DNA of 64,000 bases, from positions 1-64,000 of the forward strand of contig CDROCS010005160.1 of NCBI GenBank assembly GCA_977020255.1. Reading direction: 5' to 3'. Positions 1 to 64,000 of this stretch are shown one piece after another. The DNA comes from Obrimoposthia wandeli (lineage: Eukaryota). The notes below the pieces were generated by a model that worked only from the letters and a program-made list of their open reading frames with translations, made no database searches and had not been told where the DNA came from. The translations under genes were made by a program, and so were the position numbers. Position 1 is the first letter of the stretch; each line of letters begins with the position of its first letter.

Positions 1-170
1 TTCTCATTTTGACAAATATAACTTGAAGAAAAATTCGTTATTACTATTTCTATTTTGACAAATATAACTTGAAGAAAATTCATTATTACAATTCTCATTT
101 TGACAAATATAACTTGAAGAAAATTCGTTATTACAATTCTCATTTTGACAAATATAACTTGGAGAAAATA
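1..170. repeat. 45-bp tandem satellite/minisatellite, ~3.7 copies, truncated by window start
   Basis: Unit TTCTCATTTTGACAAATATAACTTGAAGAAAATTCGTTATTACAA starts at 1, ~47, 92 and 137 (92 to 137 = 45 bp), with few substitutions. Confidence 0.92.
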
Positions 171-203
171 TATATTGATTCAAATCTTCTATTATATTAT
201 AAC

Positions 204-522
204 AAATATCTTATTTTAAAATATAAAAGCCTGTTTATGAAGCCTATTTTTTTCATCCAAAATTTGTCTTAAAAATATATAAATTAAAATAATTTAAAAC
301 AATCCAATACCTCTAATAATTAATTGTTCATTAAATAAACCTCTGTTTATAATTCTAAAAAAGTTTAATTGTATTTCTTTTCAAAATATTGATGGTTAAA
401 AATTAATTTCGTATATTTTTATTAGCGCAAGAATTCCTTATATTCTAAATCTTCCGGTCAATTTCAAATATTATGTTGGAGCTAGCGTTGTTACACCTAA
501 TATGTAGACCTCTTCTACCCTT
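204..522. repeat. Long-unit AT-rich spacer, 3' part only (left edge of array)
   Basis: Matches 33233-33551 and ends in CTACCCTT|ATGAGTTC. Confidence 0.88.
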
Positions 523-819
523 ATGAGTTCTTAAATAGTTGGAAATTCACTGTATGGCCTACCCTTATTTGCTCGGCCAAATTGAGGTCACAGTGAATTG
601 TCAAAATCAAAGGAAATCTTCAGTTAAATAGTAAATTAGATTCACAGTAATAAAAATATATGTCCGATATGAACGCCTATTTCCGAAGCAATACTTACTG
701 GGCAACTTACTGATGCATTTTACTATTCGCACAACCCATAAAAGGTCACAACTTTGTATCGCACTCCAAATTAATCAAGTGTCATTATCCTATTGCCGGC
801 CTTCATTTGAAACTCTTAT

Positions 820-1135
820 TCGCGAGATCTTCGTGCGTCCAAACACCAGTTCTGTAGCGATAGGGCTTTACATAGAGATGGTTCACTTGTTCTATTCTTG
901 TTTAATTGTACGATCTTTCCATCTGTGTGGTTGTGTTTTTCGATTTACGATGTGGCGAGACTGAGAATGCTAGTTCTGCACATTGACAGGATGGGGAAGT
1001 CGAGGACTTGGTGCTGTTGGCAATGGGTATCCAGGTCTTGAGGCAGTGAATGTGGAATTAGTGCTTAGATAAAGTATAGCTCTGCAAGCTGCGTTCCAGA
1101 TTGTCTTGTAACAGATGGAATATTCTCCCAGACAT
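820..1135 (-). pseudogene. RING-H2 (RING-B) copy, frameshifted (probably read error)
   Basis: Collinear with 12568-12885, many indels. Confidence 0.6.
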
Positions 1136-2098
1136 TGCAGTGGGTGAAGTGGTTTTGAGTTAGCACCTCGGTTGAGGGTTGGTTTGTGCCGTGATGCTTA
1201 CAAACGTGGCTGCAGGTCCTGTCGTTCTGGCCACACAGGAGAACAACCAACAATTCTCTCTCAGTTTTCTATAACAATATTCCACTCGTACAACTACGTC
1301 CGCTTGGTTTGGTCTTCGATCATGATGTAATTTTGTGAGTTGTCTTCTGCATACGGGGCAACAAAGTATGTTGATGAGATAACTCTCCATAACTTATGAT
1401 ACATTTGATATATACATTCTTCGTGTTATAGGTGGTTGCAGGCATTGGGTCTTGCCTTTCACATTGTCAGAGTATAAAATAATCGCCATCAATGGAAAAA
1501 AAAATATTTTCAACTGGAAATATTTTATATAAACGATGTGGACAACTCCATTGCGATTATATTGTGCCGCTGGATTGTTCTGCTGATTTACGTTGTATAT
1601 GGACACTTACAGTTTAGAATAATTCATTTTAAAATTGAAAAGTCAATTCAAAAAACAGAAATGAACATCTTATACGTGACATAAAAAAGAAAAGCTCTAC
1701 AAAATAAGCTTGATTGAAATTTAAGCAATTGATTAAGAGAAAGAAATGAATATCAAACTTAAGAAAATATAATTGAAAAGTCAATTCAAAAAAATGAGTT
1801 CTTAACAGAAGTTGAATTACTGTATGGCCTACTCCCTTATTTGTCTCAATAAATCGAGTCATTGCGAATTGTCAAAATCAAAGGAAATCTTCAGTTAAAT
1901 AGTAAATTAGATTCAGTAATAAAAAATATATGTCCGATATGAACGCCTATTTCCGAAGCGCAAATTTTATTTGGCAACTTACTGATGCGCTTTACTATCT
2001 TCGCACAACCCATAAAAGGCTCGTCAAATCTTTGTATCGCACCCAAATTAATCAAGTGTCATTATCCTATTGTTGGGGTTTCATTTGAAACCTTTTAT

Positions 2099-2420
2099 TC
2101 AAGTAGATCTTCGTATGGAGGCCCCAAACACCAGTTCTGTAGCGATAGCTTCACATAGAGATGTGGTCTACCTGTTCTATTCTTTGCTCTAATTGTACGA
2201 TCTTTCCATCTGTGTGGTTGTGTGTTTTCGATTTACGATGTGGTACATCGAGAATGTTGCCCCGCACATTGGACAGGATGGGAAGTCGAGGGACTTGGTG
2301 CTGTTGGCAATGGCATCCAGGTCTTGAGGCAGCAGTCGTGGAATTTGGCGGCCGCAGATGTTAGGCCTGCAAGCCAGTTCCAGATTGTCTTGTAACAGAC
2401 GAATATTATTCTCCAGACAT
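2099..2420 (-). pseudogene. RING-B copy, frameshifted (probably read error)
   Basis: Fragment IANSTKSLDFPSCPMC is visible in ORF 2189-2638. Confidence 0.6.
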
Positions 2421-3055
2421 TGTGGCAGCGGTTTTGAGTTAGACTCGAAGTTGAGGCTAGTATGTTGTGTGATATTTACAATAAAAAGTGGCTGTGTCCT
2501 GGCTGTTCTGCCACAGCAGGAGAACAACCAACACTCTCTCAGTTTTCTTATAACACAGTCTCCAACCTCGCAACTACGTCCGCTTGGTTTGTTCTCGATC
2601 ATGATGTACTTTGTGAGTTGTCTTCTGCATACGGGCAACAGTATGTTGGATGAGATAACTCCTTACAACTTATGATACATTTTGATATACATTCCTCTCT
2701 TTCGTGTTATAGGTGGTTGCAGGCATTGGGTCTTGCCTTCGGTAATATTGTCAGAGTATAAAATAATCGCTATCACTGAAAGTAATATTTCTAACTGGAA
2801 ATATTTCTTATATAAACATGGACAACTCCATTGGTGATTTAAGTATTGTGCCGCTGGATTGTTCTGTTGATTTACGTTGTGTCACTTACAGTTTAGAATA
2901 ATTCATTTTAAATTGAAAAGTCAACTCAAAACAGAAATGAACATCTTATACGTGACATAAAAAAGAAAAGCTCTACAAAAATAAGTTGATTGAATTAAGC
3001 ACTTGATTAAGAGAAAGTGAACAACATTTCAAACTTTAAGAAAAAATATATAATT

Positions 3056-3972
3056 TCTTATTTCCTGAAAATATCCTAGCGTTCTATGGTTTCTAAATTC
3101 TAATTTTTTTAATTTGCCGATTTAATAAATTTCCCCATTTAGCTGGATCAGTTTATACTGGAACTCTTCCTTAGCTTCAGAATAAAAAAATTTACTAGTA
3201 TTTAAAAAATATCAATCATGATAGTGATGCTTACTTAGAAATGTTTCCGCTTATTAACTATATATCATTTTCTATTTTACAAAATGAAAACTTAACCTAG
3301 TTATATCGTAACGATCTGTCATTTGAATATTAACTTCTACAAATTATATTAATTTGAAATTTTACAAACTTTAGTTTTGTCGTGATTCTCCTTCCTTTTT
3401 CACCTTAAGATGAGAATTTGATTTATGTTCTTTATTCGAATATTTAGATTTGAAATAGGCTTCTAATTTCTTAATATCATCTATTGTTGGTTCTATTCTA
3501 CTTAAACCCCTGTTAATCCTTTCGATATTGAATTTTACATTTATTAAATTTTATAAAGATTTAAGAAATTTTTTTTTAATTGATCACGTGAATATTTTAA
3601 AAATAAGTGTGTAAAATTAAACATTCTGTGCCTACAATCAGTAAATATCTTATTTTAAAATATATAAAAGCCTGTTTATGAAGCTCATTTTTTTCATCCA
3701 AAATTTGTCTTAAAAATATATATAAATTAAAATAATTTAAAACAACCAATACCTCTAATAATTAATTGTTCACAAATAAACCTCTGTTTATAATTCTAAA
3801 AAAGTTTAATTTGTATTCTTTTTCAAAAATATTGATGGTTAAAAATTAATTTCTCTGTATATTTTTTATGGTCGCAAGAATTCTTTATATTCTAAATCTT
3901 CCGGTCAATTTTCAAATATTATGTTGGAGCTATGTTGTTAAGCACCTAATATGTAGACCTCTTTCTACCCTT
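3056..3972. repeat. Long-unit AT-rich spacer (noisy copy)
   Basis: Collinear with 32646-33551 (TTCTTATTTCCTGAAAAT ... CTACCCTT), with many small indels. Confidence 0.88.
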
Positions 3973-4269
3973 ATGAGTTCTTAACAGAAGTTGAATTACT
4001 GTATGGCCTACCCCTTATTTGTTTCAATAAATTGAGGTCATTGCGTGAATTGTCAAAATCAAAGGAAATCTTTCAGTTAAATAGCAAATTAGATTCAGTA
4101 ATAAAATATATGTCCGATATGAACGCCTATTTCCCGAAGCACATGATGGCAACTTACTGATGCGCTTACTATTCGCACAACCTATAAAAGGTCACTAAAT
4201 CTTTGTATCGCACCCAAATTAATCAAGTGTCATTATCCTATTGTTGGGGTTTCTATTTGAAACTCTTAT

Positions 4270-4586
4270 TCAAGTAGATCTTCGTATGGAGTGCTGCCCC
4301 AAACACCAGTTCTAGCGATAGGGCTTGGTTAATAGAGATGTGGTCTACCTGTTCTATTCTTGTTTAATTGTACGATCTTTCCATCTGTGTGGTTGTGTTC
4401 TCGGATTTACGATGTGGTACATCGAGAATGCTGCCCTGCACATTGGACAGATGGGAAGTCGAGGGACTTGGTGCTGTTGGCAATGGGGTATCCAGGCTGA
4501 GGCAGTGAATGTGAATTGGTGGCCGCAGATGTTAGGCTCTGCAGTTCCAGATTGTCTTTGTAACAGATGGAATATTCTCCAGACAT
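4270..4586 (-). pseudogene. RING-B copy, frameshifted (probably read error)
   Basis: Collinear with consensus unit. Confidence 0.6.
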
Positions 4587-5543
4587 TGCAGTGGGTGAAG
4601 TGGTTTTGAGTTAGGACTGGCTGAGGGTTGGTTTATTGTGCATGCTTACACAAACGTGGCTGTGTCCTGTCGTTCTGCCACACAGGAGAACAAACTAACA
4701 CTCTCTCTCAGTTTTCTATAACAATATTCCACCTGCATAACCATGTCCGCTTGGTTTGGTTCGATCTTCCATGATGTACTTCTTGTGAGTTGTCTTCTGC
4801 ATACGGGGCAAACAGTATGTTGGATGAGATAACTCTCCATAACTTATGATGATATACATTCTCGTGTTATAGGTGGTTGCAGGCATTGGTCTTGCTCTTC
4901 GTACATTGTTTGAGTATAAAAAATAATGCTTATCAATGGAAAAAATATTTTTCAACTGGAAATATTTTTATATAAACGATGTGGCCAACTCCATTGCGAT
5001 TATTATATTGTGCCGCTGGATTGTTCTGTTGATTTACGCCGTATATGGACACTACAGTTTAATAATAATTCATTTTAAATTAAAAGCCAATTCAAAACAG
5101 AAATGAACATCTTATACGTGACATAAAAAAGAAAAGCTCTACAAAATAAGTTGATTGAATTAAGCACTGGATTAAGAGAAAGTGAACAACATTTCAAACT
5201 TTTTAAAGAAAATATAATTGAAAAAGTCAATTCAAAAAAATGAGTTCTTACCAGAAGTTGAATTACTGTATGGCCTACCCTTATTTGTCTCAATAAATTG
5301 AGGTCATTGCGTGAATTGTCAAAATCAAAGGAAATTTTCAGTTAAATAGTAAATTAGATTCAGTAATAAAAAATATATGTCCGGATATGCGAACGCCTAT
5401 TTCCGAAGCAATACTTATTTGGCAACTTACTGATGCGCTTTACTATTCGCACAACCTATAAACGGTCACTAAATCTTTGTATCGCACCCAAATTAATCAA
5501 GTGTCATTATCCTATTGTTGGGGTTTCTATTTGAAACTCTTAT

Positions 5544-5777
5544 TCAAGTAGATCTTCGCATGGGATGCCCCAAACACCAGTTCTGTAGCGATAGGGCTTA
5601 CATAGAGATGTGGTCTACCTGTTCTATTCTTTTGTTTAATTGTACGATCTTTCCATCTGTGTGGTTGTAGCTCGATTTACGATGTGGCATATCGAGAATG
5701 TTGCCCCCTGCACATTGGACAGGAGGATGGGAAGTCGAGGGACTTGGTGCTGTTGGCAATGGGTATCCAGGTCTGAG
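5544..5777 (-). pseudogene. RING-B copy with ~180-bp deletion removing its N-terminal half
   Basis: CCAGGTCTGAG is joined directly to TTTGCCACACAG; the missing part corresponds to 12796-12973. Confidence 0.55.
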
Positions 5778-6320
5778 TTTGCCACACAGGAGAACAACCA
5801 CCACTCTCTCAGTTTCTATAACACATTCCACTCGTACAACTACGTCCGCTTGGTTTGCAGTTCGATCATGATGTACTTTTGTGAGTTGTCTCTGCATACG
5901 GGGCAACAAAGTATGCTTGATGAGATAACTCTCCAGCAACTTATGATACATTTTGATATACATTCCTCGTGTTATAGGTGGTTGCAAGTGCATTGGGTCT
6001 TGCTCGCACATTGTCAGAGCATAAAAATAATCGCCATCAATGGAAAAAAATATTTCAACTGAAATATTTTTATATAAACGATGTGGACAACTCCATTGCG
6101 ATTATATTGTGCCGCTGGATTGTTCTGCTGATTTACGTTGTATATGGACACTTACAGTTTATAATAATTCATTTTAAATTGAAAAAGTCAATTCAAAACA
6201 GAAATGAACATCTTATACGTGACATAAAAAGAAAAGCTCTACAAAATAAGTTGATTGAATTAAGCACTGAATTAAGAGAAAGTGAACAACATTTCAAACT
6301 TTTAAGAAAAATATATAATT

Positions 6321-7218
6321 TCTTATTTCCTGAAAATATCCTAAAGGTTCCTATGGTTTCTTAAAATTTAATTTTTTTAATTTGCCGATTTAATAAATTT
6401 CCCCATTTAGCTGGATTCTAGTTTATACTGGAAATTTCCTTAGCTTCAGAATAAAAAATTTACTAGTATTTAAAAATATCAATCATATAGGTATGCTTAC
6501 TAGAAATGAGTCATTATATCAACATTTATTTACAAAATGAAAACTTCTAACTGTAGTTATACGAATGATCTGTCATTTGAATATTAACTTCTACAAACTA
6601 CAATTATATTAATTTGAAATTTTACAAACTTTGTTTGTCAGATTCTCCCTTCCTCCTTTTTCACCTTTAAGATGAGAATTTGATTTATGTTCTTTGCCCG
6701 AATATTTAGATTTGAAATAGGCTTCTAATTTCTTAATATCATCATCTATTGTTGGTTCTATTCTCTTACTTAAATTTTGTTAATCATTTCCTGATTTTGA
6801 ATTTTATATTTATTAAATTTTATAAAGATTTAAGAAATTTTTTTAATTGATCACGTGAATATTTTAAAATAAGGTGTAAAATTAAACATTCTGTATCTAC
6901 AACTGCAACATCTTATTTTAAAATATAAAAAGCCTGCTTTATAGCTTCATTTTTTTTCTTATCCAAAATTTGTCTTAAAATATATAAATTAAAATAATTT
7001 AAAAACAATCCAATACCCTTAATAATTAATTGTTCATTAAATAAACCTCTGTTTATAATTCTAAAAAAGTTTAATTGTATTTTTCAAAAATATTGATGGT
7101 TAAAAAATTAATTTCGTATATTTTTTTTATCGCAAGAATTTATATTCTAAATCTTCCGGTCAATTTCAAATATTATGGAGCTAGCGTTGTTACACCTAAT
7201 ATGTAGACCTTTACCCTT
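6321..7218. repeat. Long-unit AT-rich spacer (noisy copy)
   Basis: Collinear with 32646-33551. Confidence 0.88.
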
Positions 7219-7527
7219 ATGAGTTCTTAACAGGTTAAATTACTGTATATGGCTCAATTTTTTATTTGTTCCCAATAAATTGAGGTCATTGCGTGAATTG
7301 TCAAAAAAATCAAAGGAAATCTTCAGTTAAATAGTAAATTAGGGATTCAGTAATAAAAATATATGTCCGATATGAACGCCTATTTCCGAAGCAATACTTA
7401 TTTGGCAACTTACTGATGCGCTTTTTACTATTCGCACAACCTATAAAAGGTCACTTGGGCCTTGTATCGCACCTAAATTAATCGCTATGTCATTATCCTA
7501 TTGTAGCTCTTATTTGAAAACTCTTAT

Positions 7528-7839
7528 TCAAGTAGATTCGTATGGAGGCCCCAAACACCAGTTCTGTAGCGATAGGGCTACATAGAGATGTGGTCTACCT
7601 GTTCTATTCTTTTGTTTAATTGTACGATCTTTCCATCTGTGTGGTTGTTTGATTTACGATGTGTACATCGAGAATGTTGCTCTGCACATTGGACAGGATG
7701 GGAAGTCGAGGGACTTGGTGCTGTTGGCAGCGGTATCCAGGTCATGAAGCAGTGAATGTGGAATTGGTGGCCGCAGATGTTAGGCTCTGCAAGCCAGTTC
7801 CAGGATTGTCTTGTAACAGATGGAATATTCTCCAGACAT
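7528..7839 (-). pseudogene. RING-B copy, frameshifted (probably read error)
   Basis: Collinear with consensus unit. Confidence 0.6.
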
Positions 7840-8777
7840 TGCAGTGGGTGAGGTGGTTTTGAGTTAGGACTCGGTTGAGGGTTGGTTTGTTGTGTGATGT
7901 TTACACAAAAGTGGCTGTGTCCGTTCTGCTACACAGAAGAACAACCAACACTTTTCCAGTTTTCAACAATATTCCACTCCTGTACAACTATCCTGCTTGG
8001 TTTGGTTCGATCATGATGTACTTTAGTGAGTTGTCTTCAGTATACGAGGCAACAGTATGTTGATGAGATAACCTCCATAACTTATGATACATTTGATATA
8101 CATTTCATGTTATAGGTGGTTGCAGGCATTGGTTGTCTTGCTCTTCGTACATTGTCAGAGTATAAAATAATCGTATCAATGGAAAAAATATTTTCAACTG
8201 AAATATTTTATCTAAACGATGTGACACCCATTGCGATTATATTGTGCCGCTGGATTGTTCTTGCTGATTTACGTTTCGTATATGGACACTTACAGTTTAT
8301 ACAATTCATTTTAAATTGAAAAAGCTCAATTCAAAACAGAAATGAACATCTTATACGTGACATAAAAAAGAAAAAGCTCTAAAATAAGTTGGATTGAATT
8401 AAGCACTGAATTAAGAGAAAGTGAACAACATTTCAAACTTTTAAGAAAATATAATTAAAAAGTCAATTCAAAAAAATGAGTTCTTAACAGAAGTTTGAAC
8501 TCATCATATGGCCTACCCTTATTTGTCTCATCAAATTGAGGTCATTATGTGAATTGTCAAAAATCAAAGGAAATCTTCAGTTAAATAGTAAATTTGGGAT
8601 TCAGTAATAAAATATATGTCCGATATGAACGCCTATTTCCTAATACTTATTTGGCAAATTTACTGATGCGCTTTTAATATTCGCACAACCTATAAAAGGT
8701 CACTAAATCTTGTATCGCACCCAAATTAATCAAGTGTCATTATCCTGCTGTTGGGGTTTCTATTTGAAACTCTTAAT

Positions 8778-9091
8778 TCAAGTAGATTCGCATGGAGGCC
8801 CCAAACACCAGTTCTGTAGCGATAGCTTACATAGAGATGTGGTCTTACCTGTTCTATTCTTGTTTAATTGTACGATCTTTCCATCTGTGTGGTTGTAGCT
8901 CTTTCGATTTACGATGTGGTACATCGAGAATGTTGCCCTGCACATTGGACAGGATGGGAAGTCGAGGGACTTGGTGCTGTTGGCAATGGGTGTCCAGGCC
9001 TGAGCAGTGAATGGGAATTGGTGGCCGCAGATGTTAGGCTCTGCAAGCCAGCCCAGATTGTCTTGTAACAGACGGAATATTCTCCAGACAT
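8778..9091 (-). pseudogene. RING-B copy, frameshifted (probably read error)
   Basis: MSGEYSVCYKTIW start at 9091. Confidence 0.6.
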
Positions 9092-10042
9092 TGCAGTGGG
9101 TGAAGTGGTTTTGAGTTAGGACTCGGTTGAGGGTTGGTATGTTGTGTGATATTTACACAAAGTGGCTGTGTCCTGTCGTTCTGCCACACAGAGAACAACC
9201 AACACTCTCAGTTTTCTATAACAATATTCCACTCAAACTACGTCCGCTTGGTTTGCCCGACCATGATGTACTTTTGTGAGTTGTCTTCTGCATACGGGGC
9301 AACAAAGTATGTTGATGAGATAACTCTCCATAACTTATGATACATTTTGATATACATTCCTCGTGTTATAGTGGCTGCGCATTGGGTTCAAGTTTCTGCA
9401 CATTGTCAGAGTATAAAATAATCGCTATCGAAAAAAATATTTTCTTTAACTGGAAATATTTTATATAAACGATGTGGACAACTCCATTGCGATTATATTG
9501 TGCCGCTGTATTGTTCTGTTGATTTACATGCTGTATATGGACACTTACAGTTTATAATAATTCATTTTAAATTGAAAAGTCAATTCAAACAGAAATGAAC
9601 ATCTTATACGTGACATAAAAAGAAAAGCTCTACAAAATAAGTTGATTGAATTAAGCACTGAATGAGAGAAAGTGAACAAATTTTCAAACTTTTAAGAAAA
9701 ATATAATTGAAAAGTCAATTCAAAAAATGAGTTCTTAACACAGAAGTTGAATTACTGTATGGCCTACTCTTATTTGTCTCCAATAAATTGAGGTCATCAT
9801 GCGTGAATTGTCAAAATCAAAGGAAATCTTCAGTTAAATAGTAAATTAGATTCAGTAATAAAAACATATGTCCGATATGAACGCCTATTTCCGAAGCAAT
9901 ACTTATTTGGCAACTTACCGATGCGCTTTACTATTCGCACACAACCTATAAAAGGTCACTAAACTTCTTTGTATCATCGCACCCAAATTAATCAAGTGTC
10001 ATTATCCTATTGTTGGGGTTTCCTCTTATTTGAAACTCTTAT

Positions 10043-10359
10043 TCAAGTAGATCTTCGTATGGAGTTCCCAAACACCAGTTCTGTAGCGATAGGGCTTACA
10101 TATAGATGTGGTCTACCTGTTCTATTCTTGTTTAATTGTACGATCTTTCCATCTGTGTGGTTGTGTTTCGATTTACGATGTGGTACATCGAGAATGTTGC
10201 CCTGCACATTGACAGGATGGGAAGTCGAGGGACTTGGTGCTGTTGGCAATGGGTATCCAGGTCTTGAGGCAGTGAATGTGGAATTGGTGGCCGCAGATGT
10301 TAGGCTCTGCAAGCCAGTTCCAGATTGTCTCTGTAACAGACGGAATATTCTCCAGACAT
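10043..10359 (-). pseudogene. RING-B copy, frameshifted (probably read error)
   Basis: WNWLAEPNICGHQFHIHCLKTW is visible in ORF 10173-10574. Confidence 0.6.
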
Positions 10360-11301
10360 TGCAGTGGGTGAAGTGGTTTTGAGCAGTTAAACTCGGCTTG
10401 AGGGTTGGTATGTTGTGTGATATTTACACAAAAAGTGGTTGTGTCCTGTCGTTCCCAAGCCACACAGAAGAACAACCAACACTCTCTCAGTTTTCTATAA
10501 CAATATTCCACCTGTACAACTACGTCCGCTTGGTTTGGTTCGATCATGATGTACTTTGTGAGTTGTCTTCGCATACGGGCAACAAAGTGTTGGATGAGAT
10601 AACCTCCATAACTTATGATACATTTTGATATACATGCTTCGTGTTATAGGTGGTTGCAGGCATTGGGGTCTTGTTTCTTAGTACATTGTCAGAGTATAAA
10701 ATAATCGATCAATGGAAAAAAATATTTTCAACTGAAATATTTTATATAAACGATGTGGACAACTCCATTGATTATATTGTGCCGCTGGATTGTTCTGGTT
10801 GATTTACGTTGTATATGGACACTTACAGTTTATAATAATTCATTTTAAATTGAAAAAGTCAATTCAAAACAGAAATGAACATCTATATGACATAAAAAAG
10901 AAAAGCTCTACAAACAAGTTGATTGAATTAAGCACTGAATTAAGAGAAAGTGAACAACATTTCAAACTTTAAGAAAAATATAATTGAAAAGTCAATTCAA
11001 AAAATGAGTTCTTAACAGAAGTTGAATTACTGTATGGCCTACCTTATTTGTCTCAATAAATTGAGGTCATTGCGTGAATGTCAAAATCAAAGGAAATCTT
11101 CAGTTAAATAGTAAATTAGATTCAGTAATAAAAATATATGTCCGATATGAACGCCTATTTCCGAAGCTTAATACTTATTTGGCAACTTACTGATGCGCTT
11201 TACTATTCGCACAACCTATAAAAGGTCACTAAATCTTTGTATCACCTAAATTAATCAAGTGTCATTATCCTATTGTTGGGGTTTCTATTTGAAACTCTTA
11301 T

Positions 11302-11618
11302 TCATGTAGATCTTGGTGGTGGCGGCCTCATCACAAGATCTGTAGCGATAGGGCTTACATAGAGATGTGGTCTACCGGTTATATTCTTGTTTAATTGTAC
11401 GATCTTTCCATCTGTGTGGTTGTGTTTCGATTTACGATGTGGTACATCGAGAATGTTGCCCTGCACATTGGACAGGATGGGAAGTCGAGGGACTTGGTGC
11501 TGTTGGCAATGGGTATCCAGGTCTTGAGGCAGTGAATGTGGAATTGGTGGCCGCAGATGTTAGGCTCTGCAAGCCAGTTCCAGATTGTCTTGTAACAGAC
11601 GGAATATTCTCCAGACAT
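11302..11618 (-). pseudogene. RING-B copy, RING domain in frame, C-terminus frameshifted
   Basis: ORF 11391-11618 carries the full motif through CPMCR. Confidence 0.6.
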
Positions 11619-11871
11619 TGCAGTGGGTGAAGTGGTTTTGAGTTAGGACTCGGTTGAGGGTTGGTATGTTGTGTGATGTTTACACAAAAGTGGCTGTGTC
11701 CTGTCGTTCTGCCACACAGAAGAACAACCAACACTCTCTCAGTTTTCTATAACAATATTCCACTCGTACAACTACGTCCGCTTGGTTTGGTTCGATCATG
11801 ATGTACTTTGTGAGTTGTCTTCTGCATACGGGGCAACAAAGTATGTTGGATGAGATAACTCTCCATAACTT

Positions 11872-12246
11872 ATGATACATTTTGATATACATTCCTCATG
11901 TTATAGGTGGTTGCAGGCATTGGGTCTTGCTCTTCGTACATTGTCAGAGTATAAAATAATCGCCATCAATGGAAAAAAATATTTTCAACTGGAAATATTT
12001 TATATAAACGATGTGGACAACTCCATTGCGATTATATTGTGCCGCTGTATTGTTCTGCTGATTTACGTTGTATATGGACACTTACAGTTTATAATAATTC
12101 ATTTTAAATTGAAAAAGTCAATTCAAAACAGAAATGAACATCTTATACGTGACATAAAAAGAAAAGCTCTACAAAATAAGTTGATTGAATTAAGCACTGA
12201 ATTAAGAGAAAGTGAACAACATTTCAAACTTTTAAGAAAAATATAA
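11872..12246 (+). other. 124-aa ORF recurring in most short units; N-half is antisense to RING-A, C-half is the truncated coiled-coil-like exon; probably not a true gene as called
   Basis: From the ORF track. It is broken in copies with a 6-A instead of 7-A run (e.g. 13279, 18350). Its stop lies at the short-unit junction. Confidence 0.25.
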
Positions 12247-12480
12247 TTGAAAAGTCAATTCAAAAAAATGAGTTCTTAACAGAAGTTGAATTACTGTATG
12301 GCCTACCCTTATTTGTCTCAATAAATTGAGGTCATTGCGTGAATTGTCAAAATCAAAGGAAATCTTCAGTTAAATAGTAAATTAGATTCAGTAATAAAAA
12401 TATATGTCCGATATGAACGCCTATTTCCGAAGCAATACTTATTTGGCAACTTACTGATGCGCTTTACTATTCGCACAACC

Positions 12481-12488
12481 TATAAAAG
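12481..12488 (+). promoter_or_regulatory. Consensus TATA-box-like TATAAAAG, once per unit, pointing antisense into RING-B (representative copy)
   Basis: Exact TATAWAAG match. It could arise by chance in AT-rich DNA, and there is no expression evidence. Confidence 0.2.
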
Positions 12489-12567
12489 GTCACTAAATCT
12501 TTGTATCGCACCCAAATTAATCAAGTGTCATTATCCTATTGTTGGGGTTTCTATTTGAAACTCTTAT

Positions 12568-12885
12568 TCAAGTAGATCTTCGTATGGAGGCCCCAAACAC
12601 CAGTTCTGTAGCGATAGGGCTTACATAGAGATGTGGTCTACCTGTTCTATTCTTGTTTAATTGTACGATCTTTCCATCTGTGTGGTTGTGTTCTCGATTT
12701 ACGATGTGGTACATCGAGAATGTTGCCCTGCACATTGGACAGGATGGGAAGTCGAGGGACTTGGTGCTGTTGGCAATGGGTATCCAGGTCTTGAGGCAGT
12801 GAATGTGGAATTGGTGGCCGCAGATGTTAGGCTCTGCAAGCCAGTTCCAGATTGTCTTGTAACAGACGGAATATTCTCCAGACAT
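12568..12885 (-). CDS. RING-H2 zinc-finger protein (RING-B), 105 aa, first ligand Cys replaced by Tyr; E3-ligase-like, possibly non-functional
   Basis: YSVC-x13-CGHQFHIHC-LKTW-x14-CPMC fits C3H2C3 spacing, with the conserved Trp and Pro. Domain identity is strong; expression is unknown. Confidence 0.6.
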   Translation of the reverse strand: MSGEYSVCYKTIWNWLAEPNICGHQFHIHCLKTWIPIANSTKSLDFPSCPMCRATFSMYHIVNREHNHTDGKIVQLNKNRTGRPHLYVSPIATELVFGASIRRST

Positions 12886-12946
12886 TGCAGTGGGTGAAGT
12901 GGTTTTGAGTTAGGACTCGGTTGAGGGTTGGTATGTTGTGTGATAT

Positions 12947-13233
12947 TTACACAAAAGTGGCTGTGTCCTGTCGTTCTGCCACACAGAAGAACAACCAACA
13001 CTCTCTCAGTTTTCTATAACAATATTCCACTCGTACAACTACGTCCGCTTGGTTTGGTTCGATCATGATGTACTTTGTGAGTTGTCTTCTGCATACGGGG
13101 CAACAAAGTATGTTGGATGAGATAACTCTCCATAACTTATGATACATTTTGATATACATTCCTCGTGTTATAGGTGGTTGCAGGCATTGGGTCTTGCTCT
13201 TAGTACATTGTCAGAGTATAAAATAATCGCCAT
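12947..13233 (-). pseudogene. Degenerate upstream RING-H2 paralogue (RING-A); representative copy, present in every unit
   Basis: One frame reads MAIILYSDNVL(R/T)RARPNACNHL*HEECISKCI (C-x-H-x2-H-x2-C with an in-frame TAA). A shifted frame continues SSNILCCPVCRRQLTKYIMIEP. There are 53 nt between ligand 6 and CPVC, 1 nt short of the 18 codons seen in RING-B. The first CxxC pair is not recognisable. Confidence 0.7.
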
Positions 13234-13834
13234 CAATGGAAAAAATATTTTCAACTGGAAATATTTTATATAAACGATGTGGACAACTCCATTGCGATTA
13301 TATTGTGCCGCTGTATTGTTCTGCTGATTTACGTTGTATATGGACACTTACAGTTTATAATAATTCATTTTAAATTGAAAAAGTCAATTCAAAACAGAAA
13401 TGAACATCTTATACGTGACATAAAAAGAAAAGCTCTACAAAATAAGTTGATTGAATTAAGCACTGAATTAAGAGAAAGTGAACAACATTTCAAACTTTTA
13501 AGAAAAATATAATTGAAAAAGTCAATTCAAAAAAATGAGTTCTTAACAGAAGTTGAATTACTGTATGGCCTACCCTTATTTGTCTCAATAAATTGAGGTC
13601 ATTGCGTGAATTGTCAAAATCAAAGGAAATCTTCAGTTAAATAGTAAATTAGATTCAGTAATAAAAATATATGTCCGATATGAACGCCTATTTCCGAAGC
13701 AATACTTATTTGGCAACTTACTGATGCGCTTTACTATTCGCACAACCTATAAAAGGTCACTAAATCTTTGTATCGCACCCAAATTAATCAAGTGTCATTA
13801 TCCTATTGTTGGGGTTTCTATTTGAAACTCTTAT

Positions 13835-14152
13835 TCAAGTAGATCTTCGTATGGAGGCCCCAAACACCAGTTCTGTAGCGATAGGGCTTACATAGAGATG
13901 TGGTCTACCTGTTCTATTCTTGTTTAATTGTACGATCTTTCCATCTGTGTGGTTGTGTTCTCGATTTACGATGTGGTACATCGAGAATGTTGCCCTGCAC
14001 ATTGGACAGGATGGGAAGTCGAGGGACTTGGTGCTGTTGGCAATGGGTATCCAGGTCTTGAGGCAGTGAATGTGGAATTGGTGGCCGCAGATGTTAGGCT
14101 CTGCAAGCCAGTTCCAGATTGTCTTGTAACAGACGGAATATTCTCCAGACAT
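13835..14152 (-). CDS. RING-B 105 aa copy
   Basis: Identical protein to 12568-12885. Confidence 0.55.
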   Translation of the reverse strand: MSGEYSVCYKTIWNWLAEPNICGHQFHIHCLKTWIPIANSTKSLDFPSCPMCRATFSMYHIVNREHNHTDGKIVQLNKNRTGRPHLYVSPIATELVFGASIRRST

Positions 14153-15102
14153 TGCAGTGGGTGAAGTGGTTTTGAGTTAGGACTCGGTTGAGGGTTGGTA
14201 TGTTGTGTGATATTTACACAAAAGTGGCTGTGTCCTGTCGTTCTGCCACACAGAAGAACAACCAACACTCTCTCAGTTTTCTATAACAATATTCCACTCG
14301 TACAACTACGTCCGCTTGGTTTGGTTCGATCATGATGTACTTTGTGAGTTGTCTTCTGCATACGGGGCAACAAAGTATGTTGGATGAGATAACTCTCCAT
14401 AACTTATGATACATTTTGATATACATTCCTCGTGTTATAGGTGGTTGCAGGCATTGGGTCTTGCTCTTAGTACATTGTCAGAGTATAAAATAATCGCCAT
14501 CAATGGAAAAAAATATTTTCAACTGGAAATATTTTATATAAACGATGTGGACAACTCCATTGCGATTATATTGTGCCGCTGTATTGTTCTGCTGATTTAC
14601 GTTGTATATGGACACTTACAGTTTATAATAATTCATTTTAAATTGAAAAAGTCAATTCAAAACAGAAATGAACATCTTATACGTGACATAAAAAGAAAAG
14701 CTCTACAAAATAAGTTGATTGAATTAAGCACTGAATTAAGAGAAAGTGAACAACATTTCAAACTTTTAAGAAAAATATAATTGAAAAAGTCAATTCAAAA
14801 AAATGAGTTCTTAACAGAAGTTGAATTACTGTATGGCCTACCCTTATTTGTCTCAATAAATTGAGGTCATTGCGTGAATTGTCAAAATCAAAGGAAATCT
14901 TCAGTTAAATAGTAAATTAGATTCAGTAATAAAAATATATGTCCGATATGAACGCCTATTTCCGAAGCAATACTTATTTGGCAACTTACTGATGCGCTTT
15001 ACTATTCGCACAACCTATAAAAGGTCACTAAATCTTTGTATCGCACCCAAATTAATCAAGTGTCATTATCCTATTGTTGGGGTTTCTATTTGAAACTCTT
15101 AT

Positions 15103-15420
15103 TCAAGTAGATCTTCGTATGGAGGCCCCAAACACCAGTTCTGTAGCGATAGGGCTTACATAGAGATGTGGTCTACCTGTTCTATTCTTGTTTAATTGTA
15201 CGATCTTTCCATCTGTGTGGTTGTGTTCTCGATTTACGATGTGGTACATCGAGAATGTTGCCCTGCACATTGGACAGGATGGGAAGTCGAGGGACTTGGT
15301 GCTGTTGGCAATGGGTATCCAGGTCTTGAGGCAGTGAATGTGGAATTGGTGGCCGCAGATGTTAGGCTCTGCAAGCCAGTTCCAGATTGTCTTGTAACAG
15401 ACGGAATATTCTCCAGACAT
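15103..15420 (-). CDS. RING-B 105 aa copy
   Basis: Identical protein. Confidence 0.55.
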   Translation of the reverse strand: MSGEYSVCYKTIWNWLAEPNICGHQFHIHCLKTWIPIANSTKSLDFPSCPMCRATFSMYHIVNREHNHTDGKIVQLNKNRTGRPHLYVSPIATELVFGASIRRST

Positions 15421-16371
15421 TGCAGTGGGTGAAGTGGTTTTGAGTTAGGACTCGGTTGAGGGTTGGTATGTTGTGTGATATTTACACAAAAGTGGCTGTG
15501 TCCTGTCGTTCTGCCACACAGAAGAACAACCAACACTCTCTCAGTTTTCTATAACAATATTCCACTCGTACAACTACGTCCGCTTGGTTTGGTTCGATCA
15601 TGATGTACTTTGTGAGTTGTCTTCTGCATACGGGGCAACAAAGTATGTTGGATGAGATAACTCTCCATAACTTATGATACATTTTGATATACATTCCTCG
15701 TGTTATAGGTGGTTGCAGGCATTGGGTCTTGCTCTTAGTACATTGTCAGAGTATAAAATAATCGCCATCAATGGAAAAAAATATTTTCAACTGGAAATAT
15801 TTTATATAAACGATGTGGACAACTCCATTGCGATTATATTGTGCCGCTGTATTGTTCTGCTGATTTACGTTGTATATGGACACTTACAGTTTATAATAAT
15901 TCATTTTAAATTGAAAAAGTCAATTCAAAACAGAAATGAACATCTTATACGTGACATAAAAAAGAAAAGCTCTACAAAATAAGTTGATTGAATTAAGCAC
16001 TGAATTAAGAGAAAGTGAACAACATTTCAAACTTTTAAGAAAAATATAATTGAAAAAGTCAATTCAAAAAAATGAGTTCTTAACAGAAGTTGAATTACTG
16101 TATGGCCTACCCTTATTTGTCTCAATAAATTGAGGTCATTGCGTGAATTGTCAAAATCAAAGGAAATCTTCAGTTAAATAGTAAATTAGATTCAGTAATA
16201 AAAATATATGTCCGATATGAACGCCTATTTCCGAAGCAATACTTATTTGGCAACTTACTGATGCGCTTTACTATTCGCACAACCTATAAAAGGTCACTAA
16301 ATCTTTGTATCGCACCCAAATTAATCAAGTGTCATTATCCTATTGTTGGGGTTTCTATTTGAAACTCTTAT

Positions 16372-16689
16372 TCAAGTAGATCTTCGTATGGAGGCCCCAA
16401 ACACCAGTTCTGTAGCGATAGGGCTTACATAGAGATGTGGTCTACCTGTTCTATTCTTGTTTAATTGTACGATCTTTCCATCTGTGTGGTTGTGTTCTCG
16501 ATTTACGATGTGGTACATCGAGAATGTTGCCCTGCACATTGGACAGGATGGGAAGTCGAGGGACTTGGTGCTGTTGGCAATGGGTATCCAGGTCTTGAGG
16601 CAGTGAATGTGGAATTGGTGGCCGCAGATGTTAGGCTCTGCAAGCCAGTTCCAGATTGTCTTGTAACAGACGGAATATTCTCCAGACAT
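16372..16689 (-). CDS. RING-B 105 aa copy
   Basis: Identical protein. Confidence 0.55.
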   Translation of the reverse strand: MSGEYSVCYKTIWNWLAEPNICGHQFHIHCLKTWIPIANSTKSLDFPSCPMCRATFSMYHIVNREHNHTDGKIVQLNKNRTGRPHLYVSPIATELVFGASIRRST

Positions 16690-17638
16690 TGCAGTGGGTG
16701 AAGTGGTTTTGAGTTAGGACTCGGTTGAGGGTTGGTATGTTGTGTGATATTTACACAAAAGTGGCTGTGTCCTGTCGTTCTGCCACACAGAAGAACAACC
16801 AACACTCTCTCAGTTTTCTATAACAATATTCCACTCGTACAACTACGTCCGCTTGGTTTGGTTCGATCATGATGTACTTTGTGAGTTGTCTTCTGCATAC
16901 GGGGCAACAAAGTATGTTGGATGAGATAACTCTCCATAACTTATGATACATTTTGATATACATTCCTCGTGTTATAGGTGGTTGCAGGCATTGGGTCTTG
17001 CTCTTAGTACATTGTCAGAGTATAAAATAATCGCCATCAATGGAAAAAAATATTTTCAACTGGAAATATTTTATATAAACGATGTGGACAACTCCATTGC
17101 GATTATATTGTGCCGCTGTATTGTTCTGCTGATTTACGTTGTATATGGACACTTACAGTTTATAATAATTCATTTTAAATTGAAAAAGTCAATTCAAAAC
17201 AGAAATGAACATCTTATACGTGACATAAAAAGAAAAGCTCTACAAAATAAGTTGATTGAATTAAGCACTGAATTAAGAGAAAGTGAACAACATTTCAAAC
17301 TTTTAAGAAAAATATAATTGAAAAAGTCAATTCAAAAAATGAGTTCTTAACAGAAGTTGAATTACTGTATGGCCTACCCTTATTTGTCTCAATAAATTGA
17401 GGTCATTGCGTGAATTGTCAAAATCAAAGGAAATCTTCAGTTAAATAGTAAATTAGATTCAGTAATAAAAATATATGTCCGATATGAACGCCTATTTCCG
17501 AAGCAATACTTATTTGGCAACTTACTGATGCGCTTTACTATTCGCACAACCTATAAAAGGTCACTAAATCTTTGTATCGCACCCAAATTAATCAAGTGTC
17601 ATTATCCTATTGTTGGGGTTTCTATTTGAAACTCTTAT

Positions 17639-17956
17639 TCAAGTAGATCTTCGTATGGAGGCCCCAAACACCAGTTCTGTAGCGATAGGGCTTACATAGA
17701 GATGTGGTCTACCTGTTCTATTCTTGTTTAATTGTACGATCTTTCCATCTGTGTGGTTGTGTTCTCGATTTACGATGTGGTACATCGAGAATGTTGCCCT
17801 GCACATTGGACAGGATGGGAAGTCGAGGGACTTGGTGCTGTTGGCAATGGGTATCCAGGTCTTGAGGCAGTGAATGTGGAATTGGTGGCCGCAGATGTTA
17901 GGCTCTGCAAGCCAGTTCCAGATTGTCTTGTAACAGACGGAATATTCTCCAGACAT
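17639..17956 (-). CDS. RING-B 105 aa copy
   Basis: Identical protein. Confidence 0.55.
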   Translation of the reverse strand: MSGEYSVCYKTIWNWLAEPNICGHQFHIHCLKTWIPIANSTKSLDFPSCPMCRATFSMYHIVNREHNHTDGKIVQLNKNRTGRPHLYVSPIATELVFGASIRRST

Positions 17957-18905
17957 TGCAGTGGGTGAAGTGGTTTTGAGTTAGGACTCGGTTGAGGGTT
18001 GGTATGTTGTGTGATATTTACACAAAAGTGGCTGTGTCCTGTCGTTCTGCCACACAGAAGAACAACCAACACTCTCTCAGTTTTCTATAACAATATTCCA
18101 CTCGTACAACTACGTCCGCTTGGTTTGGTTCGATCATGATGTACTTTGTGAGTTGTCTTCTGCATACGGGGCAACAAAGTATGTTGGATGAGATAACTCT
18201 CCATAACTTATGATACATTTTGATATACATTCCTCGTGTTATAGGTGGTTGCAGGCATTGGGTCTTGCTCTTAGTACATTGTCAGAGTATAAAATAATCG
18301 CCATCAATGGAAAAAATATTTTCAACTGGAAATATTTTATATAAACGATGTGGACAACTCCATTGCGATTATATTGTGCCGCTGTATTGTTCTGCTGATT
18401 TACGTTGTATATGGACACTTACAGTTTATAATAATTCATTTTAAATTGAAAAAGTCAATTCAAAACAGAAATGAACATCTTATACGTGACATAAAAAGAA
18501 AAGCTCTACAAAATAAGTTGATTGAATTAAGCACTGAATTAAGAGAAAGTGAACAACATTTCAAACTTTTAAGAAAAATATAATTGAAAAAGTCAATTCA
18601 AAAAAATGAGTTCTTAACAGAAGTTGAATTACTGTATGGCCTACCCTTATTTGTCTCAATAAATTGAGGTCATTGCGTGAATTGTCAAAATCAAAGGAAA
18701 TCTTCAGTTAAATAGTAAATTAGATTCAGTAATAAAAATATATGTCCGATATGAACGCCTATTTCCGAAGCAATACTTATTTGGCAACTTACTGATGCGC
18801 TTTACTATTCGCACAACCTATAAAAGGTCACTAAATCTTTGTATCGCACCCAAATTAATCAAGTGTCATTATCCTATTGTTGGGGTTTCTATTTGAAACT
18901 CTTAT

Positions 18906-19223
18906 TCAAGTAGATCTTCGTATGGAGGCCCCAAACACCAGTTCTGTAGCGATAGGGCTTACATAGAGATGTGGTCTACCTGTTCTATTCTTGTTTAATT
19001 GTACGATCTTTCCATCTGTGTGGTTGTGTTCTCGATTTACGATGTGGTACATCGAGAATGTTGCCCTGCACATTGGACAGGATGGGAAGTCGAGGGACTT
19101 GGTGCTGTTGGCAATGGGTATCCAGGTCTTGAGGCAGTGAATGTGGAATTGGTGGCCGCAGATGTTAGGCTCTGCAAGCCAGTTCCAGATTGTCTTGTAA
19201 CAGACGGAATATTCTCCAGACAT
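18906..19223 (-). CDS. RING-B 105 aa copy
   Basis: Identical protein. Confidence 0.55.
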   Translation of the reverse strand: MSGEYSVCYKTIWNWLAEPNICGHQFHIHCLKTWIPIANSTKSLDFPSCPMCRATFSMYHIVNREHNHTDGKIVQLNKNRTGRPHLYVSPIATELVFGASIRRST

Positions 19224-20174
19224 TGCAGTGGGTGAAGTGGTTTTGAGTTAGGACTCGGTTGAGGGTTGGTATGTTGTGTGATATTTACACAAAAGTGGCT
19301 GTGTCCTGTCGTTCTGCCACACAGAAGAACAACCAACACTCTCTCAGTTTTCTATAACAATATTCCACTCGTACAACTACGTCCGCTTGGTTTGGTTCGA
19401 TCATGATGTACTTTGTGAGTTGTCTTCTGCATACGGGGCAACAAAGTATGTTGGATGAGATAACTCTCCATAACTTATGATACATTTTGATATACATTCC
19501 TCGTGTTATAGGTGGTTGCAGGCATTGGGTCTTGCTCTTCGTACATTGTCAGAGTATAAAATAATCGCCATCAATGGAAAAAAATATTTTCAACTGGAAA
19601 TATTTTATATAAACGATGTGGACAACTCCATTGCGATTATATTGTGCCGCTGTATTGTTCTGCTGATTTACGTTGTATATGGACACTTACAGTTTATAAT
19701 AATTCATTTTAAATTGAAAAAGTCAATTCAAAACAGAAATGAACATCTTATACGTGACATAAAAAGAAAAGCTCTACAAAATAAGTTGATTGAATTAAGC
19801 ACTGAATTAAGAGAAAGTGAACAACATTTCAAACTTTTAAGAAAAATATAATTGAAAAAGTCAATTCAAAAAATTTGAGTTCTTAACAGAAGTTGAATTA
19901 CTGTATGGCCTACCCTTATTTGTCTCAATAAATTGAGGTCATTGCGTGAATTGTCAAAATCAAAGGAAATCTTCAGTTAAATAGTAAATTAGATTCAGTA
20001 ATAAAAATATATGTCCGATATGAACGCCTATTTCCGAAGCAATACTTATTTGGCAACTTACTGATGCGCTTTACTATTCGCACAACCTATAAAAGGTCAC
20101 TAAATCTTTGTATCGCACCTAAATTAATCAAGTGTCATTATCCTATTGTTGGGGTTTCTATTTGAAACTCTTAT

Positions 20175-20492
20175 TCAAGTAGATCTTCGTATGGAGGCCC
20201 CAAACACCAGTTCTGTAGCGATAGGGCTTACATAGAGATGTGGTCTACCTGTTCTATTCTTGTTTAATTGTACGATCTTTCCATCTGTGTGGTTGTGTTC
20301 TCGATTTACGATGTGGTACATCGAGAATGTTGCCCTGCACATTGGACAGGATGGGAAGTCGAGGGACTTGGTGCTGTTGGCAATGGGTATCCAGGTCTTG
20401 AGGCAGTGAATGTGGAATTGGTGGCCGCAGATGTTAGGCTCTGCAAGCCAGTTCCAGATTGTCTTGTAACAGACGGAATATTCTCCAGACAT
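20175..20492 (-). CDS. RING-B 105 aa copy
   Basis: Identical protein. Confidence 0.55.
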   Translation of the reverse strand: MSGEYSVCYKTIWNWLAEPNICGHQFHIHCLKTWIPIANSTKSLDFPSCPMCRATFSMYHIVNREHNHTDGKIVQLNKNRTGRPHLYVSPIATELVFGASIRRST

Positions 20493-21441
20493 TGCAGTGG
20501 GTGAAGTGGTTTTGAGTTAGGACTCGGTTGAGGGTTGGTATGTTGTGTGATATTTACACAAAAGTGGCTGTGTCCTGTCGTTCTGCCACACAGAAGAACA
20601 ACCAACACTCTCTCAGTTTTCTATAACAATATTCCACTCGTACAACTACGTCCGCTTGGTTTGGTTCGATCATGATGTACTTTGTGAGTTGTCTTCTGCA
20701 TACGGGGCAACAAAGTATGTTGGATGAGATAACTCTCCATAACTTATGATACATTTTGATATACATTCCTCGTGTTATAGGTGGTTGCAGGCATTGGGTC
20801 TTGCTCTTAGTACATTGTCAGAGTATAAAATAATCGCCATCAATGGAAAAAAATATTTTCAACTGGAAATATTTTATATAAACGATGTGGACAACTCCAT
20901 TGCGATTATATTGTGCCGCTGTATTGTTCTGCTGATTTACGTTGTATATGGACACTTACAGTTTATAATAATTCATTTTAAATTGAAAAAGTCAATTCAA
21001 AACAGAAATGAACATCTTATACGTGACATAAAAAGAAAAGCTCTACAAAATAAGTTGATTGAATTAAGCACTGAATTAAGAGAAAGTGAACAACATTTCA
21101 AACTTTTAAGAAAAATATAATTGAAAAAGTCAATTCAAAAAATGAGTTCTTAACAGAAGTTGAATTACTGTATGGCCTACCCTTATTTGTCTCAATAAAT
21201 TGAGGTCATTGCGTGAATTGTCAAAATCAAAGGAAATCTTCAGTTAAATAGTAAATTAGATTCAGTAATAAAAATATATGTCCGATATGAACGCCTATTT
21301 CCGAAGCAATACTTATTTGGCAACTTACTGATGCGCTTTACTATTCGCACAACCTATAAAAGGTCACTAAATCTTTGTATCGCACCCAAATTAATCAAGT
21401 GTCATTATCCTATTGTTGGGGTTTCTATTTGAAACTCTTAT

Positions 21442-21759
21442 TCAAGTAGATCTTCGTATGGAGGCCCCAAACACCAGTTCTGTAGCGATAGGGCTTACAT
21501 AGAGATGTGGTCTACCTGTTCTATTCTTGTTTAATTGTACGATCTTTCCATCTGTGTGGTTGTGTTCTCGATTTACGATGTGGTACATCGAGAATGTTGC
21601 CCTGCACATTGGACAGGATGGGAAGTCGAGGGACTTGGTGCTGTTGGCAATGGGTATCCAGGTCTTGAGGCAGTGAATGTGGAATTGGTGGCCGCAGATG
21701 TTAGGCTCTGCAAGCCAGTTCCAGATTGTCTTGTAACAGACGGAATATTCTCCAGACAT
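21442..21759 (-). CDS. RING-B 105 aa copy
   Basis: Identical protein. Confidence 0.55.
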   Translation of the reverse strand: MSGEYSVCYKTIWNWLAEPNICGHQFHIHCLKTWIPIANSTKSLDFPSCPMCRATFSMYHIVNREHNHTDGKIVQLNKNRTGRPHLYVSPIATELVFGASIRRST

Positions 21760-22708
21760 TGCAGTGGGTGAAGTGGTTTTGAGTTAGGACTCGGTTGAGG
21801 GTTGGTATGTTGTGTGATATTTACACAAAAGTGGCTGTGTCCTGTCGTTCTGCCACACAGAAGAACAACCAACACTCTCTCAGTTTTCTATAACAATATT
21901 CCACTCGTACAACTACGTCCGCTTGGTTTGGTTCGATCATGATGTACTTTGTGAGTTGTCTTCTGCATACGGGGCAACAAAGTATGTTGGATGAGATAAC
22001 TCTCCATAACTTATGATACATTTTGATATACATTCCTCGTGTTATAGGTGGTTGCAGGCATTGGGTCTTGCTCTTAGTACATTGTCAGAGTATAAAATAA
22101 TCGCCATCAATGGAAAAAAATATTTTCAACTGGAAATATTTTATATAAACGATGTGGACAACTCCATTGCGATTATATTGTGCCGCTGTATTGTTCTGCT
22201 GATTTACGTTGTATATGGACACTTACAGTTTATAATAATTCATTTTAAATTGAAAAAGTCAATTCAAAACAGAAATGAACATCTTATACGTGACATAAAA
22301 AGAAAAGCTCTACAAAATAAGTTGATTGAATTAAGCACTGAATTAAGAGAAAGTGAACAACATTTCAAACTTTTAAGAAAAATATAATTGAAAAAGTCAA
22401 TTCAAAAAATGAGTTCTTAACAGAAGTTGAATTACTGTATGGCCTACCCTTATTTGTCTCAATAAATTGAGGTCATTGCGTGAATTGTCAAAATCAAAGG
22501 AAATCTTCAGTTAAATAGTAAATTAGATTCAGTAATAAAAATATATGTCCGATATGAACGCCTATTTCCGAAGCAATACTTATTTGGCAACTTACTGATG
22601 CGCTTTACTATTCGCACAACCTATAAAAGGTCACTAAATCTTTGTATCGCACCCAAATTAATCAAGTGTCATTATCCTATTGTTGGGGTTTCTATTTGAA
22701 ACTCTTAT

Positions 22709-23026
22709 TCAAGTAGATCTTCGTATGGAGGCCCCAAACACCAGTTCTGTAGCGATAGGGCTTACATAGAGATGTGGTCTACCTGTTCTATTCTTGTTTA
22801 ATTGTACGATCTTTCCATCTGTGTGGTTGTGTTCTCGATTTACGATGTGGTACATCGAGAATGTTGCCCTGCACATTGGACAGGATGGGAAGTCGAGGGA
22901 CTTGGTGCTGTTGGCAATGGGTATCCAGGTCTTGAGGCAGTGAATGTGGAATTGGTGGCCGCAGATGTTAGGCTCTGCAAGCCAGTTCCAGATTGTCTTG
23001 TAACAGACGGAATATTCTCCAGACAT
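22709..23026 (-). CDS. RING-B 105 aa copy
   Basis: Identical protein. Confidence 0.55.
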   Translation of the reverse strand: MSGEYSVCYKTIWNWLAEPNICGHQFHIHCLKTWIPIANSTKSLDFPSCPMCRATFSMYHIVNREHNHTDGKIVQLNKNRTGRPHLYVSPIATELVFGASIRRST

Positions 23027-23976
23027 TGCAGTGGGTGAAGTGGTTTTGAGTTAGGACTCGGTTGAGGGTTGGTATGTTGTGTGATATTTACACAAAAGTG
23101 GCTGTGTCCTGTCGTTCTGCCACACAGAAGAACAACCAACACTCTCTCAGTTTTCTATAACAATATTCCACTCGTACAACTACGTCCGCTTGGTTTGGTT
23201 CGATCATGATGTACTTTGTGAGTTGTCTTCTGCATACGGGGCAACAAAGTATGTTGGATGAGATAACTCTCCATAACTTATGATACATTTTGATATACAT
23301 TCCTCGTGTTATAGGTGGTTGCAGGCATTGGGTCTTGCTCTTCGTACATTGTCAGAGTATAAAATAATCGCCATCAATGGAAAAAAATATTTTCAACTGG
23401 AAATATTTTATATAAACGATGTGGACAACTCCATTGCGATTATATTGTGCCGCTGTATTGTTCTGCTGATTTACGTTGTATATGGACACTTACAGTTTAT
23501 AATAATTCATTTTAAATTGAAAAAGTCAATTCAAAACAGAAATGAACATCTTATACGTGACATAAAAAGAAAAGCTCTACAAAATAAGTTGATTGAATTA
23601 AGCACTGAATTAAGAGAAAGTGAACAACATTTCAAACTTTTAAGAAAAATATAATTGAAAAAGTCAATTCAAAAAAATGAGTTCTTAACAGAAGTTGAAT
23701 TACTGTATGGCCTACCCTTATTTGTCTCAATAAATTGAGGTCATTGCGTGAATTGTCAAAATCAAAGGAAATCTTCAGTTAAATAGTAAATTAGATTCAG
23801 TAATAAAAATATATGTCCGATATGAACGCCTATTTCCGAAGCAATACTTATTTGGCAACTTACTGATGCGCTTTACTATTCGCACAACCTATAAAAGGTC
23901 ACTAAATCTTTGTATCGCACCCAAATTAATCAAGTGTCATTATCCTATTGTTGGGGTTTCTATTTGAAACTCTTAT

Positions 23977-24294
23977 TCAAGTAGATCTTCGTATGGAGGC
24001 CCCAAACACCAGTTCTGTAGCGATAGGGCTTACATAGAGATGTGGTCTACCTGTTCTATTCTTGTTTAATTGTACGATCTTTCCATCTGTGTGGTTGTGT
24101 TCTCGATTTACGATGTGGTACATCGAGAATGTTGCCCTGCACATTGGACAGGATGGGAAGTCGAGGGACTTGGTGCTGTTGGCAATGGGTATCCAGGTCT
24201 TGAGGCAGTGAATGTGGAATTGGTGGCCGCAGATGTTAGGCTCTGCAAGCCAGTTCCAGATTGTCTTGTAACAGACGGAATATTCTCCAGACAT
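23977..24294 (-). CDS. RING-B 105 aa copy
   Basis: Identical protein. Confidence 0.55.
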   Translation of the reverse strand: MSGEYSVCYKTIWNWLAEPNICGHQFHIHCLKTWIPIANSTKSLDFPSCPMCRATFSMYHIVNREHNHTDGKIVQLNKNRTGRPHLYVSPIATELVFGASIRRST

Positions 24295-25245
24295 TGCAGT
24301 GGGTGAAGTGGTTTTGAGTTAGGACTCGGTTGAGGGTTGGTATGTTGTGTGATATTTACACAAAAGTGGCTGTGTCCTGTCGTTCTGCCACACAGAAGAA
24401 CAACCAACACTCTCTCAGTTTTCTATAACAATATTCCACTCGTACAACTACGTCCGCTTGGTTTGGTTCGATCATGATGTACTTTGTGAGTTGTCTTCTG
24501 CATACGGGGCAACAAAGTATGTTGGATGAGATAACTCTCCATAACTTATGATACATTTTGATATACATTCCTCGTGTTATAGGTGGTTGCAGGCATTGGG
24601 TCTTGCTCTTAGTACATTGTCAGAGTATAAAATAATCGCCATCAATGGAAAAAAATATTTTCAACTGGAAATATTTTATATAAACGATGTGGACAACTCC
24701 ATTGCGATTATATTGTGCCGCTGTATTGTTCTGCTGATTTACGTTGTATATGGACACTTACAGTTTATAATAATTCATTTTAAATTGAAAAAGTCAATTC
24801 AAAACAGAAATGAACATCTTATACGTGACATAAAAAGAAAAGCTCTACAAAATAAGTTGATTGAATTAAGCACTGAATTAAGAGAAAGTGAACAACATTT
24901 CAAACTTTTAAGAAAAATATAATTGAAAAAGTCAATTCAAAAAATTTGAGTTCTTAACAGAAGTTGAATTACTGTATGGCCTACCCTTATTTGTCTCAAT
25001 AAATTGAGGTCATTGCGTGAATTGTCAAAATCAAAGGAAATCTTCAGTTAAATAGTAAATTAGATTCAGTAATAAAAATATATGTCCGATATGAACGCCT
25101 ATTTCCGAAGCAATACTTATTTGGCAACTTACTGATGCGCTTTACTATTCGCACAACCTATAAAAGGTCACTAAATCTTTGTATCGCACCTAAATTAATC
25201 AAGTGTCATTATCCTATTGTTGGGGTTTCTATTTGAAACTCTTAT

Positions 25246-25563
25246 TCAAGTAGATCTTCGTATGGAGGCCCCAAACACCAGTTCTGTAGCGATAGGGCTT
25301 ACATAGAGATGTGGTCTACCTGTTCTATTCTTGTTTAATTGTACGATCTTTCCATCTGTGTGGTTGTGTTCTCGATTTACGATGTGGTACATCGAGAATG
25401 TTGCCCTGCACATTGGACAGGATGGGAAGTCGAGGGACTTGGTGCTGTTGGCAATGGGTATCCAGGTCTTGAGGCAGTGAATGTGGAATTGGTGGCCGCA
25501 GATGTTAGGCTCTGCAAGCCAGTTCCAGATTGTCTTGTAACAGACGGAATATTCTCCAGACAT
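25246..25563 (-). CDS. RING-B 105 aa copy
   Basis: Identical protein. Confidence 0.55.
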   Translation of the reverse strand: MSGEYSVCYKTIWNWLAEPNICGHQFHIHCLKTWIPIANSTKSLDFPSCPMCRATFSMYHIVNREHNHTDGKIVQLNKNRTGRPHLYVSPIATELVFGASIRRST

Positions 25564-26511
25564 TGCAGTGGGTGAAGTGGTTTTGAGTTAGGACTCGGTT
25601 GAGGGTTGGTATGTTGTGTGATATTTACACAAAAGTGGCTGTGTCCTGTCGTTCTGCCACACAGAAGAACAACCAACACTCTCTCAGTTTTCTATAACAA
25701 TATTCCACTCGTACAACTACGTCCGCTTGGTTTGGTTCGATCATGATGTACTTTGTGAGTTGTCTTCTGCATACGGGGCAACAAAGTATGTTGGATGAGA
25801 TAACTCTCCATAACTTATGATACATTTTGATATACATTCCTCGTGTTATAGGTGGTTGCAGGCATTGGGTCTTGCTCTTAGTACATTGTCAGAGTATAAA
25901 ATAATCGCCATCAATGGAAAAAATATTTTCAACTGGAAATATTTTATATAAACGATGTGGACAACTCCATTGCGATTATATTGTGCCGCTGTATTGTTCT
26001 GCTGATTTACGTTGTATATGGACACTTACAGTTTATAATAATTCATTTTAAATTGAAAAAGTCAATTCAAAACAGAAATGAACATCTTATACGTGACATA
26101 AAAAGAAAAGCTCTACAAAATAAGTTGATTGAATTAAGCACTGAATTAAGAGAAAGTGAACAACATTTCAAACTTTTAAGAAAAATATAATTGAAAAAGT
26201 CAATTCAAAAAATGAGTTCTTAACAGAAGTTGAATTACTGTATGGCCTACCCTTATTTGTCTCAATAAATTGAGGTCATTGCGTGAATTGTCAAAATCAA
26301 AGGAAATCTTCAGTTAAATAGTAAATTAGATTCAGTAATAAAAATATATGTCCGATATGAACGCCTATTTCCGAAGCAATACTTATTTGGCAACTTACTG
26401 ATGCGCTTTACTATTCGCACAACCTATAAAAGGTCACTAAATCTTTGTATCGCACCTAAATTAATCAAGTGTCATTATCCTATTGTTGGGGTTTCTATTT
26501 GAAACTCTTAT

Positions 26512-26829
26512 TCAAGTAGATCTTCGTATGGAGGCCCCAAACACCAGTTCTGTAGCGATAGGGCTTACATAGAGATGTGGTCTACCTGTTCTATTCTTGT
26601 TTAATTGTACGATCTTTCCATCTGTGTGGTTGTGTTCTCGATTTACGATGTGGTACATCGAGAATGTTGCCCTGCACATTGGACAGGATGGGAAGTCGAG
26701 GGACTTGGTGCTGTTGGCAATGGGTATCCAGGTCTTGAGGCAGTGAATGTGGAATTGGTGGCCGCAGATGTTAGGCTCTGCAAGCCAGTTCCAGATTGTC
26801 TTGTAACAGACGGAATATTCTCCAGACAT
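26512..26829 (-). CDS. RING-B 105 aa copy
   Basis: Identical protein. Confidence 0.55.
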   Translation of the reverse strand: MSGEYSVCYKTIWNWLAEPNICGHQFHIHCLKTWIPIANSTKSLDFPSCPMCRATFSMYHIVNREHNHTDGKIVQLNKNRTGRPHLYVSPIATELVFGASIRRST

Positions 26830-27780
26830 TGCAGTGGGTGAAGTGGTTTTGAGTTAGGACTCGGTTGAGGGTTGGTATGTTGTGTGATATTTACACAAAA
26901 GTGGCTGTGTCCTGTCGTTCTGCCACACAGAAGAACAACCAACACTCTCTCAGTTTTCTATAACAATATTCCACTCGTACAACTACGTCCGCTTGGTTTG
27001 GTTCGATCATGATGTACTTTGTGAGTTGTCTTCTGCATACGGGGCAACAAAGTATGTTGGATGAGATAACTCTCCATAACTTATGATACATTTTGATATA
27101 CATTCCTCGTGTTATAGGTGGTTGCAGGCATTGGGTCTTGCTCTTCGTACATTGTCAGAGTATAAAATAATCGCCATCAATGGAAAAAAATATTTTCAAC
27201 TGGAAATATTTTATATAAACGATGTGGACAACTCCATTGCGATTATATTGTGCCGCTGTATTGTTCTGCTGATTTACGTTGTATATGGACACTTACAGTT
27301 TATAATAATTCATTTTAAATTGAAAAAGTCAATTCAAAACAGAAATGAACATCTTATACGTGACATAAAAAGAAAAGCTCTACAAAATAAGTTGATTGAA
27401 TTAAGCACTGAATTAAGAGAAAGTGAACAACATTTCAAACTTTTAAGAAAAATATAATTGAAAAAGTCAATTCAAAAAATTTGAGTTCTTAACAGAAGTT
27501 GAATTACTGTATGGCCTACCCTTATTTGTCTCAATAAATTGAGGTCATTGCGTGAATTGTCAAAATCAAAGGAAATCTTCAGTTAAATAGTAAATTAGAT
27601 TCAGTAATAAAAATATATGTCCGATATGAACGCCTATTTCCGAAGCAATACTTATTTGGCAACTTACTGATGCGCTTTACTATTCGCACAACCTATAAAA
27701 GGTCACTAAATCTTTGTATCGCACCTAAATTAATCAAGTGTCATTATCCTATTGTTGGGGTTTCTATTTGAAACTCTTAT

Positions 27781-28098
27781 TCAAGTAGATCTTCGTATGG
27801 AGGCCCCAAACACCAGTTCTGTAGCGATAGGGCTTACATAGAGATGTGGTCTACCTGTTCTATTCTTGTTTAATTGTACGATCTTTCCATCTGTGTGGTT
27901 GTGTTCTCGATTTACGATGTGGTACATCGAGAATGTTGCCCTGCACATTGGACAGGATGGGAAGTCGAGGGACTTGGTGCTGTTGGCAATGGGTATCCAG
28001 GTCTTGAGGCAGTGAATGTGGAATTGGTGGCCGCAGATGTTAGGCTCTGCAAGCCAGTTCCAGATTGTCTTGTAACAGACGGAATATTCTCCAGACAT
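27781..28098 (-). CDS. RING-B 105 aa copy
   Basis: Identical protein. Confidence 0.55.
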   Translation of the reverse strand: MSGEYSVCYKTIWNWLAEPNICGHQFHIHCLKTWIPIANSTKSLDFPSCPMCRATFSMYHIVNREHNHTDGKIVQLNKNRTGRPHLYVSPIATELVFGASIRRST

Positions 28099-29049
28099 TG
28101 CAGTGGGTGAAGTGGTTTTGAGTTAGGACTCGGTTGAGGGTTGGTATGTTGTGTGATATTTACACAAAAGTGGCTGTGTCCTGTCGTTCTGCCACACAGA
28201 AGAACAACCAACACTCTCTCAGTTTTCTATAACAATATTCCACTCGTACAACTACGTCCGCTTGGTTTGGTTCGATCATGATGTACTTTGTGAGTTGTCT
28301 TCTGCATACGGGGCAACAAAGTATGTTGGATGAGATAACTCTCCATAACTTATGATACATTTTGATATACATTCCTCATGTTATAGGTGGTTGCAGGCAT
28401 TGGGTCTTGCTCTTCGTACATTGTCAGAGTATAAAATAATCGCCATCAATGGAAAAAAATATTTTCAACTGGAAATATTTTATATAAACGATGTGGACAA
28501 CTCCATTGCGATTATATTGTGCCGCTGGATTGTTCTGCTGATTTACGTTGTATATGGACACTTACAGTTTATAATAATTCATTTTAAATTGAAAAAGTCA
28601 ATTCAAAACAGAAATGAACATCTTATACGTGACATAAAAAGAAAAGCTCTACAAAATAAGTTGATTGAATTAAGCACTGAATTAAGAGAAAGTGAACAAC
28701 ATTTCAAACTTTTAAGAAAAATATAATTGAAAAAGTCAATTCAAAAAATTTGAGTTCTTAACAGAAGTTGAATTACTGTATGGCCTACCCTTATTTGTCT
28801 CAATAAATTGAGGTCATTGCGTGAATTGTCAAAATCAAAGGAAATCTTCAGTTAAATAGTAAATTAGATTCAGTAATAAAAATATATGTCCGATATGAAC
28901 GCCTATTTCCGAAGCAATACTTATTTGGCAACTTACTGATGCGCTTTACTATTCGCACAACCTATAAAAGGTCACTAAATCTTTGTATCGCACCTAAATT
29001 AATCAAGTGTCATTATCCTATTGTTGGGGTTTCTATTTGAAACTCTTAT

Positions 29050-29367
29050 TCAAGTAGATCTTCGTATGGAGGCCCCAAACACCAGTTCTGTAGCGATAGG
29101 GCTTACATAGAGATGTGGTCTACCTGTTCTATTCTTGTTTAATTGTACGATCTTTCCATCTGTGTGGTTGTGTTCTCGATTTACGATGTGGTACATCGAG
29201 AATGTTGCCCTGCACATTGGACAGGATGGGAAGTCGAGGGACTTGGTGCTGTTGGCAATGGGTATCCAGGTCTTGAGGCAGTGAATGTGGAATTGGTGGC
29301 CGCAGATGTTAGGCTCTGCAAGCCAGTTCCAGATTGTCTTGTAACAGACGGAATATTCTCCAGACAT
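29050..29367 (-). CDS. RING-B 105 aa copy
   Basis: Identical protein. Confidence 0.55.
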   Translation of the reverse strand: MSGEYSVCYKTIWNWLAEPNICGHQFHIHCLKTWIPIANSTKSLDFPSCPMCRATFSMYHIVNREHNHTDGKIVQLNKNRTGRPHLYVSPIATELVFGASIRRST

Positions 29368-30316
29368 TGCAGTGGGTGAAGTGGTTTTGAGTTAGGACTC
29401 GGTTGAGGGTTGGTATGTTGTGTGATATTTACACAAAAGTGGCTGTGTCCTGTCGTTCTGCCACACAGAAGAACAACCAACACTCTCTCAGTTTTCTATA
29501 ACAATATTCCACTCGTACAACTACGTCCGCTTGGTTTGGTTCGATCATGATGTACTTTGTGAGTTGTCTTCTGCATACGGGGCAACAAAGTATGTTGGAT
29601 GAGATAACTCTCCATAACTTATGATACATTTTGATATACATTCCTCGTGTTATAGGTGGTTGCAGGCATTGGGTCTTGCTCTTCGTACATTGTCAGAGTA
29701 TAAAATAATCGCCATCAATGGAAAAAAATATTTTCAACTGGAAATATTTTATATAAACGATGTGGACAACTCCATTGCGATTATATTGTGCCGCTGTATT
29801 GTTCTGCTGATTTACGTTGTATATGGACACTTACAGTTTATAATAATTCATTTTAAATTGAAAAAGTCAATTCAAAACAGAAATGAACATCTTATACGTG
29901 ACATAAAAAGAAAAGCTCTACAAAATAAGTTGATTGAATTAAGCACTGAATTAAGAGAAAGTGAACAACATTTCAAACTTTTAAGAAAAATATAATTGAA
30001 AAAGTCAATTCAAAAAATGAGTTCTTAACAGAAGTTGAATTACTGTATGGCCTACCCTTATTTGTCTCAATAAATTGAGGTCATTGCGTGAATTGTCAAA
30101 ATCAAAGGAAATCTTCAGTTAAATAGTAAATTAGATTCAGTAATAAAAATATATGTCCGATATGAACGCCTATTTCCGAAGCAATACTTATTTGGCAACT
30201 TACTGATGCGCTTTACTATTCGCACAACCTATAAAAGGTCACTAAATCTTTGTATCGCACCCAAATTAATCAAGTGTCATTATCCTATTGTTGGGGTTTC
30301 TATTTGAAACTCTTAT

Positions 30317-30634
30317 TCAAGTAGATCTTCGTATGGAGGCCCCAAACACCAGTTCTGTAGCGATAGGGCTTACATAGAGATGTGGTCTACCTGTTCTATT
30401 CTTGTTTAATTGTACGATCTTTCCATCTGTGTGGTTGTGTTCTCGATTTACGATGTGGTACATCGAGAATGTTGCCCTGCACATTGGACAGGATGGGAAG
30501 TCGAGGGACTTGGTGCTGTTGGCAATGGGTATCCAGGTCTTGAGGCAGTGAATGTGGAATTGGTGGCCGCAGATGTTAGGCTCTGCAAGCCAGTTCCAGA
30601 TTGTCTTGTAACAGACGGAATATTCTCCAGACAT
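30317..30634 (-). CDS. RING-B 105 aa copy
   Basis: Identical protein; flanks carry the variant SNP haplotype. Confidence 0.55.
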   Translation of the reverse strand: MSGEYSVCYKTIWNWLAEPNICGHQFHIHCLKTWIPIANSTKSLDFPSCPMCRATFSMYHIVNREHNHTDGKIVQLNKNRTGRPHLYVSPIATELVFGASIRRST

Positions 30635-31264
30635 TGCAGTGGGTGAAGTGGTTTTGAGTTAGGACTCGGTTGAGGGTTGGTTTGTTGTGTGATGTTTACA
30701 CAAAAGTGGCTGTGTCCTGTCGTTCTGCTACACAGAAGAACAACCAACACTCTCTCAGTTTTCTATAACAATATTCCACTCGTACAACTACGTCCGCTTG
30801 GTTTGGTTCGATCATGATGTACTTTGTGAGTTGTCTTCTGCATACGGGGCAACAAAGTATGTTGGATGAGATAACTCTCCATAACTTATGATACATTTTG
30901 ATATACATTCCTCATGTTATAGGTGGTTGCAGGCATTGGGTCTTGCTCTTCGTACATTGTCAGAGTATAAAATAATCGCCATCAATGGAAAAAAATATTT
31001 TCAACTGGAAATATTTTATATAAACGATGTGGACAACTCCATTGCGATTATATTGTGCCGCTGGATTGTTCTGCTGATTTACGTTGTATATGGACACTTA
31101 CAGTTTATAATAATTCATTTTAAATTGAAAAAGTCAATTCAAAACAGAAATGAACATCTTATACGTGACATAAAAAGAAAAGCTCTACAAAATAAGTTGA
31201 TTGAATTAAGCACTGAATTAAGAGAAAGTGAACAACATTTCAAACTTTTAAGAAAAATATAATT

Positions 31265-31505
31265 GAAAATATCCTAAAGTCAATTCAAAAAAATGAGTTT
31301 AGTTCTTAACAGAAGTTATTAACTATATATCAACATTTATTTACAAAATGAATTACTGTATGGCCTACCTTATCTCAATAAATTGAAATAGGCTGATTGG
31401 TGAATATTTTAAAAATAAGTGTAAAATTAAACAAATTGTCAAAATCAAAATATTGTTCATTAAATAAACCACTGTTTAAATCTTTTAATTGTATTTCAGT
31501 TAAAA
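31265..31505. other. Mosaic of long-spacer fragments and short-unit start (probable consensus artefact)
   Basis: Spacer pieces (GAAAATATCCTAAAG; TTATTAACTATATATCAACATTTATTTACAAAATG; GTGAATATTTTAAAAATAAGTG; TTGTTCATTAAATAAACC) are interleaved, in their original order, with short-unit sequence. Period is 1,382 bp. Confidence 0.75.
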
Positions 31506-31698
31506 TAGTAAATTAGATTCAGTAATAAAAATATATGTCCGATATGAACGCCTATTTCCGAAGCAATACTTATTTGGCAACTTACTGATGCGCTTTACTA
31601 TTCGCACAACCTATAAAAGGTCACTAAATCTTTGTATCGCACCCAAATTAATCAAGTGTCATTATCCTATTGTTGGGGTTTCTATTTGAAACTCTTAT

Positions 31699-32016
31699 TC
31701 AAGTAGATCTTCGTATGGAGGCCCCAAACACCAGTTCTGTAGCGATAGGGCTTACATAGAGATGTGGTCTACCTGTTCTATTCTTGTTTAATTGTACGAT
31801 CTTTCCATCTGTGTGGTTGTGTTCTCGATTTACGATGTGGTACATCGAGAATGTTGCCCTGCACATTGGACAGGATGGGAAGTCGAGGGACTTGGTGCTA
31901 GTGGCAATGGGTATCCAGGTCTTGAGGCAGTGAATGTGGAATTGGTGGCCGCAGATGTTAGGCTCTGCAAGCCAGTTCCAGATTGTCTTGTAACAGACGG
32001 AATATTCTCCAGACAT
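31699..32016 (-). CDS. RING-B 105 aa copy (N-to-T variant, IPIATSTK)
   Basis: One substitution relative to consensus. Confidence 0.55.
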   Translation of the reverse strand: MSGEYSVCYKTIWNWLAEPNICGHQFHIHCLKTWIPIATSTKSLDFPSCPMCRATFSMYHIVNREHNHTDGKIVQLNKNRTGRPHLYVSPIATELVFGASIRRST

Positions 32017-32529
32017 TGCAGTGGGTGAAGTGGTTTTGAGTTAGGACTCGGTTGAGGGTTGGTTTGTTGTGTGATGTTTACACAAAAGTGGCTGTGTCCT
32101 GTCGTTCTGCTACACAGAAGAACAACCAACACTCTTTCAGTTTTCTATAACAATATTCCACTCGTACAACTACGTCCGCTTGGTTTGGTTCGATCATGAT
32201 GTACTTTGTGAGTTGTCTTCTGCATACGGGGCAACAAAGTATGTTGGATGAGATAACTCTCCATAACTTATGATACATTTTGATATACATTCCTCATGTT
32301 ATAGGTGGTTGCAGGCATTGGGTCTTGCTCTTCGTACATTGTCAGAGTATAAAATAATCGCCATCAATGGAAAAAAATATTTTCAACTGGAAATATTTTA
32401 TATAAACGATGTGGACAACTCCATTGCGATTATATTGTGCCGCTGGATTGTTCTGCTGATTTACGTTGTATATGGACACTTACAGTTTATAATAATTCAT
32501 TTTAAATTGAAAAAGTCAATTCAAAACAG

Positions 32530-32946
32530 AAATGAACATCTTATACGTGACATAAAAAGAAAAGCTCTACAAAATAAGTTGATTGAATTAAGCACTGAAT
32601 TAAGAGAAAGTGAACAACATTTCAAACTTTTAAGAAAAATATAATTTCTTATTTCCTGAAAATATCCTAAAGGTTCTATGGTTTCTTAAAATTTAATTTT
32701 TTTAATTTACCGATTTAATAAATTTCCCCATTTAGCTGGATTCTAGTTTATACTGGAACTTTCCTTAGCTTCAGAATAAAAAATTTACTAGTATTTAAAA
32801 ATATCAATCATATAGGTATGCTTACTAGAAATGAGTCATTATTAACTATATATCAACATTTATTTACAAAATGAAAACTTCTAACTGTAGTTATACGAAT
32901 GATCTGTCATTTGAATATTAACTTCTACAAACTACAATTATATTAA
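32530..32946 (+). pseudogene. Putative spliced gene fragment (coiled-coil exon, then hydrophobic segment), continuous only in the long unit
   Basis: Exon-like NEHLIRDIKRKALQNKLIELSTELRESEQHFKLLRKI(YNFLFPENILKVL). Candidate introns are 32681-32735 (GTTTCT..CATTTAG, 55 nt) and 32816-32890 (GTATGC..CTAACTGTAG, 75 nt). The frame needs ATATATAATTT as at 3047 and 6311; this copy lacks one TA. No family recognised. Confidence 0.3.
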
Positions 32947-33551
32947 TTTGAAATTTTACAAACTTTGTTTGTCAGATTCTCCTTCCTTTTTCACCTTAAG
33001 ATGAGAATTTGATTTATGTTCTTTATTCGAATATTTAGATTTGAAATAGGCTTCTAATTTCTTAATATCATCTATTGTTGGTTCTATTCTACTTAAACCT
33101 CTGTTAATCATTTCGATTTTGAATTTTATATTTATTAAATTTTATAAAGATTTAAGAAATTTTTTTTAATTGATCACGTGAATATTTTAAAAATAAGTGT
33201 GTAAAATTAAACATTCTGTATCTACAATCAGTAAATATCTTATTTTAAAATATAAAAGCCTGTTTATGAAGCCTATTTTTTTCATCCAAAATTTGTCTTA
33301 AAAATATATAAATTAAAATAATTTAAAACAATCCAATACCTCTAATAATTAATTGTTCATTAAATAAACCTCTGTTTATAATTCTAAAAAAGTTTAATTG
33401 TATTTCTTTTCAAAATATTGATGGTTAAAAATTAATTTCGTATATTTTTTTTATCGCAAGAATTCCTTATATTCTAAATCTTCCGGTCAATTTCAAATAT
33501 TATGTTGGAGCTAGCGTTGTTACACCTAATATGTAGACCTCTTCTACCCTT
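32646..33551. repeat. Long-unit AT-rich spacer (~906 bp, clean copy), absent from short units
   Basis: The period here is 2,153 bp rather than ~1,268 bp. The same segment occurs at 3056, 6321 and partially at 204. Confidence 0.92.
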
Positions 33552-33851
33552 ATGAGTTCTTAACAGAAGTTGAATTACTGTATGGCCTACCCTTATTTGT
33601 CTCAATAAATTGAGGTCATTGCGTGAATTGTCAAAATCAAAGGAAATCTTCAGTTAAATAGTAAATTAGATTCAGTAATAAAAATATATGTCCGATATGA
33701 ACGCCTATTTCCGAAGCAATACTTATTTGGCAACTTACTGATGCGCTTTACTATTCGCACAACCTATAAAAGGTCACTAAATCTTTGTATCGCACCCAAA
33801 TTAATCAAGTGTCATTATCCTATTGTTGGGGTTTCTATTTGAAACTCTTAT

Positions 33852-34169
33852 TCAAGTAGATCTTCGTATGGAGGCCCCAAACACCAGTTCTGTAGCGATA
33901 GGGCTTACATAGAGATGTGGTCTACCTGTTCTATTCTTGTTTAATTGTACGATCTTTCCATCTGTGTGGTTGTGTTCTCGATTTACGATGTGGTACATCG
34001 AGAATGTTGCCCTGCACATTGGACAGGATGGGAAGTCGAGGGACTTGGTGCTGTTGGCAATGGGTATCCAGGTCTTGAGGCAGTGAATGTGGAATTGGTG
34101 GCCGCAGATGTTAGGCTCTGCAAGCCAGTTCCAGATTGTCTTGTAACAGACGGAATATTCTCCAGACAT
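33852..34169 (-). CDS. RING-B 105 aa copy
   Basis: Identical protein; this unit follows the long spacer. Confidence 0.55.
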   Translation of the reverse strand: MSGEYSVCYKTIWNWLAEPNICGHQFHIHCLKTWIPIANSTKSLDFPSCPMCRATFSMYHIVNREHNHTDGKIVQLNKNRTGRPHLYVSPIATELVFGASIRRST

Positions 34170-34230
34170 TGCAGTGGGTGAAGTGGTTTTGAGTTAGGAC
34201 TCGGTTGAGGGTTGGTTTGTTGTGTGATGT

Positions 34231-34518
34231 TTACACAAAAGTGGCTGTGTCCTGTCGTTCTGCTACACAGAAGAACAACCAACACTCTTTCAGTTTTCTA
34301 TAACAATATTCCACTCGTACAACTACGTCCGCTTGGTTTGGTTCGATCATGATGTACTTTGTGAGTTGTCTTCTGCATACGGGGCAACAAAGTATGTTGG
34401 ATGAGATAACTCTCCATAACTTATGATACATTTTGATATACATTCCTCATGTTATAGGTGGTTGCAGGCATTGGGTCTTGCTCTTCGTACATTGTCAGAG
34501 TATAAAATAATCGCCATC
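34231..34518 (-). pseudogene. Degenerate RING-A copy in the post-long-spacer variant unit
   Basis: Same broken C-x-H-x2-H-x2-C ... CPVC motif as 12947-13233. Confidence 0.65.
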
Positions 34519-34795
34519 AATGGAAAAAAATATTTTCAACTGGAAATATTTTATCTAAACGATGTGGACAACTCCATTGCGATTATATTGTGCCGCTGGA
34601 TTGTTCTGCTGATTTACGTTGTATATGGACACTTACAGTTTATAATAATTCATTTTAAATTGAAAAAGTCAATTCAAAACAGAAATGAACATCTTATACG
34701 TGACATAAAAAGAAAAGCTCTACAAAATAAGTTGATTGAATTAAGCACTGAATTAAGAGAAAGTGAACAACATTTCAAACTTTTAAGAAAAATAT

Positions 34796-34823
34796 AATTG
34801 AAAAAGTCAATTCAAAAAAATGA
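34796..34823 (+). other. Short-unit junction: 20-nt templated insert between AATT and ATGA microhomologies (representative copy)
   Basis: Junction AATT-GAAAAAGTCAATTCAAAAAA-ATGA copies AATTGAAAAAGTCAATTCAAAACAGAAATGA at 34658-34687. Confidence 0.8.
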
Positions 34824-35119
34824 GTTCTTAACAGAAGTTGAATTACTGTATGGCCTACCCTTATTTGTCTCAATAAATTGAGGTCATTGCGTGAATTGTC
34901 AAAATCAAAGGAAATCTTCAGTTAAATAGTAAATTAGATTCAGTAATAAAAATATATGTCCGATATGAACGCCTATTTCCGAAGCAATACTTATTTGGCA
35001 ACTTACTGATGCGCTTTACTATTCGCACAACCTATAAAAGGTCACTAAATCTTTGTATCGCACCCAAATTAATCAAGTGTCATTATCCTATTGTTGGGGT
35101 TTCTATTTGAAACTCTTAT

Positions 35120-35437
35120 TCAAGTAGATCTTCGTATGGAGGCCCCAAACACCAGTTCTGTAGCGATAGGGCTTACATAGAGATGTGGTCTACCTGTTCT
35201 ATTCTTGTTTAATTGTACGATCTTTCCATCTGTGTGGTTGTGTTCTCGATTTACGATGTGGTACATCGAGAATGTTGCCCTGCACATTGGACAGGATGGG
35301 AAGTCGAGGGACTTGGTGCTGTTGGCAATGGGTATCCAGGTCTTGAGGCAGTGAATGTGGAATTGGTGGCCGCAGATGTTAGGCTCTGCAAGCCAGTTCC
35401 AGATTGTCTTGTAACAGACGGAATATTCTCCAGACAT
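35120..35437 (-). CDS. RING-B 105 aa copy
   Basis: Identical protein. Confidence 0.55.
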   Translation of the reverse strand: MSGEYSVCYKTIWNWLAEPNICGHQFHIHCLKTWIPIANSTKSLDFPSCPMCRATFSMYHIVNREHNHTDGKIVQLNKNRTGRPHLYVSPIATELVFGASIRRST

Positions 35438-36123
35438 TGCAGTGGGTGAAGTGGTTTTGAGTTAGGACTCGGTTGAGGGTTGGTTTGTTGTGTGATGTTT
35501 ACACAAAAGTGGCTGTGTCCTGTCGTTCTGCCACACAGGAGAACAACCAACACTCTCTCAGTTTTCTATAACAATATTCCACTCGTACAACTACGTCCGC
35601 TTGGTTTGGTTCGATCATGATGTACTTTGTGAGTTGTCTTCTGCATACGGGGCAACAAAGTATGTTGGATGAGATAACTCTCCATAACTTATGATACATT
35701 TTGATATACATTCCTCATGTTATAGGTGGTTGCAGGCATTGGGTCTTGCTCTTCGTACATTGTCAGAGTATAAAATAATCGCCATCAATGGAAAAAAATA
35801 TTTTCAACTGGAAATATTTTATATAAACGATGTGGACAACTCCATTGCGATTATATTGTGCCGCTGGATTGTTCTGCTGATTTACGTTGTATATGGACAC
35901 TTACAGTTTATAATAATTCATTTTAAATTGAAAAAGTCAATTCAAAACAGAAATGAACATCTTATACGTGACATAAAAAGAAAAGCTCTACAAAATAAGT
36001 TGATTGAATTAAGCACTGAATTAAGAGAAAGTGAACAACATTTCAAACTTTTAAGAAAAATATAATTGAAAAAGTCAATTCAAAAAATGAGTTCTTAACA
36101 GAAGTTGAATTACTGTATGGCCT

Positions 36124-36258
36124 ACTTCCTTATTTAATTTGAAATCTCAATAAATTGATTTATGTTCTTTATTCGTCATTTCTTAATATCATCTATTGCG
36201 TGAATTGTCAAAATCAAAGGAAATCTTCAGTTAAATAGTAAATTAGATTCAAAATATT
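36124..36258. other. Small mosaic of long-spacer fragments in a short unit (probable consensus artefact)
   Basis: Inserted TTGATTTATGTTCTTTATTCG and TTTCTTAATATCATCTATTG come from the long spacer. Period is 1,316 bp. Confidence 0.7.
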
Positions 36259-36435
36259 GTAATAAAAATATATGTCCGATATGAACGCCTATTTCCGAAG
36301 CAATACTTATTTGGCAACTTACTGATGCGCTTTACTATTCGCACAACCTATAAAAGGTCACTAAATCTTTGTATCGCACCCAAATTAATCAAGTGTCATT
36401 ATCCTATTGTTGGGGTTTCTATTTGAAACTCTTAT

Positions 36436-36753
36436 TCAAGTAGATCTTCGTATGGAGGCCCCAAACACCAGTTCTGTAGCGATAGGGCTTACATAGAGAT
36501 GTGGTCTACCTGTTCTATTCTTGTTTAATTGTACGATCTTTCCATCTGTGTGGTTGTGTTCTCGATTTACGATGTGGTACATCGAGAATGTTGCCCTGCA
36601 CATTGGACAGGATGGGAAGTCGAGGGACTTGGTGCTGTTGGCAATGGGTATCCAGGTCTTGAGGCAGTGAATGTGGAATTGGTGGCCGCAGATGTTAGGC
36701 TCTGCAAGCCAGTTCCAGATTGTCTTGTAACAGACGGAATATTCTCCAGACAT
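36436..36753 (-). CDS. RING-B 105 aa copy
   Basis: Identical protein. Confidence 0.55.
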   Translation of the reverse strand: MSGEYSVCYKTIWNWLAEPNICGHQFHIHCLKTWIPIANSTKSLDFPSCPMCRATFSMYHIVNREHNHTDGKIVQLNKNRTGRPHLYVSPIATELVFGASIRRST

Positions 36754-37384
36754 TGCAGTGGGTGAAGTGGTTTTGAGTTAGGACTCGGTTGAGGGTTGGT
36801 ATGTTGTGTGATATTTACACAAAAGTGGCTGTGTCCTGTCGTTCTGCCACACAGAAGAACAACCAACACTCTCTCAGTTTTCTATAACAATATTCCACTC
36901 GTACAACTACGTCCGCTTGGTTTGGTTCGATCATGATGTACTTTGTGAGTTGTCTTCTGCATACGGGGCAACAAAGTATGTTGGATGAGATAACTCTCCA
37001 TAACTTATGATACATTTTGATATACATTCCTCATGTTATAGGTGGTTGCAGGCATTGGGTCTTGCTCTTCGTACATTGTCAGAGTATAAAATAATCGCCA
37101 TCAATGGAAAAAATATTTTCAACTGGAAATATTTTATATAAACGATGTGGACAACTCCATTGCGATTATATTGTGCCGCTGGATTGTTCTGCTGATTTAC
37201 GTTGTATATGGACACTTACAGTTTATAATAATTCATTTTAAATTGAAAAAGTCAATTCAAAACAGAAATGAACATCTTATACGTGACATAAAAAGAAAAG
37301 CTCTACAAAATAAGTTGATTGAATTAAGCACTGAATTAAGAGAAAGTGAACAACATTTCAAACTTTTAAGAAAAATATAATTGA

Positions 37385-38175
37385 AAATAATTCAAAGGTT
37401 CTATGGTTTCTTAACAGATTGAATTTTTTTAATGGCCTACCGATTTAATAAATTTCCCCATTTAGCTGGATTCTAGTCATACTGGAACTTTCAGCTTCAA
37501 ATAGTAAAAGATTCAGTATTTAAAAATATCAATCATATAACGTATGCTTCCGACTAGAAATAGTCATTATTAACTATATATCGCATTTATTTACAACCTA
37601 TGAAAAGGTCTTCTAACTGTAGTTATACGAATGATCTGTCATTTGAATATTGTTGGGGTTTCTACAAACTACAATTATATTAATTTGAAATTTTACAAAC
37701 TTCTGTAGCGATTCTCCTTCTTTTTCATAGAGATGATTTATGTTCTTTATTCGAATATTTAGATTTGAAATAGGCTTCTAATTTCTTAATATCATCTATT
37801 GTTGGTTCTATTCTACTTAAACCTCTGTTAATCATTTCGATTTTGAATTTTATATTTATTAAATTTTATAAAGATCAATTGATCACGTGAATATTTTATA
37901 AATAAGTGTGTAAAATTAAACATTCTGTATCTAAATCAGTAAATATTTTTTTAAAATATAAACGATGTGGACGTTATATTGTGCCGCTGTATTGTTATTT
38001 AATATTTGTTTAAATAATATAAATTGAAAATCAATTCAAAACAGAAATAACCTCTTATAATTCATAAAAAGAAAAGCTCTACAAAATAAGTTGATTGAAT
38101 TAAGCAAATTAAGAGAAAGTGAACAACATTTCAAACATTAAAGAAAAATATAATTGAAAAGTCAATTCAAAAAAT
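37385..38175. other. Long spacer partly overwritten by short-unit sequence (probable consensus artefact)
   Basis: Mostly spacer sequence in order, with patches of short-unit sequence (e.g. AACGATGTGGAC...GTGCCGCTGTATTG, GAAAAGCTCTACAAAATAAG). Period is 2,038 bp. Confidence 0.75.
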
Positions 38176-38473
38176 GAGTTCTTAACAGAAGTTGAATTAC
38201 TGTATGGCCTACCCTTATTTGTCTCAATAAATTGAGGTCATTGCGTGAATTGTCAAAATCAAAGGAAATCTTCAGTTAAATAGTAAATTAGATTCAGTAA
38301 TAAAAATATATGTCCGATATGAACGCCTATTTCCGAAGCAATACTTATTTGGCAACTTACTGATGCGCTTTACTATTCGCACAACCTATAAAAGGTCACT
38401 AAATCTTTGTATCGCACCCAAATTAATCAAGTGTCATTATCCTATTGTTGGGGTTTCTATTTGAAACTCTTAT

Positions 38474-38791
38474 TCAAGTAGATCTTCGTATGGAGGCCCC
38501 AAACACCAGTTCTGTAGCGATAGGGCTTACATAGAGATGTGGTCTACCTGTTCTATTCTTGTTTAATTGTACGATCTTTCCATCTGTGTGGTTGTGTTCT
38601 CGATTTACGATGTGGTACATCGAGAATGTTGCCCTGCACATTGGACAGGATGGGAAGTCGAGGGACTTGGTGCTGTTGGCAATGGGTATCCAGGTCTTGA
38701 GGCAGTGAATGTGGAATTGGTGGCCGCAGATGTTAGGCTCTGCAAGCCAGTTCCAGATTGTCTTGTAACAGACGGAATATTCTCCAGACAT
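38474..38791 (-). CDS. RING-B 105 aa copy
   Basis: Identical protein. Confidence 0.55.
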   Translation of the reverse strand: MSGEYSVCYKTIWNWLAEPNICGHQFHIHCLKTWIPIANSTKSLDFPSCPMCRATFSMYHIVNREHNHTDGKIVQLNKNRTGRPHLYVSPIATELVFGASIRRST

Positions 38792-39740
38792 TGCAGTGGG
38801 TGAAGTGGTTTTGAGTTAGGACTCGGTTGAGGGTTGGTATGTTGTGTGATATTTACACAAAAGTGGCTGTGTCCTGTCGTTCTGCCACACAGAAGAACAA
38901 CCAACACTCTCTCAGTTTTCTATAACAATATTCCACTCGTACAACTACGTCCGCTTGGTTTGGTTCGATCATGATGTACTTTGTGAGTTGTCTTCTGCAT
39001 ACGGGGCAACAAAGTATGTTGGATGAGATAACTCTCCATAACTTATGATACATTTTGATATACATTCCTCGTGTTATAGGTGGTTGCAGGCATTGGGTCT
39101 TGCTCTTCGTACATTGTCAGAGTATAAAATAATCGCCATCAATGGAAAAAAATATTTTCAACTGGAAATATTTTATATAAACGATGTGGACAACTCCATT
39201 GCGATTATATTGTGCCGCTGTATTGTTCTGCTGATTTACGTTGTATATGGACACTTACAGTTTATAATAATTCATTTTAAATTGAAAAAGTCAATTCAAA
39301 ACAGAAATGAACATCTTATACGTGACATAAAAAGAAAAGCTCTACAAAATAAGTTGATTGAATTAAGCACTGAATTAAGAGAAAGTGAACAACATTTCAA
39401 ACTTTTAAGAAAAATATAATTGAAAAAGTCAATTCAAAAAATGAGTTCTTAACAGAAGTTGAATTACTGTATGGCCTACCCTTATTTGTCTCAATAAATT
39501 GAGGTCATTGCGTGAATTGTCAAAATCAAAGGAAATCTTCAGTTAAATAGTAAATTAGATTCAGTAATAAAAATATATGTCCGATATGAACGCCTATTTC
39601 CGAAGCAATACTTATTTGGCAACTTACTGATGCGCTTTACTATTCGCACAACCTATAAAAGGTCACTAAATCTTTGTATCGCACCCAAATTAATCAAGTG
39701 TCATTATCCTATTGTTGGGGTTTCTATTTGAAACTCTTAT

Positions 39741-40058
39741 TCAAGTAGATCTTCGTATGGAGGCCCCAAACACCAGTTCTGTAGCGATAGGGCTTACATA
39801 GAGATGTGGTCTACCTGTTCTATTCTTGTTTAATTGTACGATCTTTCCATCTGTGTGGTTGTGTTCTCGATTTACGATGTGGTACATCGAGAATGTTGCC
39901 CTGCACATTGGACAGGATGGGAAGTCGAGGGACTTGGTGCTGTTGGCAATGGGTATCCAGGTCTTGAGGCAGTGAATGTGGAATTGGTGGCCGCAGATGT
40001 TAGGCTCTGCAAGCCAGTTCCAGATTGTCTTGTAACAGACGGAATATTCTCCAGACAT
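39741..40058 (-). CDS. RING-B 105 aa copy
   Basis: Identical protein. Confidence 0.55.
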   Translation of the reverse strand: MSGEYSVCYKTIWNWLAEPNICGHQFHIHCLKTWIPIANSTKSLDFPSCPMCRATFSMYHIVNREHNHTDGKIVQLNKNRTGRPHLYVSPIATELVFGASIRRST

Positions 40059-41007
40059 TGCAGTGGGTGAAGTGGTTTTGAGTTAGGACTCGGTTGAGGG
40101 TTGGTATGTTGTGTGATATTTACACAAAAGTGGCTGTGTCCTGTCGTTCTGCCACACAGAAGAACAACCAACACTCTCTCAGTTTTCTATAACAATATTC
40201 CACTCGTACAACTACGTCCGCTTGGTTTGGTTCGATCATGATGTACTTTGTGAGTTGTCTTCTGCATACGGGGCAACAAAGTATGTTGGATGAGATAACT
40301 CTCCATAACTTATGATACATTTTGATATACATTCCTCGTGTTATAGGTGGTTGCAGGCATTGGGTCTTGCTCTTCGTACATTGTCAGAGTATAAAATAAT
40401 CGCCATCAATGGAAAAAATATTTTCAACTGGAAATATTTTATATAAACGATGTGGACAACTCCATTGCGATTATATTGTGCCGCTGGATTGTTCTGCTGA
40501 TTTACGTTGTATATGGACACTTACAGTTTATAATAATTCATTTTAAATTGAAAAAGTCAATTCAAAACAGAAATGAACATCTTATACGTGACATAAAAAG
40601 AAAAGCTCTACAAAATAAGTTGATTGAATTAAGCACTGAATTAAGAGAAAGTGAACAACATTTCAAACTTTTAAGAAAAATATAATTGAAAAAGTCAATT
40701 CAAAAAAATGAGTTCTTAACAGAAGTTGAATTACTGTATGGCCTACCCTTATTTGTCTCAATAAATTGAGGTCATTGCGTGAATTGTCAAAATCAAAGGA
40801 AATCTTCAGTTAAATAGTAAATTAGATTCAGTAATAAAAATATATGTCCGATATGAACGCCTATTTCCGAAGCAATACTTATTTGGCAACTTACTGATGC
40901 GCTTTACTATTCGCACAACCTATAAAAGGTCACTAAATCTTTGTATCGCACCCAAATTAATCAAGTGTCATTATCCTATTGTTGGGGTTTCTATTTGAAA
41001 CTCTTAT

Positions 41008-41325
41008 TCAAGTAGATCTTCGTATGGAGGCCCCAAACACCAGTTCTGTAGCGATAGGGCTTACATAGAGATGTGGTCTACCTGTTCTATTCTTGTTTAA
41101 TTGTACGATCTTTCCATCTGTGTGGTTGTGTTCTCGATTTACGATGTGGTACATCGAGAATGTTGCCCTGCACATTGGACAGGATGGGAAGTCGAGGGAC
41201 TTGGTGCTGTTGGCAATGGGTATCCAGGTCTTGAGGCAGTGAATGTGGAATTGGTGGCCGCAGATGTTAGGCTCTGCAAGCCAGTTCCAGATTGTCTTGT
41301 AACAGACGGAATATTCTCCAGACAT
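41008..41325 (-). CDS. RING-B 105 aa copy
   Basis: Identical protein. Confidence 0.55.
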   Translation of the reverse strand: MSGEYSVCYKTIWNWLAEPNICGHQFHIHCLKTWIPIANSTKSLDFPSCPMCRATFSMYHIVNREHNHTDGKIVQLNKNRTGRPHLYVSPIATELVFGASIRRST

Positions 41326-42276
41326 TGCAGTGGGTGAAGTGGTTTTGAGTTAGGACTCGGTTGAGGGTTGGTATGTTGTGTGATATTTACACAAAAGTGG
41401 CTGTGTCCTGTCGTTCTGCCACACAGAAGAACAACCAACACTCTCTCAGTTTTCTATAACAATATTCCACTCGTACAACTACGTCCGCTTGGTTTGGTTC
41501 GATCATGATGTACTTTGTGAGTTGTCTTCTGCATACGGGGCAACAAAGTATGTTGGATGAGATAACTCTCCATAACTTATGATACATTTTGATATACATT
41601 CCTCGTGTTATAGGTGGTTGCAGGCATTGGGTCTTGCTCTTCGTACATTGTCAGAGTATAAAATAATCGCCATCAATGGAAAAAAATATTTTCAACTGGA
41701 AATATTTTATATAAACGATGTGGACAACTCCATTGCGATTATATTGTGCCGCTGTATTGTTCTGCTGATTTACGTTGTATATGGACACTTACAGTTTATA
41801 ATAATTCATTTTAAATTGAAAAAGTCAATTCAAAACAGAAATGAACATCTTATACGTGACATAAAAAGAAAAGCTCTACAAAATAAGTTGATTGAATTAA
41901 GCACTGAATTAAGAGAAAGTGAACAACATTTCAAACTTTTAAGAAAAATATAATTGAAAAAGTCAATTCAAAAAATTTGAGTTCTTAACAGAAGTTGAAT
42001 TACTGTATGGCCTACCCTTATTTGTCTCAATAAATTGAGGTCATTGCGTGAATTGTCAAAATCAAAGGAAATCTTCAGTTAAATAGTAAATTAGATTCAG
42101 TAATAAAAATATATGTCCGATATGAACGCCTATTTCCGAAGCAATACTTATTTGGCAACTTACTGATGCGCTTTACTATTCGCACAACCTATAAAAGGTC
42201 ACTAAATCTTTGTATCGCACCCAAATTAATCAAGTGTCATTATCCTATTGTTGGGGTTTCTATTTGAAACTCTTAT

Positions 42277-42594
42277 TCAAGTAGATCTTCGTATGGAGGC
42301 CCCAAACACCAGTTCTGTAGCGATAGGGCTTACATAGAGATGTGGTCTACCTGTTCTATTCTTGTTTAATTGTACGATCTTTCCATCTGTGTGGTTGTGT
42401 TCTCGATTTACGATGTGGTACATCGAGAATGTTGCCCTGCACATTGGACAGGATGGGAAGTCGAGGGACTTGGTGCTGTTGGCAATGGGTATCCAGGTCT
42501 TGAGGCAGTGAATGTGGAATTGGTGGCCGCAGATGTTAGGCTCTGCAAGCCAGTTCCAGATTGTCTTGTAACAGACGGAATATTCTCCAGACAT
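42277..42594 (-). CDS. RING-B 105 aa copy
   Basis: Identical protein. Confidence 0.55.
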   Translation of the reverse strand: MSGEYSVCYKTIWNWLAEPNICGHQFHIHCLKTWIPIANSTKSLDFPSCPMCRATFSMYHIVNREHNHTDGKIVQLNKNRTGRPHLYVSPIATELVFGASIRRST

Positions 42595-43545
42595 TGCAGT
42601 GGGTGAAGTGGTTTTGAGTTAGGACTCGGTTGAGGGTTGGTATGTTGTGTGATATTTACACAAAAGTGGCTGTGTCCTGTCGTTCTGCCACACAGAAGAA
42701 CAACCAACACTCTCTCAGTTTTCTATAACAATATTCCACTCGTACAACTACGTCCGCTTGGTTTGGTTCGATCATGATGTACTTTGTGAGTTGTCTTCTG
42801 CATACGGGGCAACAAAGTATGTTGGATGAGATAACTCTCCATAACTTATGATACATTTTGATATACATTCCTCGTGTTATAGGTGGTTGCAGGCATTGGG
42901 TCTTGCTCTTCGTACATTGTCAGAGTATAAAATAATCGCCATCAATGGAAAAAAATATTTTCAACTGGAAATATTTTATATAAACGATGTGGACAACTCC
43001 ATTGCGATTATATTGTGCCGCTGTATTGTTCTGCTGATTTACGTTGTATATGGACACTTACAGTTTATAATAATTCATTTTAAATTGAAAAAGTCAATTC
43101 AAAACAGAAATGAACATCTTATACGTGACATAAAAAGAAAAGCTCTACAAAATAAGTTGATTGAATTAAGCACTGAATTAAGAGAAAGTGAACAACATTT
43201 CAAACTTTTAAGAAAAATATAATTGAAAAAGTCAATTCAAAAAATTTGAGTTCTTAACAGAAGTTGAATTACTGTATGGCCTACCCTTATTTGTCTCAAT
43301 AAATTGAGGTCATTGCGTGAATTGTCAAAATCAAAGGAAATCTTCAGTTAAATAGTAAATTAGATTCAGTAATAAAAATATATGTCCGATATGAACGCCT
43401 ATTTCCGAAGCAATACTTATTTGGCAACTTACTGATGCGCTTTACTATTCGCACAACCTATAAAAGGTCACTAAATCTTTGTATCGCACCCAAATTAATC
43501 AAGTGTCATTATCCTATTGTTGGGGTTTCTATTTGAAACTCTTAT

Positions 43546-43863
43546 TCAAGTAGATCTTCGTATGGAGGCCCCAAACACCAGTTCTGTAGCGATAGGGCTT
43601 ACATAGAGATGTGGTCTACCTGTTCTATTCTTGTTTAATTGTACGATCTTTCCATCTGTGTGGTTGTGTTCTCGATTTACGATGTGGTACATCGAGAATG
43701 TTGCCCTGCACATTGGACAGGATGGGAAGTCGAGGGACTTGGTGCTGTTGGCAATGGGTATCCAGGTCTTGAGGCAGTGAATGTGGAATTGGTGGCCGCA
43801 GATGTTAGGCTCTGCAAGCCAGTTCCAGATTGTCTTGTAACAGACGGAATATTCTCCAGACAT
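43546..43863 (-). CDS. RING-B 105 aa copy
   Basis: Identical protein. Confidence 0.55.
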   Translation of the reverse strand: MSGEYSVCYKTIWNWLAEPNICGHQFHIHCLKTWIPIANSTKSLDFPSCPMCRATFSMYHIVNREHNHTDGKIVQLNKNRTGRPHLYVSPIATELVFGASIRRST

Positions 43864-44814
43864 TGCAGTGGGTGAAGTGGTTTTGAGTTAGGACTCGGTT
43901 GAGGGTTGGTATGTTGTGTGATATTTACACAAAAGTGGCTGTGTCCTGTCGTTCTGCCACACAGAAGAACAACCAACACTCTCTCAGTTTTCTATAACAA
44001 TATTCCACTCGTACAACTACGTCCGCTTGGTTTGGTTCGATCATGATGTACTTTGTGAGTTGTCTTCTGCATACGGGGCAACAAAGTATGTTGGATGAGA
44101 TAACTCTCCATAACTTATGATACATTTTGATATACATTCCTCGTGTTATAGGTGGTTGCAGGCATTGGGTCTTGCTCTTCGTACATTGTCAGAGTATAAA
44201 ATAATCGCCATCAATGGAAAAAAATATTTTCAACTGGAAATATTTTATATAAACGATGTGGACAACTCCATTGCGATTATATTGTGCCGCTGTATTGTTC
44301 TGCTGATTTACGTTGTATATGGACACTTACAGTTTATAATAATTCATTTTAAATTGAAAAAGTCAATTCAAAACAGAAATGAACATCTTATACGTGACAT
44401 AAAAAGAAAAGCTCTACAAAATAAGTTGATTGAATTAAGCACTGAATTAAGAGAAAGTGAACAACATTTCAAACTTTTAAGAAAAATATAATTGAAAAAG
44501 TCAATTCAAAAAATTTGAGTTCTTAACAGAAGTTGAATTACTGTATGGCCTACCCTTATTTGTCTCAATAAATTGAGGTCATTGCGTGAATTGTCAAAAT
44601 CAAAGGAAATCTTCAGTTAAATAGTAAATTAGATTCAGTAATAAAAATATATGTCCGATATGAACGCCTATTTCCGAAGCAATACTTATTTGGCAACTTA
44701 CTGATGCGCTTTACTATTCGCACAACCTATAAAAGGTCACTAAATCTTTGTATCGCACCCAAATTAATCAAGTGTCATTATCCTATTGTTGGGGTTTCTA
44801 TTTGAAACTCTTAT

Positions 44815-45132
44815 TCAAGTAGATCTTCGTATGGAGGCCCCAAACACCAGTTCTGTAGCGATAGGGCTTACATAGAGATGTGGTCTACCTGTTCTATTCT
44901 TGTTTAATTGTACGATCTTTCCATCTGTGTGGTTGTGTTCTCGATTTACGATGTGGTACATCGAGAATGTTGCCCTGCACATTGGACAGGATGGGAAGTC
45001 GAGGGACTTGGTGCTGTTGGCAATGGGTATCCAGGTCTTGAGGCAGTGAATGTGGAATTGGTGGCCGCAGATGTTAGGCTCTGCAAGCCAGTTCCAGATT
45101 GTCTTGTAACAGACGGAATATTCTCCAGACAT
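44815..45132 (-). CDS. RING-B 105 aa copy
   Basis: Identical protein. Confidence 0.55.
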   Translation of the reverse strand: MSGEYSVCYKTIWNWLAEPNICGHQFHIHCLKTWIPIANSTKSLDFPSCPMCRATFSMYHIVNREHNHTDGKIVQLNKNRTGRPHLYVSPIATELVFGASIRRST

Positions 45133-46083
45133 TGCAGTGGGTGAAGTGGTTTTGAGTTAGGACTCGGTTGAGGGTTGGTATGTTGTGTGATATTTACACA
45201 AAAGTGGCTGTGTCCTGTCGTTCTGCCACACAGAAGAACAACCAACACTCTCTCAGTTTTCTATAACAATATTCCACTCGTACAACTACGTCCGCTTGGT
45301 TTGGTTCGATCATGATGTACTTTGTGAGTTGTCTTCTGCATACGGGGCAACAAAGTATGTTGGATGAGATAACTCTCCATAACTTATGATACATTTTGAT
45401 ATACATTCCTCGTGTTATAGGTGGTTGCAGGCATTGGGTCTTGCTCTTCGTACATTGTCAGAGTATAAAATAATCGCCATCAATGGAAAAAAATATTTTC
45501 AACTGGAAATATTTTATATAAACGATGTGGACAACTCCATTGCGATTATATTGTGCCGCTGTATTGTTCTGCTGATTTACGTTGTATATGGACACTTACA
45601 GTTTATAATAATTCATTTTAAATTGAAAAAGTCAATTCAAAACAGAAATGAACATCTTATACGTGACATAAAAAGAAAAGCTCTACAAAATAAGTTGATT
45701 GAATTAAGCACTGAATTAAGAGAAAGTGAACAACATTTCAAACTTTTAAGAAAAATATAATTGAAAAAGTCAATTCAAAAAATTTGAGTTCTTAACAGAA
45801 GTTGAATTACTGTATGGCCTACCCTTATTTGTCTCAATAAATTGAGGTCATTGCGTGAATTGTCAAAATCAAAGGAAATCTTCAGTTAAATAGTAAATTA
45901 GATTCAGTAATAAAAATATATGTCCGATATGAACGCCTATTTCCGAAGCAATACTTATTTGGCAACTTACTGATGCGCTTTACTATTCGCACAACCTATA
46001 AAAGGTCACTAAATCTTTGTATCGCACCTAAATTAATCAAGTGTCATTATCCTATTGTTGGGGTTTCTATTTGAAACTCTTAT

Positions 46084-46401
46084 TCAAGTAGATCTTCGTA
46101 TGGAGGCCCCAAACACCAGTTCTGTAGCGATAGGGCTTACATAGAGATGTGGTCTACCTGTTCTATTCTTGTTTAATTGTACGATCTTTCCATCTGTGTG
46201 GTTGTGTTCTCGATTTACGATGTGGTACATCGAGAATGTTGCCCTGCACATTGGACAGGATGGGAAGTCGAGGGACTTGGTGCTGTTGGCAATGGGTATC
46301 CAGGTCTTGAGGCAGTGAATGTGGAATTGGTGGCCGCAGATGTTAGGCTCTGCAAGCCAGTTCCAGATTGTCTTGTAACAGACGGAATATTCTCCAGACA
46401 T
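46084..46401 (-). CDS. RING-B 105 aa copy
   Basis: Identical protein. Confidence 0.55.
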   Translation of the reverse strand: MSGEYSVCYKTIWNWLAEPNICGHQFHIHCLKTWIPIANSTKSLDFPSCPMCRATFSMYHIVNREHNHTDGKIVQLNKNRTGRPHLYVSPIATELVFGASIRRST

Positions 46402-47353
46402 TGCAGTGGGTGAAGTGGTTTTGAGTTAGGACTCGGTTGAGGGTTGGTATGTTGTGTGATATTTACACAAAAGTGGCTGTGTCCTGTCGTTCTGCCACAC
46501 AGAAGAACAACCAACACTCTCTCAGTTTTCTATAACAATATTCCACTCGTACAACTACGTCCGCTTGGTTTGGTTCGATCATGATGTACTTTGTGAGTTG
46601 TCTTCTGCATACGGGGCAACAAAGTATGTTGGATGAGATAACTCTCCATAACTTATGATACATTTTGATATACATTCCTCGTGTTATAGGTGGTTGCAGG
46701 CATTGGGTCTTGCTCTTCGTACATTGTCAGAGTATAAAATAATCGCCATCAATGGAAAAAAATATTTTCAACTGGAAATATTTTATATAAACGATGTGGA
46801 CAACTCCATTGCGATTATATTGTGCCGCTGTATTGTTCTGCTGATTTACGTTGTATATGGACACTTACAGTTTATAATAATTCATTTTAAATTGAAAAAG
46901 TCAATTCAAAACAGAAATGAACATCTTATACGTGACATAAAAAAGAAAAGCTCTACAAAATAATTTGATTGAATTAAGCACTGAATTAAGAGAAAGTGAA
47001 CAACATTTCAAACTTTTAAGAAAAATCTAATTGTAAAAGTCAATTCAAAAAATTTGAGTTCTTAACAGAAGTTGAATTACTGTATGGCCTACCCTTATTT
47101 GTCTCAATAAATTGAGGTCATTGCGTGAATTGTCAAAATCAAAGGAAATCTTCAGTTAAATAGTAAATTAGATTCAGTAATAAAAATATATGTCCGATAT
47201 GAACGCCTATTTCCGAAGCAATACTTATTTGGCAACTTACTGATGCGCTTTACTATTCGCACAACCTATAAAAGGTCACTAAATCTTTGTATCGCACCCA
47301 AATTAATCAAGTGTCATTATCCTATTGTTGGGGTTTCTATTTGAAACTCTTAT

Positions 47354-47671
47354 TCAAGTAGATCTTCGTATGGAGGCCCCAAACACCAGTTCTGTAGCGA
47401 TAGGGCTTACATAGAGATGTGGTCTACCTGTTCTATTCTTGTTTAATTGTACGATCTTTCCATCTGTGTGGTTGTGTTCTCGATTTACGATGTGGTACAT
47501 CGAGAATGTTGCCCTGCACATTGGACAGGATGGGAAGTCGAGGGACTTGGTGCTGTTGGCAATGGGTATCCAGGTCTTGAGGCAGTGAATGTGGAATTGG
47601 TGGCCGCAGATGTTAGGCTCTGCAAGCCAGTTCCAGATTGTCTTGTAACAGACGGAATATTCTCCAGACAT
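47354..47671 (-). CDS. RING-B 105 aa copy
   Basis: Identical protein. Confidence 0.55.
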   Translation of the reverse strand: MSGEYSVCYKTIWNWLAEPNICGHQFHIHCLKTWIPIANSTKSLDFPSCPMCRATFSMYHIVNREHNHTDGKIVQLNKNRTGRPHLYVSPIATELVFGASIRRST

Positions 47672-48619
47672 TGCAGTGGGTGAAGTGGTTTTGAGTTAGG
47701 ACTCGGTTGAGGGTTGGTATGTTGTGTGATATTTACACAAAAGTGGCTGTGTCCTGTCGTTCTGCCACACAGAAGAACAACCAACACTCTCTCAGTTTTC
47801 TATAACAATATTCCACTCGTACAACTACGTCCGCTTGGTTTGGTTCGATCATGATGTACTTTGTGAGTTGTCTTCTGCATACGGGGCAACAAAGTATGTT
47901 GGATGAGATAACTCTCCATAACTTATGATACATTTTGATATACATTCCTCGTGTTATAGGTGGTTGCAGGCATTGGGTCTTGCTCTTCGTACATTGTCAG
48001 AGTATAAAATAATCGCCATCAATGGAAAAAATATTTTCAACTGGAAATATTTTATATAAACGATGTGGACAACTCCATTGCGATTATATTGTGCCGCTGT
48101 ATTGTTCTGCTGATTTACGTTGTATATGGACACTTACAGTTTATAATAATTCATTTTAAATTGAAAAAGTCAATTCAAAACAGAAATGAACATCTTATAC
48201 GTGACATAAAAAGAAAAGCTCTACAAAATAAGTTGATTGAATTAAGCACTGAATTAAGAGAAAGTGAACAACATTTCAAACTTTTAAGAAAAATATAATT
48301 GAAAAAGTCAATTCAAAAAATGAGTTCTTAACAGAAGTTGAATTACTGTATGGCCTACCCTTATTTGTCTCAATAAATTGAGGTCATTGCGTGAATTGTC
48401 AAAATCAAAGGAAATCTTCAGTTAAATAGTAAATTAGATTCAGTAATAAAAATATATGTCCGATATGAACGCCTATTTCCGAAGCAATACTTATTTGGCA
48501 ACTTACTGATGCGCTTTACTATTCGCACAACCTATAAAAGGTCACTAAATCTTTGTATCGCACCCAAATTAATCAAGTGTCATTATCCTATTGTTGGGGT
48601 TTCTATTTGAAACTCTTAT

Positions 48620-48937
48620 TCAAGTAGATCTTCGTATGGAGGCCCCAAACACCAGTTCTGTAGCGATAGGGCTTACATAGAGATGTGGTCTACCTGTTCT
48701 ATTCTTGTTTAATTGTACGATCTTTCCATCTGTGTGGTTGTGTTCTCGATTTACGATGTGGTACATCGAGAATGTTGCCCTGCACATTGGACAGGATGGG
48801 AAGTCGAGGGACTTGGTGCTGTTGGCAATGGGTATCCAGGTCTTGAGGCAGTGAATGTGGAATTGGTGGCCGCAGATGTTAGGCTCTGCAAGCCAGTTCC
48901 AGATTGTCTTGTAACAGACGGAATATTCTCCAGACAT
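48620..48937 (-). CDS. RING-B 105 aa copy
   Basis: Identical protein. Confidence 0.55.
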   Translation of the reverse strand: MSGEYSVCYKTIWNWLAEPNICGHQFHIHCLKTWIPIANSTKSLDFPSCPMCRATFSMYHIVNREHNHTDGKIVQLNKNRTGRPHLYVSPIATELVFGASIRRST

Positions 48938-49887
48938 TGCAGTGGGTGAAGTGGTTTTGAGTTAGGACTCGGTTGAGGGTTGGTATGTTGTGTGATATTT
49001 ACACAAAAGTGGCTGTGTCCTGTCGTTCTGCCACACAGAAGAACAACCAACACTCTCTCAGTTTTCTATAACAATATTCCACTCGTACAACTACGTCCGC
49101 TTGGTTTGGTTCGATCATGATGTACTTTGTGAGTTGTCTTCTGCATACGGGGCAACAAAGTATGTTGGATGAGATAACTCTCCATAACTTATGATACATT
49201 TTGATATACATTCCTCGTGTTATAGGTGGTTGCAGGCATTGGGTCTTGCTCTTCGTACATTGTCAGAGTATAAAATAATCGCCATCAATGGAAAAAACTA
49301 TTTTCAACTGGAAATATTTTATATAAACGATGTGGACAACTCCATTGCGATTATATTGTGCCGCTGTATTGTTCTGCTGATTTACGTTGTATATGGACAC
49401 TTACAGTTTATAATAATTCATTTTAAATTGAAAAAGTCAATTCAAAACAGAAATGAACATCTTATACGTGACATAAAAAGAAAAGCTCTACAAAATAAGT
49501 TGATTGAATTAAGCACTGAATTAAGAGAAAGTGAACAACATTTCAAACTTTTAAGAAAAATATAATTGAAAAAGTCAATTCAAAAAAATGAGTTCTTAAC
49601 AGAAGTTGAATTACTGTATGGCCTACCCTTATTTGTCTCAATAAATTGAGGTCATTGCGTGAATTGTCAAAATCAAAGGAAATCTTCAGTTAAATAGTAA
49701 ATTAGATTCAGTAATAAAAATATATGTCCGATATGAACGCCTATTTCCGAAGCAATACTTATTTGGCAACTTACTGATGCGCTTTACTATTCGCACAACC
49801 TATAAAAGGTCACTAAATCTTTGTATCGCACCCAAATTAATCAAGTGTCATTATCCTATTGTTGGGGTTTCTATTTGAAACTCTTAT

Positions 49888-50205
49888 TCAAGTAGATCTT
49901 CGTATGGAGGCCCCAAACACCAGTTCTGTAGCGATAGGGCTTACATAGAGATGTGGTCTACCTGTTCTATTCTTGTTTAATTGTACGATCTTTCCATCTG
50001 TGTGGTTGTGTTCTCGATTTACGATGTGGTACATCGAGAATGTTGCCCTGCACATTGGACAGGATGGGAAGTCGAGGGACTTGGTGCTGTTGGCAATGGG
50101 TATCCAGGTCTTGAGGCAGTGAATGTGGAATTGGTGGCCGCAGATGTTAGGCTCTGCAAGCCAGTTCCAGATTGTCTTGTAACAGACGGAATATTCTCCA
50201 GACAT
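49888..50205 (-). CDS. RING-B 105 aa copy
   Basis: Identical protein. Confidence 0.55.
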   Translation of the reverse strand: MSGEYSVCYKTIWNWLAEPNICGHQFHIHCLKTWIPIANSTKSLDFPSCPMCRATFSMYHIVNREHNHTDGKIVQLNKNRTGRPHLYVSPIATELVFGASIRRST

Positions 50206-51154
50206 TGCAGTGGGTGAAGTGGTTTTGAGTTAGGACTCGGTTGAGGGTTGGTATGTTGTGTGATATTTACACAAAAGTGGCTGTGTCCTGTCGTTCTGCC
50301 ACACAGAAGAACAACCAACACTCTCTCAGTTTTCTATAACAATATTCCACTCGTACAACTACGTCCGCTTGGTTTGGTTCGATCATGATGTACTTTGTGA
50401 GTTGTCTTCTGCATACGGGGCAACAAAGTATGTTGGATGAGATAACTCTCCATAACTTATGATACATTTTGATATACATTCCTCGTGTTATAGGTGGTTG
50501 CAGGCATTGGGTCTTGCTCTTAGTACATTGTCAGAGTATAAAATAATCGCCATCAATGGAAAAAAATATTTTCAACTGGAAATATTTTATATAAACGATG
50601 TGGACAACTCCATTGCGATTATATTGTGCCGCTGTATTGTTCTGCTGATTTACGTTGTATATGGACACTTACAGTTTATAATAATTCATTTTAAATTGAA
50701 AAAGTCAATTCAAAACAGAAATGAACATCTTATACGTGACATAAAAAGAAAAGCTCTACAAAATAAGTTGATTGAATTAAGCACTGAATTAAGAGAAAGT
50801 GAACAACATTTCAAACTTTTAAGAAAAATATAATTGAAAAAGTCAATTCAAAAAATGAGTTCTTAACAGAAGTTGAATTACTGTATGGCCTACCCTTATT
50901 TGTCTCAATAAATTGAGGTCATTGCGTGAATTGTCAAAATCAAAGGAAATCTTCAGTTAAATAGTAAATTAGATTCAGTAATAAAAATATATGTCCGATA
51001 TGAACGCCTATTTCCGAAGCAATACTTATTTGGCAACTTACTGATGCGCTTTACTATTCGCACAACCTATAAAAGGTCACTAAATCTTTGTATCGCACCC
51101 AAATTAATCAAGTGTCATTATCCTATTGTTGGGGTTTCTATTTGAAACTCTTAT

Positions 51155-51472
51155 TCAAGTAGATCTTCGTATGGAGGCCCCAAACACCAGTTCTGTAGCG
51201 ATAGGGCTTACATAGAGATGTGGTCTACCTGTTCTATTCTTGTTTAATTGTACGATCTTTCCATCTGTGTGGTTGTGTTCTCGATTTACGATGTGGTACA
51301 TCGAGAATGTTGCCCTGCACATTGGACAGGATGGGAAGTCGAGGGACTTGGTGCTGTTGGCAATGGGTATCCAGGTCTTGAGGCAGTGAATGTGGAATTG
51401 GTGGCCGCAGATGTTAGGCTCTGCAAGCCAGTTCCAGATTGTCTTGTAACAGACGGAATATTCTCCAGACAT
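51155..51472 (-). CDS. RING-B 105 aa copy
   Basis: Identical protein. Confidence 0.55.
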   Translation of the reverse strand: MSGEYSVCYKTIWNWLAEPNICGHQFHIHCLKTWIPIANSTKSLDFPSCPMCRATFSMYHIVNREHNHTDGKIVQLNKNRTGRPHLYVSPIATELVFGASIRRST

Positions 51473-52421
51473 TGCAGTGGGTGAAGTGGTTTTGAGTTAG
51501 GACTCGGTTGAGGGTTGGTATGTTGTGTGATATTTACACAAAAGTGGCTGTGTCCTGTCGTTCTGCCACACAGAAGAACAACCAACACTCTCTCAGTTTT
51601 CTATAACAATATTCCACTCGTACAACTACGTCCGCTTGGTTTGGTTCGATCATGATGTACTTTGTGAGTTGTCTTCTGCATACGGGGCAACAAAGTATGT
51701 TGGATGAGATAACTCTCCATAACTTATGATACATTTTGATATACATTCCTCGTGTTATAGGTGGTTGCAGGCATTGGGTCTTGCTCTTCGTACATTGTCA
51801 GAGTATAAAATAATCGCCATCAATGGAAAAAAATATTTTCAACTGGAAATATTTTATATAAACGATGTGGACAACTCCATTGCGATTATATTGTGCCGCT
51901 GTATTGTTCTGCTGATTTACGTTGTATATGGACACTTACAGTTTATAATAATTCATTTTAAATTGAAAAAGTCAATTCAAAACAGAAATGAACATCTTAT
52001 ACGTGACATAAAAAGAAAAGCTCTACAAAATAAGTTGATTGAATTAAGCACTGAATTAAGAGAAAGTGAACAACATTTCAAACTTTTAAGAAAAATATAA
52101 TTGAAAAAGTCAATTCAAAAAATGAGTTCTTAACAGAAGTTGAATTACTGTATGGCCTACCCTTATTTGTCTCAATAAATTGAGGTCATTGCGTGAATTG
52201 TCAAAATCAAAGGAAATCTTCAGTTAAATAGTAAATTAGATTCAGTAATAAAAATATATGTCCGATATGAACGCCTATTTCCGAAGCAATACTTATTTGG
52301 CAACTTACTGATGCGCTTTACTATTCGCACAACCTATAAAAGGTCACTAAATCTTTGTATCGCACCCAAATTAATCAAGTGTCATTATCCTATTGTTGGG
52401 GTTTCTATTTGAAACTCTTAT

Positions 52422-52739
52422 TCAAGTAGATCTTCGTATGGAGGCCCCAAACACCAGTTCTGTAGCGATAGGGCTTACATAGAGATGTGGTCTACCTGTT
52501 CTATTCTTGTTTAATTGTACGATCTTTCCATCTGTGTGGTTGTGTTCTCGATTTACGATGTGGTACATCGAGAATGTTGCCCTGCACATTGGACAGGATG
52601 GGAAGTCGAGGGACTTGGTGCTGTTGGCAATGGGTATCCAGGTCTTGAGGCAGTGAATGTGGAATTGGTGGCCGCAGATGTTAGGCTCTGCAAGCCAGTT
52701 CCAGATTGTCTTGTAACAGACGGAATATTCTCCAGACAT
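52422..52739 (-). CDS. RING-B 105 aa copy
   Basis: Identical protein. Confidence 0.55.
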   Translation of the reverse strand: MSGEYSVCYKTIWNWLAEPNICGHQFHIHCLKTWIPIANSTKSLDFPSCPMCRATFSMYHIVNREHNHTDGKIVQLNKNRTGRPHLYVSPIATELVFGASIRRST

Positions 52740-53687
52740 TGCAGTGGGTGAAGTGGTTTTGAGTTAGGACTCGGTTGAGGGTTGGTATGTTGTGTGATAT
52801 TTACACAAAAGTGGCTGTGTCCTGTCGTTCTGCCACACAGAAGAACAACCAACACTCTCTCAGTTTTCTATAACAATATTCCACTCGTACAACTACGTCC
52901 GCTTGGTTTGGTTCGATCATGATGTACTTTGTGAGTTGTCTTCTGCATACGGGGCAACAAAGTATGTTGGATGAGATAACTCTCCATAACTTATGATACA
53001 TTTTGATATACATTCCTCGTGTTATAGGTGGTTGCAGGCATTGGGTCTTGCTCTTCGTACATTGTCAGAGTATAAAATAATCGCCATCAATGGAAAAAAT
53101 ATTTTCAACTGGAAATATTTTATATAAACGATGTGGACAACTCCATTGCGATTATATTGTGCCGCTGTATTGTTCTGCTGATTTACGTTGTATATGGACA
53201 CTTACAGTTTATAATAATTCATTTTAAATTGAAAAAGTCAATTCAAAACAGAAATGAACATCTTATACGTGACATAAAAAGAAAAGCTCTACAAAATAAG
53301 TTGATTGAATTAAGCACTGAATTAAGAGAAAGTGAACAACATTTCAAACTTTTAAGAAAAATATAATTGAAAAGTCAATTCAAAAAAATGAGTTCTTAAC
53401 AGAAGTTGAATTACTGTATGGCCTACCCTTATTTGTCTCAATAAATTGAGGTCATTGCGTGAATTGTCAAAATCAAAGGAAATCTTCAGTTAAATAGTAA
53501 ATTAGATTCAGTAATAAAAATATATGTCCGATATGAACGCCTATTTCCGAAGCAATACTTATTTGGCAACTTACTGATGCGCTTTACTATTCGCACAACC
53601 TATAAAAGGTCACTAAATCTTTGTATCGCACCCAAATTAATCAAGTGTCATTATCCTATTGTTGGGGTTTCTATTTGAAACTCTTAT

Positions 53688-54005
53688 TCAAGTAGATCTT
53701 CGTATGGAGGCCCCAAACACCAGTTCTGTAGCGATAGGGCTTACATAGAGATGTGGTCTACCTGTTCTATTCTTGTTTAATTGTACGATCTTTCCATCTG
53801 TGTGGTTGTGTTCTCGATTTACGATGTGGTACATCGAGAATGTTGCCCTGCACATTGGACAGGATGGGAAGTCGAGGGACTTGGTGCTGTTGGCAATGGG
53901 TATCCAGGTCTTGAGGCAGTGAATGTGGAATTGGTGGCCGCAGATGTTAGGCTCTGCAAGCCAGTTCCAGATTGTCTTGTAACAGACGGAATATTCTCCA
54001 GACAT
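53688..54005 (-). CDS. RING-B 105 aa copy
   Basis: Identical protein. Confidence 0.55.
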   Translation of the reverse strand: MSGEYSVCYKTIWNWLAEPNICGHQFHIHCLKTWIPIANSTKSLDFPSCPMCRATFSMYHIVNREHNHTDGKIVQLNKNRTGRPHLYVSPIATELVFGASIRRST

Positions 54006-54954
54006 TGCAGTGGGTGAAGTGGTTTTGAGTTAGGACTCGGTTGAGGGTTGGTATGTTGTGTGATATTTACACAAAAGTGGCTGTGTCCTGTCGTTCTGCC
54101 ACACAGAAGAACAACCAACACTCTCTCAGTTTTCTATAACAATATTCCACTCGTACAACTACGTCCGCTTGGTTTGGTTCGATCATGATGTACTTTGTGA
54201 GTTGTCTTCTGCATACGGGGCAACAAAGTATGTTGGATGAGATAACTCTCCATAACTTATGATACATTTTGATATACATTCCTCGTGTTATAGGTGGTTG
54301 CAGGCATTGGGTCTTGCTCTTCGTACATTGTCAGAGTATAAAATAATCGCCATCAATGGAAAAAAATATTTTCAACTGGAAATATTTTATATAAACGATG
54401 TGGACAACTCCATTGCGATTATATTGTGCCGCTGTATTGTTCTGCTGATTTACGTTGTATATGGACACTTACAGTTTATAATAATTCATTTTAAATTGAA
54501 AAAGTCAATTCAAAACAGAAATGAACATCTTATACGTGACATAAAAAGAAAAGCTCTACAAAATAAGTTGATTGAATTAAGCACTGAATTAAGAGAAAGT
54601 GAACAACATTTCAAACTTTTAAGAAAAATATAATTGAAAAAGTCAATTCAAAAAATGAGTTCTTAACAGAAGTTGAATTACTGTATGGCCTACCCTTATT
54701 TGTCTCAATAAATTGAGGTCATTGCGTGAATTGTCAAAATCAAAGGAAATCTTCAGTTAAATAGTAAATTAGATTCAGTAATAAAAATATATGTCCGATA
54801 TGAACGCCTATTTCCGAAGCAATACTTATTTGGCAACTTACTGATGCGCTTTACTATTCGCACAACCTATAAAAGGTCACTAAATCTTTGTATCGCACCC
54901 AAATTAATCAAGTGTCATTATCCTATTGTTGGGGTTTCTATTTGAAACTCTTAT

Positions 54955-55272
54955 TCAAGTAGATCTTCGTATGGAGGCCCCAAACACCAGTTCTGTAGCG
55001 ATAGGGCTTACATAGAGATGTGGTCTACCTGTTCTATTCTTGTTTAATTGTACGATCTTTCCATCTGTGTGGTTGTGTTCTCGATTTACGATGTGGTACA
55101 TCGAGAATGTTGCCCTGCACATTGGACAGGATGGGAAGTCGAGGGACTTGGTGCTGTTGGCAATGGGTATCCAGGTCTTGAGGCAGTGAATGTGGAATTG
55201 GTGGCCGCAGATGTTAGGCTCTGCAAGCCAGTTCCAGATTGTCTTGTAACAGACGGAATATTCTCCAGACAT
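54955..55272 (-). CDS. RING-B 105 aa copy
   Basis: Identical protein. Confidence 0.55.
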   Translation of the reverse strand: MSGEYSVCYKTIWNWLAEPNICGHQFHIHCLKTWIPIANSTKSLDFPSCPMCRATFSMYHIVNREHNHTDGKIVQLNKNRTGRPHLYVSPIATELVFGASIRRST

Positions 55273-56223
55273 TGCAGTGGGTGAAGTGGTTTTGAGTTAG
55301 GACTCGGTTGAGGGTTGGTATGTTGTGTGATATTTACACAAAAGTGGCTGTGTCCTGTCGTTCTGCCACACAGAAGAACAACCAACACTCTCTCAGTTTT
55401 CTATAACAATATTCCACTCGTACAACTACGTCCGCTTGGTTTGGTTCGATCATGATGTACTTTGTGAGTTGTCTTCTGCATACGGGGCAACAAAGTATGT
55501 TGGATGAGATAACTCTCCATAACTTATGATACATTTTGATATACATTCCTCGTGTTATAGGTGGTTGCAGGCATTGGGTCTTGCTCTTCGTACATTGTCA
55601 GAGTATAAAATAATCGCCATCAATGGAAAAAAATATTTTCAACTGGAAATATTTTATATAAACGATGTGGACAACTCCATTGCGATTATATTGTGCCGCT
55701 GTATTGTTCTGCTGATTTACGTTGTATATGGACACTTACAGTTTATAATAATTCATTTTAAATTGAAAAAGTCAATTCAAAACAGAAATGAACATCTTAT
55801 ACGTGACATAAAAAGAAAAGCTCTACAAAATAAGTTGATTGAATTAAGCACTGAATTAAGAGAAAGTGAACAACATTTCAAACTTTTAAGAAAAATATAA
55901 TTGAAAAAGTCAATTCAAAAAATTTGAGTTCTTAACAGAAGTTGAATTACTGTATGGCCTACCCTTATTTGTCTCAATAAATTGAGGTCATTGCGTGAAT
56001 TGTCAAAATCAAAGGAAATCTTCAGTTAAATAGTAAATTAGATTCAGTAATAAAAATATATGTCCGATATGAACGCCTATTTCCGAAGCAATACTTATTT
56101 GGCAACTTACTGATGCGCTTTACTATTCGCACAACCTATAAAAGGTCACTAAATCTTTGTATCGCACCTAAATTAATCAAGTGTCATTATCCTATTGTTG
56201 GGGTTTCTATTTGAAACTCTTAT

Positions 56224-56541
56224 TCAAGTAGATCTTCGTATGGAGGCCCCAAACACCAGTTCTGTAGCGATAGGGCTTACATAGAGATGTGGTCTACCTG
56301 TTCTATTCTTGTTTAATTGTACGATCTTTCCATCTGTGTGGTTGTGTTCTCGATTTACGATGTGGTACATCGAGAATGTTGCCCTGCACATTGGACAGGA
56401 TGGGAAGTCGAGGGACTTGGTGCTGTTGGCAATGGGTATCCAGGTCTTGAGGCAGTGAATGTGGAATTGGTGGCCGCAGATGTTAGGCTCTGCAAGCCAG
56501 TTCCAGATTGTCTTGTAACAGACGGAATATTCTCCAGACAT
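56224..56541 (-). CDS. RING-B 105 aa copy
   Basis: Identical protein. Confidence 0.55.
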   Translation of the reverse strand: MSGEYSVCYKTIWNWLAEPNICGHQFHIHCLKTWIPIANSTKSLDFPSCPMCRATFSMYHIVNREHNHTDGKIVQLNKNRTGRPHLYVSPIATELVFGASIRRST

Positions 56542-57491
56542 TGCAGTGGGTGAAGTGGTTTTGAGTTAGGACTCGGTTGAGGGTTGGTATGTTGTGTGAT
56601 ATTTACACAAAAGTGGCTGTGTCCTGTCGTTCTGCCACACAGAAGAACAACCAACACTCTCTCAGTTTTCTATAACAATATTCCACTCGTACAACTACGT
56701 CCGCTTGGTTTGGTTCGATCATGATGTACTTTGTGAGTTGTCTTCTGCATACGGGGCAACAAAGTATGTTGGATGAGATAACTCTCCATAACTTATGATA
56801 CATTTTGATATACATTCCTCGTGTTATAGGTGGTTGCAGGCATTGGGTCTTGCTCTTCGTACATTGTCAGAGTATAAAATAATCGCCATCAATGGAAAAA
56901 AATATTTTCAACTGGAAATATTTTATATAAACGATGTGGACAACTCCATTGCGATTATATTGTGCCGCTGGATTGTTCTGCTGATTTACGTTGTATATGG
57001 ACACTTACAGTTTATAATAATTCATTTTAAATTGAAAAAGTCAATTCAAAACAGAAATGAACATCTTATACGTGACATAAAAAGAAAAGCTCTACAAAAT
57101 AAGTTGATTGAATTAAGCACTGAATTAAGAGAAAGTGAACAACATTTCAAACTTTTAAGAAAAATATAATTGAAAAAGTCAATTCAAAAAAATGAGTTCT
57201 TAACAGAAGTTGAATTACTGTATGGCCTACCCTTATTTGTCTCAATAAATTGAGGTCATTGCGTGAATTGTCAAAATCAAAGGAAATCTTCAGTTAAATA
57301 GTAAATTAGATTCAGTAATAAAAATATATGTCCGATATGAACGCCTATTTCCGAAGCAATACTTATTTGGCAACTTACTGATGCGCTTTACTATTCGCAC
57401 AACCTATAAAAGGTCACTAAATCTTTGTATCGCACCTAAATTAATCAAGTGTCATTATCCTATTGTTGGGGTTTCTATTTGAAACTCTTAT

Positions 57492-57809
57492 TCAAGTAGA
57501 TCTTCGTATGGAGGCCCCAAACACCAGTTCTGTAGCGATAGGGCTTACATAGAGATGTGGTCTACCTGTTCTATTCTTGTTTAATTGTACGATCTTTCCA
57601 TCTGTGTGGTTGTGTTCTCGATTTACGATGTGGTACATCGAGAATGTTGCCCTGCACATTGGACAGGATGGGAAGTCGAGGGACTTGGTGCTGTTGGCAA
57701 TGGGTATCCAGGTCTTGAGGCAGTGAATGTGGAATTGGTGGCCGCAGATGTTAGGCTCTGCAAGCCAGTTCCAGATTGTCTTGTAACAGACGGAATATTC
57801 TCCAGACAT
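57492..57809 (-). CDS. RING-B 105 aa copy
   Basis: Identical protein. Confidence 0.55.
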   Translation of the reverse strand: MSGEYSVCYKTIWNWLAEPNICGHQFHIHCLKTWIPIANSTKSLDFPSCPMCRATFSMYHIVNREHNHTDGKIVQLNKNRTGRPHLYVSPIATELVFGASIRRST

Positions 57810-58758
57810 TGCAGTGGGTGAAGTGGTTTTGAGTTAGGACTCGGTTGAGGGTTGGTATGTTGTGTGATATTTACACAAAAGTGGCTGTGTCCTGTCGTTC
57901 TGCCACACAGAAGAACAACCAACACTCTCTCAGTTTTCTATAACAATATTCCACTCGTACAACTACGTCCGCTTGGTTTGGTTCGATCATGATGTACTTT
58001 GTGAGTTGTCTTCTGCATACGGGGCAACAAAGTATGTTGGATGAGATAACTCTCCATAACTTATGATACATTTTGATATACATTCCTCGTGTTATAGGTG
58101 GTTGCAGGCATTGGGTCTTGCTCTTCGTACATTGTCAGAGTATAAAATAATCGCCATCAATGGAAAAAAATATTTTCAACTGGAAATATTTTATATAAAC
58201 GATGTGGACAACTCCATTGCGATTATATTGTGCCGCTGTATTGTTCTGCTGATTTACGTTGTATATGGACACTTACAGTTTATAATAATTCATTTTAAAT
58301 TGAAAAAGTCAATTCAAAACAGAAATGAACATCTTATACGTGACATAAAAAGAAAAGCTCTACAAAATAAGTTGATTGAATTAAGCACTGAATTAAGAGA
58401 AAGTGAACAACATTTCAAACTTTTAAGAAAAATATAATTGAAAAAGTCAATTCAAAAAATGAGTTCTTAACAGAAGTTGAATTACTGTATGGCCTACCCT
58501 TATTTGTCTCAATAAATTGAGGTCATTGCGTGAATTGTCAAAATCAAAGGAAATCTTCAGTTAAATAGTAAATTAGATTCAGTAATAAAAATATATGTCC
58601 GATATGAACGCCTATTTCCGAAGCAATACTTATTTGGCAACTTACTGATGCGCTTTACTATTCGCACAACCTATAAAAGGTCACTAAATCTTTGTATCGC
58701 ACCTAAATTAATCAAGTGTCATTATCCTATTGTTGGGGTTTCTATTTGAAACTCTTAT

Positions 58759-59076
58759 TCAAGTAGATCTTCGTATGGAGGCCCCAAACACCAGTTCTGT
58801 AGCGATAGGGCTTACATAGAGATGTGGTCTACCTGTTCTATTCTTGTTTAATTGTACGATCTTTCCATCTGTGTGGTTGTGTTCTCGATTTACGATGTGG
58901 TACATCGAGAATGTTGCCCTGCACATTGGACAGGATGGGAAGTCGAGGGACTTGGTGCTGTTGGCAATGGGTATCCAGGTCTTGAGGCAGTGAATGTGGA
59001 ATTGGTGGCCGCAGATGTTAGGCTCTGCAAGCCAGTTCCAGATTGTCTTGTAACAGACGGAATATTCTCCAGACAT
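58759..59076 (-). CDS. RING-B 105 aa copy
   Basis: Identical protein. Confidence 0.55.
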   Translation of the reverse strand: MSGEYSVCYKTIWNWLAEPNICGHQFHIHCLKTWIPIANSTKSLDFPSCPMCRATFSMYHIVNREHNHTDGKIVQLNKNRTGRPHLYVSPIATELVFGASIRRST

Positions 59077-60025
59077 TGCAGTGGGTGAAGTGGTTTTGAG
59101 TTAGGACTCGGTTGAGGGTTGGTATGTTGTGTGATATTTACACAAAAGTGGCTGTGTCCTGTCGTTCTGCCACACAGAAGAACAACCAACACTCTCTCAG
59201 TTTTCTATAACAATATTCCACTCGTACAACTACGTCCGCTTGGTTTGGTTCGATCATGATGTACTTTGTGAGTTGTCTTCTGCATACGGGGCAACAAAGT
59301 ATGTTGGATGAGATAACTCTCCATAACTTATGATACATTTTGATATACATTCCTCGTGTTATAGGTGGTTGCAGGCATTGGGTCTTGCTCTTCGTACATT
59401 GTCAGAGTATAAAATAATCGCCATCAATGGAAAAAAATATTTTCAACTGGAAATATTTTATATAAACGATGTGGACAACTCCATTGCGATTATATTGTGC
59501 CGCTGTATTGTTCTGCTGATTTACGTTGTATATGGACACTTACAGTTTATAATAATTCATTTTAAATTGAAAAAGTCAATTCAAAACAGAAATGAACATC
59601 TTATACGTGACATAAAAAGAAAAGCTCTACAAAATAAGTTGATTGAATTAAGCACTGAATTAAGAGAAAGTGAACAACATTTCAAACTTTTAAGAAAAAT
59701 ATAATTGAAAAAGTCAATTCAAAAAATGAGTTCTTAACAGAAGTTGAATTACTGTATGGCCTACCCTTATTTGTCTCAATAAATTGAGGTCATTGCGTGA
59801 ATTGTCAAAATCAAAGGAAATCTTCAGTTAAATAGTAAATTAGATTCAGTAATAAAAATATATGTCCGATATGAACGCCTATTTCCGAAGCAATACTTAT
59901 TTGGCAACTTACTGATGCGCTTTACTATTCGCACAACCTATAAAAGGTCACTAAATCTTTGTATCGCACCTAAATTAATCAAGTGTCATTATCCTATTGT
60001 TGGGGTTTCTATTTGAAACTCTTAT

Positions 60026-60343
60026 TCAAGTAGATCTTCGTATGGAGGCCCCAAACACCAGTTCTGTAGCGATAGGGCTTACATAGAGATGTGGTCTACC
60101 TGTTCTATTCTTGTTTAATTGTACGATCTTTCCATCTGTGTGGTTGTGTTCTCGATTTACGATGTGGTACATCGAGAATGTTGCCCTGCACATTGGACAG
60201 GATGGGAAGTCGAGGGACTTGGTGCTGTTGGCAATGGGTATCCAGGTCTTGAGGCAGTGAATGTGGAATTGGTGGCCGCAGATGTTAGGCTCTGCAAGCC
60301 AGTTCCAGATTGTCTTGTAACAGACGGAATATTCTCCAGACAT
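60026..60343 (-). CDS. RING-B 105 aa copy
   Basis: Identical protein. Confidence 0.55.
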   Translation of the reverse strand: MSGEYSVCYKTIWNWLAEPNICGHQFHIHCLKTWIPIANSTKSLDFPSCPMCRATFSMYHIVNREHNHTDGKIVQLNKNRTGRPHLYVSPIATELVFGASIRRST

Positions 60344-61292
60344 TGCAGTGGGTGAAGTGGTTTTGAGTTAGGACTCGGTTGAGGGTTGGTATGTTGTGTG
60401 ATATTTACACAAAAGTGGCTGTGTCCTGTCGTTCTGCCACACAGAAGAACAACCAACACTCTCTCAGTTTTCTATAACAATATTCCACTCGTACAACTAC
60501 GTCCGCTTGGTTTGGTTCGATCATGATGTACTTTGTGAGTTGTCTTCTGCATACGGGGCAACAAAGTATGTTGGATGAGATAACTCTCCATAACTTATGA
60601 TACATTTTGATATACATTCCTCGTGTTATAGGTGGTTGCAGGCATTGGGTCTTGCTCTTCGTACATTGTCAGAGTATAAAATAATCGCCATCAATGGAAA
60701 AAAATATTTTCAACTGGAAATATTTTATATAAACGATGTGGACAACTCCATTGCGATTATATTGTGCCGCTGTATTGTTCTGCTGATTTACGTTGTATAT
60801 GGACACTTACAGTTTATAATAATTCATTTTAAATTGAAAAAGTCAATTCAAAACAGAAATGAACATCTTATACGTGACATAAAAAGAAAAGCTCTACAAA
60901 ATAAGTTGATTGAATTAAGCACTGAATTAAGAGAAAGTGAACAACATTTCAAACTTTTAAGAAAAATATAATTGAAAAAGTCAATTCAAAAAATGAGTTC
61001 TTAACAGAAGTTGAATTACTGTATGGCCTACCCTTATTTGTCTCAATAAATTGAGGTCATTGCGTGAATTGTCAAAATCAAAGGAAATCTTCAGTTAAAT
61101 AGTAAATTAGATTCAGTAATAAAAATATATGTCCGATATGAACGCCTATTTCCGAAGCAATACTTATTTGGCAACTTACTGATGCGCTTTACTATTCGCA
61201 CAACCTATAAAAGGTCACTAAATCTTTGTATCGCACCTAAATTAATCAAGTGTCATTATCCTATTGTTGGGGTTTCTATTTGAAACTCTTAT

Positions 61293-61610
61293 TCAAGTAG
61301 ATCTTCGTATGGAGGCCCCAAACACCAGTTCTGTAGCGATAGGGCTTACATAGAGATGTGGTCTACCTGTTCTATTCTTGTTTAATTGTACGATCTTTCC
61401 ATCTGTGTGGTTGTGTTCTCGATTTACGATGTGGTACATCGAGAATGTTGCCCTGCACATTGGACAGGATGGGAAGTCGAGGGACTTGGTGCTGTTGGCA
61501 ATGGGTATCCAGGTCTTGAGGCAGTGAATGTGGAATTGGTGGCCGCAGATGTTAGGCTCTGCAAGCCAGTTCCAGATTGTCTTGTAACAGACGGAATATT
61601 CTCCAGACAT
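61293..61610 (-). CDS. RING-B 105 aa copy
   Basis: Identical protein. Confidence 0.55.
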   Translation of the reverse strand: MSGEYSVCYKTIWNWLAEPNICGHQFHIHCLKTWIPIANSTKSLDFPSCPMCRATFSMYHIVNREHNHTDGKIVQLNKNRTGRPHLYVSPIATELVFGASIRRST

Positions 61611-62561
61611 TGCAGTGGGTGAAGTGGTTTTGAGTTAGGACTCGGTTGAGGGTTGGTATGTTGTGTGATATTTACACAAAAGTGGCTGTGTCCTGTCGTT
61701 CTGCCACACAGAAGAACAACCAACACTCTCTCAGTTTTCTATAACAATATTCCACTCGTACAACTACGTCCGCTTGGTTTGGTTCGATCATGATGTACTT
61801 TGTGAGTTGTCTTCTGCATACGGGGCAACAAAGTATGTTGGATGAGATAACTCTCCATAACTTATGATACATTTTGATATACATTCCTCGTGTTATAGGT
61901 GGTTGCAGGCATTGGGTCTTGCTCTTCGTACATTGTCAGAGTATAAAATAATCGCCATCAATGGAAAAAAATATTTTCAACTGGAAATATTTTATATAAA
62001 CGATGTGGACAACTCCATTGCGATTATATTGTGCCGCTGTATTGTTCTGCTGATTTACGTTGTATATGGACACTTACAGTTTATAATAATTCATTTTAAA
62101 TTGAAAAAGTCAATTCAAAACAGAAATGAACATCTTATACGTGACATAAAAAGAAAAGCTCTACAAAATAAGTTGATTGAATTAAGCACTGAATTAAGAG
62201 AAAGTGAACAACATTTCAAACTTTTAAGAAAAATATAATTGAAAAAGTCAATTCAAAAAATTTGAGTTCTTAACAGAAGTTGAATTACTGTATGGCCTAC
62301 CCTTATTTGTCTCAATAAATTGAGGTCATTGCGTGAATTGTCAAAATCAAAGGAAATCTTCAGTTAAATAGTAAATTAGATTCAGTAATAAAAATATATG
62401 TCCGATATGAACGCCTATTTCCGAAGCAATACTTATTTGGCAACTTACTGATGCGCTTTACTATTCGCACAACCTATAAAAGGTCACTAAATCTTTGTAT
62501 CGCACCCAAATTAATCAAGTGTCATTATCCTATTGTTGGGGTTTCTATTTGAAACTCTTAT

Positions 62562-62879
62562 TCAAGTAGATCTTCGTATGGAGGCCCCAAACACCAGTTC
62601 TGTAGCGATAGGGCTTACATAGAGATGTGGTCTACCTGTTCTATTCTTGTTTAATTGTACGATCTTTCCATCTGTGTGGTTGTGTTCTCGATTTACGATG
62701 TGGTACATCGAGAATGTTGCCCTGCACATTGGACAGGATGGGAAGTCGAGGGACTTGGTGCTGTTGGCAATGGGTATCCAGGTCTTGAGGCAGTGAATGT
62801 GGAATTGGTGGCCGCAGATGTTAGGCTCTGCAAGCCAGTTCCAGATTGTCTTGTAACAGACGGAATATTCTCCAGACAT
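62562..62879 (-). CDS. RING-B 105 aa copy
   Basis: Identical protein. Confidence 0.55.
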   Translation of the reverse strand: MSGEYSVCYKTIWNWLAEPNICGHQFHIHCLKTWIPIANSTKSLDFPSCPMCRATFSMYHIVNREHNHTDGKIVQLNKNRTGRPHLYVSPIATELVFGASIRRST

Positions 62880-63829
62880 TGCAGTGGGTGAAGTGGTTTT
62901 GAGTTAGGACTCGGTTGAGGGTTGGTATGTTGTGTGATATTTACACAAAAGTGGCTGTGTCCTGTCGTTCTGCCACACAGAAGAACAACCAACACTCTCT
63001 CAGTTTTCTATAACAATATTCCACTCGTACAACTACGTCCGCTTGGTTTGGTTCGATCATGATGTACTTTGTGAGTTGTCTTCTGCATACGGGGCAACAA
63101 AGTATGTTGGATGAGATAACTCTCCATAACTTATGATACATTTTGATATACATTCCTCGTGTTATAGGTGGTTGCAGGCATTGGGTCTTGCTCTTAGTAC
63201 ATTGTCAGAGTATAAAATAATCGCCATCAATGGAAAAAAATATTTTCAACTGGAAATATTTTATATAAACGATGTGGACAACTCCATTGCGATTATATTG
63301 TGCCGCTGGATTGTTCTGCTGATTTACGTTGTATATGGACACTTACAGTTTATAATAATTCATTTTAAATTGAAAAAGTCAATTCAAAACAGAAATGAAC
63401 ATCTTATACGTGACATAAAAAGAAAAGCTCTACAAAATAAGTTGATTGAATTAAGCACTGAATTAAGAGAAAGTGAACAACATTTCAAACTTTTAAGAAA
63501 AATATAATTGAAAAAGTCAATTCAAAAAAATGAGTTCTTAACAGAAGTTGAATTACTGTATGGCCTACCCTTATTTGTCTCAATAAATTGAGGTCATTGC
63601 GTGAATTGTCAAAATCAAAGGAAATCTTCAGTTAAATAGTAAATTAGATTCAGTAATAAAAATATATGTCCGATATGAACGCCTATTTCCGAAGCAATAC
63701 TTATTTGGCAACTTACTGATGCGCTTTACTATTCGCACAACCTATAAAAGGTCACTAAATCTTTGTATCGCACCCAAATTAATCAAGTGTCATTATCCTA
63801 TTGTTGGGGTTTCTATTTGAAACTCTTAT

Positions 63830-64000
63830 TCAAGTAGATCTTCGTATGGAGGCCCCAAACACCAGTTCTGTAGCGATAGGGCTTACATAGAGATGTGGTC
63901 TACCTGTTCTATTCTTGTTTAATTGTACGATCTTTCCATCTGTGTGGTTGTGTTCTCGATTTACGATGTGGTACATCGAGAATGTTGCCCTGCACATTGG
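63830..64000 (-). CDS. RING-B copy, C-terminal part only (cut by window end)
   Basis: Matches 12568 onward up to the window edge. Confidence 0.5.
   Translation of the reverse strand, partial: PMCRATFSMYHIVNREHNHTDGKIVQLNKNRTGRPHLYVSPIATELVFGASIRRST

What the first reader, a model, noticed from the sequence alone, without database searches (positions are those of the whole stretch)
204..64000. Gene-bearing macrosatellite: ~48 tandem units each carrying RING-H2 E3-ligase-like sequence
Seen: 39 intact 105-aa RING-H2 ORFs (38 identical, one with a single substitution), 8 noisy copies and one partial copy, head-to-tail over more than 63 kb. Established: ORF-containing macrosatellites exist (human D4Z4/DUX4, RS447/USP17; Drosophila Stellate and Su(Ste)) and act through dosage or small-RNA silencing. 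Inference: this may be an analogous recent amplification of a ubiquitin-pathway locus. I do not recognise it as a described array, but I cannot search to confirm that it is novel.
Basis: partly seen in the sequence, partly recalled or inferred. Interest (0 to 1): 0.7.

Follow-up and report, generated by a model that had tools for sequence, protein, structure and literature searches.

The report
Repeat-derived tandem array with relic RING frame
This is a real, young tandem array of 1.27-kb units, but its RING-finger reading frame is a damaged piece of a very abundant scattered repeat, not a working ubiquitin-ligase gene, so it is an ordinary repeat-derived satellite.

Summary
Units of about 1,268 bp lie head to tail from window 204 to the window's end and on to contig position 70,607. 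That is about 53 units, with 43 identical 105-aa frames. Word depth in public read contigs suggests 200-300 copies, so this is not an assembler loop; the assembly looks collapsed instead.

The reading as a gene-bearing macrosatellite of a ubiquitin-pathway locus is not supported.
- About 655 bp of each unit comes from an old, internally deleted copy of a scattered multi-ORF repeat (83-87% identity; 4,795 DNA and 22,907 protein first-look candidates).
- That repeat carries three small RING-H2 modules in series.
- The 105-aa frame starts inside module 2 and has Tyr in place of the first zinc-binding Cys.
- It has lost the family's conserved Cys-rich tail and ends in sequence brought next to it by the deletion.
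- Module 1, just upstream, is broken by a stop and a frameshift.
- Against a 3%-diverged copy on another contig the frame shows 9 nonsynonymous and 1 synonymous change.
- All three frames on that strand are poor in stops.
- No RNA data were available.

Verdict: a new member of a known kind, a satellite born from a scattered repeat.

The parts
204..64000 (.). Tandem array of ~1,268-bp units. It runs past the window to contig position 70,607, giving about 53 units in the assembly.
12101..13368 (+). Reference short unit (1,268 bp), used for all unit coordinates in this report.
12568..12885 (-). Example of the 105-aa frame. Residues 1-75 come from RING-H2 module 2 of the scattered repeat, with Tyr5 where the family has Cys. 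Residues from about 76 to 105 come from repeat sequence that lies 2-3 kb further downstream in other copies.
12662..13206 (-). Unit positions 562-1106. This part is 83-87% identical to the scattered repeat and holds the 3' part of RING module 1 and most of module 2.
12947..13233 (-). Remnant of RING-H2 module 1. Its first Cys pair is missing, it has an in-frame stop, and a frameshift precedes the last Cys pair. Coordinates are approximate.
12537..12646 (-). Unit positions 437-546. This piece lies 2.0-3.2 kb downstream of the RING core in at least 9 scattered copies. Here it sits 15 bp from the core, which marks an internal deletion.
32647..33552 (+). The 906-bp AT-rich insert that defines the long unit (~2,155 bp). 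It is low-copy DNA. Other copies lie at 3056-3973, 6321-7219 and 204-523 (partial), plus a noisy one at 37382-38065.
523..12100 (.). Noisy units at the left edge, 89-97% identical to the reference unit. Their differences are rich in indels and almost all private to one unit.
31264..31503 (.). Mosaic stretch that alternates collinear snippets of the 906-bp insert with snippets of the short unit. It is read here as a consensus built from two read populations. A second such stretch lies at 36125-36198.
31699..32016 (-). The one variant 105-aa frame (N39T).
1..169 (+). 45-bp minisatellite (3.7 copies) at the left flank and contig start. It belongs to the terminal direct repeat of another scattered element of about 14 kb.

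Best explanation
This is a young, homogenised macrosatellite that grew from a decayed copy of a scattered repeat. The steps below are inferred from the anatomy.

1. An old copy of a very abundant multi-ORF repeat sat at this locus. On one strand that repeat carries phosphatase-like ORFs, a membrane-protein ORF and three small RING-H2 modules.
2. This copy lost 1.5-2.6 kb internally and became joined to low-copy AT-rich DNA.
3. A segment of about 2.15 kb spanning both parts was duplicated in tandem.
4. A variant lacking 906 bp (the 1,268-bp unit) then spread through the array by unequal exchange and conversion. It reached about 53 assembled units, and probably 200-300 real ones.

The 105-aa frame is a by-product of this history. 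It begins at a Met inside RING module 2, lacks the first zinc ligand and the family's Cys-rich tail, and runs into unrelated sequence. It is identical across units because the whole unit is 99.8% identical, not because it is selected. The array most likely does nothing for the cell as a protein-coding locus.
For: Array and copy number:
- The array is real and high-copy.

Origin of the unit:
- Unit positions 562-1106 and 437-546 match 25 scattered copies at 80-90% identity. The rest of the unit matches none of them.
- The 906-bp insert is low-copy.
- The right flank of the array is the phosphatase-like part of the same repeat, in the order and orientation seen on C1235 and C1481.

State of the frame:
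- Natural copies show two RING-H2 modules, each followed by a Cys-rich tail.
- The array frame has Tyr at ligand 1, where 22 of 24 aligned proteins have Cys.
- Module 1 is broken.
- The frame's tail is predicted disordered (pLDDT below 50 for residues 71-99), while the core resembles RING domains.
- Against the C1828 copy there are 9 nonsynonymous and 1 synonymous differences.
- All three frames of this segment are poor in stops in the scattered copies, and the unit holds two other frames of 100 aa or more with no Pfam match.

Age:
- The repeat-derived part is at least 13% diverged from every copy examined, while units differ by about 0.2%.
Against: - The frame is intact in every clean unit and in the 3%-diverged C1828 copy.
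- Seven of the eight zinc ligands and the conserved Trp remain.
- No variant column among the clean units falls inside the frame (0 of 12 substitution columns, about 3 expected). However, the variant-poor stretch covers unit positions 170-833, far more than the frame.
- No RNA data could be examined, so expression is untested.
- Polishing of a collapsed array may have inflated the identity between units.
- The selection test rests on only 10 differences.
Confidence: 0.8

Rival explanations
1. The array is a working multicopy gene cluster. Each unit would express the 105-aa RING-like protein, with dosage set by copy number, as RS447 does for USP17.
For: There are 43 identical open frames, and the frame is also intact in the C1828 copy. 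Pfam finds RING-H2 families above the cut-off for zf-ANAPC11. The core folds like RING domains. No variant column falls in the frame.
Against: Zinc ligand 1 is lost. The conserved Cys-rich tail is replaced by sequence brought in by a deletion. pN/pS against the C1828 copy is 2.5. The identity of the frames is explained by 99.8% identity across the whole unit. Open frames are common in all three frames here. No related annotated protein was found.
Confidence: 0.06
2. The array is a small-RNA source. It would work like a piRNA cluster or Su(Ste), with transcripts of the repeat-derived part silencing the abundant RING-bearing repeat. This does not exclude a neutral origin.
For: About half of each unit is homologous to a repeat with thousands of copies, some of them young (98% identical over more than 8.6 kb), and many intact 121-aa frames exist. 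The array is high-copy and all units point the same way.
Against: Identity to the scattered copies examined is only 83-87%, which is low for small-RNA targeting. No RNA run was available. Nothing in the sequence itself points to small-RNA production (Rfam: nothing above threshold).
Confidence: 0.1
3. The array is an assembly artefact: an assembler looping over 1-2 real copies, or a library concatemer.
For: Mosaic consensus stretches and noisy edge units show that the assembly is imperfect here.
Against: Array-specific words are about 200 times deeper than flank words in read contigs. Neighbouring units share variants. Both flanks are present in the contig.
Confidence: 0.03

Closest known systems
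Satellites and tandem arrays born from transposable elements (for example the hobo, Bari1 and R1 arrays of Drosophila; McGurk & Barbash 2018, PMC5932611; reviews PMC12628747 and PMC9659126)
   Same: Part of the unit is a fragment of a scattered repeat. The amplification is recent and the units are homogenised. The edges look more diverged, and variants are shared locally.
   Different: The unit is not a whole element or an element dimer. It is a mosaic of an internally deleted fragment plus about 610 bp (short unit) or about 1,500 bp (long unit) of low-copy DNA. The class of the source repeat is unresolved.
Human ORF-bearing macrosatellites: D4Z4/DUX4, RS447/USP17 and TAF11-like (review PMC5687341)
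   Same: The unit is kilobase-sized, there are tens to hundreds of copies, and each unit holds one open frame. The TAF11-like unit also contains transposon fragments.
   Different: Those ORFs encode complete proteins. For DUX4 and USP17, expression or activity of the product has been shown. Here the frame is a truncated module with a lost zinc ligand and no sign of selection or expression.
Stellate / Su(Ste) of Drosophila (from my own knowledge, not checked here)
   Same: These are tandem arrays related to a protein-coding repeat, where one array can act through small RNAs.
   Different: No small-RNA evidence exists here, and the homology to possible targets is only about 85%.
RING-H2 E3 ligase domains (APC11, RBX1, RNF38, RLIM)
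   Same: The motif and spacing of ligands 2-8 match. The nearest solved chain is APC11 (E 4e-5), and the top fold matches are RING domains.
   Different: Ligand 1 is Tyr, there is no substrate-binding part, and the tail is not native to the family.

Membership tests
RING-H2 zinc finger (C3H2C3) E3 ligase domain | Eight zinc ligands, C-x2-C ... C-x-H-x2-H-x2-C ... C-x2-C | tested here: not met
   Seven of eight are present. Position 5 is Tyr in the array frame and in the C1828 copy, and Cys in the other 22 aligned sequences. Natural copies of the family read GEC/GKC-S-x-C at that place.
RING-H2 zinc finger (C3H2C3) E3 ligase domain | Profile match above the curated threshold | tested here: met
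   zf-ANAPC11 scores 31.3 bits against a cut-off of 25. zf-RING_2 scores 23.7 against 27.3, so it falls below its cut-off.
RING-H2 zinc finger (C3H2C3) E3 ligase domain | Cross-brace RING fold | tested here: inconclusive
   The AlphaFold2 core (residues 11-60) has pLDDT 68-85. The top Foldseek matches are all RING domains with rmsd 1.4-1.8 A over about 40 residues, but E is 0.1 or worse. The model ignores zinc.
RING-H2 zinc finger (C3H2C3) E3 ligase domain | E2-dependent ubiquitin transfer | not testable with these tools
   This needs a biochemical assay.
ORF-bearing macrosatellite (D4Z4/RS447 type) | Kilobase unit in a head-to-tail array of tens or more copies | tested here: met
ORF-bearing macrosatellite (D4Z4/RS447 type) | The unit encodes a complete, conserved protein | tested here: not met
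   The frame is a truncated, chimeric module. pN/pS is 2.5. No related protein was found in the databases.
ORF-bearing macrosatellite (D4Z4/RS447 type) | Transcription or translation of the ORF | not testable with these tools
   No RNA run was listed. Only read contigs from one DNA sample were available.
Satellite derived from a scattered repeat | The unit contains sequence homologous to a scattered repeat family | tested here: met
   Unit positions 562-1106 and 437-546 match 25 fetched copies at 80-90% identity. First-look candidates number 4,795 (DNA) and 22,907 (protein).
Satellite derived from a scattered repeat | The source family is a mobile element (termini, target-site duplications, transposition enzyme) | tested here: inconclusive
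   Coverage decays gradually on both sides of the core. Young copies exceed 8.6 kb.

The most novel reading that the evidence does not exclude
The array could be a domesticated by-product of the RING-bearing repeat. It would be transcribed and would either supply small RNAs that restrain that very abundant and partly young repeat family, or produce a seven-ligand RING-like decoy protein that interferes with the repeat's own RING-H2 proteins.
Probability: 0.08. Interest if true: 0.6.

Novelty: new member of a known kind. Interest (0 to 1): 0.28.

Why it matters
The result sets aside a tempting reading, an amplified ubiquitin-ligase gene. It shows step by step how a decayed repeat fragment plus neighbouring DNA becomes a macrosatellite with a neat but empty reading frame. 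It also flags that the assembly probably holds only a quarter to a fifth of the real array. The more interesting object is the source family: small RING-H2 ORFs in thousands of copies, many still intact, and absent from protein databases.

Tried and rejected
- Word searches for relatives of the 105-aa frame, of the family's RING module and of the membrane protein found nothing.
- The full HMMER search with a natural RING module (L004:5373-5678) gave only generic RING-H2 similarity. The best hits are multi-RING proteins of a water lily and a fungus.
- The ESM Atlas search on the membrane protein gave weak FN3-like leads only.
- Rfam found nothing above threshold. The mir-52 matches scored 23 bits against a cut-off of 50.
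- I tested whether the 45-bp minisatellite at the left flank belongs to the RING-bearing repeat. It is absent from all 28 loci.
- I tested whether the rest of the unit is a diverged part of the repeat. A sensitive BLAST found no match.
These were the contig beyond 74 kb, the 86% copy at 99.5 kb, and longer repeat copies. I did not try to get those letters through another tool and kept loci at 0 in later genome searches.
I reran it with references only.
- The organism could not be identified because run names are coded. Ig and FN3-like domains suggest an animal.
- Raw reads were not available, so depth comes from read contigs only.
Full report
**Observation.** The window is the first 64 kb of a 267-kb contig (C5160) of a 1.35-Gb assembly in 6,912 contigs.
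- Repeated 20-mers are spaced mainly at 1266-1270 bp.
- One 1,268-bp unit (12101-13368) tiles the window from 523 to its end. It continues for 6.6 kb more, to contig position 70,607.
There are 38 identical 105-aa minus-strand frames in the window and 5 more beyond it. There is one variant (N39T), 8 noisy copies in the first 12 kb, and one copy cut by the window's end.
- Three units are of a long form of about 2,155 bp, with 906 extra AT-rich bases (3056-3973, 6321-7219, 32647-33552). The array itself starts inside such an insert at 204.

**Is the array real?**
- An array-specific 28-mer occurs 47 times in the assembly, all within this array.
- Only contigs built from public reads of one sample were on hand, with no raw reads and no RNA.
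- In run X1, two contigs that match array-specific sequence exactly have word depths of 12,000 and 10,657. Three contigs that match the flank exactly have depths of 45-59. Run X2 gives a similar ratio.
- This points to roughly 200-300 copies, four to five times more than assembled. The tool warns that such depths are not true copy numbers, so I treat this as an order of magnitude.
- It does rule out an assembler loop over one or two copies.
- Twelve recurrent variant columns are shared by neighbouring units in blocks, as in arrays that evolve by local exchange.

**Signs of an imperfect assembly.**
- Stretches 31264-31503 and 36125-36198 alternate collinear snippets of the 906-bp insert with snippets of the short unit. 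I read this as a consensus built from two read populations.
- The left-edge units carry 31-110 substitutions and 13-67 indels each, almost all private to one unit.
- The noisy right-edge unit has little or no matching read contig over part of its length. Much of the 'noise' may therefore be consensus error.
- Polishing of a collapsed array may also have inflated the 99.8% identity of the inner units.

**What the unit is made of.**
- Unit positions 562-1106 match scattered loci at 83-87% identity. The DNA first look gave 4,795 candidates.
- I fetched 25 such loci.
- Read copy by copy, they carry two paralogous small RING-H2 modules in series. Each has the full C3H2C3 pattern followed by a Cys-rich tail and a stop. 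A third RING-H2 lies about 0.9 kb downstream.
- Upstream on the same strand lies an ORF of about 250 aa with a C-terminal membrane anchor and no Pfam match.
- Further upstream are sequences like a dual-specificity phosphatase (DSPc, 74 bits in L002).
- Three copies are 98% identical over more than 8.6 kb and also carry a gene for a secreted protein with three Ig domains.
- The array's right flank, from contig position 70,608, is the phosphatase-like part of this repeat. It lies in the same order and orientation relative to the RING part as on contigs C1235 and C1481. The array therefore seems to sit inside one old copy.
- Unit positions 437-546 match a piece that lies 2.0-3.2 kb downstream of the RING core in at least nine copies. 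In the unit it is only 15 bp away, so the source copy had an internal deletion.
- The rest of the unit matches none of the fetched loci, even with a sensitive search.
- The 906-bp insert is low-copy. It occurs only in the array, at two places on C1828 (94-98% identity), and as an inverted 86% copy at C5160:99,505-100,430.

**The 105-aa frame.**
- It starts at a Met that lies inside a longer open stretch in the family copies.
- Residues 1-75 are RING module 2.
- Where the family has Cys-x2-Cys, the frame has Tyr-x2-Cys. In an alignment of 24 proteins, only the array frame and its C1828 relative lack this Cys.
- The family's Cys-rich tail is gone. From about residue 76 the frame reads through the deletion into the downstream piece.
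- That part is predicted disordered, while the core (pLDDT 68-85) resembles RING domains of gp78, RNF165, APC11 and HRD1. By sequence the nearest solved chain is APC11.
- RING module 1, just upstream in each unit, has lost its first Cys pair and carries a stop and a frameshift.
- The C1828 copy keeps a 105-aa frame with 10 nucleotide differences, 9 of them nonsynonymous (pN/pS 2.5).
- All three frames of this GC-richer segment are poor in stops in the scattered copies. Each unit also has a 124-aa frame and a 100-aa frame with no Pfam match.
- Among clean units no variant column lies in the frame. However, the variant-poor stretch covers positions 170-833, far more than the frame.

**Interpretation.**
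- The repeat-derived part of the unit is at least 13% diverged from every copy examined, while units differ by about 0.2%. An old, decayed and internally deleted copy of the repeat, joined to low-copy DNA, was therefore amplified recently.
- The long unit came first. The short unit is its 906-bp deletion variant and now dominates.
- The frame is carried along by this history. I put 0.8 on this reading.
- Rivals are a working gene array (0.06), a small-RNA source against the repeat (0.1, not exclusive of a neutral origin), and an assembly artefact (0.03).

**Comparison with known systems.**
- Satellites that arise from transposable elements are well described (PMC5932611; reviews PMC12628747 and PMC9659126).
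- Human macrosatellites such as D4Z4, RS447 and TAF11-like carry complete ORFs. For DUX4 and USP17, expression or activity of the product has been shown (PMC5687341).
- This array shares their architecture but fails the test of a complete, conserved ORF.

**The source family.**
- A natural RING module (L004:5373-5678) has 22,907 first-look candidates in this genome.
- All 150 scored candidates match at E of 1e-39 or better. About 90 of them, at 58-65% identity, have an uninterrupted 121-aa frame.
- Nothing close exists among 1.84 billion representative proteins.
- Whether this family is a transposon, an endogenous virus or an expanded gene family is open.

**A note on method.**
- At, before I knew what the family was, I made a majority-letter reading of a 1.5-kb core of the 25 copies, only to see the reading frames.
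- I deleted the file, used it in no search, and base every statement above on natural copies.
- Because the family might be virus-like in what is probably an animal genome, I made no further consensus or repaired frame, and I refer that step.
I did not try to get more through other tools.

Noticed in passing
whole genome; examples held: L004:5373-5678, L013:4324-4629: The genome holds a very large family of small RING-H2 ORFs with a Cys-rich tail. The protein first look gave 22,907 candidates. About 90 of the 150 scored have an intact 121-aa stop-to-stop frame at 58-65% identity to the query. No close relative exists in public protein collections.
   Followed up: partly
L019, L020 (C1235) and L028 (C2323), whole loci: Three copies are 98% identical over more than 8.6 kb. 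On one strand they carry phosphatase-like ORFs, an ORF with a C-terminal membrane anchor, three RING-H2 modules and a secreted protein with three Ig domains. This is either a large young mobile element or a virus-like insert of unknown class.
   Followed up: partly
window 1-169; also C153, C431, C487, C2723, C2941, C3523: The 45-bp minisatellite at the contig start recurs at more than 30 loci, usually as 4-5 copies. It often forms two same-strand blocks 13.7-13.8 kb apart, like the terminal direct repeats of an element of about 14 kb. The array's left edge abuts such a repeat.
   Followed up: partly
C5160:99505-100430, minus strand (outside the window): An inverted, 86%-identical copy of the long unit's 906-bp insert lies 29 kb to the right of the array. 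It may be related to the progenitor DNA. It could not be fetched.
   Followed up: no
L005:6217-8135 and L006:5006-6246 (contig C1828): Two fragments of the long unit, 94-98% identical to the array, lie about 36 kb apart on another contig. Each is bounded by other repeats. One keeps an intact but diverged 105-aa frame.
   Followed up: partly
window 12699-13001 (-) and the same segment of the scattered copies: A Ser/Thr/Pro-rich alternative frame that overlaps the RING frame stays open for 100-160 aa in the array and in many scattered copies, more often than the RING frame itself. This is probably a composition effect.
   Followed up: partly
L017, about 2.2-3.9 kb upstream of the RING core: ORFs that resemble the packaging ATPase and the integrase of a Maverick/Polinton-type element lie next to one copy of the RING-bearing repeat. 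This rests on reading the motifs by eye, not on a profile search.
   Followed up: no

What the first reader, a model, noticed from the sequence alone, without database searches (positions are those of the whole stretch)
32641..34823. Short unit was born from the long unit by a ~906-bp deletion patched with a locally templated 20-nt insert
Seen: long = ...AAAATA(TA)TAATT|TCTTATTTCC..906 bp..CTACCCTT|ATGAGTTC. Short = ...AAAATATAATT|GAAAAAGTCAATTCAAAAAA|ATGAGTTC. The insert copies AATTGAAAAAGTCAATTCAAAA(CAG)AAATGA located ~140 bp upstream in the same unit (34658-34687). It has 4-nt microhomology at both switch points (AATT and ATGA), and the template contains a perfect hairpin AATTGA-AAAAG-TCAATT. 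Net change is 906-20, about 886 bp, matching 2,153-1,268. Established: deletions with microhomology and locally templated inserts are the signature of polymerase-theta-mediated end joining or replication template switching. Inference: a single repair scar founded the dominant monomer and was amplified more than 40-fold, which fixes the direction long to short.
Basis: partly seen in the sequence, partly recalled or inferred. Interest (0 to 1): 0.7.

Follow-up and report, generated by a model that had tools for sequence, protein, structure and literature searches.

The report
Repair scar that founded a tandem repeat
In an animal genome, the roughly 50 assembled copies of a 1.27-kb tandem repeat that carries a small RING-finger gene all share one joint where 905 bases of an older 2.15-kb unit are missing and 20 bases copied from 138 bases upstream sit in their place; this is a clean but ordinary example of a known error-prone DNA repair scar that was later amplified.

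Summary
L units read tail(...AATT)|905-bp spacer (32647-33551)|head(ATGA...). S units read tail|20-nt filler (34800-34819)|head. The filler repeats 34662-34679, which lies 138 bp upstream. With the shared AATT and the AAATGA beyond a skipped CAG, 28 of 31 template bases recur. The largest chance match in 2,000 simulations was 14 nt; 18 to 22 nt are observed.

The long-to-short direction is supported by four points, but no outgroup was available:
- The filler is bounded on both sides exactly by the L breakpoints.
- The spacer, tail and head are low copy: the array plus three non-array copies, all L-type.
- The spacer has no terminal repeats or target duplication.
- The S joint occurs only in this array (46 exact copies).

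The non-array copies suggest that the 2,153-bp L unit is the originally duplicated segment, with its founding joint near 34488-34493.

Not shown:
- Whether the event was a deletion or an S-sized tandem duplication; both give the same joint.
- Whether polymerase theta was the enzyme.
- Any role for the hairpin, which is weak (-3.2 kcal/mol).

The amplification argument for direction is not valid by itself. The assembly is imperfect here: there are three probable L/S consensus chimeras and an indel-rich left edge. Verdict: a new member of a known kind, of moderate interest.

The parts
523..64000 (+). Tandem array of S units (1,266-1,270 bp) with a few L units. It continues to C5160:70607. Units from 11004 onward are about 99.5% alike.
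32647..33551 (+). 905-bp AT-rich spacer of the best-preserved L unit; this is the segment missing from S units.
   Evidence: Only 9 places in the 1.35-Gb assembly; no terminal inverted repeat or target duplication.
32643..32646 (+). AATT, the last 4 nt of the tail before the spacer (left breakpoint and priming microhomology).
33552..33555 (+). ATGA, the first 4 nt of the head after the spacer (right breakpoint and resolving microhomology). Non-array copies read GTGA.
34658..34688 (+). Template: AATT, an 18-nt core, CAG, then AAATGA. It lies inside the tail open frame (codons for KLKKSIQNRNE) and is conserved in all units and in the non-array copies.
34800..34819 (+). 20-nt filler of the S joint, a copy of 34662-34679 plus AA. 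The same filler sits at every S joint.
33852..34169 (-). 105-aa RING-H2 open frame, intact in 45 units. It lies in the part of the unit (unit positions 395-939) that belongs to a dispersed repeat family.
34423..34797 (+). 124-aa open frame of the tail. Its stop codon ends 2 nt before the left breakpoint. The frame is also open in both non-array copies.
34488..34493 (+). Joint between the dispersed-repeat (RING) piece and the tail. Non-array copies carry unrelated sequence X to the left of this point. It is the probable founding duplication joint of the 2,153-bp L unit.
3056..3972 (+). Second full spacer copy (92%) in an L unit at the indel-rich left edge.
6321..7210 (+). Third spacer copy (93%) in an L unit at the left edge.
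204..522 (+). The 3' 319 bp of a spacer (99.4% to 33233-33551), next to the contig start.
31264..31503 (+). Mosaic in which pieces of the S joint and head alternate, in order, with pieces of the spacer. Probably an L/S consensus chimera, not a second scar.
37382..38173 (+). Garbled L-type interval: spacer positions 11-707 (83%, indel-rich) overlapping a 78% copy of the tail end and an S joint. Probably a chimeric consensus of L and S reads.

Best explanation
The 2,153-bp L unit is the older arrangement. It consists of a RING-gene piece from a dispersed repeat, a tail exon-like segment, the 905-bp spacer and the head. One germline rearrangement joined the tail end (...AATT) to the head start ((A)TGA...), so that the 905-bp spacer was lost from between two units.

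The joint was sealed by synthesis-dependent microhomology end joining. A 3' end paired at a 3-4-nt microhomology and copied about 20-27 nt of the tail region 138 bp upstream. Either the tail's AATT end primed on the upstream AATT (loop-out), or the head's TCAT end primed on the upstream ATGA of the resected tail strand (trans). The polymerase slipped over CAG between two A runs, the strand dissociated, and it re-annealed at the other microhomology. Polymerase theta is the usual enzyme for this in animals.

The resulting S-S joint was then multiplied by unequal exchange to at least 46 assembled copies, and the flanks of the remaining L units were homogenised with S units.

Shown: the anatomy, the uniqueness of the filler match, the identity of all S joints, and the L-type state of all non-array copies. 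Inferred: the direction, the single event, the enzyme and the order of steps.
For: - Breakpoints, filler and template read directly. L is 2,153 bp, and the filler's only match of 10 nt or more in L is the 18-mer at the template; the simulation maximum was 14 nt.
- The template is conserved in every unit and in the non-array copies.
- The same filler is at all S joints, with 46 exact hits, all in this array.
- The spacer has 9 places genome-wide, the tail 55 candidates and the head 58. That equals the array plus three non-array copies, each reading tail-spacer-head.
- The non-array copies differ from the array spacer by 2.4%, 5.7% and 14%, mostly by substitutions, so the L arrangement is old.
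- They carry unrelated sequence X where the array has the dispersed-repeat piece, with the switch at unit positions 937-942. This makes them a pre-array state rather than copies taken out of the array.
- There is no terminal repeat or target duplication at the spacer ends, and no joint lacking both spacer and filler.
- If S were ancestral, an insertion would have had to remove exactly the 20 nt that duplicate upstream sequence.
- The mechanism matches published loop-out and trans SD-MMEJ (PMC5728401) and the templated inserts of polymerase-theta end joining seen in natural C. elegans indels (PMC4490562).
Against: - No outgroup species or second individual was examined.
- A tree of joint flanks is a star in which L flanks are identical to S flanks, so it gives no polarity.
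- The tails of the non-array copies are 98-99% identical to the array, so exchange with the array has occurred and they are not clean outgroups.
- A 905-bp loss is large compared with the 7-13 bp typical at programmed breaks in C. elegans (PMC4490562).
- The copy is imperfect, because CAG is skipped.
- The assembly is unreliable in places, so 'all S joints identical' is only as good as the consensus and the k-mer unitigs.
Confidence: 0.6

Rival explanations
1. Same repair chemistry, different topology. The S joint is the breakpoint of a 1.27-kb tandem duplication of head-to-tail inside a single L context (spacer-unit-spacer became spacer-unit-filler-unit-spacer). No spacer was ever deleted.
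For: The product is identical base for base to that of a deletion between two L units. Polymerase-theta end joining is reported to make tandem duplications (title and abstract of PMC7368036 as listed; I did not read the paper, and junction microhomology and templated inserts there are from my own knowledge). L units are still interspersed in the array.
Against: Nothing distinguishes it from a deletion. It needs the two ends of one unit to be joined out of order, whereas a deletion needs only one break region in the spacer.
Confidence: 0.2
2. Replication-based template switching (fork stalling, serial slippage) without a double-strand break or polymerase theta. The nascent strand jumped back 138 nt at AATT, copied about 20 nt, then jumped forward 905 nt at (A)TGA.
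For: The same microhomologies and the same filler are expected. The locus is AT-rich tandem DNA, where forks stall.
Against: The sequence alone cannot separate this from end joining. The hairpin that might stall a fork is weak.
Confidence: 0.15
3. S is ancestral and L arose by insertion of a 905-bp fragment that replaced the 20 nt. Alternatively, both arose by separate insertions into a filler-less tail-head joint.
For: S is by far the commoner form in the assembly. There is no outgroup to exclude it.
Against: The insertion would have to excise exactly the 20 nt that duplicate upstream sequence. The spacer has no other source in the genome, no terminal repeats and no target duplication. All three non-array copies are L-type, one of them 14% diverged. 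No filler-less joint exists.
Confidence: 0.04
4. Assembly artefact: the L or S form, or the filler, is a product of consensus errors in a collapsed repeat.
For: Three intervals are colinear mixtures of spacer with head or tail sequence. The left-edge units are indel-rich, with identity rising from 89% to 99% away from the contig end.
Against: Forty-six identical S joints. k-mer unitigs of four runs cover the S joint and the spacer-to-head joint at depths of hundreds to thousands, with 480-nt and 321-nt spacer unitigs matching without any difference.
Confidence: 0.01

Closest known systems
Templated-insert deletion scars of polymerase-theta-mediated end joining / SD-MMEJ (C. elegans germline and natural isolates, PMC4490562; Drosophila loop-out, snap-back and trans SD-MMEJ, PMC5728401)
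   Same: A deletion joined with an insert identical to nearby flanking sequence in direct orientation. There is a short primer repeat at the start of the template (AATT) and a short microhomology at the exit ((A)TGA). Copying is imperfect and non-processive.
   Different: 905 bp were lost, far more than the usual few to a few hundred bases. The template lies 138 bp away. The enzyme is untested. The scar is not a private indel but was multiplied to dozens of copies as the joint of a tandem repeat.
Tandem duplications with junction microhomology and templated inserts attributed to polymerase theta (PMC7368036; only its title and abstract were seen; the junction features are from my own knowledge)
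   Same: The same junction features. It would explain an S-S joint arising directly.
   Different: Those are single duplications in repair-deficient backgrounds. Here the joint became the period of a roughly 50-unit array.
Length-variant monomer subfamilies of satellites, and spread of satellites by microhomology-mediated repair (Drosophila X-linked satellites, PMC7403614; only its title and abstract were seen)
   Same: A new monomer length arises from an older one and is amplified and homogenised, with the older form left as a minority in the array.
   Different: Here the founding joint can be read to the base, with its template. The unit is a gene-bearing 1.27-kb cassette (RING-H2 open frame), not a short non-coding satellite.

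Membership tests
TMEJ / SD-MMEJ templated-insertion scar | Deletion with extra bases at the junction | tested here: met
   905 bp absent and 20 nt present in S relative to L.
TMEJ / SD-MMEJ templated-insertion scar | Insert identical to sequence close to the break | tested here: met
   18 nt exact (22 nt with AATT), 138 bp upstream, same strand. It is the only match of 10 nt or more in the L unit, and the simulation maximum was 14 nt.
TMEJ / SD-MMEJ templated-insertion scar | Primer repeat: the break-proximal end matches the bases just before the template | tested here: met
   AATT at 32643-32646 and 34796-34799, and at 34658-34661.
TMEJ / SD-MMEJ templated-insertion scar | Microhomology between the end of the copied stretch and the other break end | tested here: met
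   (A)AATGA follows the template and ATGA starts the head. It is only TGA if the ancestral head began with G, as in all three non-array copies. It also requires the CAG skip.
TMEJ / SD-MMEJ templated-insertion scar | Dependence on polymerase theta | not testable with these tools
   Intron-split family-A polymerase exons exist at C1201 and C2263, but they score alike against Pol theta, Pol nu and Pol I.
TMEJ / SD-MMEJ templated-insertion scar | Usual small deletion size | tested here: inconclusive
   905 bp here, against 7-13 bp at programmed breaks in C. elegans (PMC4490562). Size is typical of the family, not defining.
Transposable-element insertion (spacer as the mobile part) | Terminal repeats and target-site duplication | tested here: not met
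   No inverted or direct repeat pairs the two spacer ends, and the flanks AATT and ATGA differ.
Transposable-element insertion (spacer as the mobile part) | Dispersed copies elsewhere in the genome | tested here: not met
   All 9 first-look candidates were scored, giving 11 matched places; the 8 substantial ones all lie next to tail and/or head sequence (the copy at C1828:14420-15245 keeps only its head side), and the other 3 are the short fragments of the mosaic at 31316-31507.
Deletion by unequal exchange or slippage between direct repeats | A direct repeat at both ends of the lost segment in the long form | tested here: not met
   No direct repeat of 11 nt or more bridges 32647 and 33551, and the filler is not present at either spacer end.

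The most novel reading that the evidence does not exclude
The rearrangement did more than shorten a repeat. It removed everything downstream of the tail open frame's stop codon (2 nt before the breakpoint) and packed the RING-H2 gene and the tail frame into a compact cassette. That cassette was then favoured and amplified, so a single error-prone repair event would have founded a young, possibly expressed, multi-copy ubiquitin-ligase gene array. Its filler would be a built-in lineage tag for tracing the amplification.
Probability: 0.08. Interest if true: 0.55.

Novelty: new member of a known kind. Interest (0 to 1): 0.35.

Why it matters
The founding event of a tandem-repeat monomer can rarely be read to the base with its template still in place. 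Here the joint, the template, the older long form and pre-array copies are all preserved in one genome. That makes this a tidy natural example of templated, microhomology-primed repair shaping repeat architecture in an animal germline. It also gives a 20-nt tag that could be used to count and trace S units in populations. It does not reveal a new mechanism.

It also matters in practice. This array is partly mis-assembled, with L/S consensus chimeras, so copy numbers and L:S ratios taken from the assembly should not be trusted.

Tried and rejected
- **Deeper paralogs.** A protein search with the tail frame found only the array and the two known non-array copies.
- **Polarity from a tree of joint flanks.** The tree is a star; L flanks are identical to S flanks, and the L label needs 5 changes, no better than shuffled labels.
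- **Hairpin as a driver.** It folds at -3.2 kcal/mol with z -1.5, which is not special.
- **Spacer as a transposon.** It has no terminal repeats and is low copy.
- **Structured RNA in the unit.** There were only sub-threshold mir-52 hits (23 bits against a cut-off of 50), repeated once per unit; I dismissed these as chance.
- **Link of the dispersed RING repeat to a giant retroelement (earlier scan notes).** Pfam on the ten longest open frames around eight dispersed copies gave phosphatase and Piwi-like fragments but no reverse transcriptase or integrase. The link is neither confirmed nor excluded.
- **Age of the S joint from the 'diverged' left-edge units.** I dropped this argument. Their differences are indel-rich, have more transitions than transversions, and fade with distance from the contig end, unlike the substitution-dominated real paralogs. 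They may be consensus error.
- **Read depths as copy numbers.** The L share of joints is about 6-10% in two runs, 17% in a third and 39% in a fourth, all from the same sample. This is too inconsistent to use. If the low-depth unitigs (about 4-50x, depending on the run) mark single-copy depth, there may be several tens of spacer copies against 8 assembled, but this is only a hint.
- **Polymerase theta gene.** Family-A polymerase exons are present but are not assignable to theta rather than nu.

Full report
**1. What the window is.**
The window is the first 64 kb of contig C5160 (267 kb) of a 1.35-Gb, 6,912-contig assembly of an AT-rich eukaryote. Earlier scan notes call it planarian-like; I did not test that. 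The assembly also holds many bacterial contigs, with at least 17 intact intron-less bacterial-type PolA genes.

From 523 to C5160:70607 the contig is a head-to-tail array of about 55 units. Most are S units of 1,266-1,270 bp, and from 11004 onward they are about 99.5% alike. I number unit positions from the ATGA at 33552. Each unit has four parts:
- a low-copy head (positions 1-272);
- a piece (about 273-939) related to a dispersed repeat family with at least 4,783 first-look candidates in the genome;
- within that piece, on the minus strand, a 105-aa RING-H2 open frame (Pfam zf-ANAPC11 at 2e-7, zf-rbx1, zf-RING_2), intact in 45 units;
- a low-copy tail (943-1248) holding the end of a 124-aa plus-strand open frame, whose stop codon ends 2 nt before the unit's last AATT.

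**2. The observation.**
- L unit: tail ...AATT (32643-32646), then the spacer 32647-33551 (905 bp), then ATGA... (33552).
- S unit: tail ...AATT (34796-34799), then a 20-nt filler (34800-34819), then ATGA... (34820).
- Template: 34658-34688 reads AATT, then 18 nt identical to the first 18 of the filler, then CAG, then AAATGA. Removing CAG gives the S joint exactly.
- Sizes: the L unit is 2,153 bp, and 2,153 minus 905 plus 20 gives 1,268.

The match is not chance. The 18-mer is the filler's only match of 10 nt or more in an L unit on either strand, and the longest match in 2,000 Markov simulations was 14 nt.

Every S joint in the assembly has the same filler, apart from A-run length, a 13-unit subfamily with T at head position 1, and single-unit base changes inside the filler or its AATT flank (8476; 47055). 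A genome-wide pattern search found 46 exact hits, all in this array.

Logan unitigs of four runs (one sample, probably the source of the assembly) cover the spacer with 480-nt and 321-nt pieces that match without a single difference. The second piece ends 29 nt into the head, as expected at a de Bruijn branch point where L and S paths merge. At the S joint the unitigs show only 1-nt length variants, at 34801 and 34814. No alternative joint leaving the tail end is listed; the one listed joint that lands 12 nt before the S junction (32955 to 34787) is at about single-copy depth in two runs.

**3. Direction.**

(a) Logic of the edges. The filler is bounded on both sides exactly by the points where L and S diverge. 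Going from L to S this is automatic. Going from S to L, an insertion would have to excise precisely the 20 nt that duplicate upstream sequence.

(b) Copy number. The spacer has 9 first-look candidates in the genome, all scored, giving 11 matched places: 8 substantial copies and 3 short fragments inside the mosaic at 31316-31507. The tail has 55 candidates and the head 58. That equals the array plus three non-array copies: C5160:99149-100957, C1828:51216-53354 and C1828:14005-15245. All three are L-type. The first two keep tail, spacer and head; the third keeps only the spacer (from position 64) and the head. Their spacers differ from the array's by 14%, 5.7% and 2.4%, mostly by substitutions.

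(c) Pre-array state. To the left of the tail the non-array copies carry an unrelated sequence X. The array instead has the dispersed-repeat piece there, and the switch lies at unit positions 937-942, window 34488-34493. The simplest reading has three steps. An ancestral single-copy locus read X-tail-spacer-head-RING piece. A tandem duplication joined the RING piece to the tail, creating the 2,153-bp L unit. The 'spacer' is therefore just the middle of that segment.

(d) No transposon features. The spacer has no terminal inverted repeat and no target-site duplication.

(e) No intermediate. No joint lacking both filler and spacer exists in the assembly.

Limits on this argument:
- A maximum-likelihood tree of joint flanks is a star, with L flanks identical to S flanks.
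- The tails of the non-array copies are 98-99% identical to the array. By my count from the translations, most of their few differences change the amino acid, so the similarity is due to recent exchange rather than constraint. They are not clean outgroups.

**4. Mechanism (inferred).**
The joint has the anatomy of synthesis-dependent microhomology-mediated end joining as defined in Drosophila (PMC5728401): a break-proximal primer repeat, short non-processive copying of nearby sequence, unwinding, and re-annealing at a microhomology on the other end. Two routes give the observed product.
- Loop-out: the tail's terminal AATT pairs at the upstream AATT and copies forward.
- Trans: the head end's 3' TCAT pairs with the upstream ATGA on the resected tail strand, about 111 nt from its tip. 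It copies back through AATT. That tetranucleotide is its own complement, so the new end then pairs with the terminal AATT of the tail.

The Drosophila paper notes that loop-out junctions can always be re-read as trans events.

The missing CAG lies between two A runs, which fits slippage of a low-fidelity polymerase; alternatively it could be a later 3-bp loss before amplification.

In animals such templated inserts depend on polymerase theta and are seen in natural indels (PMC4490562), but there the usual loss is 7-13 bp, so 905 bp is atypically large. This genome has intron-split family-A polymerase exons, but I could not assign them to theta rather than nu.

The perfect 6-bp hairpin in the template is weak and not unusual for this composition, and I give it no role.

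All three non-array copies read G where the array reads A at head position 1. The original exit microhomology may therefore have been TGA. In that case the A in the array's L units would be a footprint of homogenisation by S units. That is suggestive only.

**5. What cannot be separated.**
A deletion between two L units and a 1.27-kb tandem duplication inside one L context give the same joint. End joining and replicative template switching predict the same sequence. I give the deletion reading 0.6, the duplication reading 0.2, and all L-derived readings together about 0.9.

**6. Assembly caveats.**
Three intervals interleave, in colinear order, pieces of the spacer with pieces of the head or tail: 31264-31503, about 36130-36260, and 37382-38173. 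This is what a consensus of mixed L and S reads looks like, and it is not what a biological event would produce.

The units at 523-11003 differ from the core by as many gap openings as mismatches, with more transitions than transversions, and their identity rises from 89% to 99% with distance from the contig end. The genuine paralogs are substitution-dominated, with more transversions than transitions. I therefore do not use the left-edge units as evidence that the S joint is old.

Unitig depths give an L share of joints between about 6% and 39%, depending on the run. They hint that the true array is larger than assembled, but I do not rely on them.

**7. Comparison and verdict.**
This is a templated-insertion repair scar of a well-described kind. 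What is unusual is that it became the period-defining joint of a gene-bearing tandem array, and that the older long form and pre-array copies survive beside it.

| Item | Verdict |
|---|---|
| Observation | Confirmed |
| Hairpin role | Not supported |
| Enzyme assignment | Not testable here |
| Novelty | New member of a known kind |
| Interest | About 0.35 |

Noticed in passing
window 31264-31503; 36130-36260; 37382-38173: Colinear interleaving of spacer pieces with S-joint, head or tail pieces. Probably chimeric consensus where L-type and S-type reads were piled together, which implies a collapsed or mis-assembled array.
   Followed up: partly
window 523-11003: Units are 89-98% identical to the core. 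Their differences are about as many gap openings as mismatches, transitions exceed transversions, and the differences fade with distance from the contig start. Their RING frames are broken. This may be an unpolished consensus rather than old copies.
   Followed up: partly
window 1-169: A 45-bp tandem repeat (3.7 copies, 92% matches) at the very start of the contig, directly before a partial spacer (204-522) that is 99.4% identical to 33233-33551.
   Followed up: no
window 33946-34490 (unit positions 395-939), and L013-L020: This part of every unit belongs to a dispersed repeat of about 0.72-0.78 kb, with at least 4,783 first-look candidates genome-wide at about 84-86% identity. Unit positions 270-398 lie 1.5-2.6 kb away from the core in three of the eight dispersed copies examined, so the array unit is a shortened version. 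No retroelement domains were found within 4 kb of the eight copies.
   Followed up: partly
window 34488-34493; C5160:100737-100957; C1828:53135-53354: This is the joint between the dispersed-repeat piece and the tail. The two non-array copies carry a shared unrelated sequence X there, and the tail reading frame stays open about 35-40 codons into X.
   Followed up: partly
window 34423-34797 (+): A 124-aa open frame with a hydrophobic stretch and a charged, coiled-coil-like end, with no Pfam match. It is intact in 35 units and split by a 1-nt A-run difference in about 10. The template for the filler lies inside it.
   Followed up: partly
window 5774-5780: The unit 5240-6315 lacks unit positions 525-709, an internal loss of about 185 bp.
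   Followed up: no
C1828:15240-26412 versus C5160:77922-93860: A block of more than 10 kb, 87-97% identical and inverted, is shared by the two contigs. In C1828 it begins at the point where a spacer copy is truncated at spacer position 64. It is a large repeat or mobile element and is not characterised.
   Followed up: no
whole assembly (e.g. C6357:197927-199054, C5022:11114-12250): At least 17 full-length, intron-less bacterial-type DNA polymerase I genes. The assembly contains many bacterial contigs besides the animal genome.
   Followed up: no
window 19875, 24946, 27481, 28750, 41977-47054, 55924, 62262: A subfamily of 13 S units reads T instead of A at head position 1. These units often occur in runs (five in a row at 41977-47054), which marks blocks of local amplification.
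   Followed up: no
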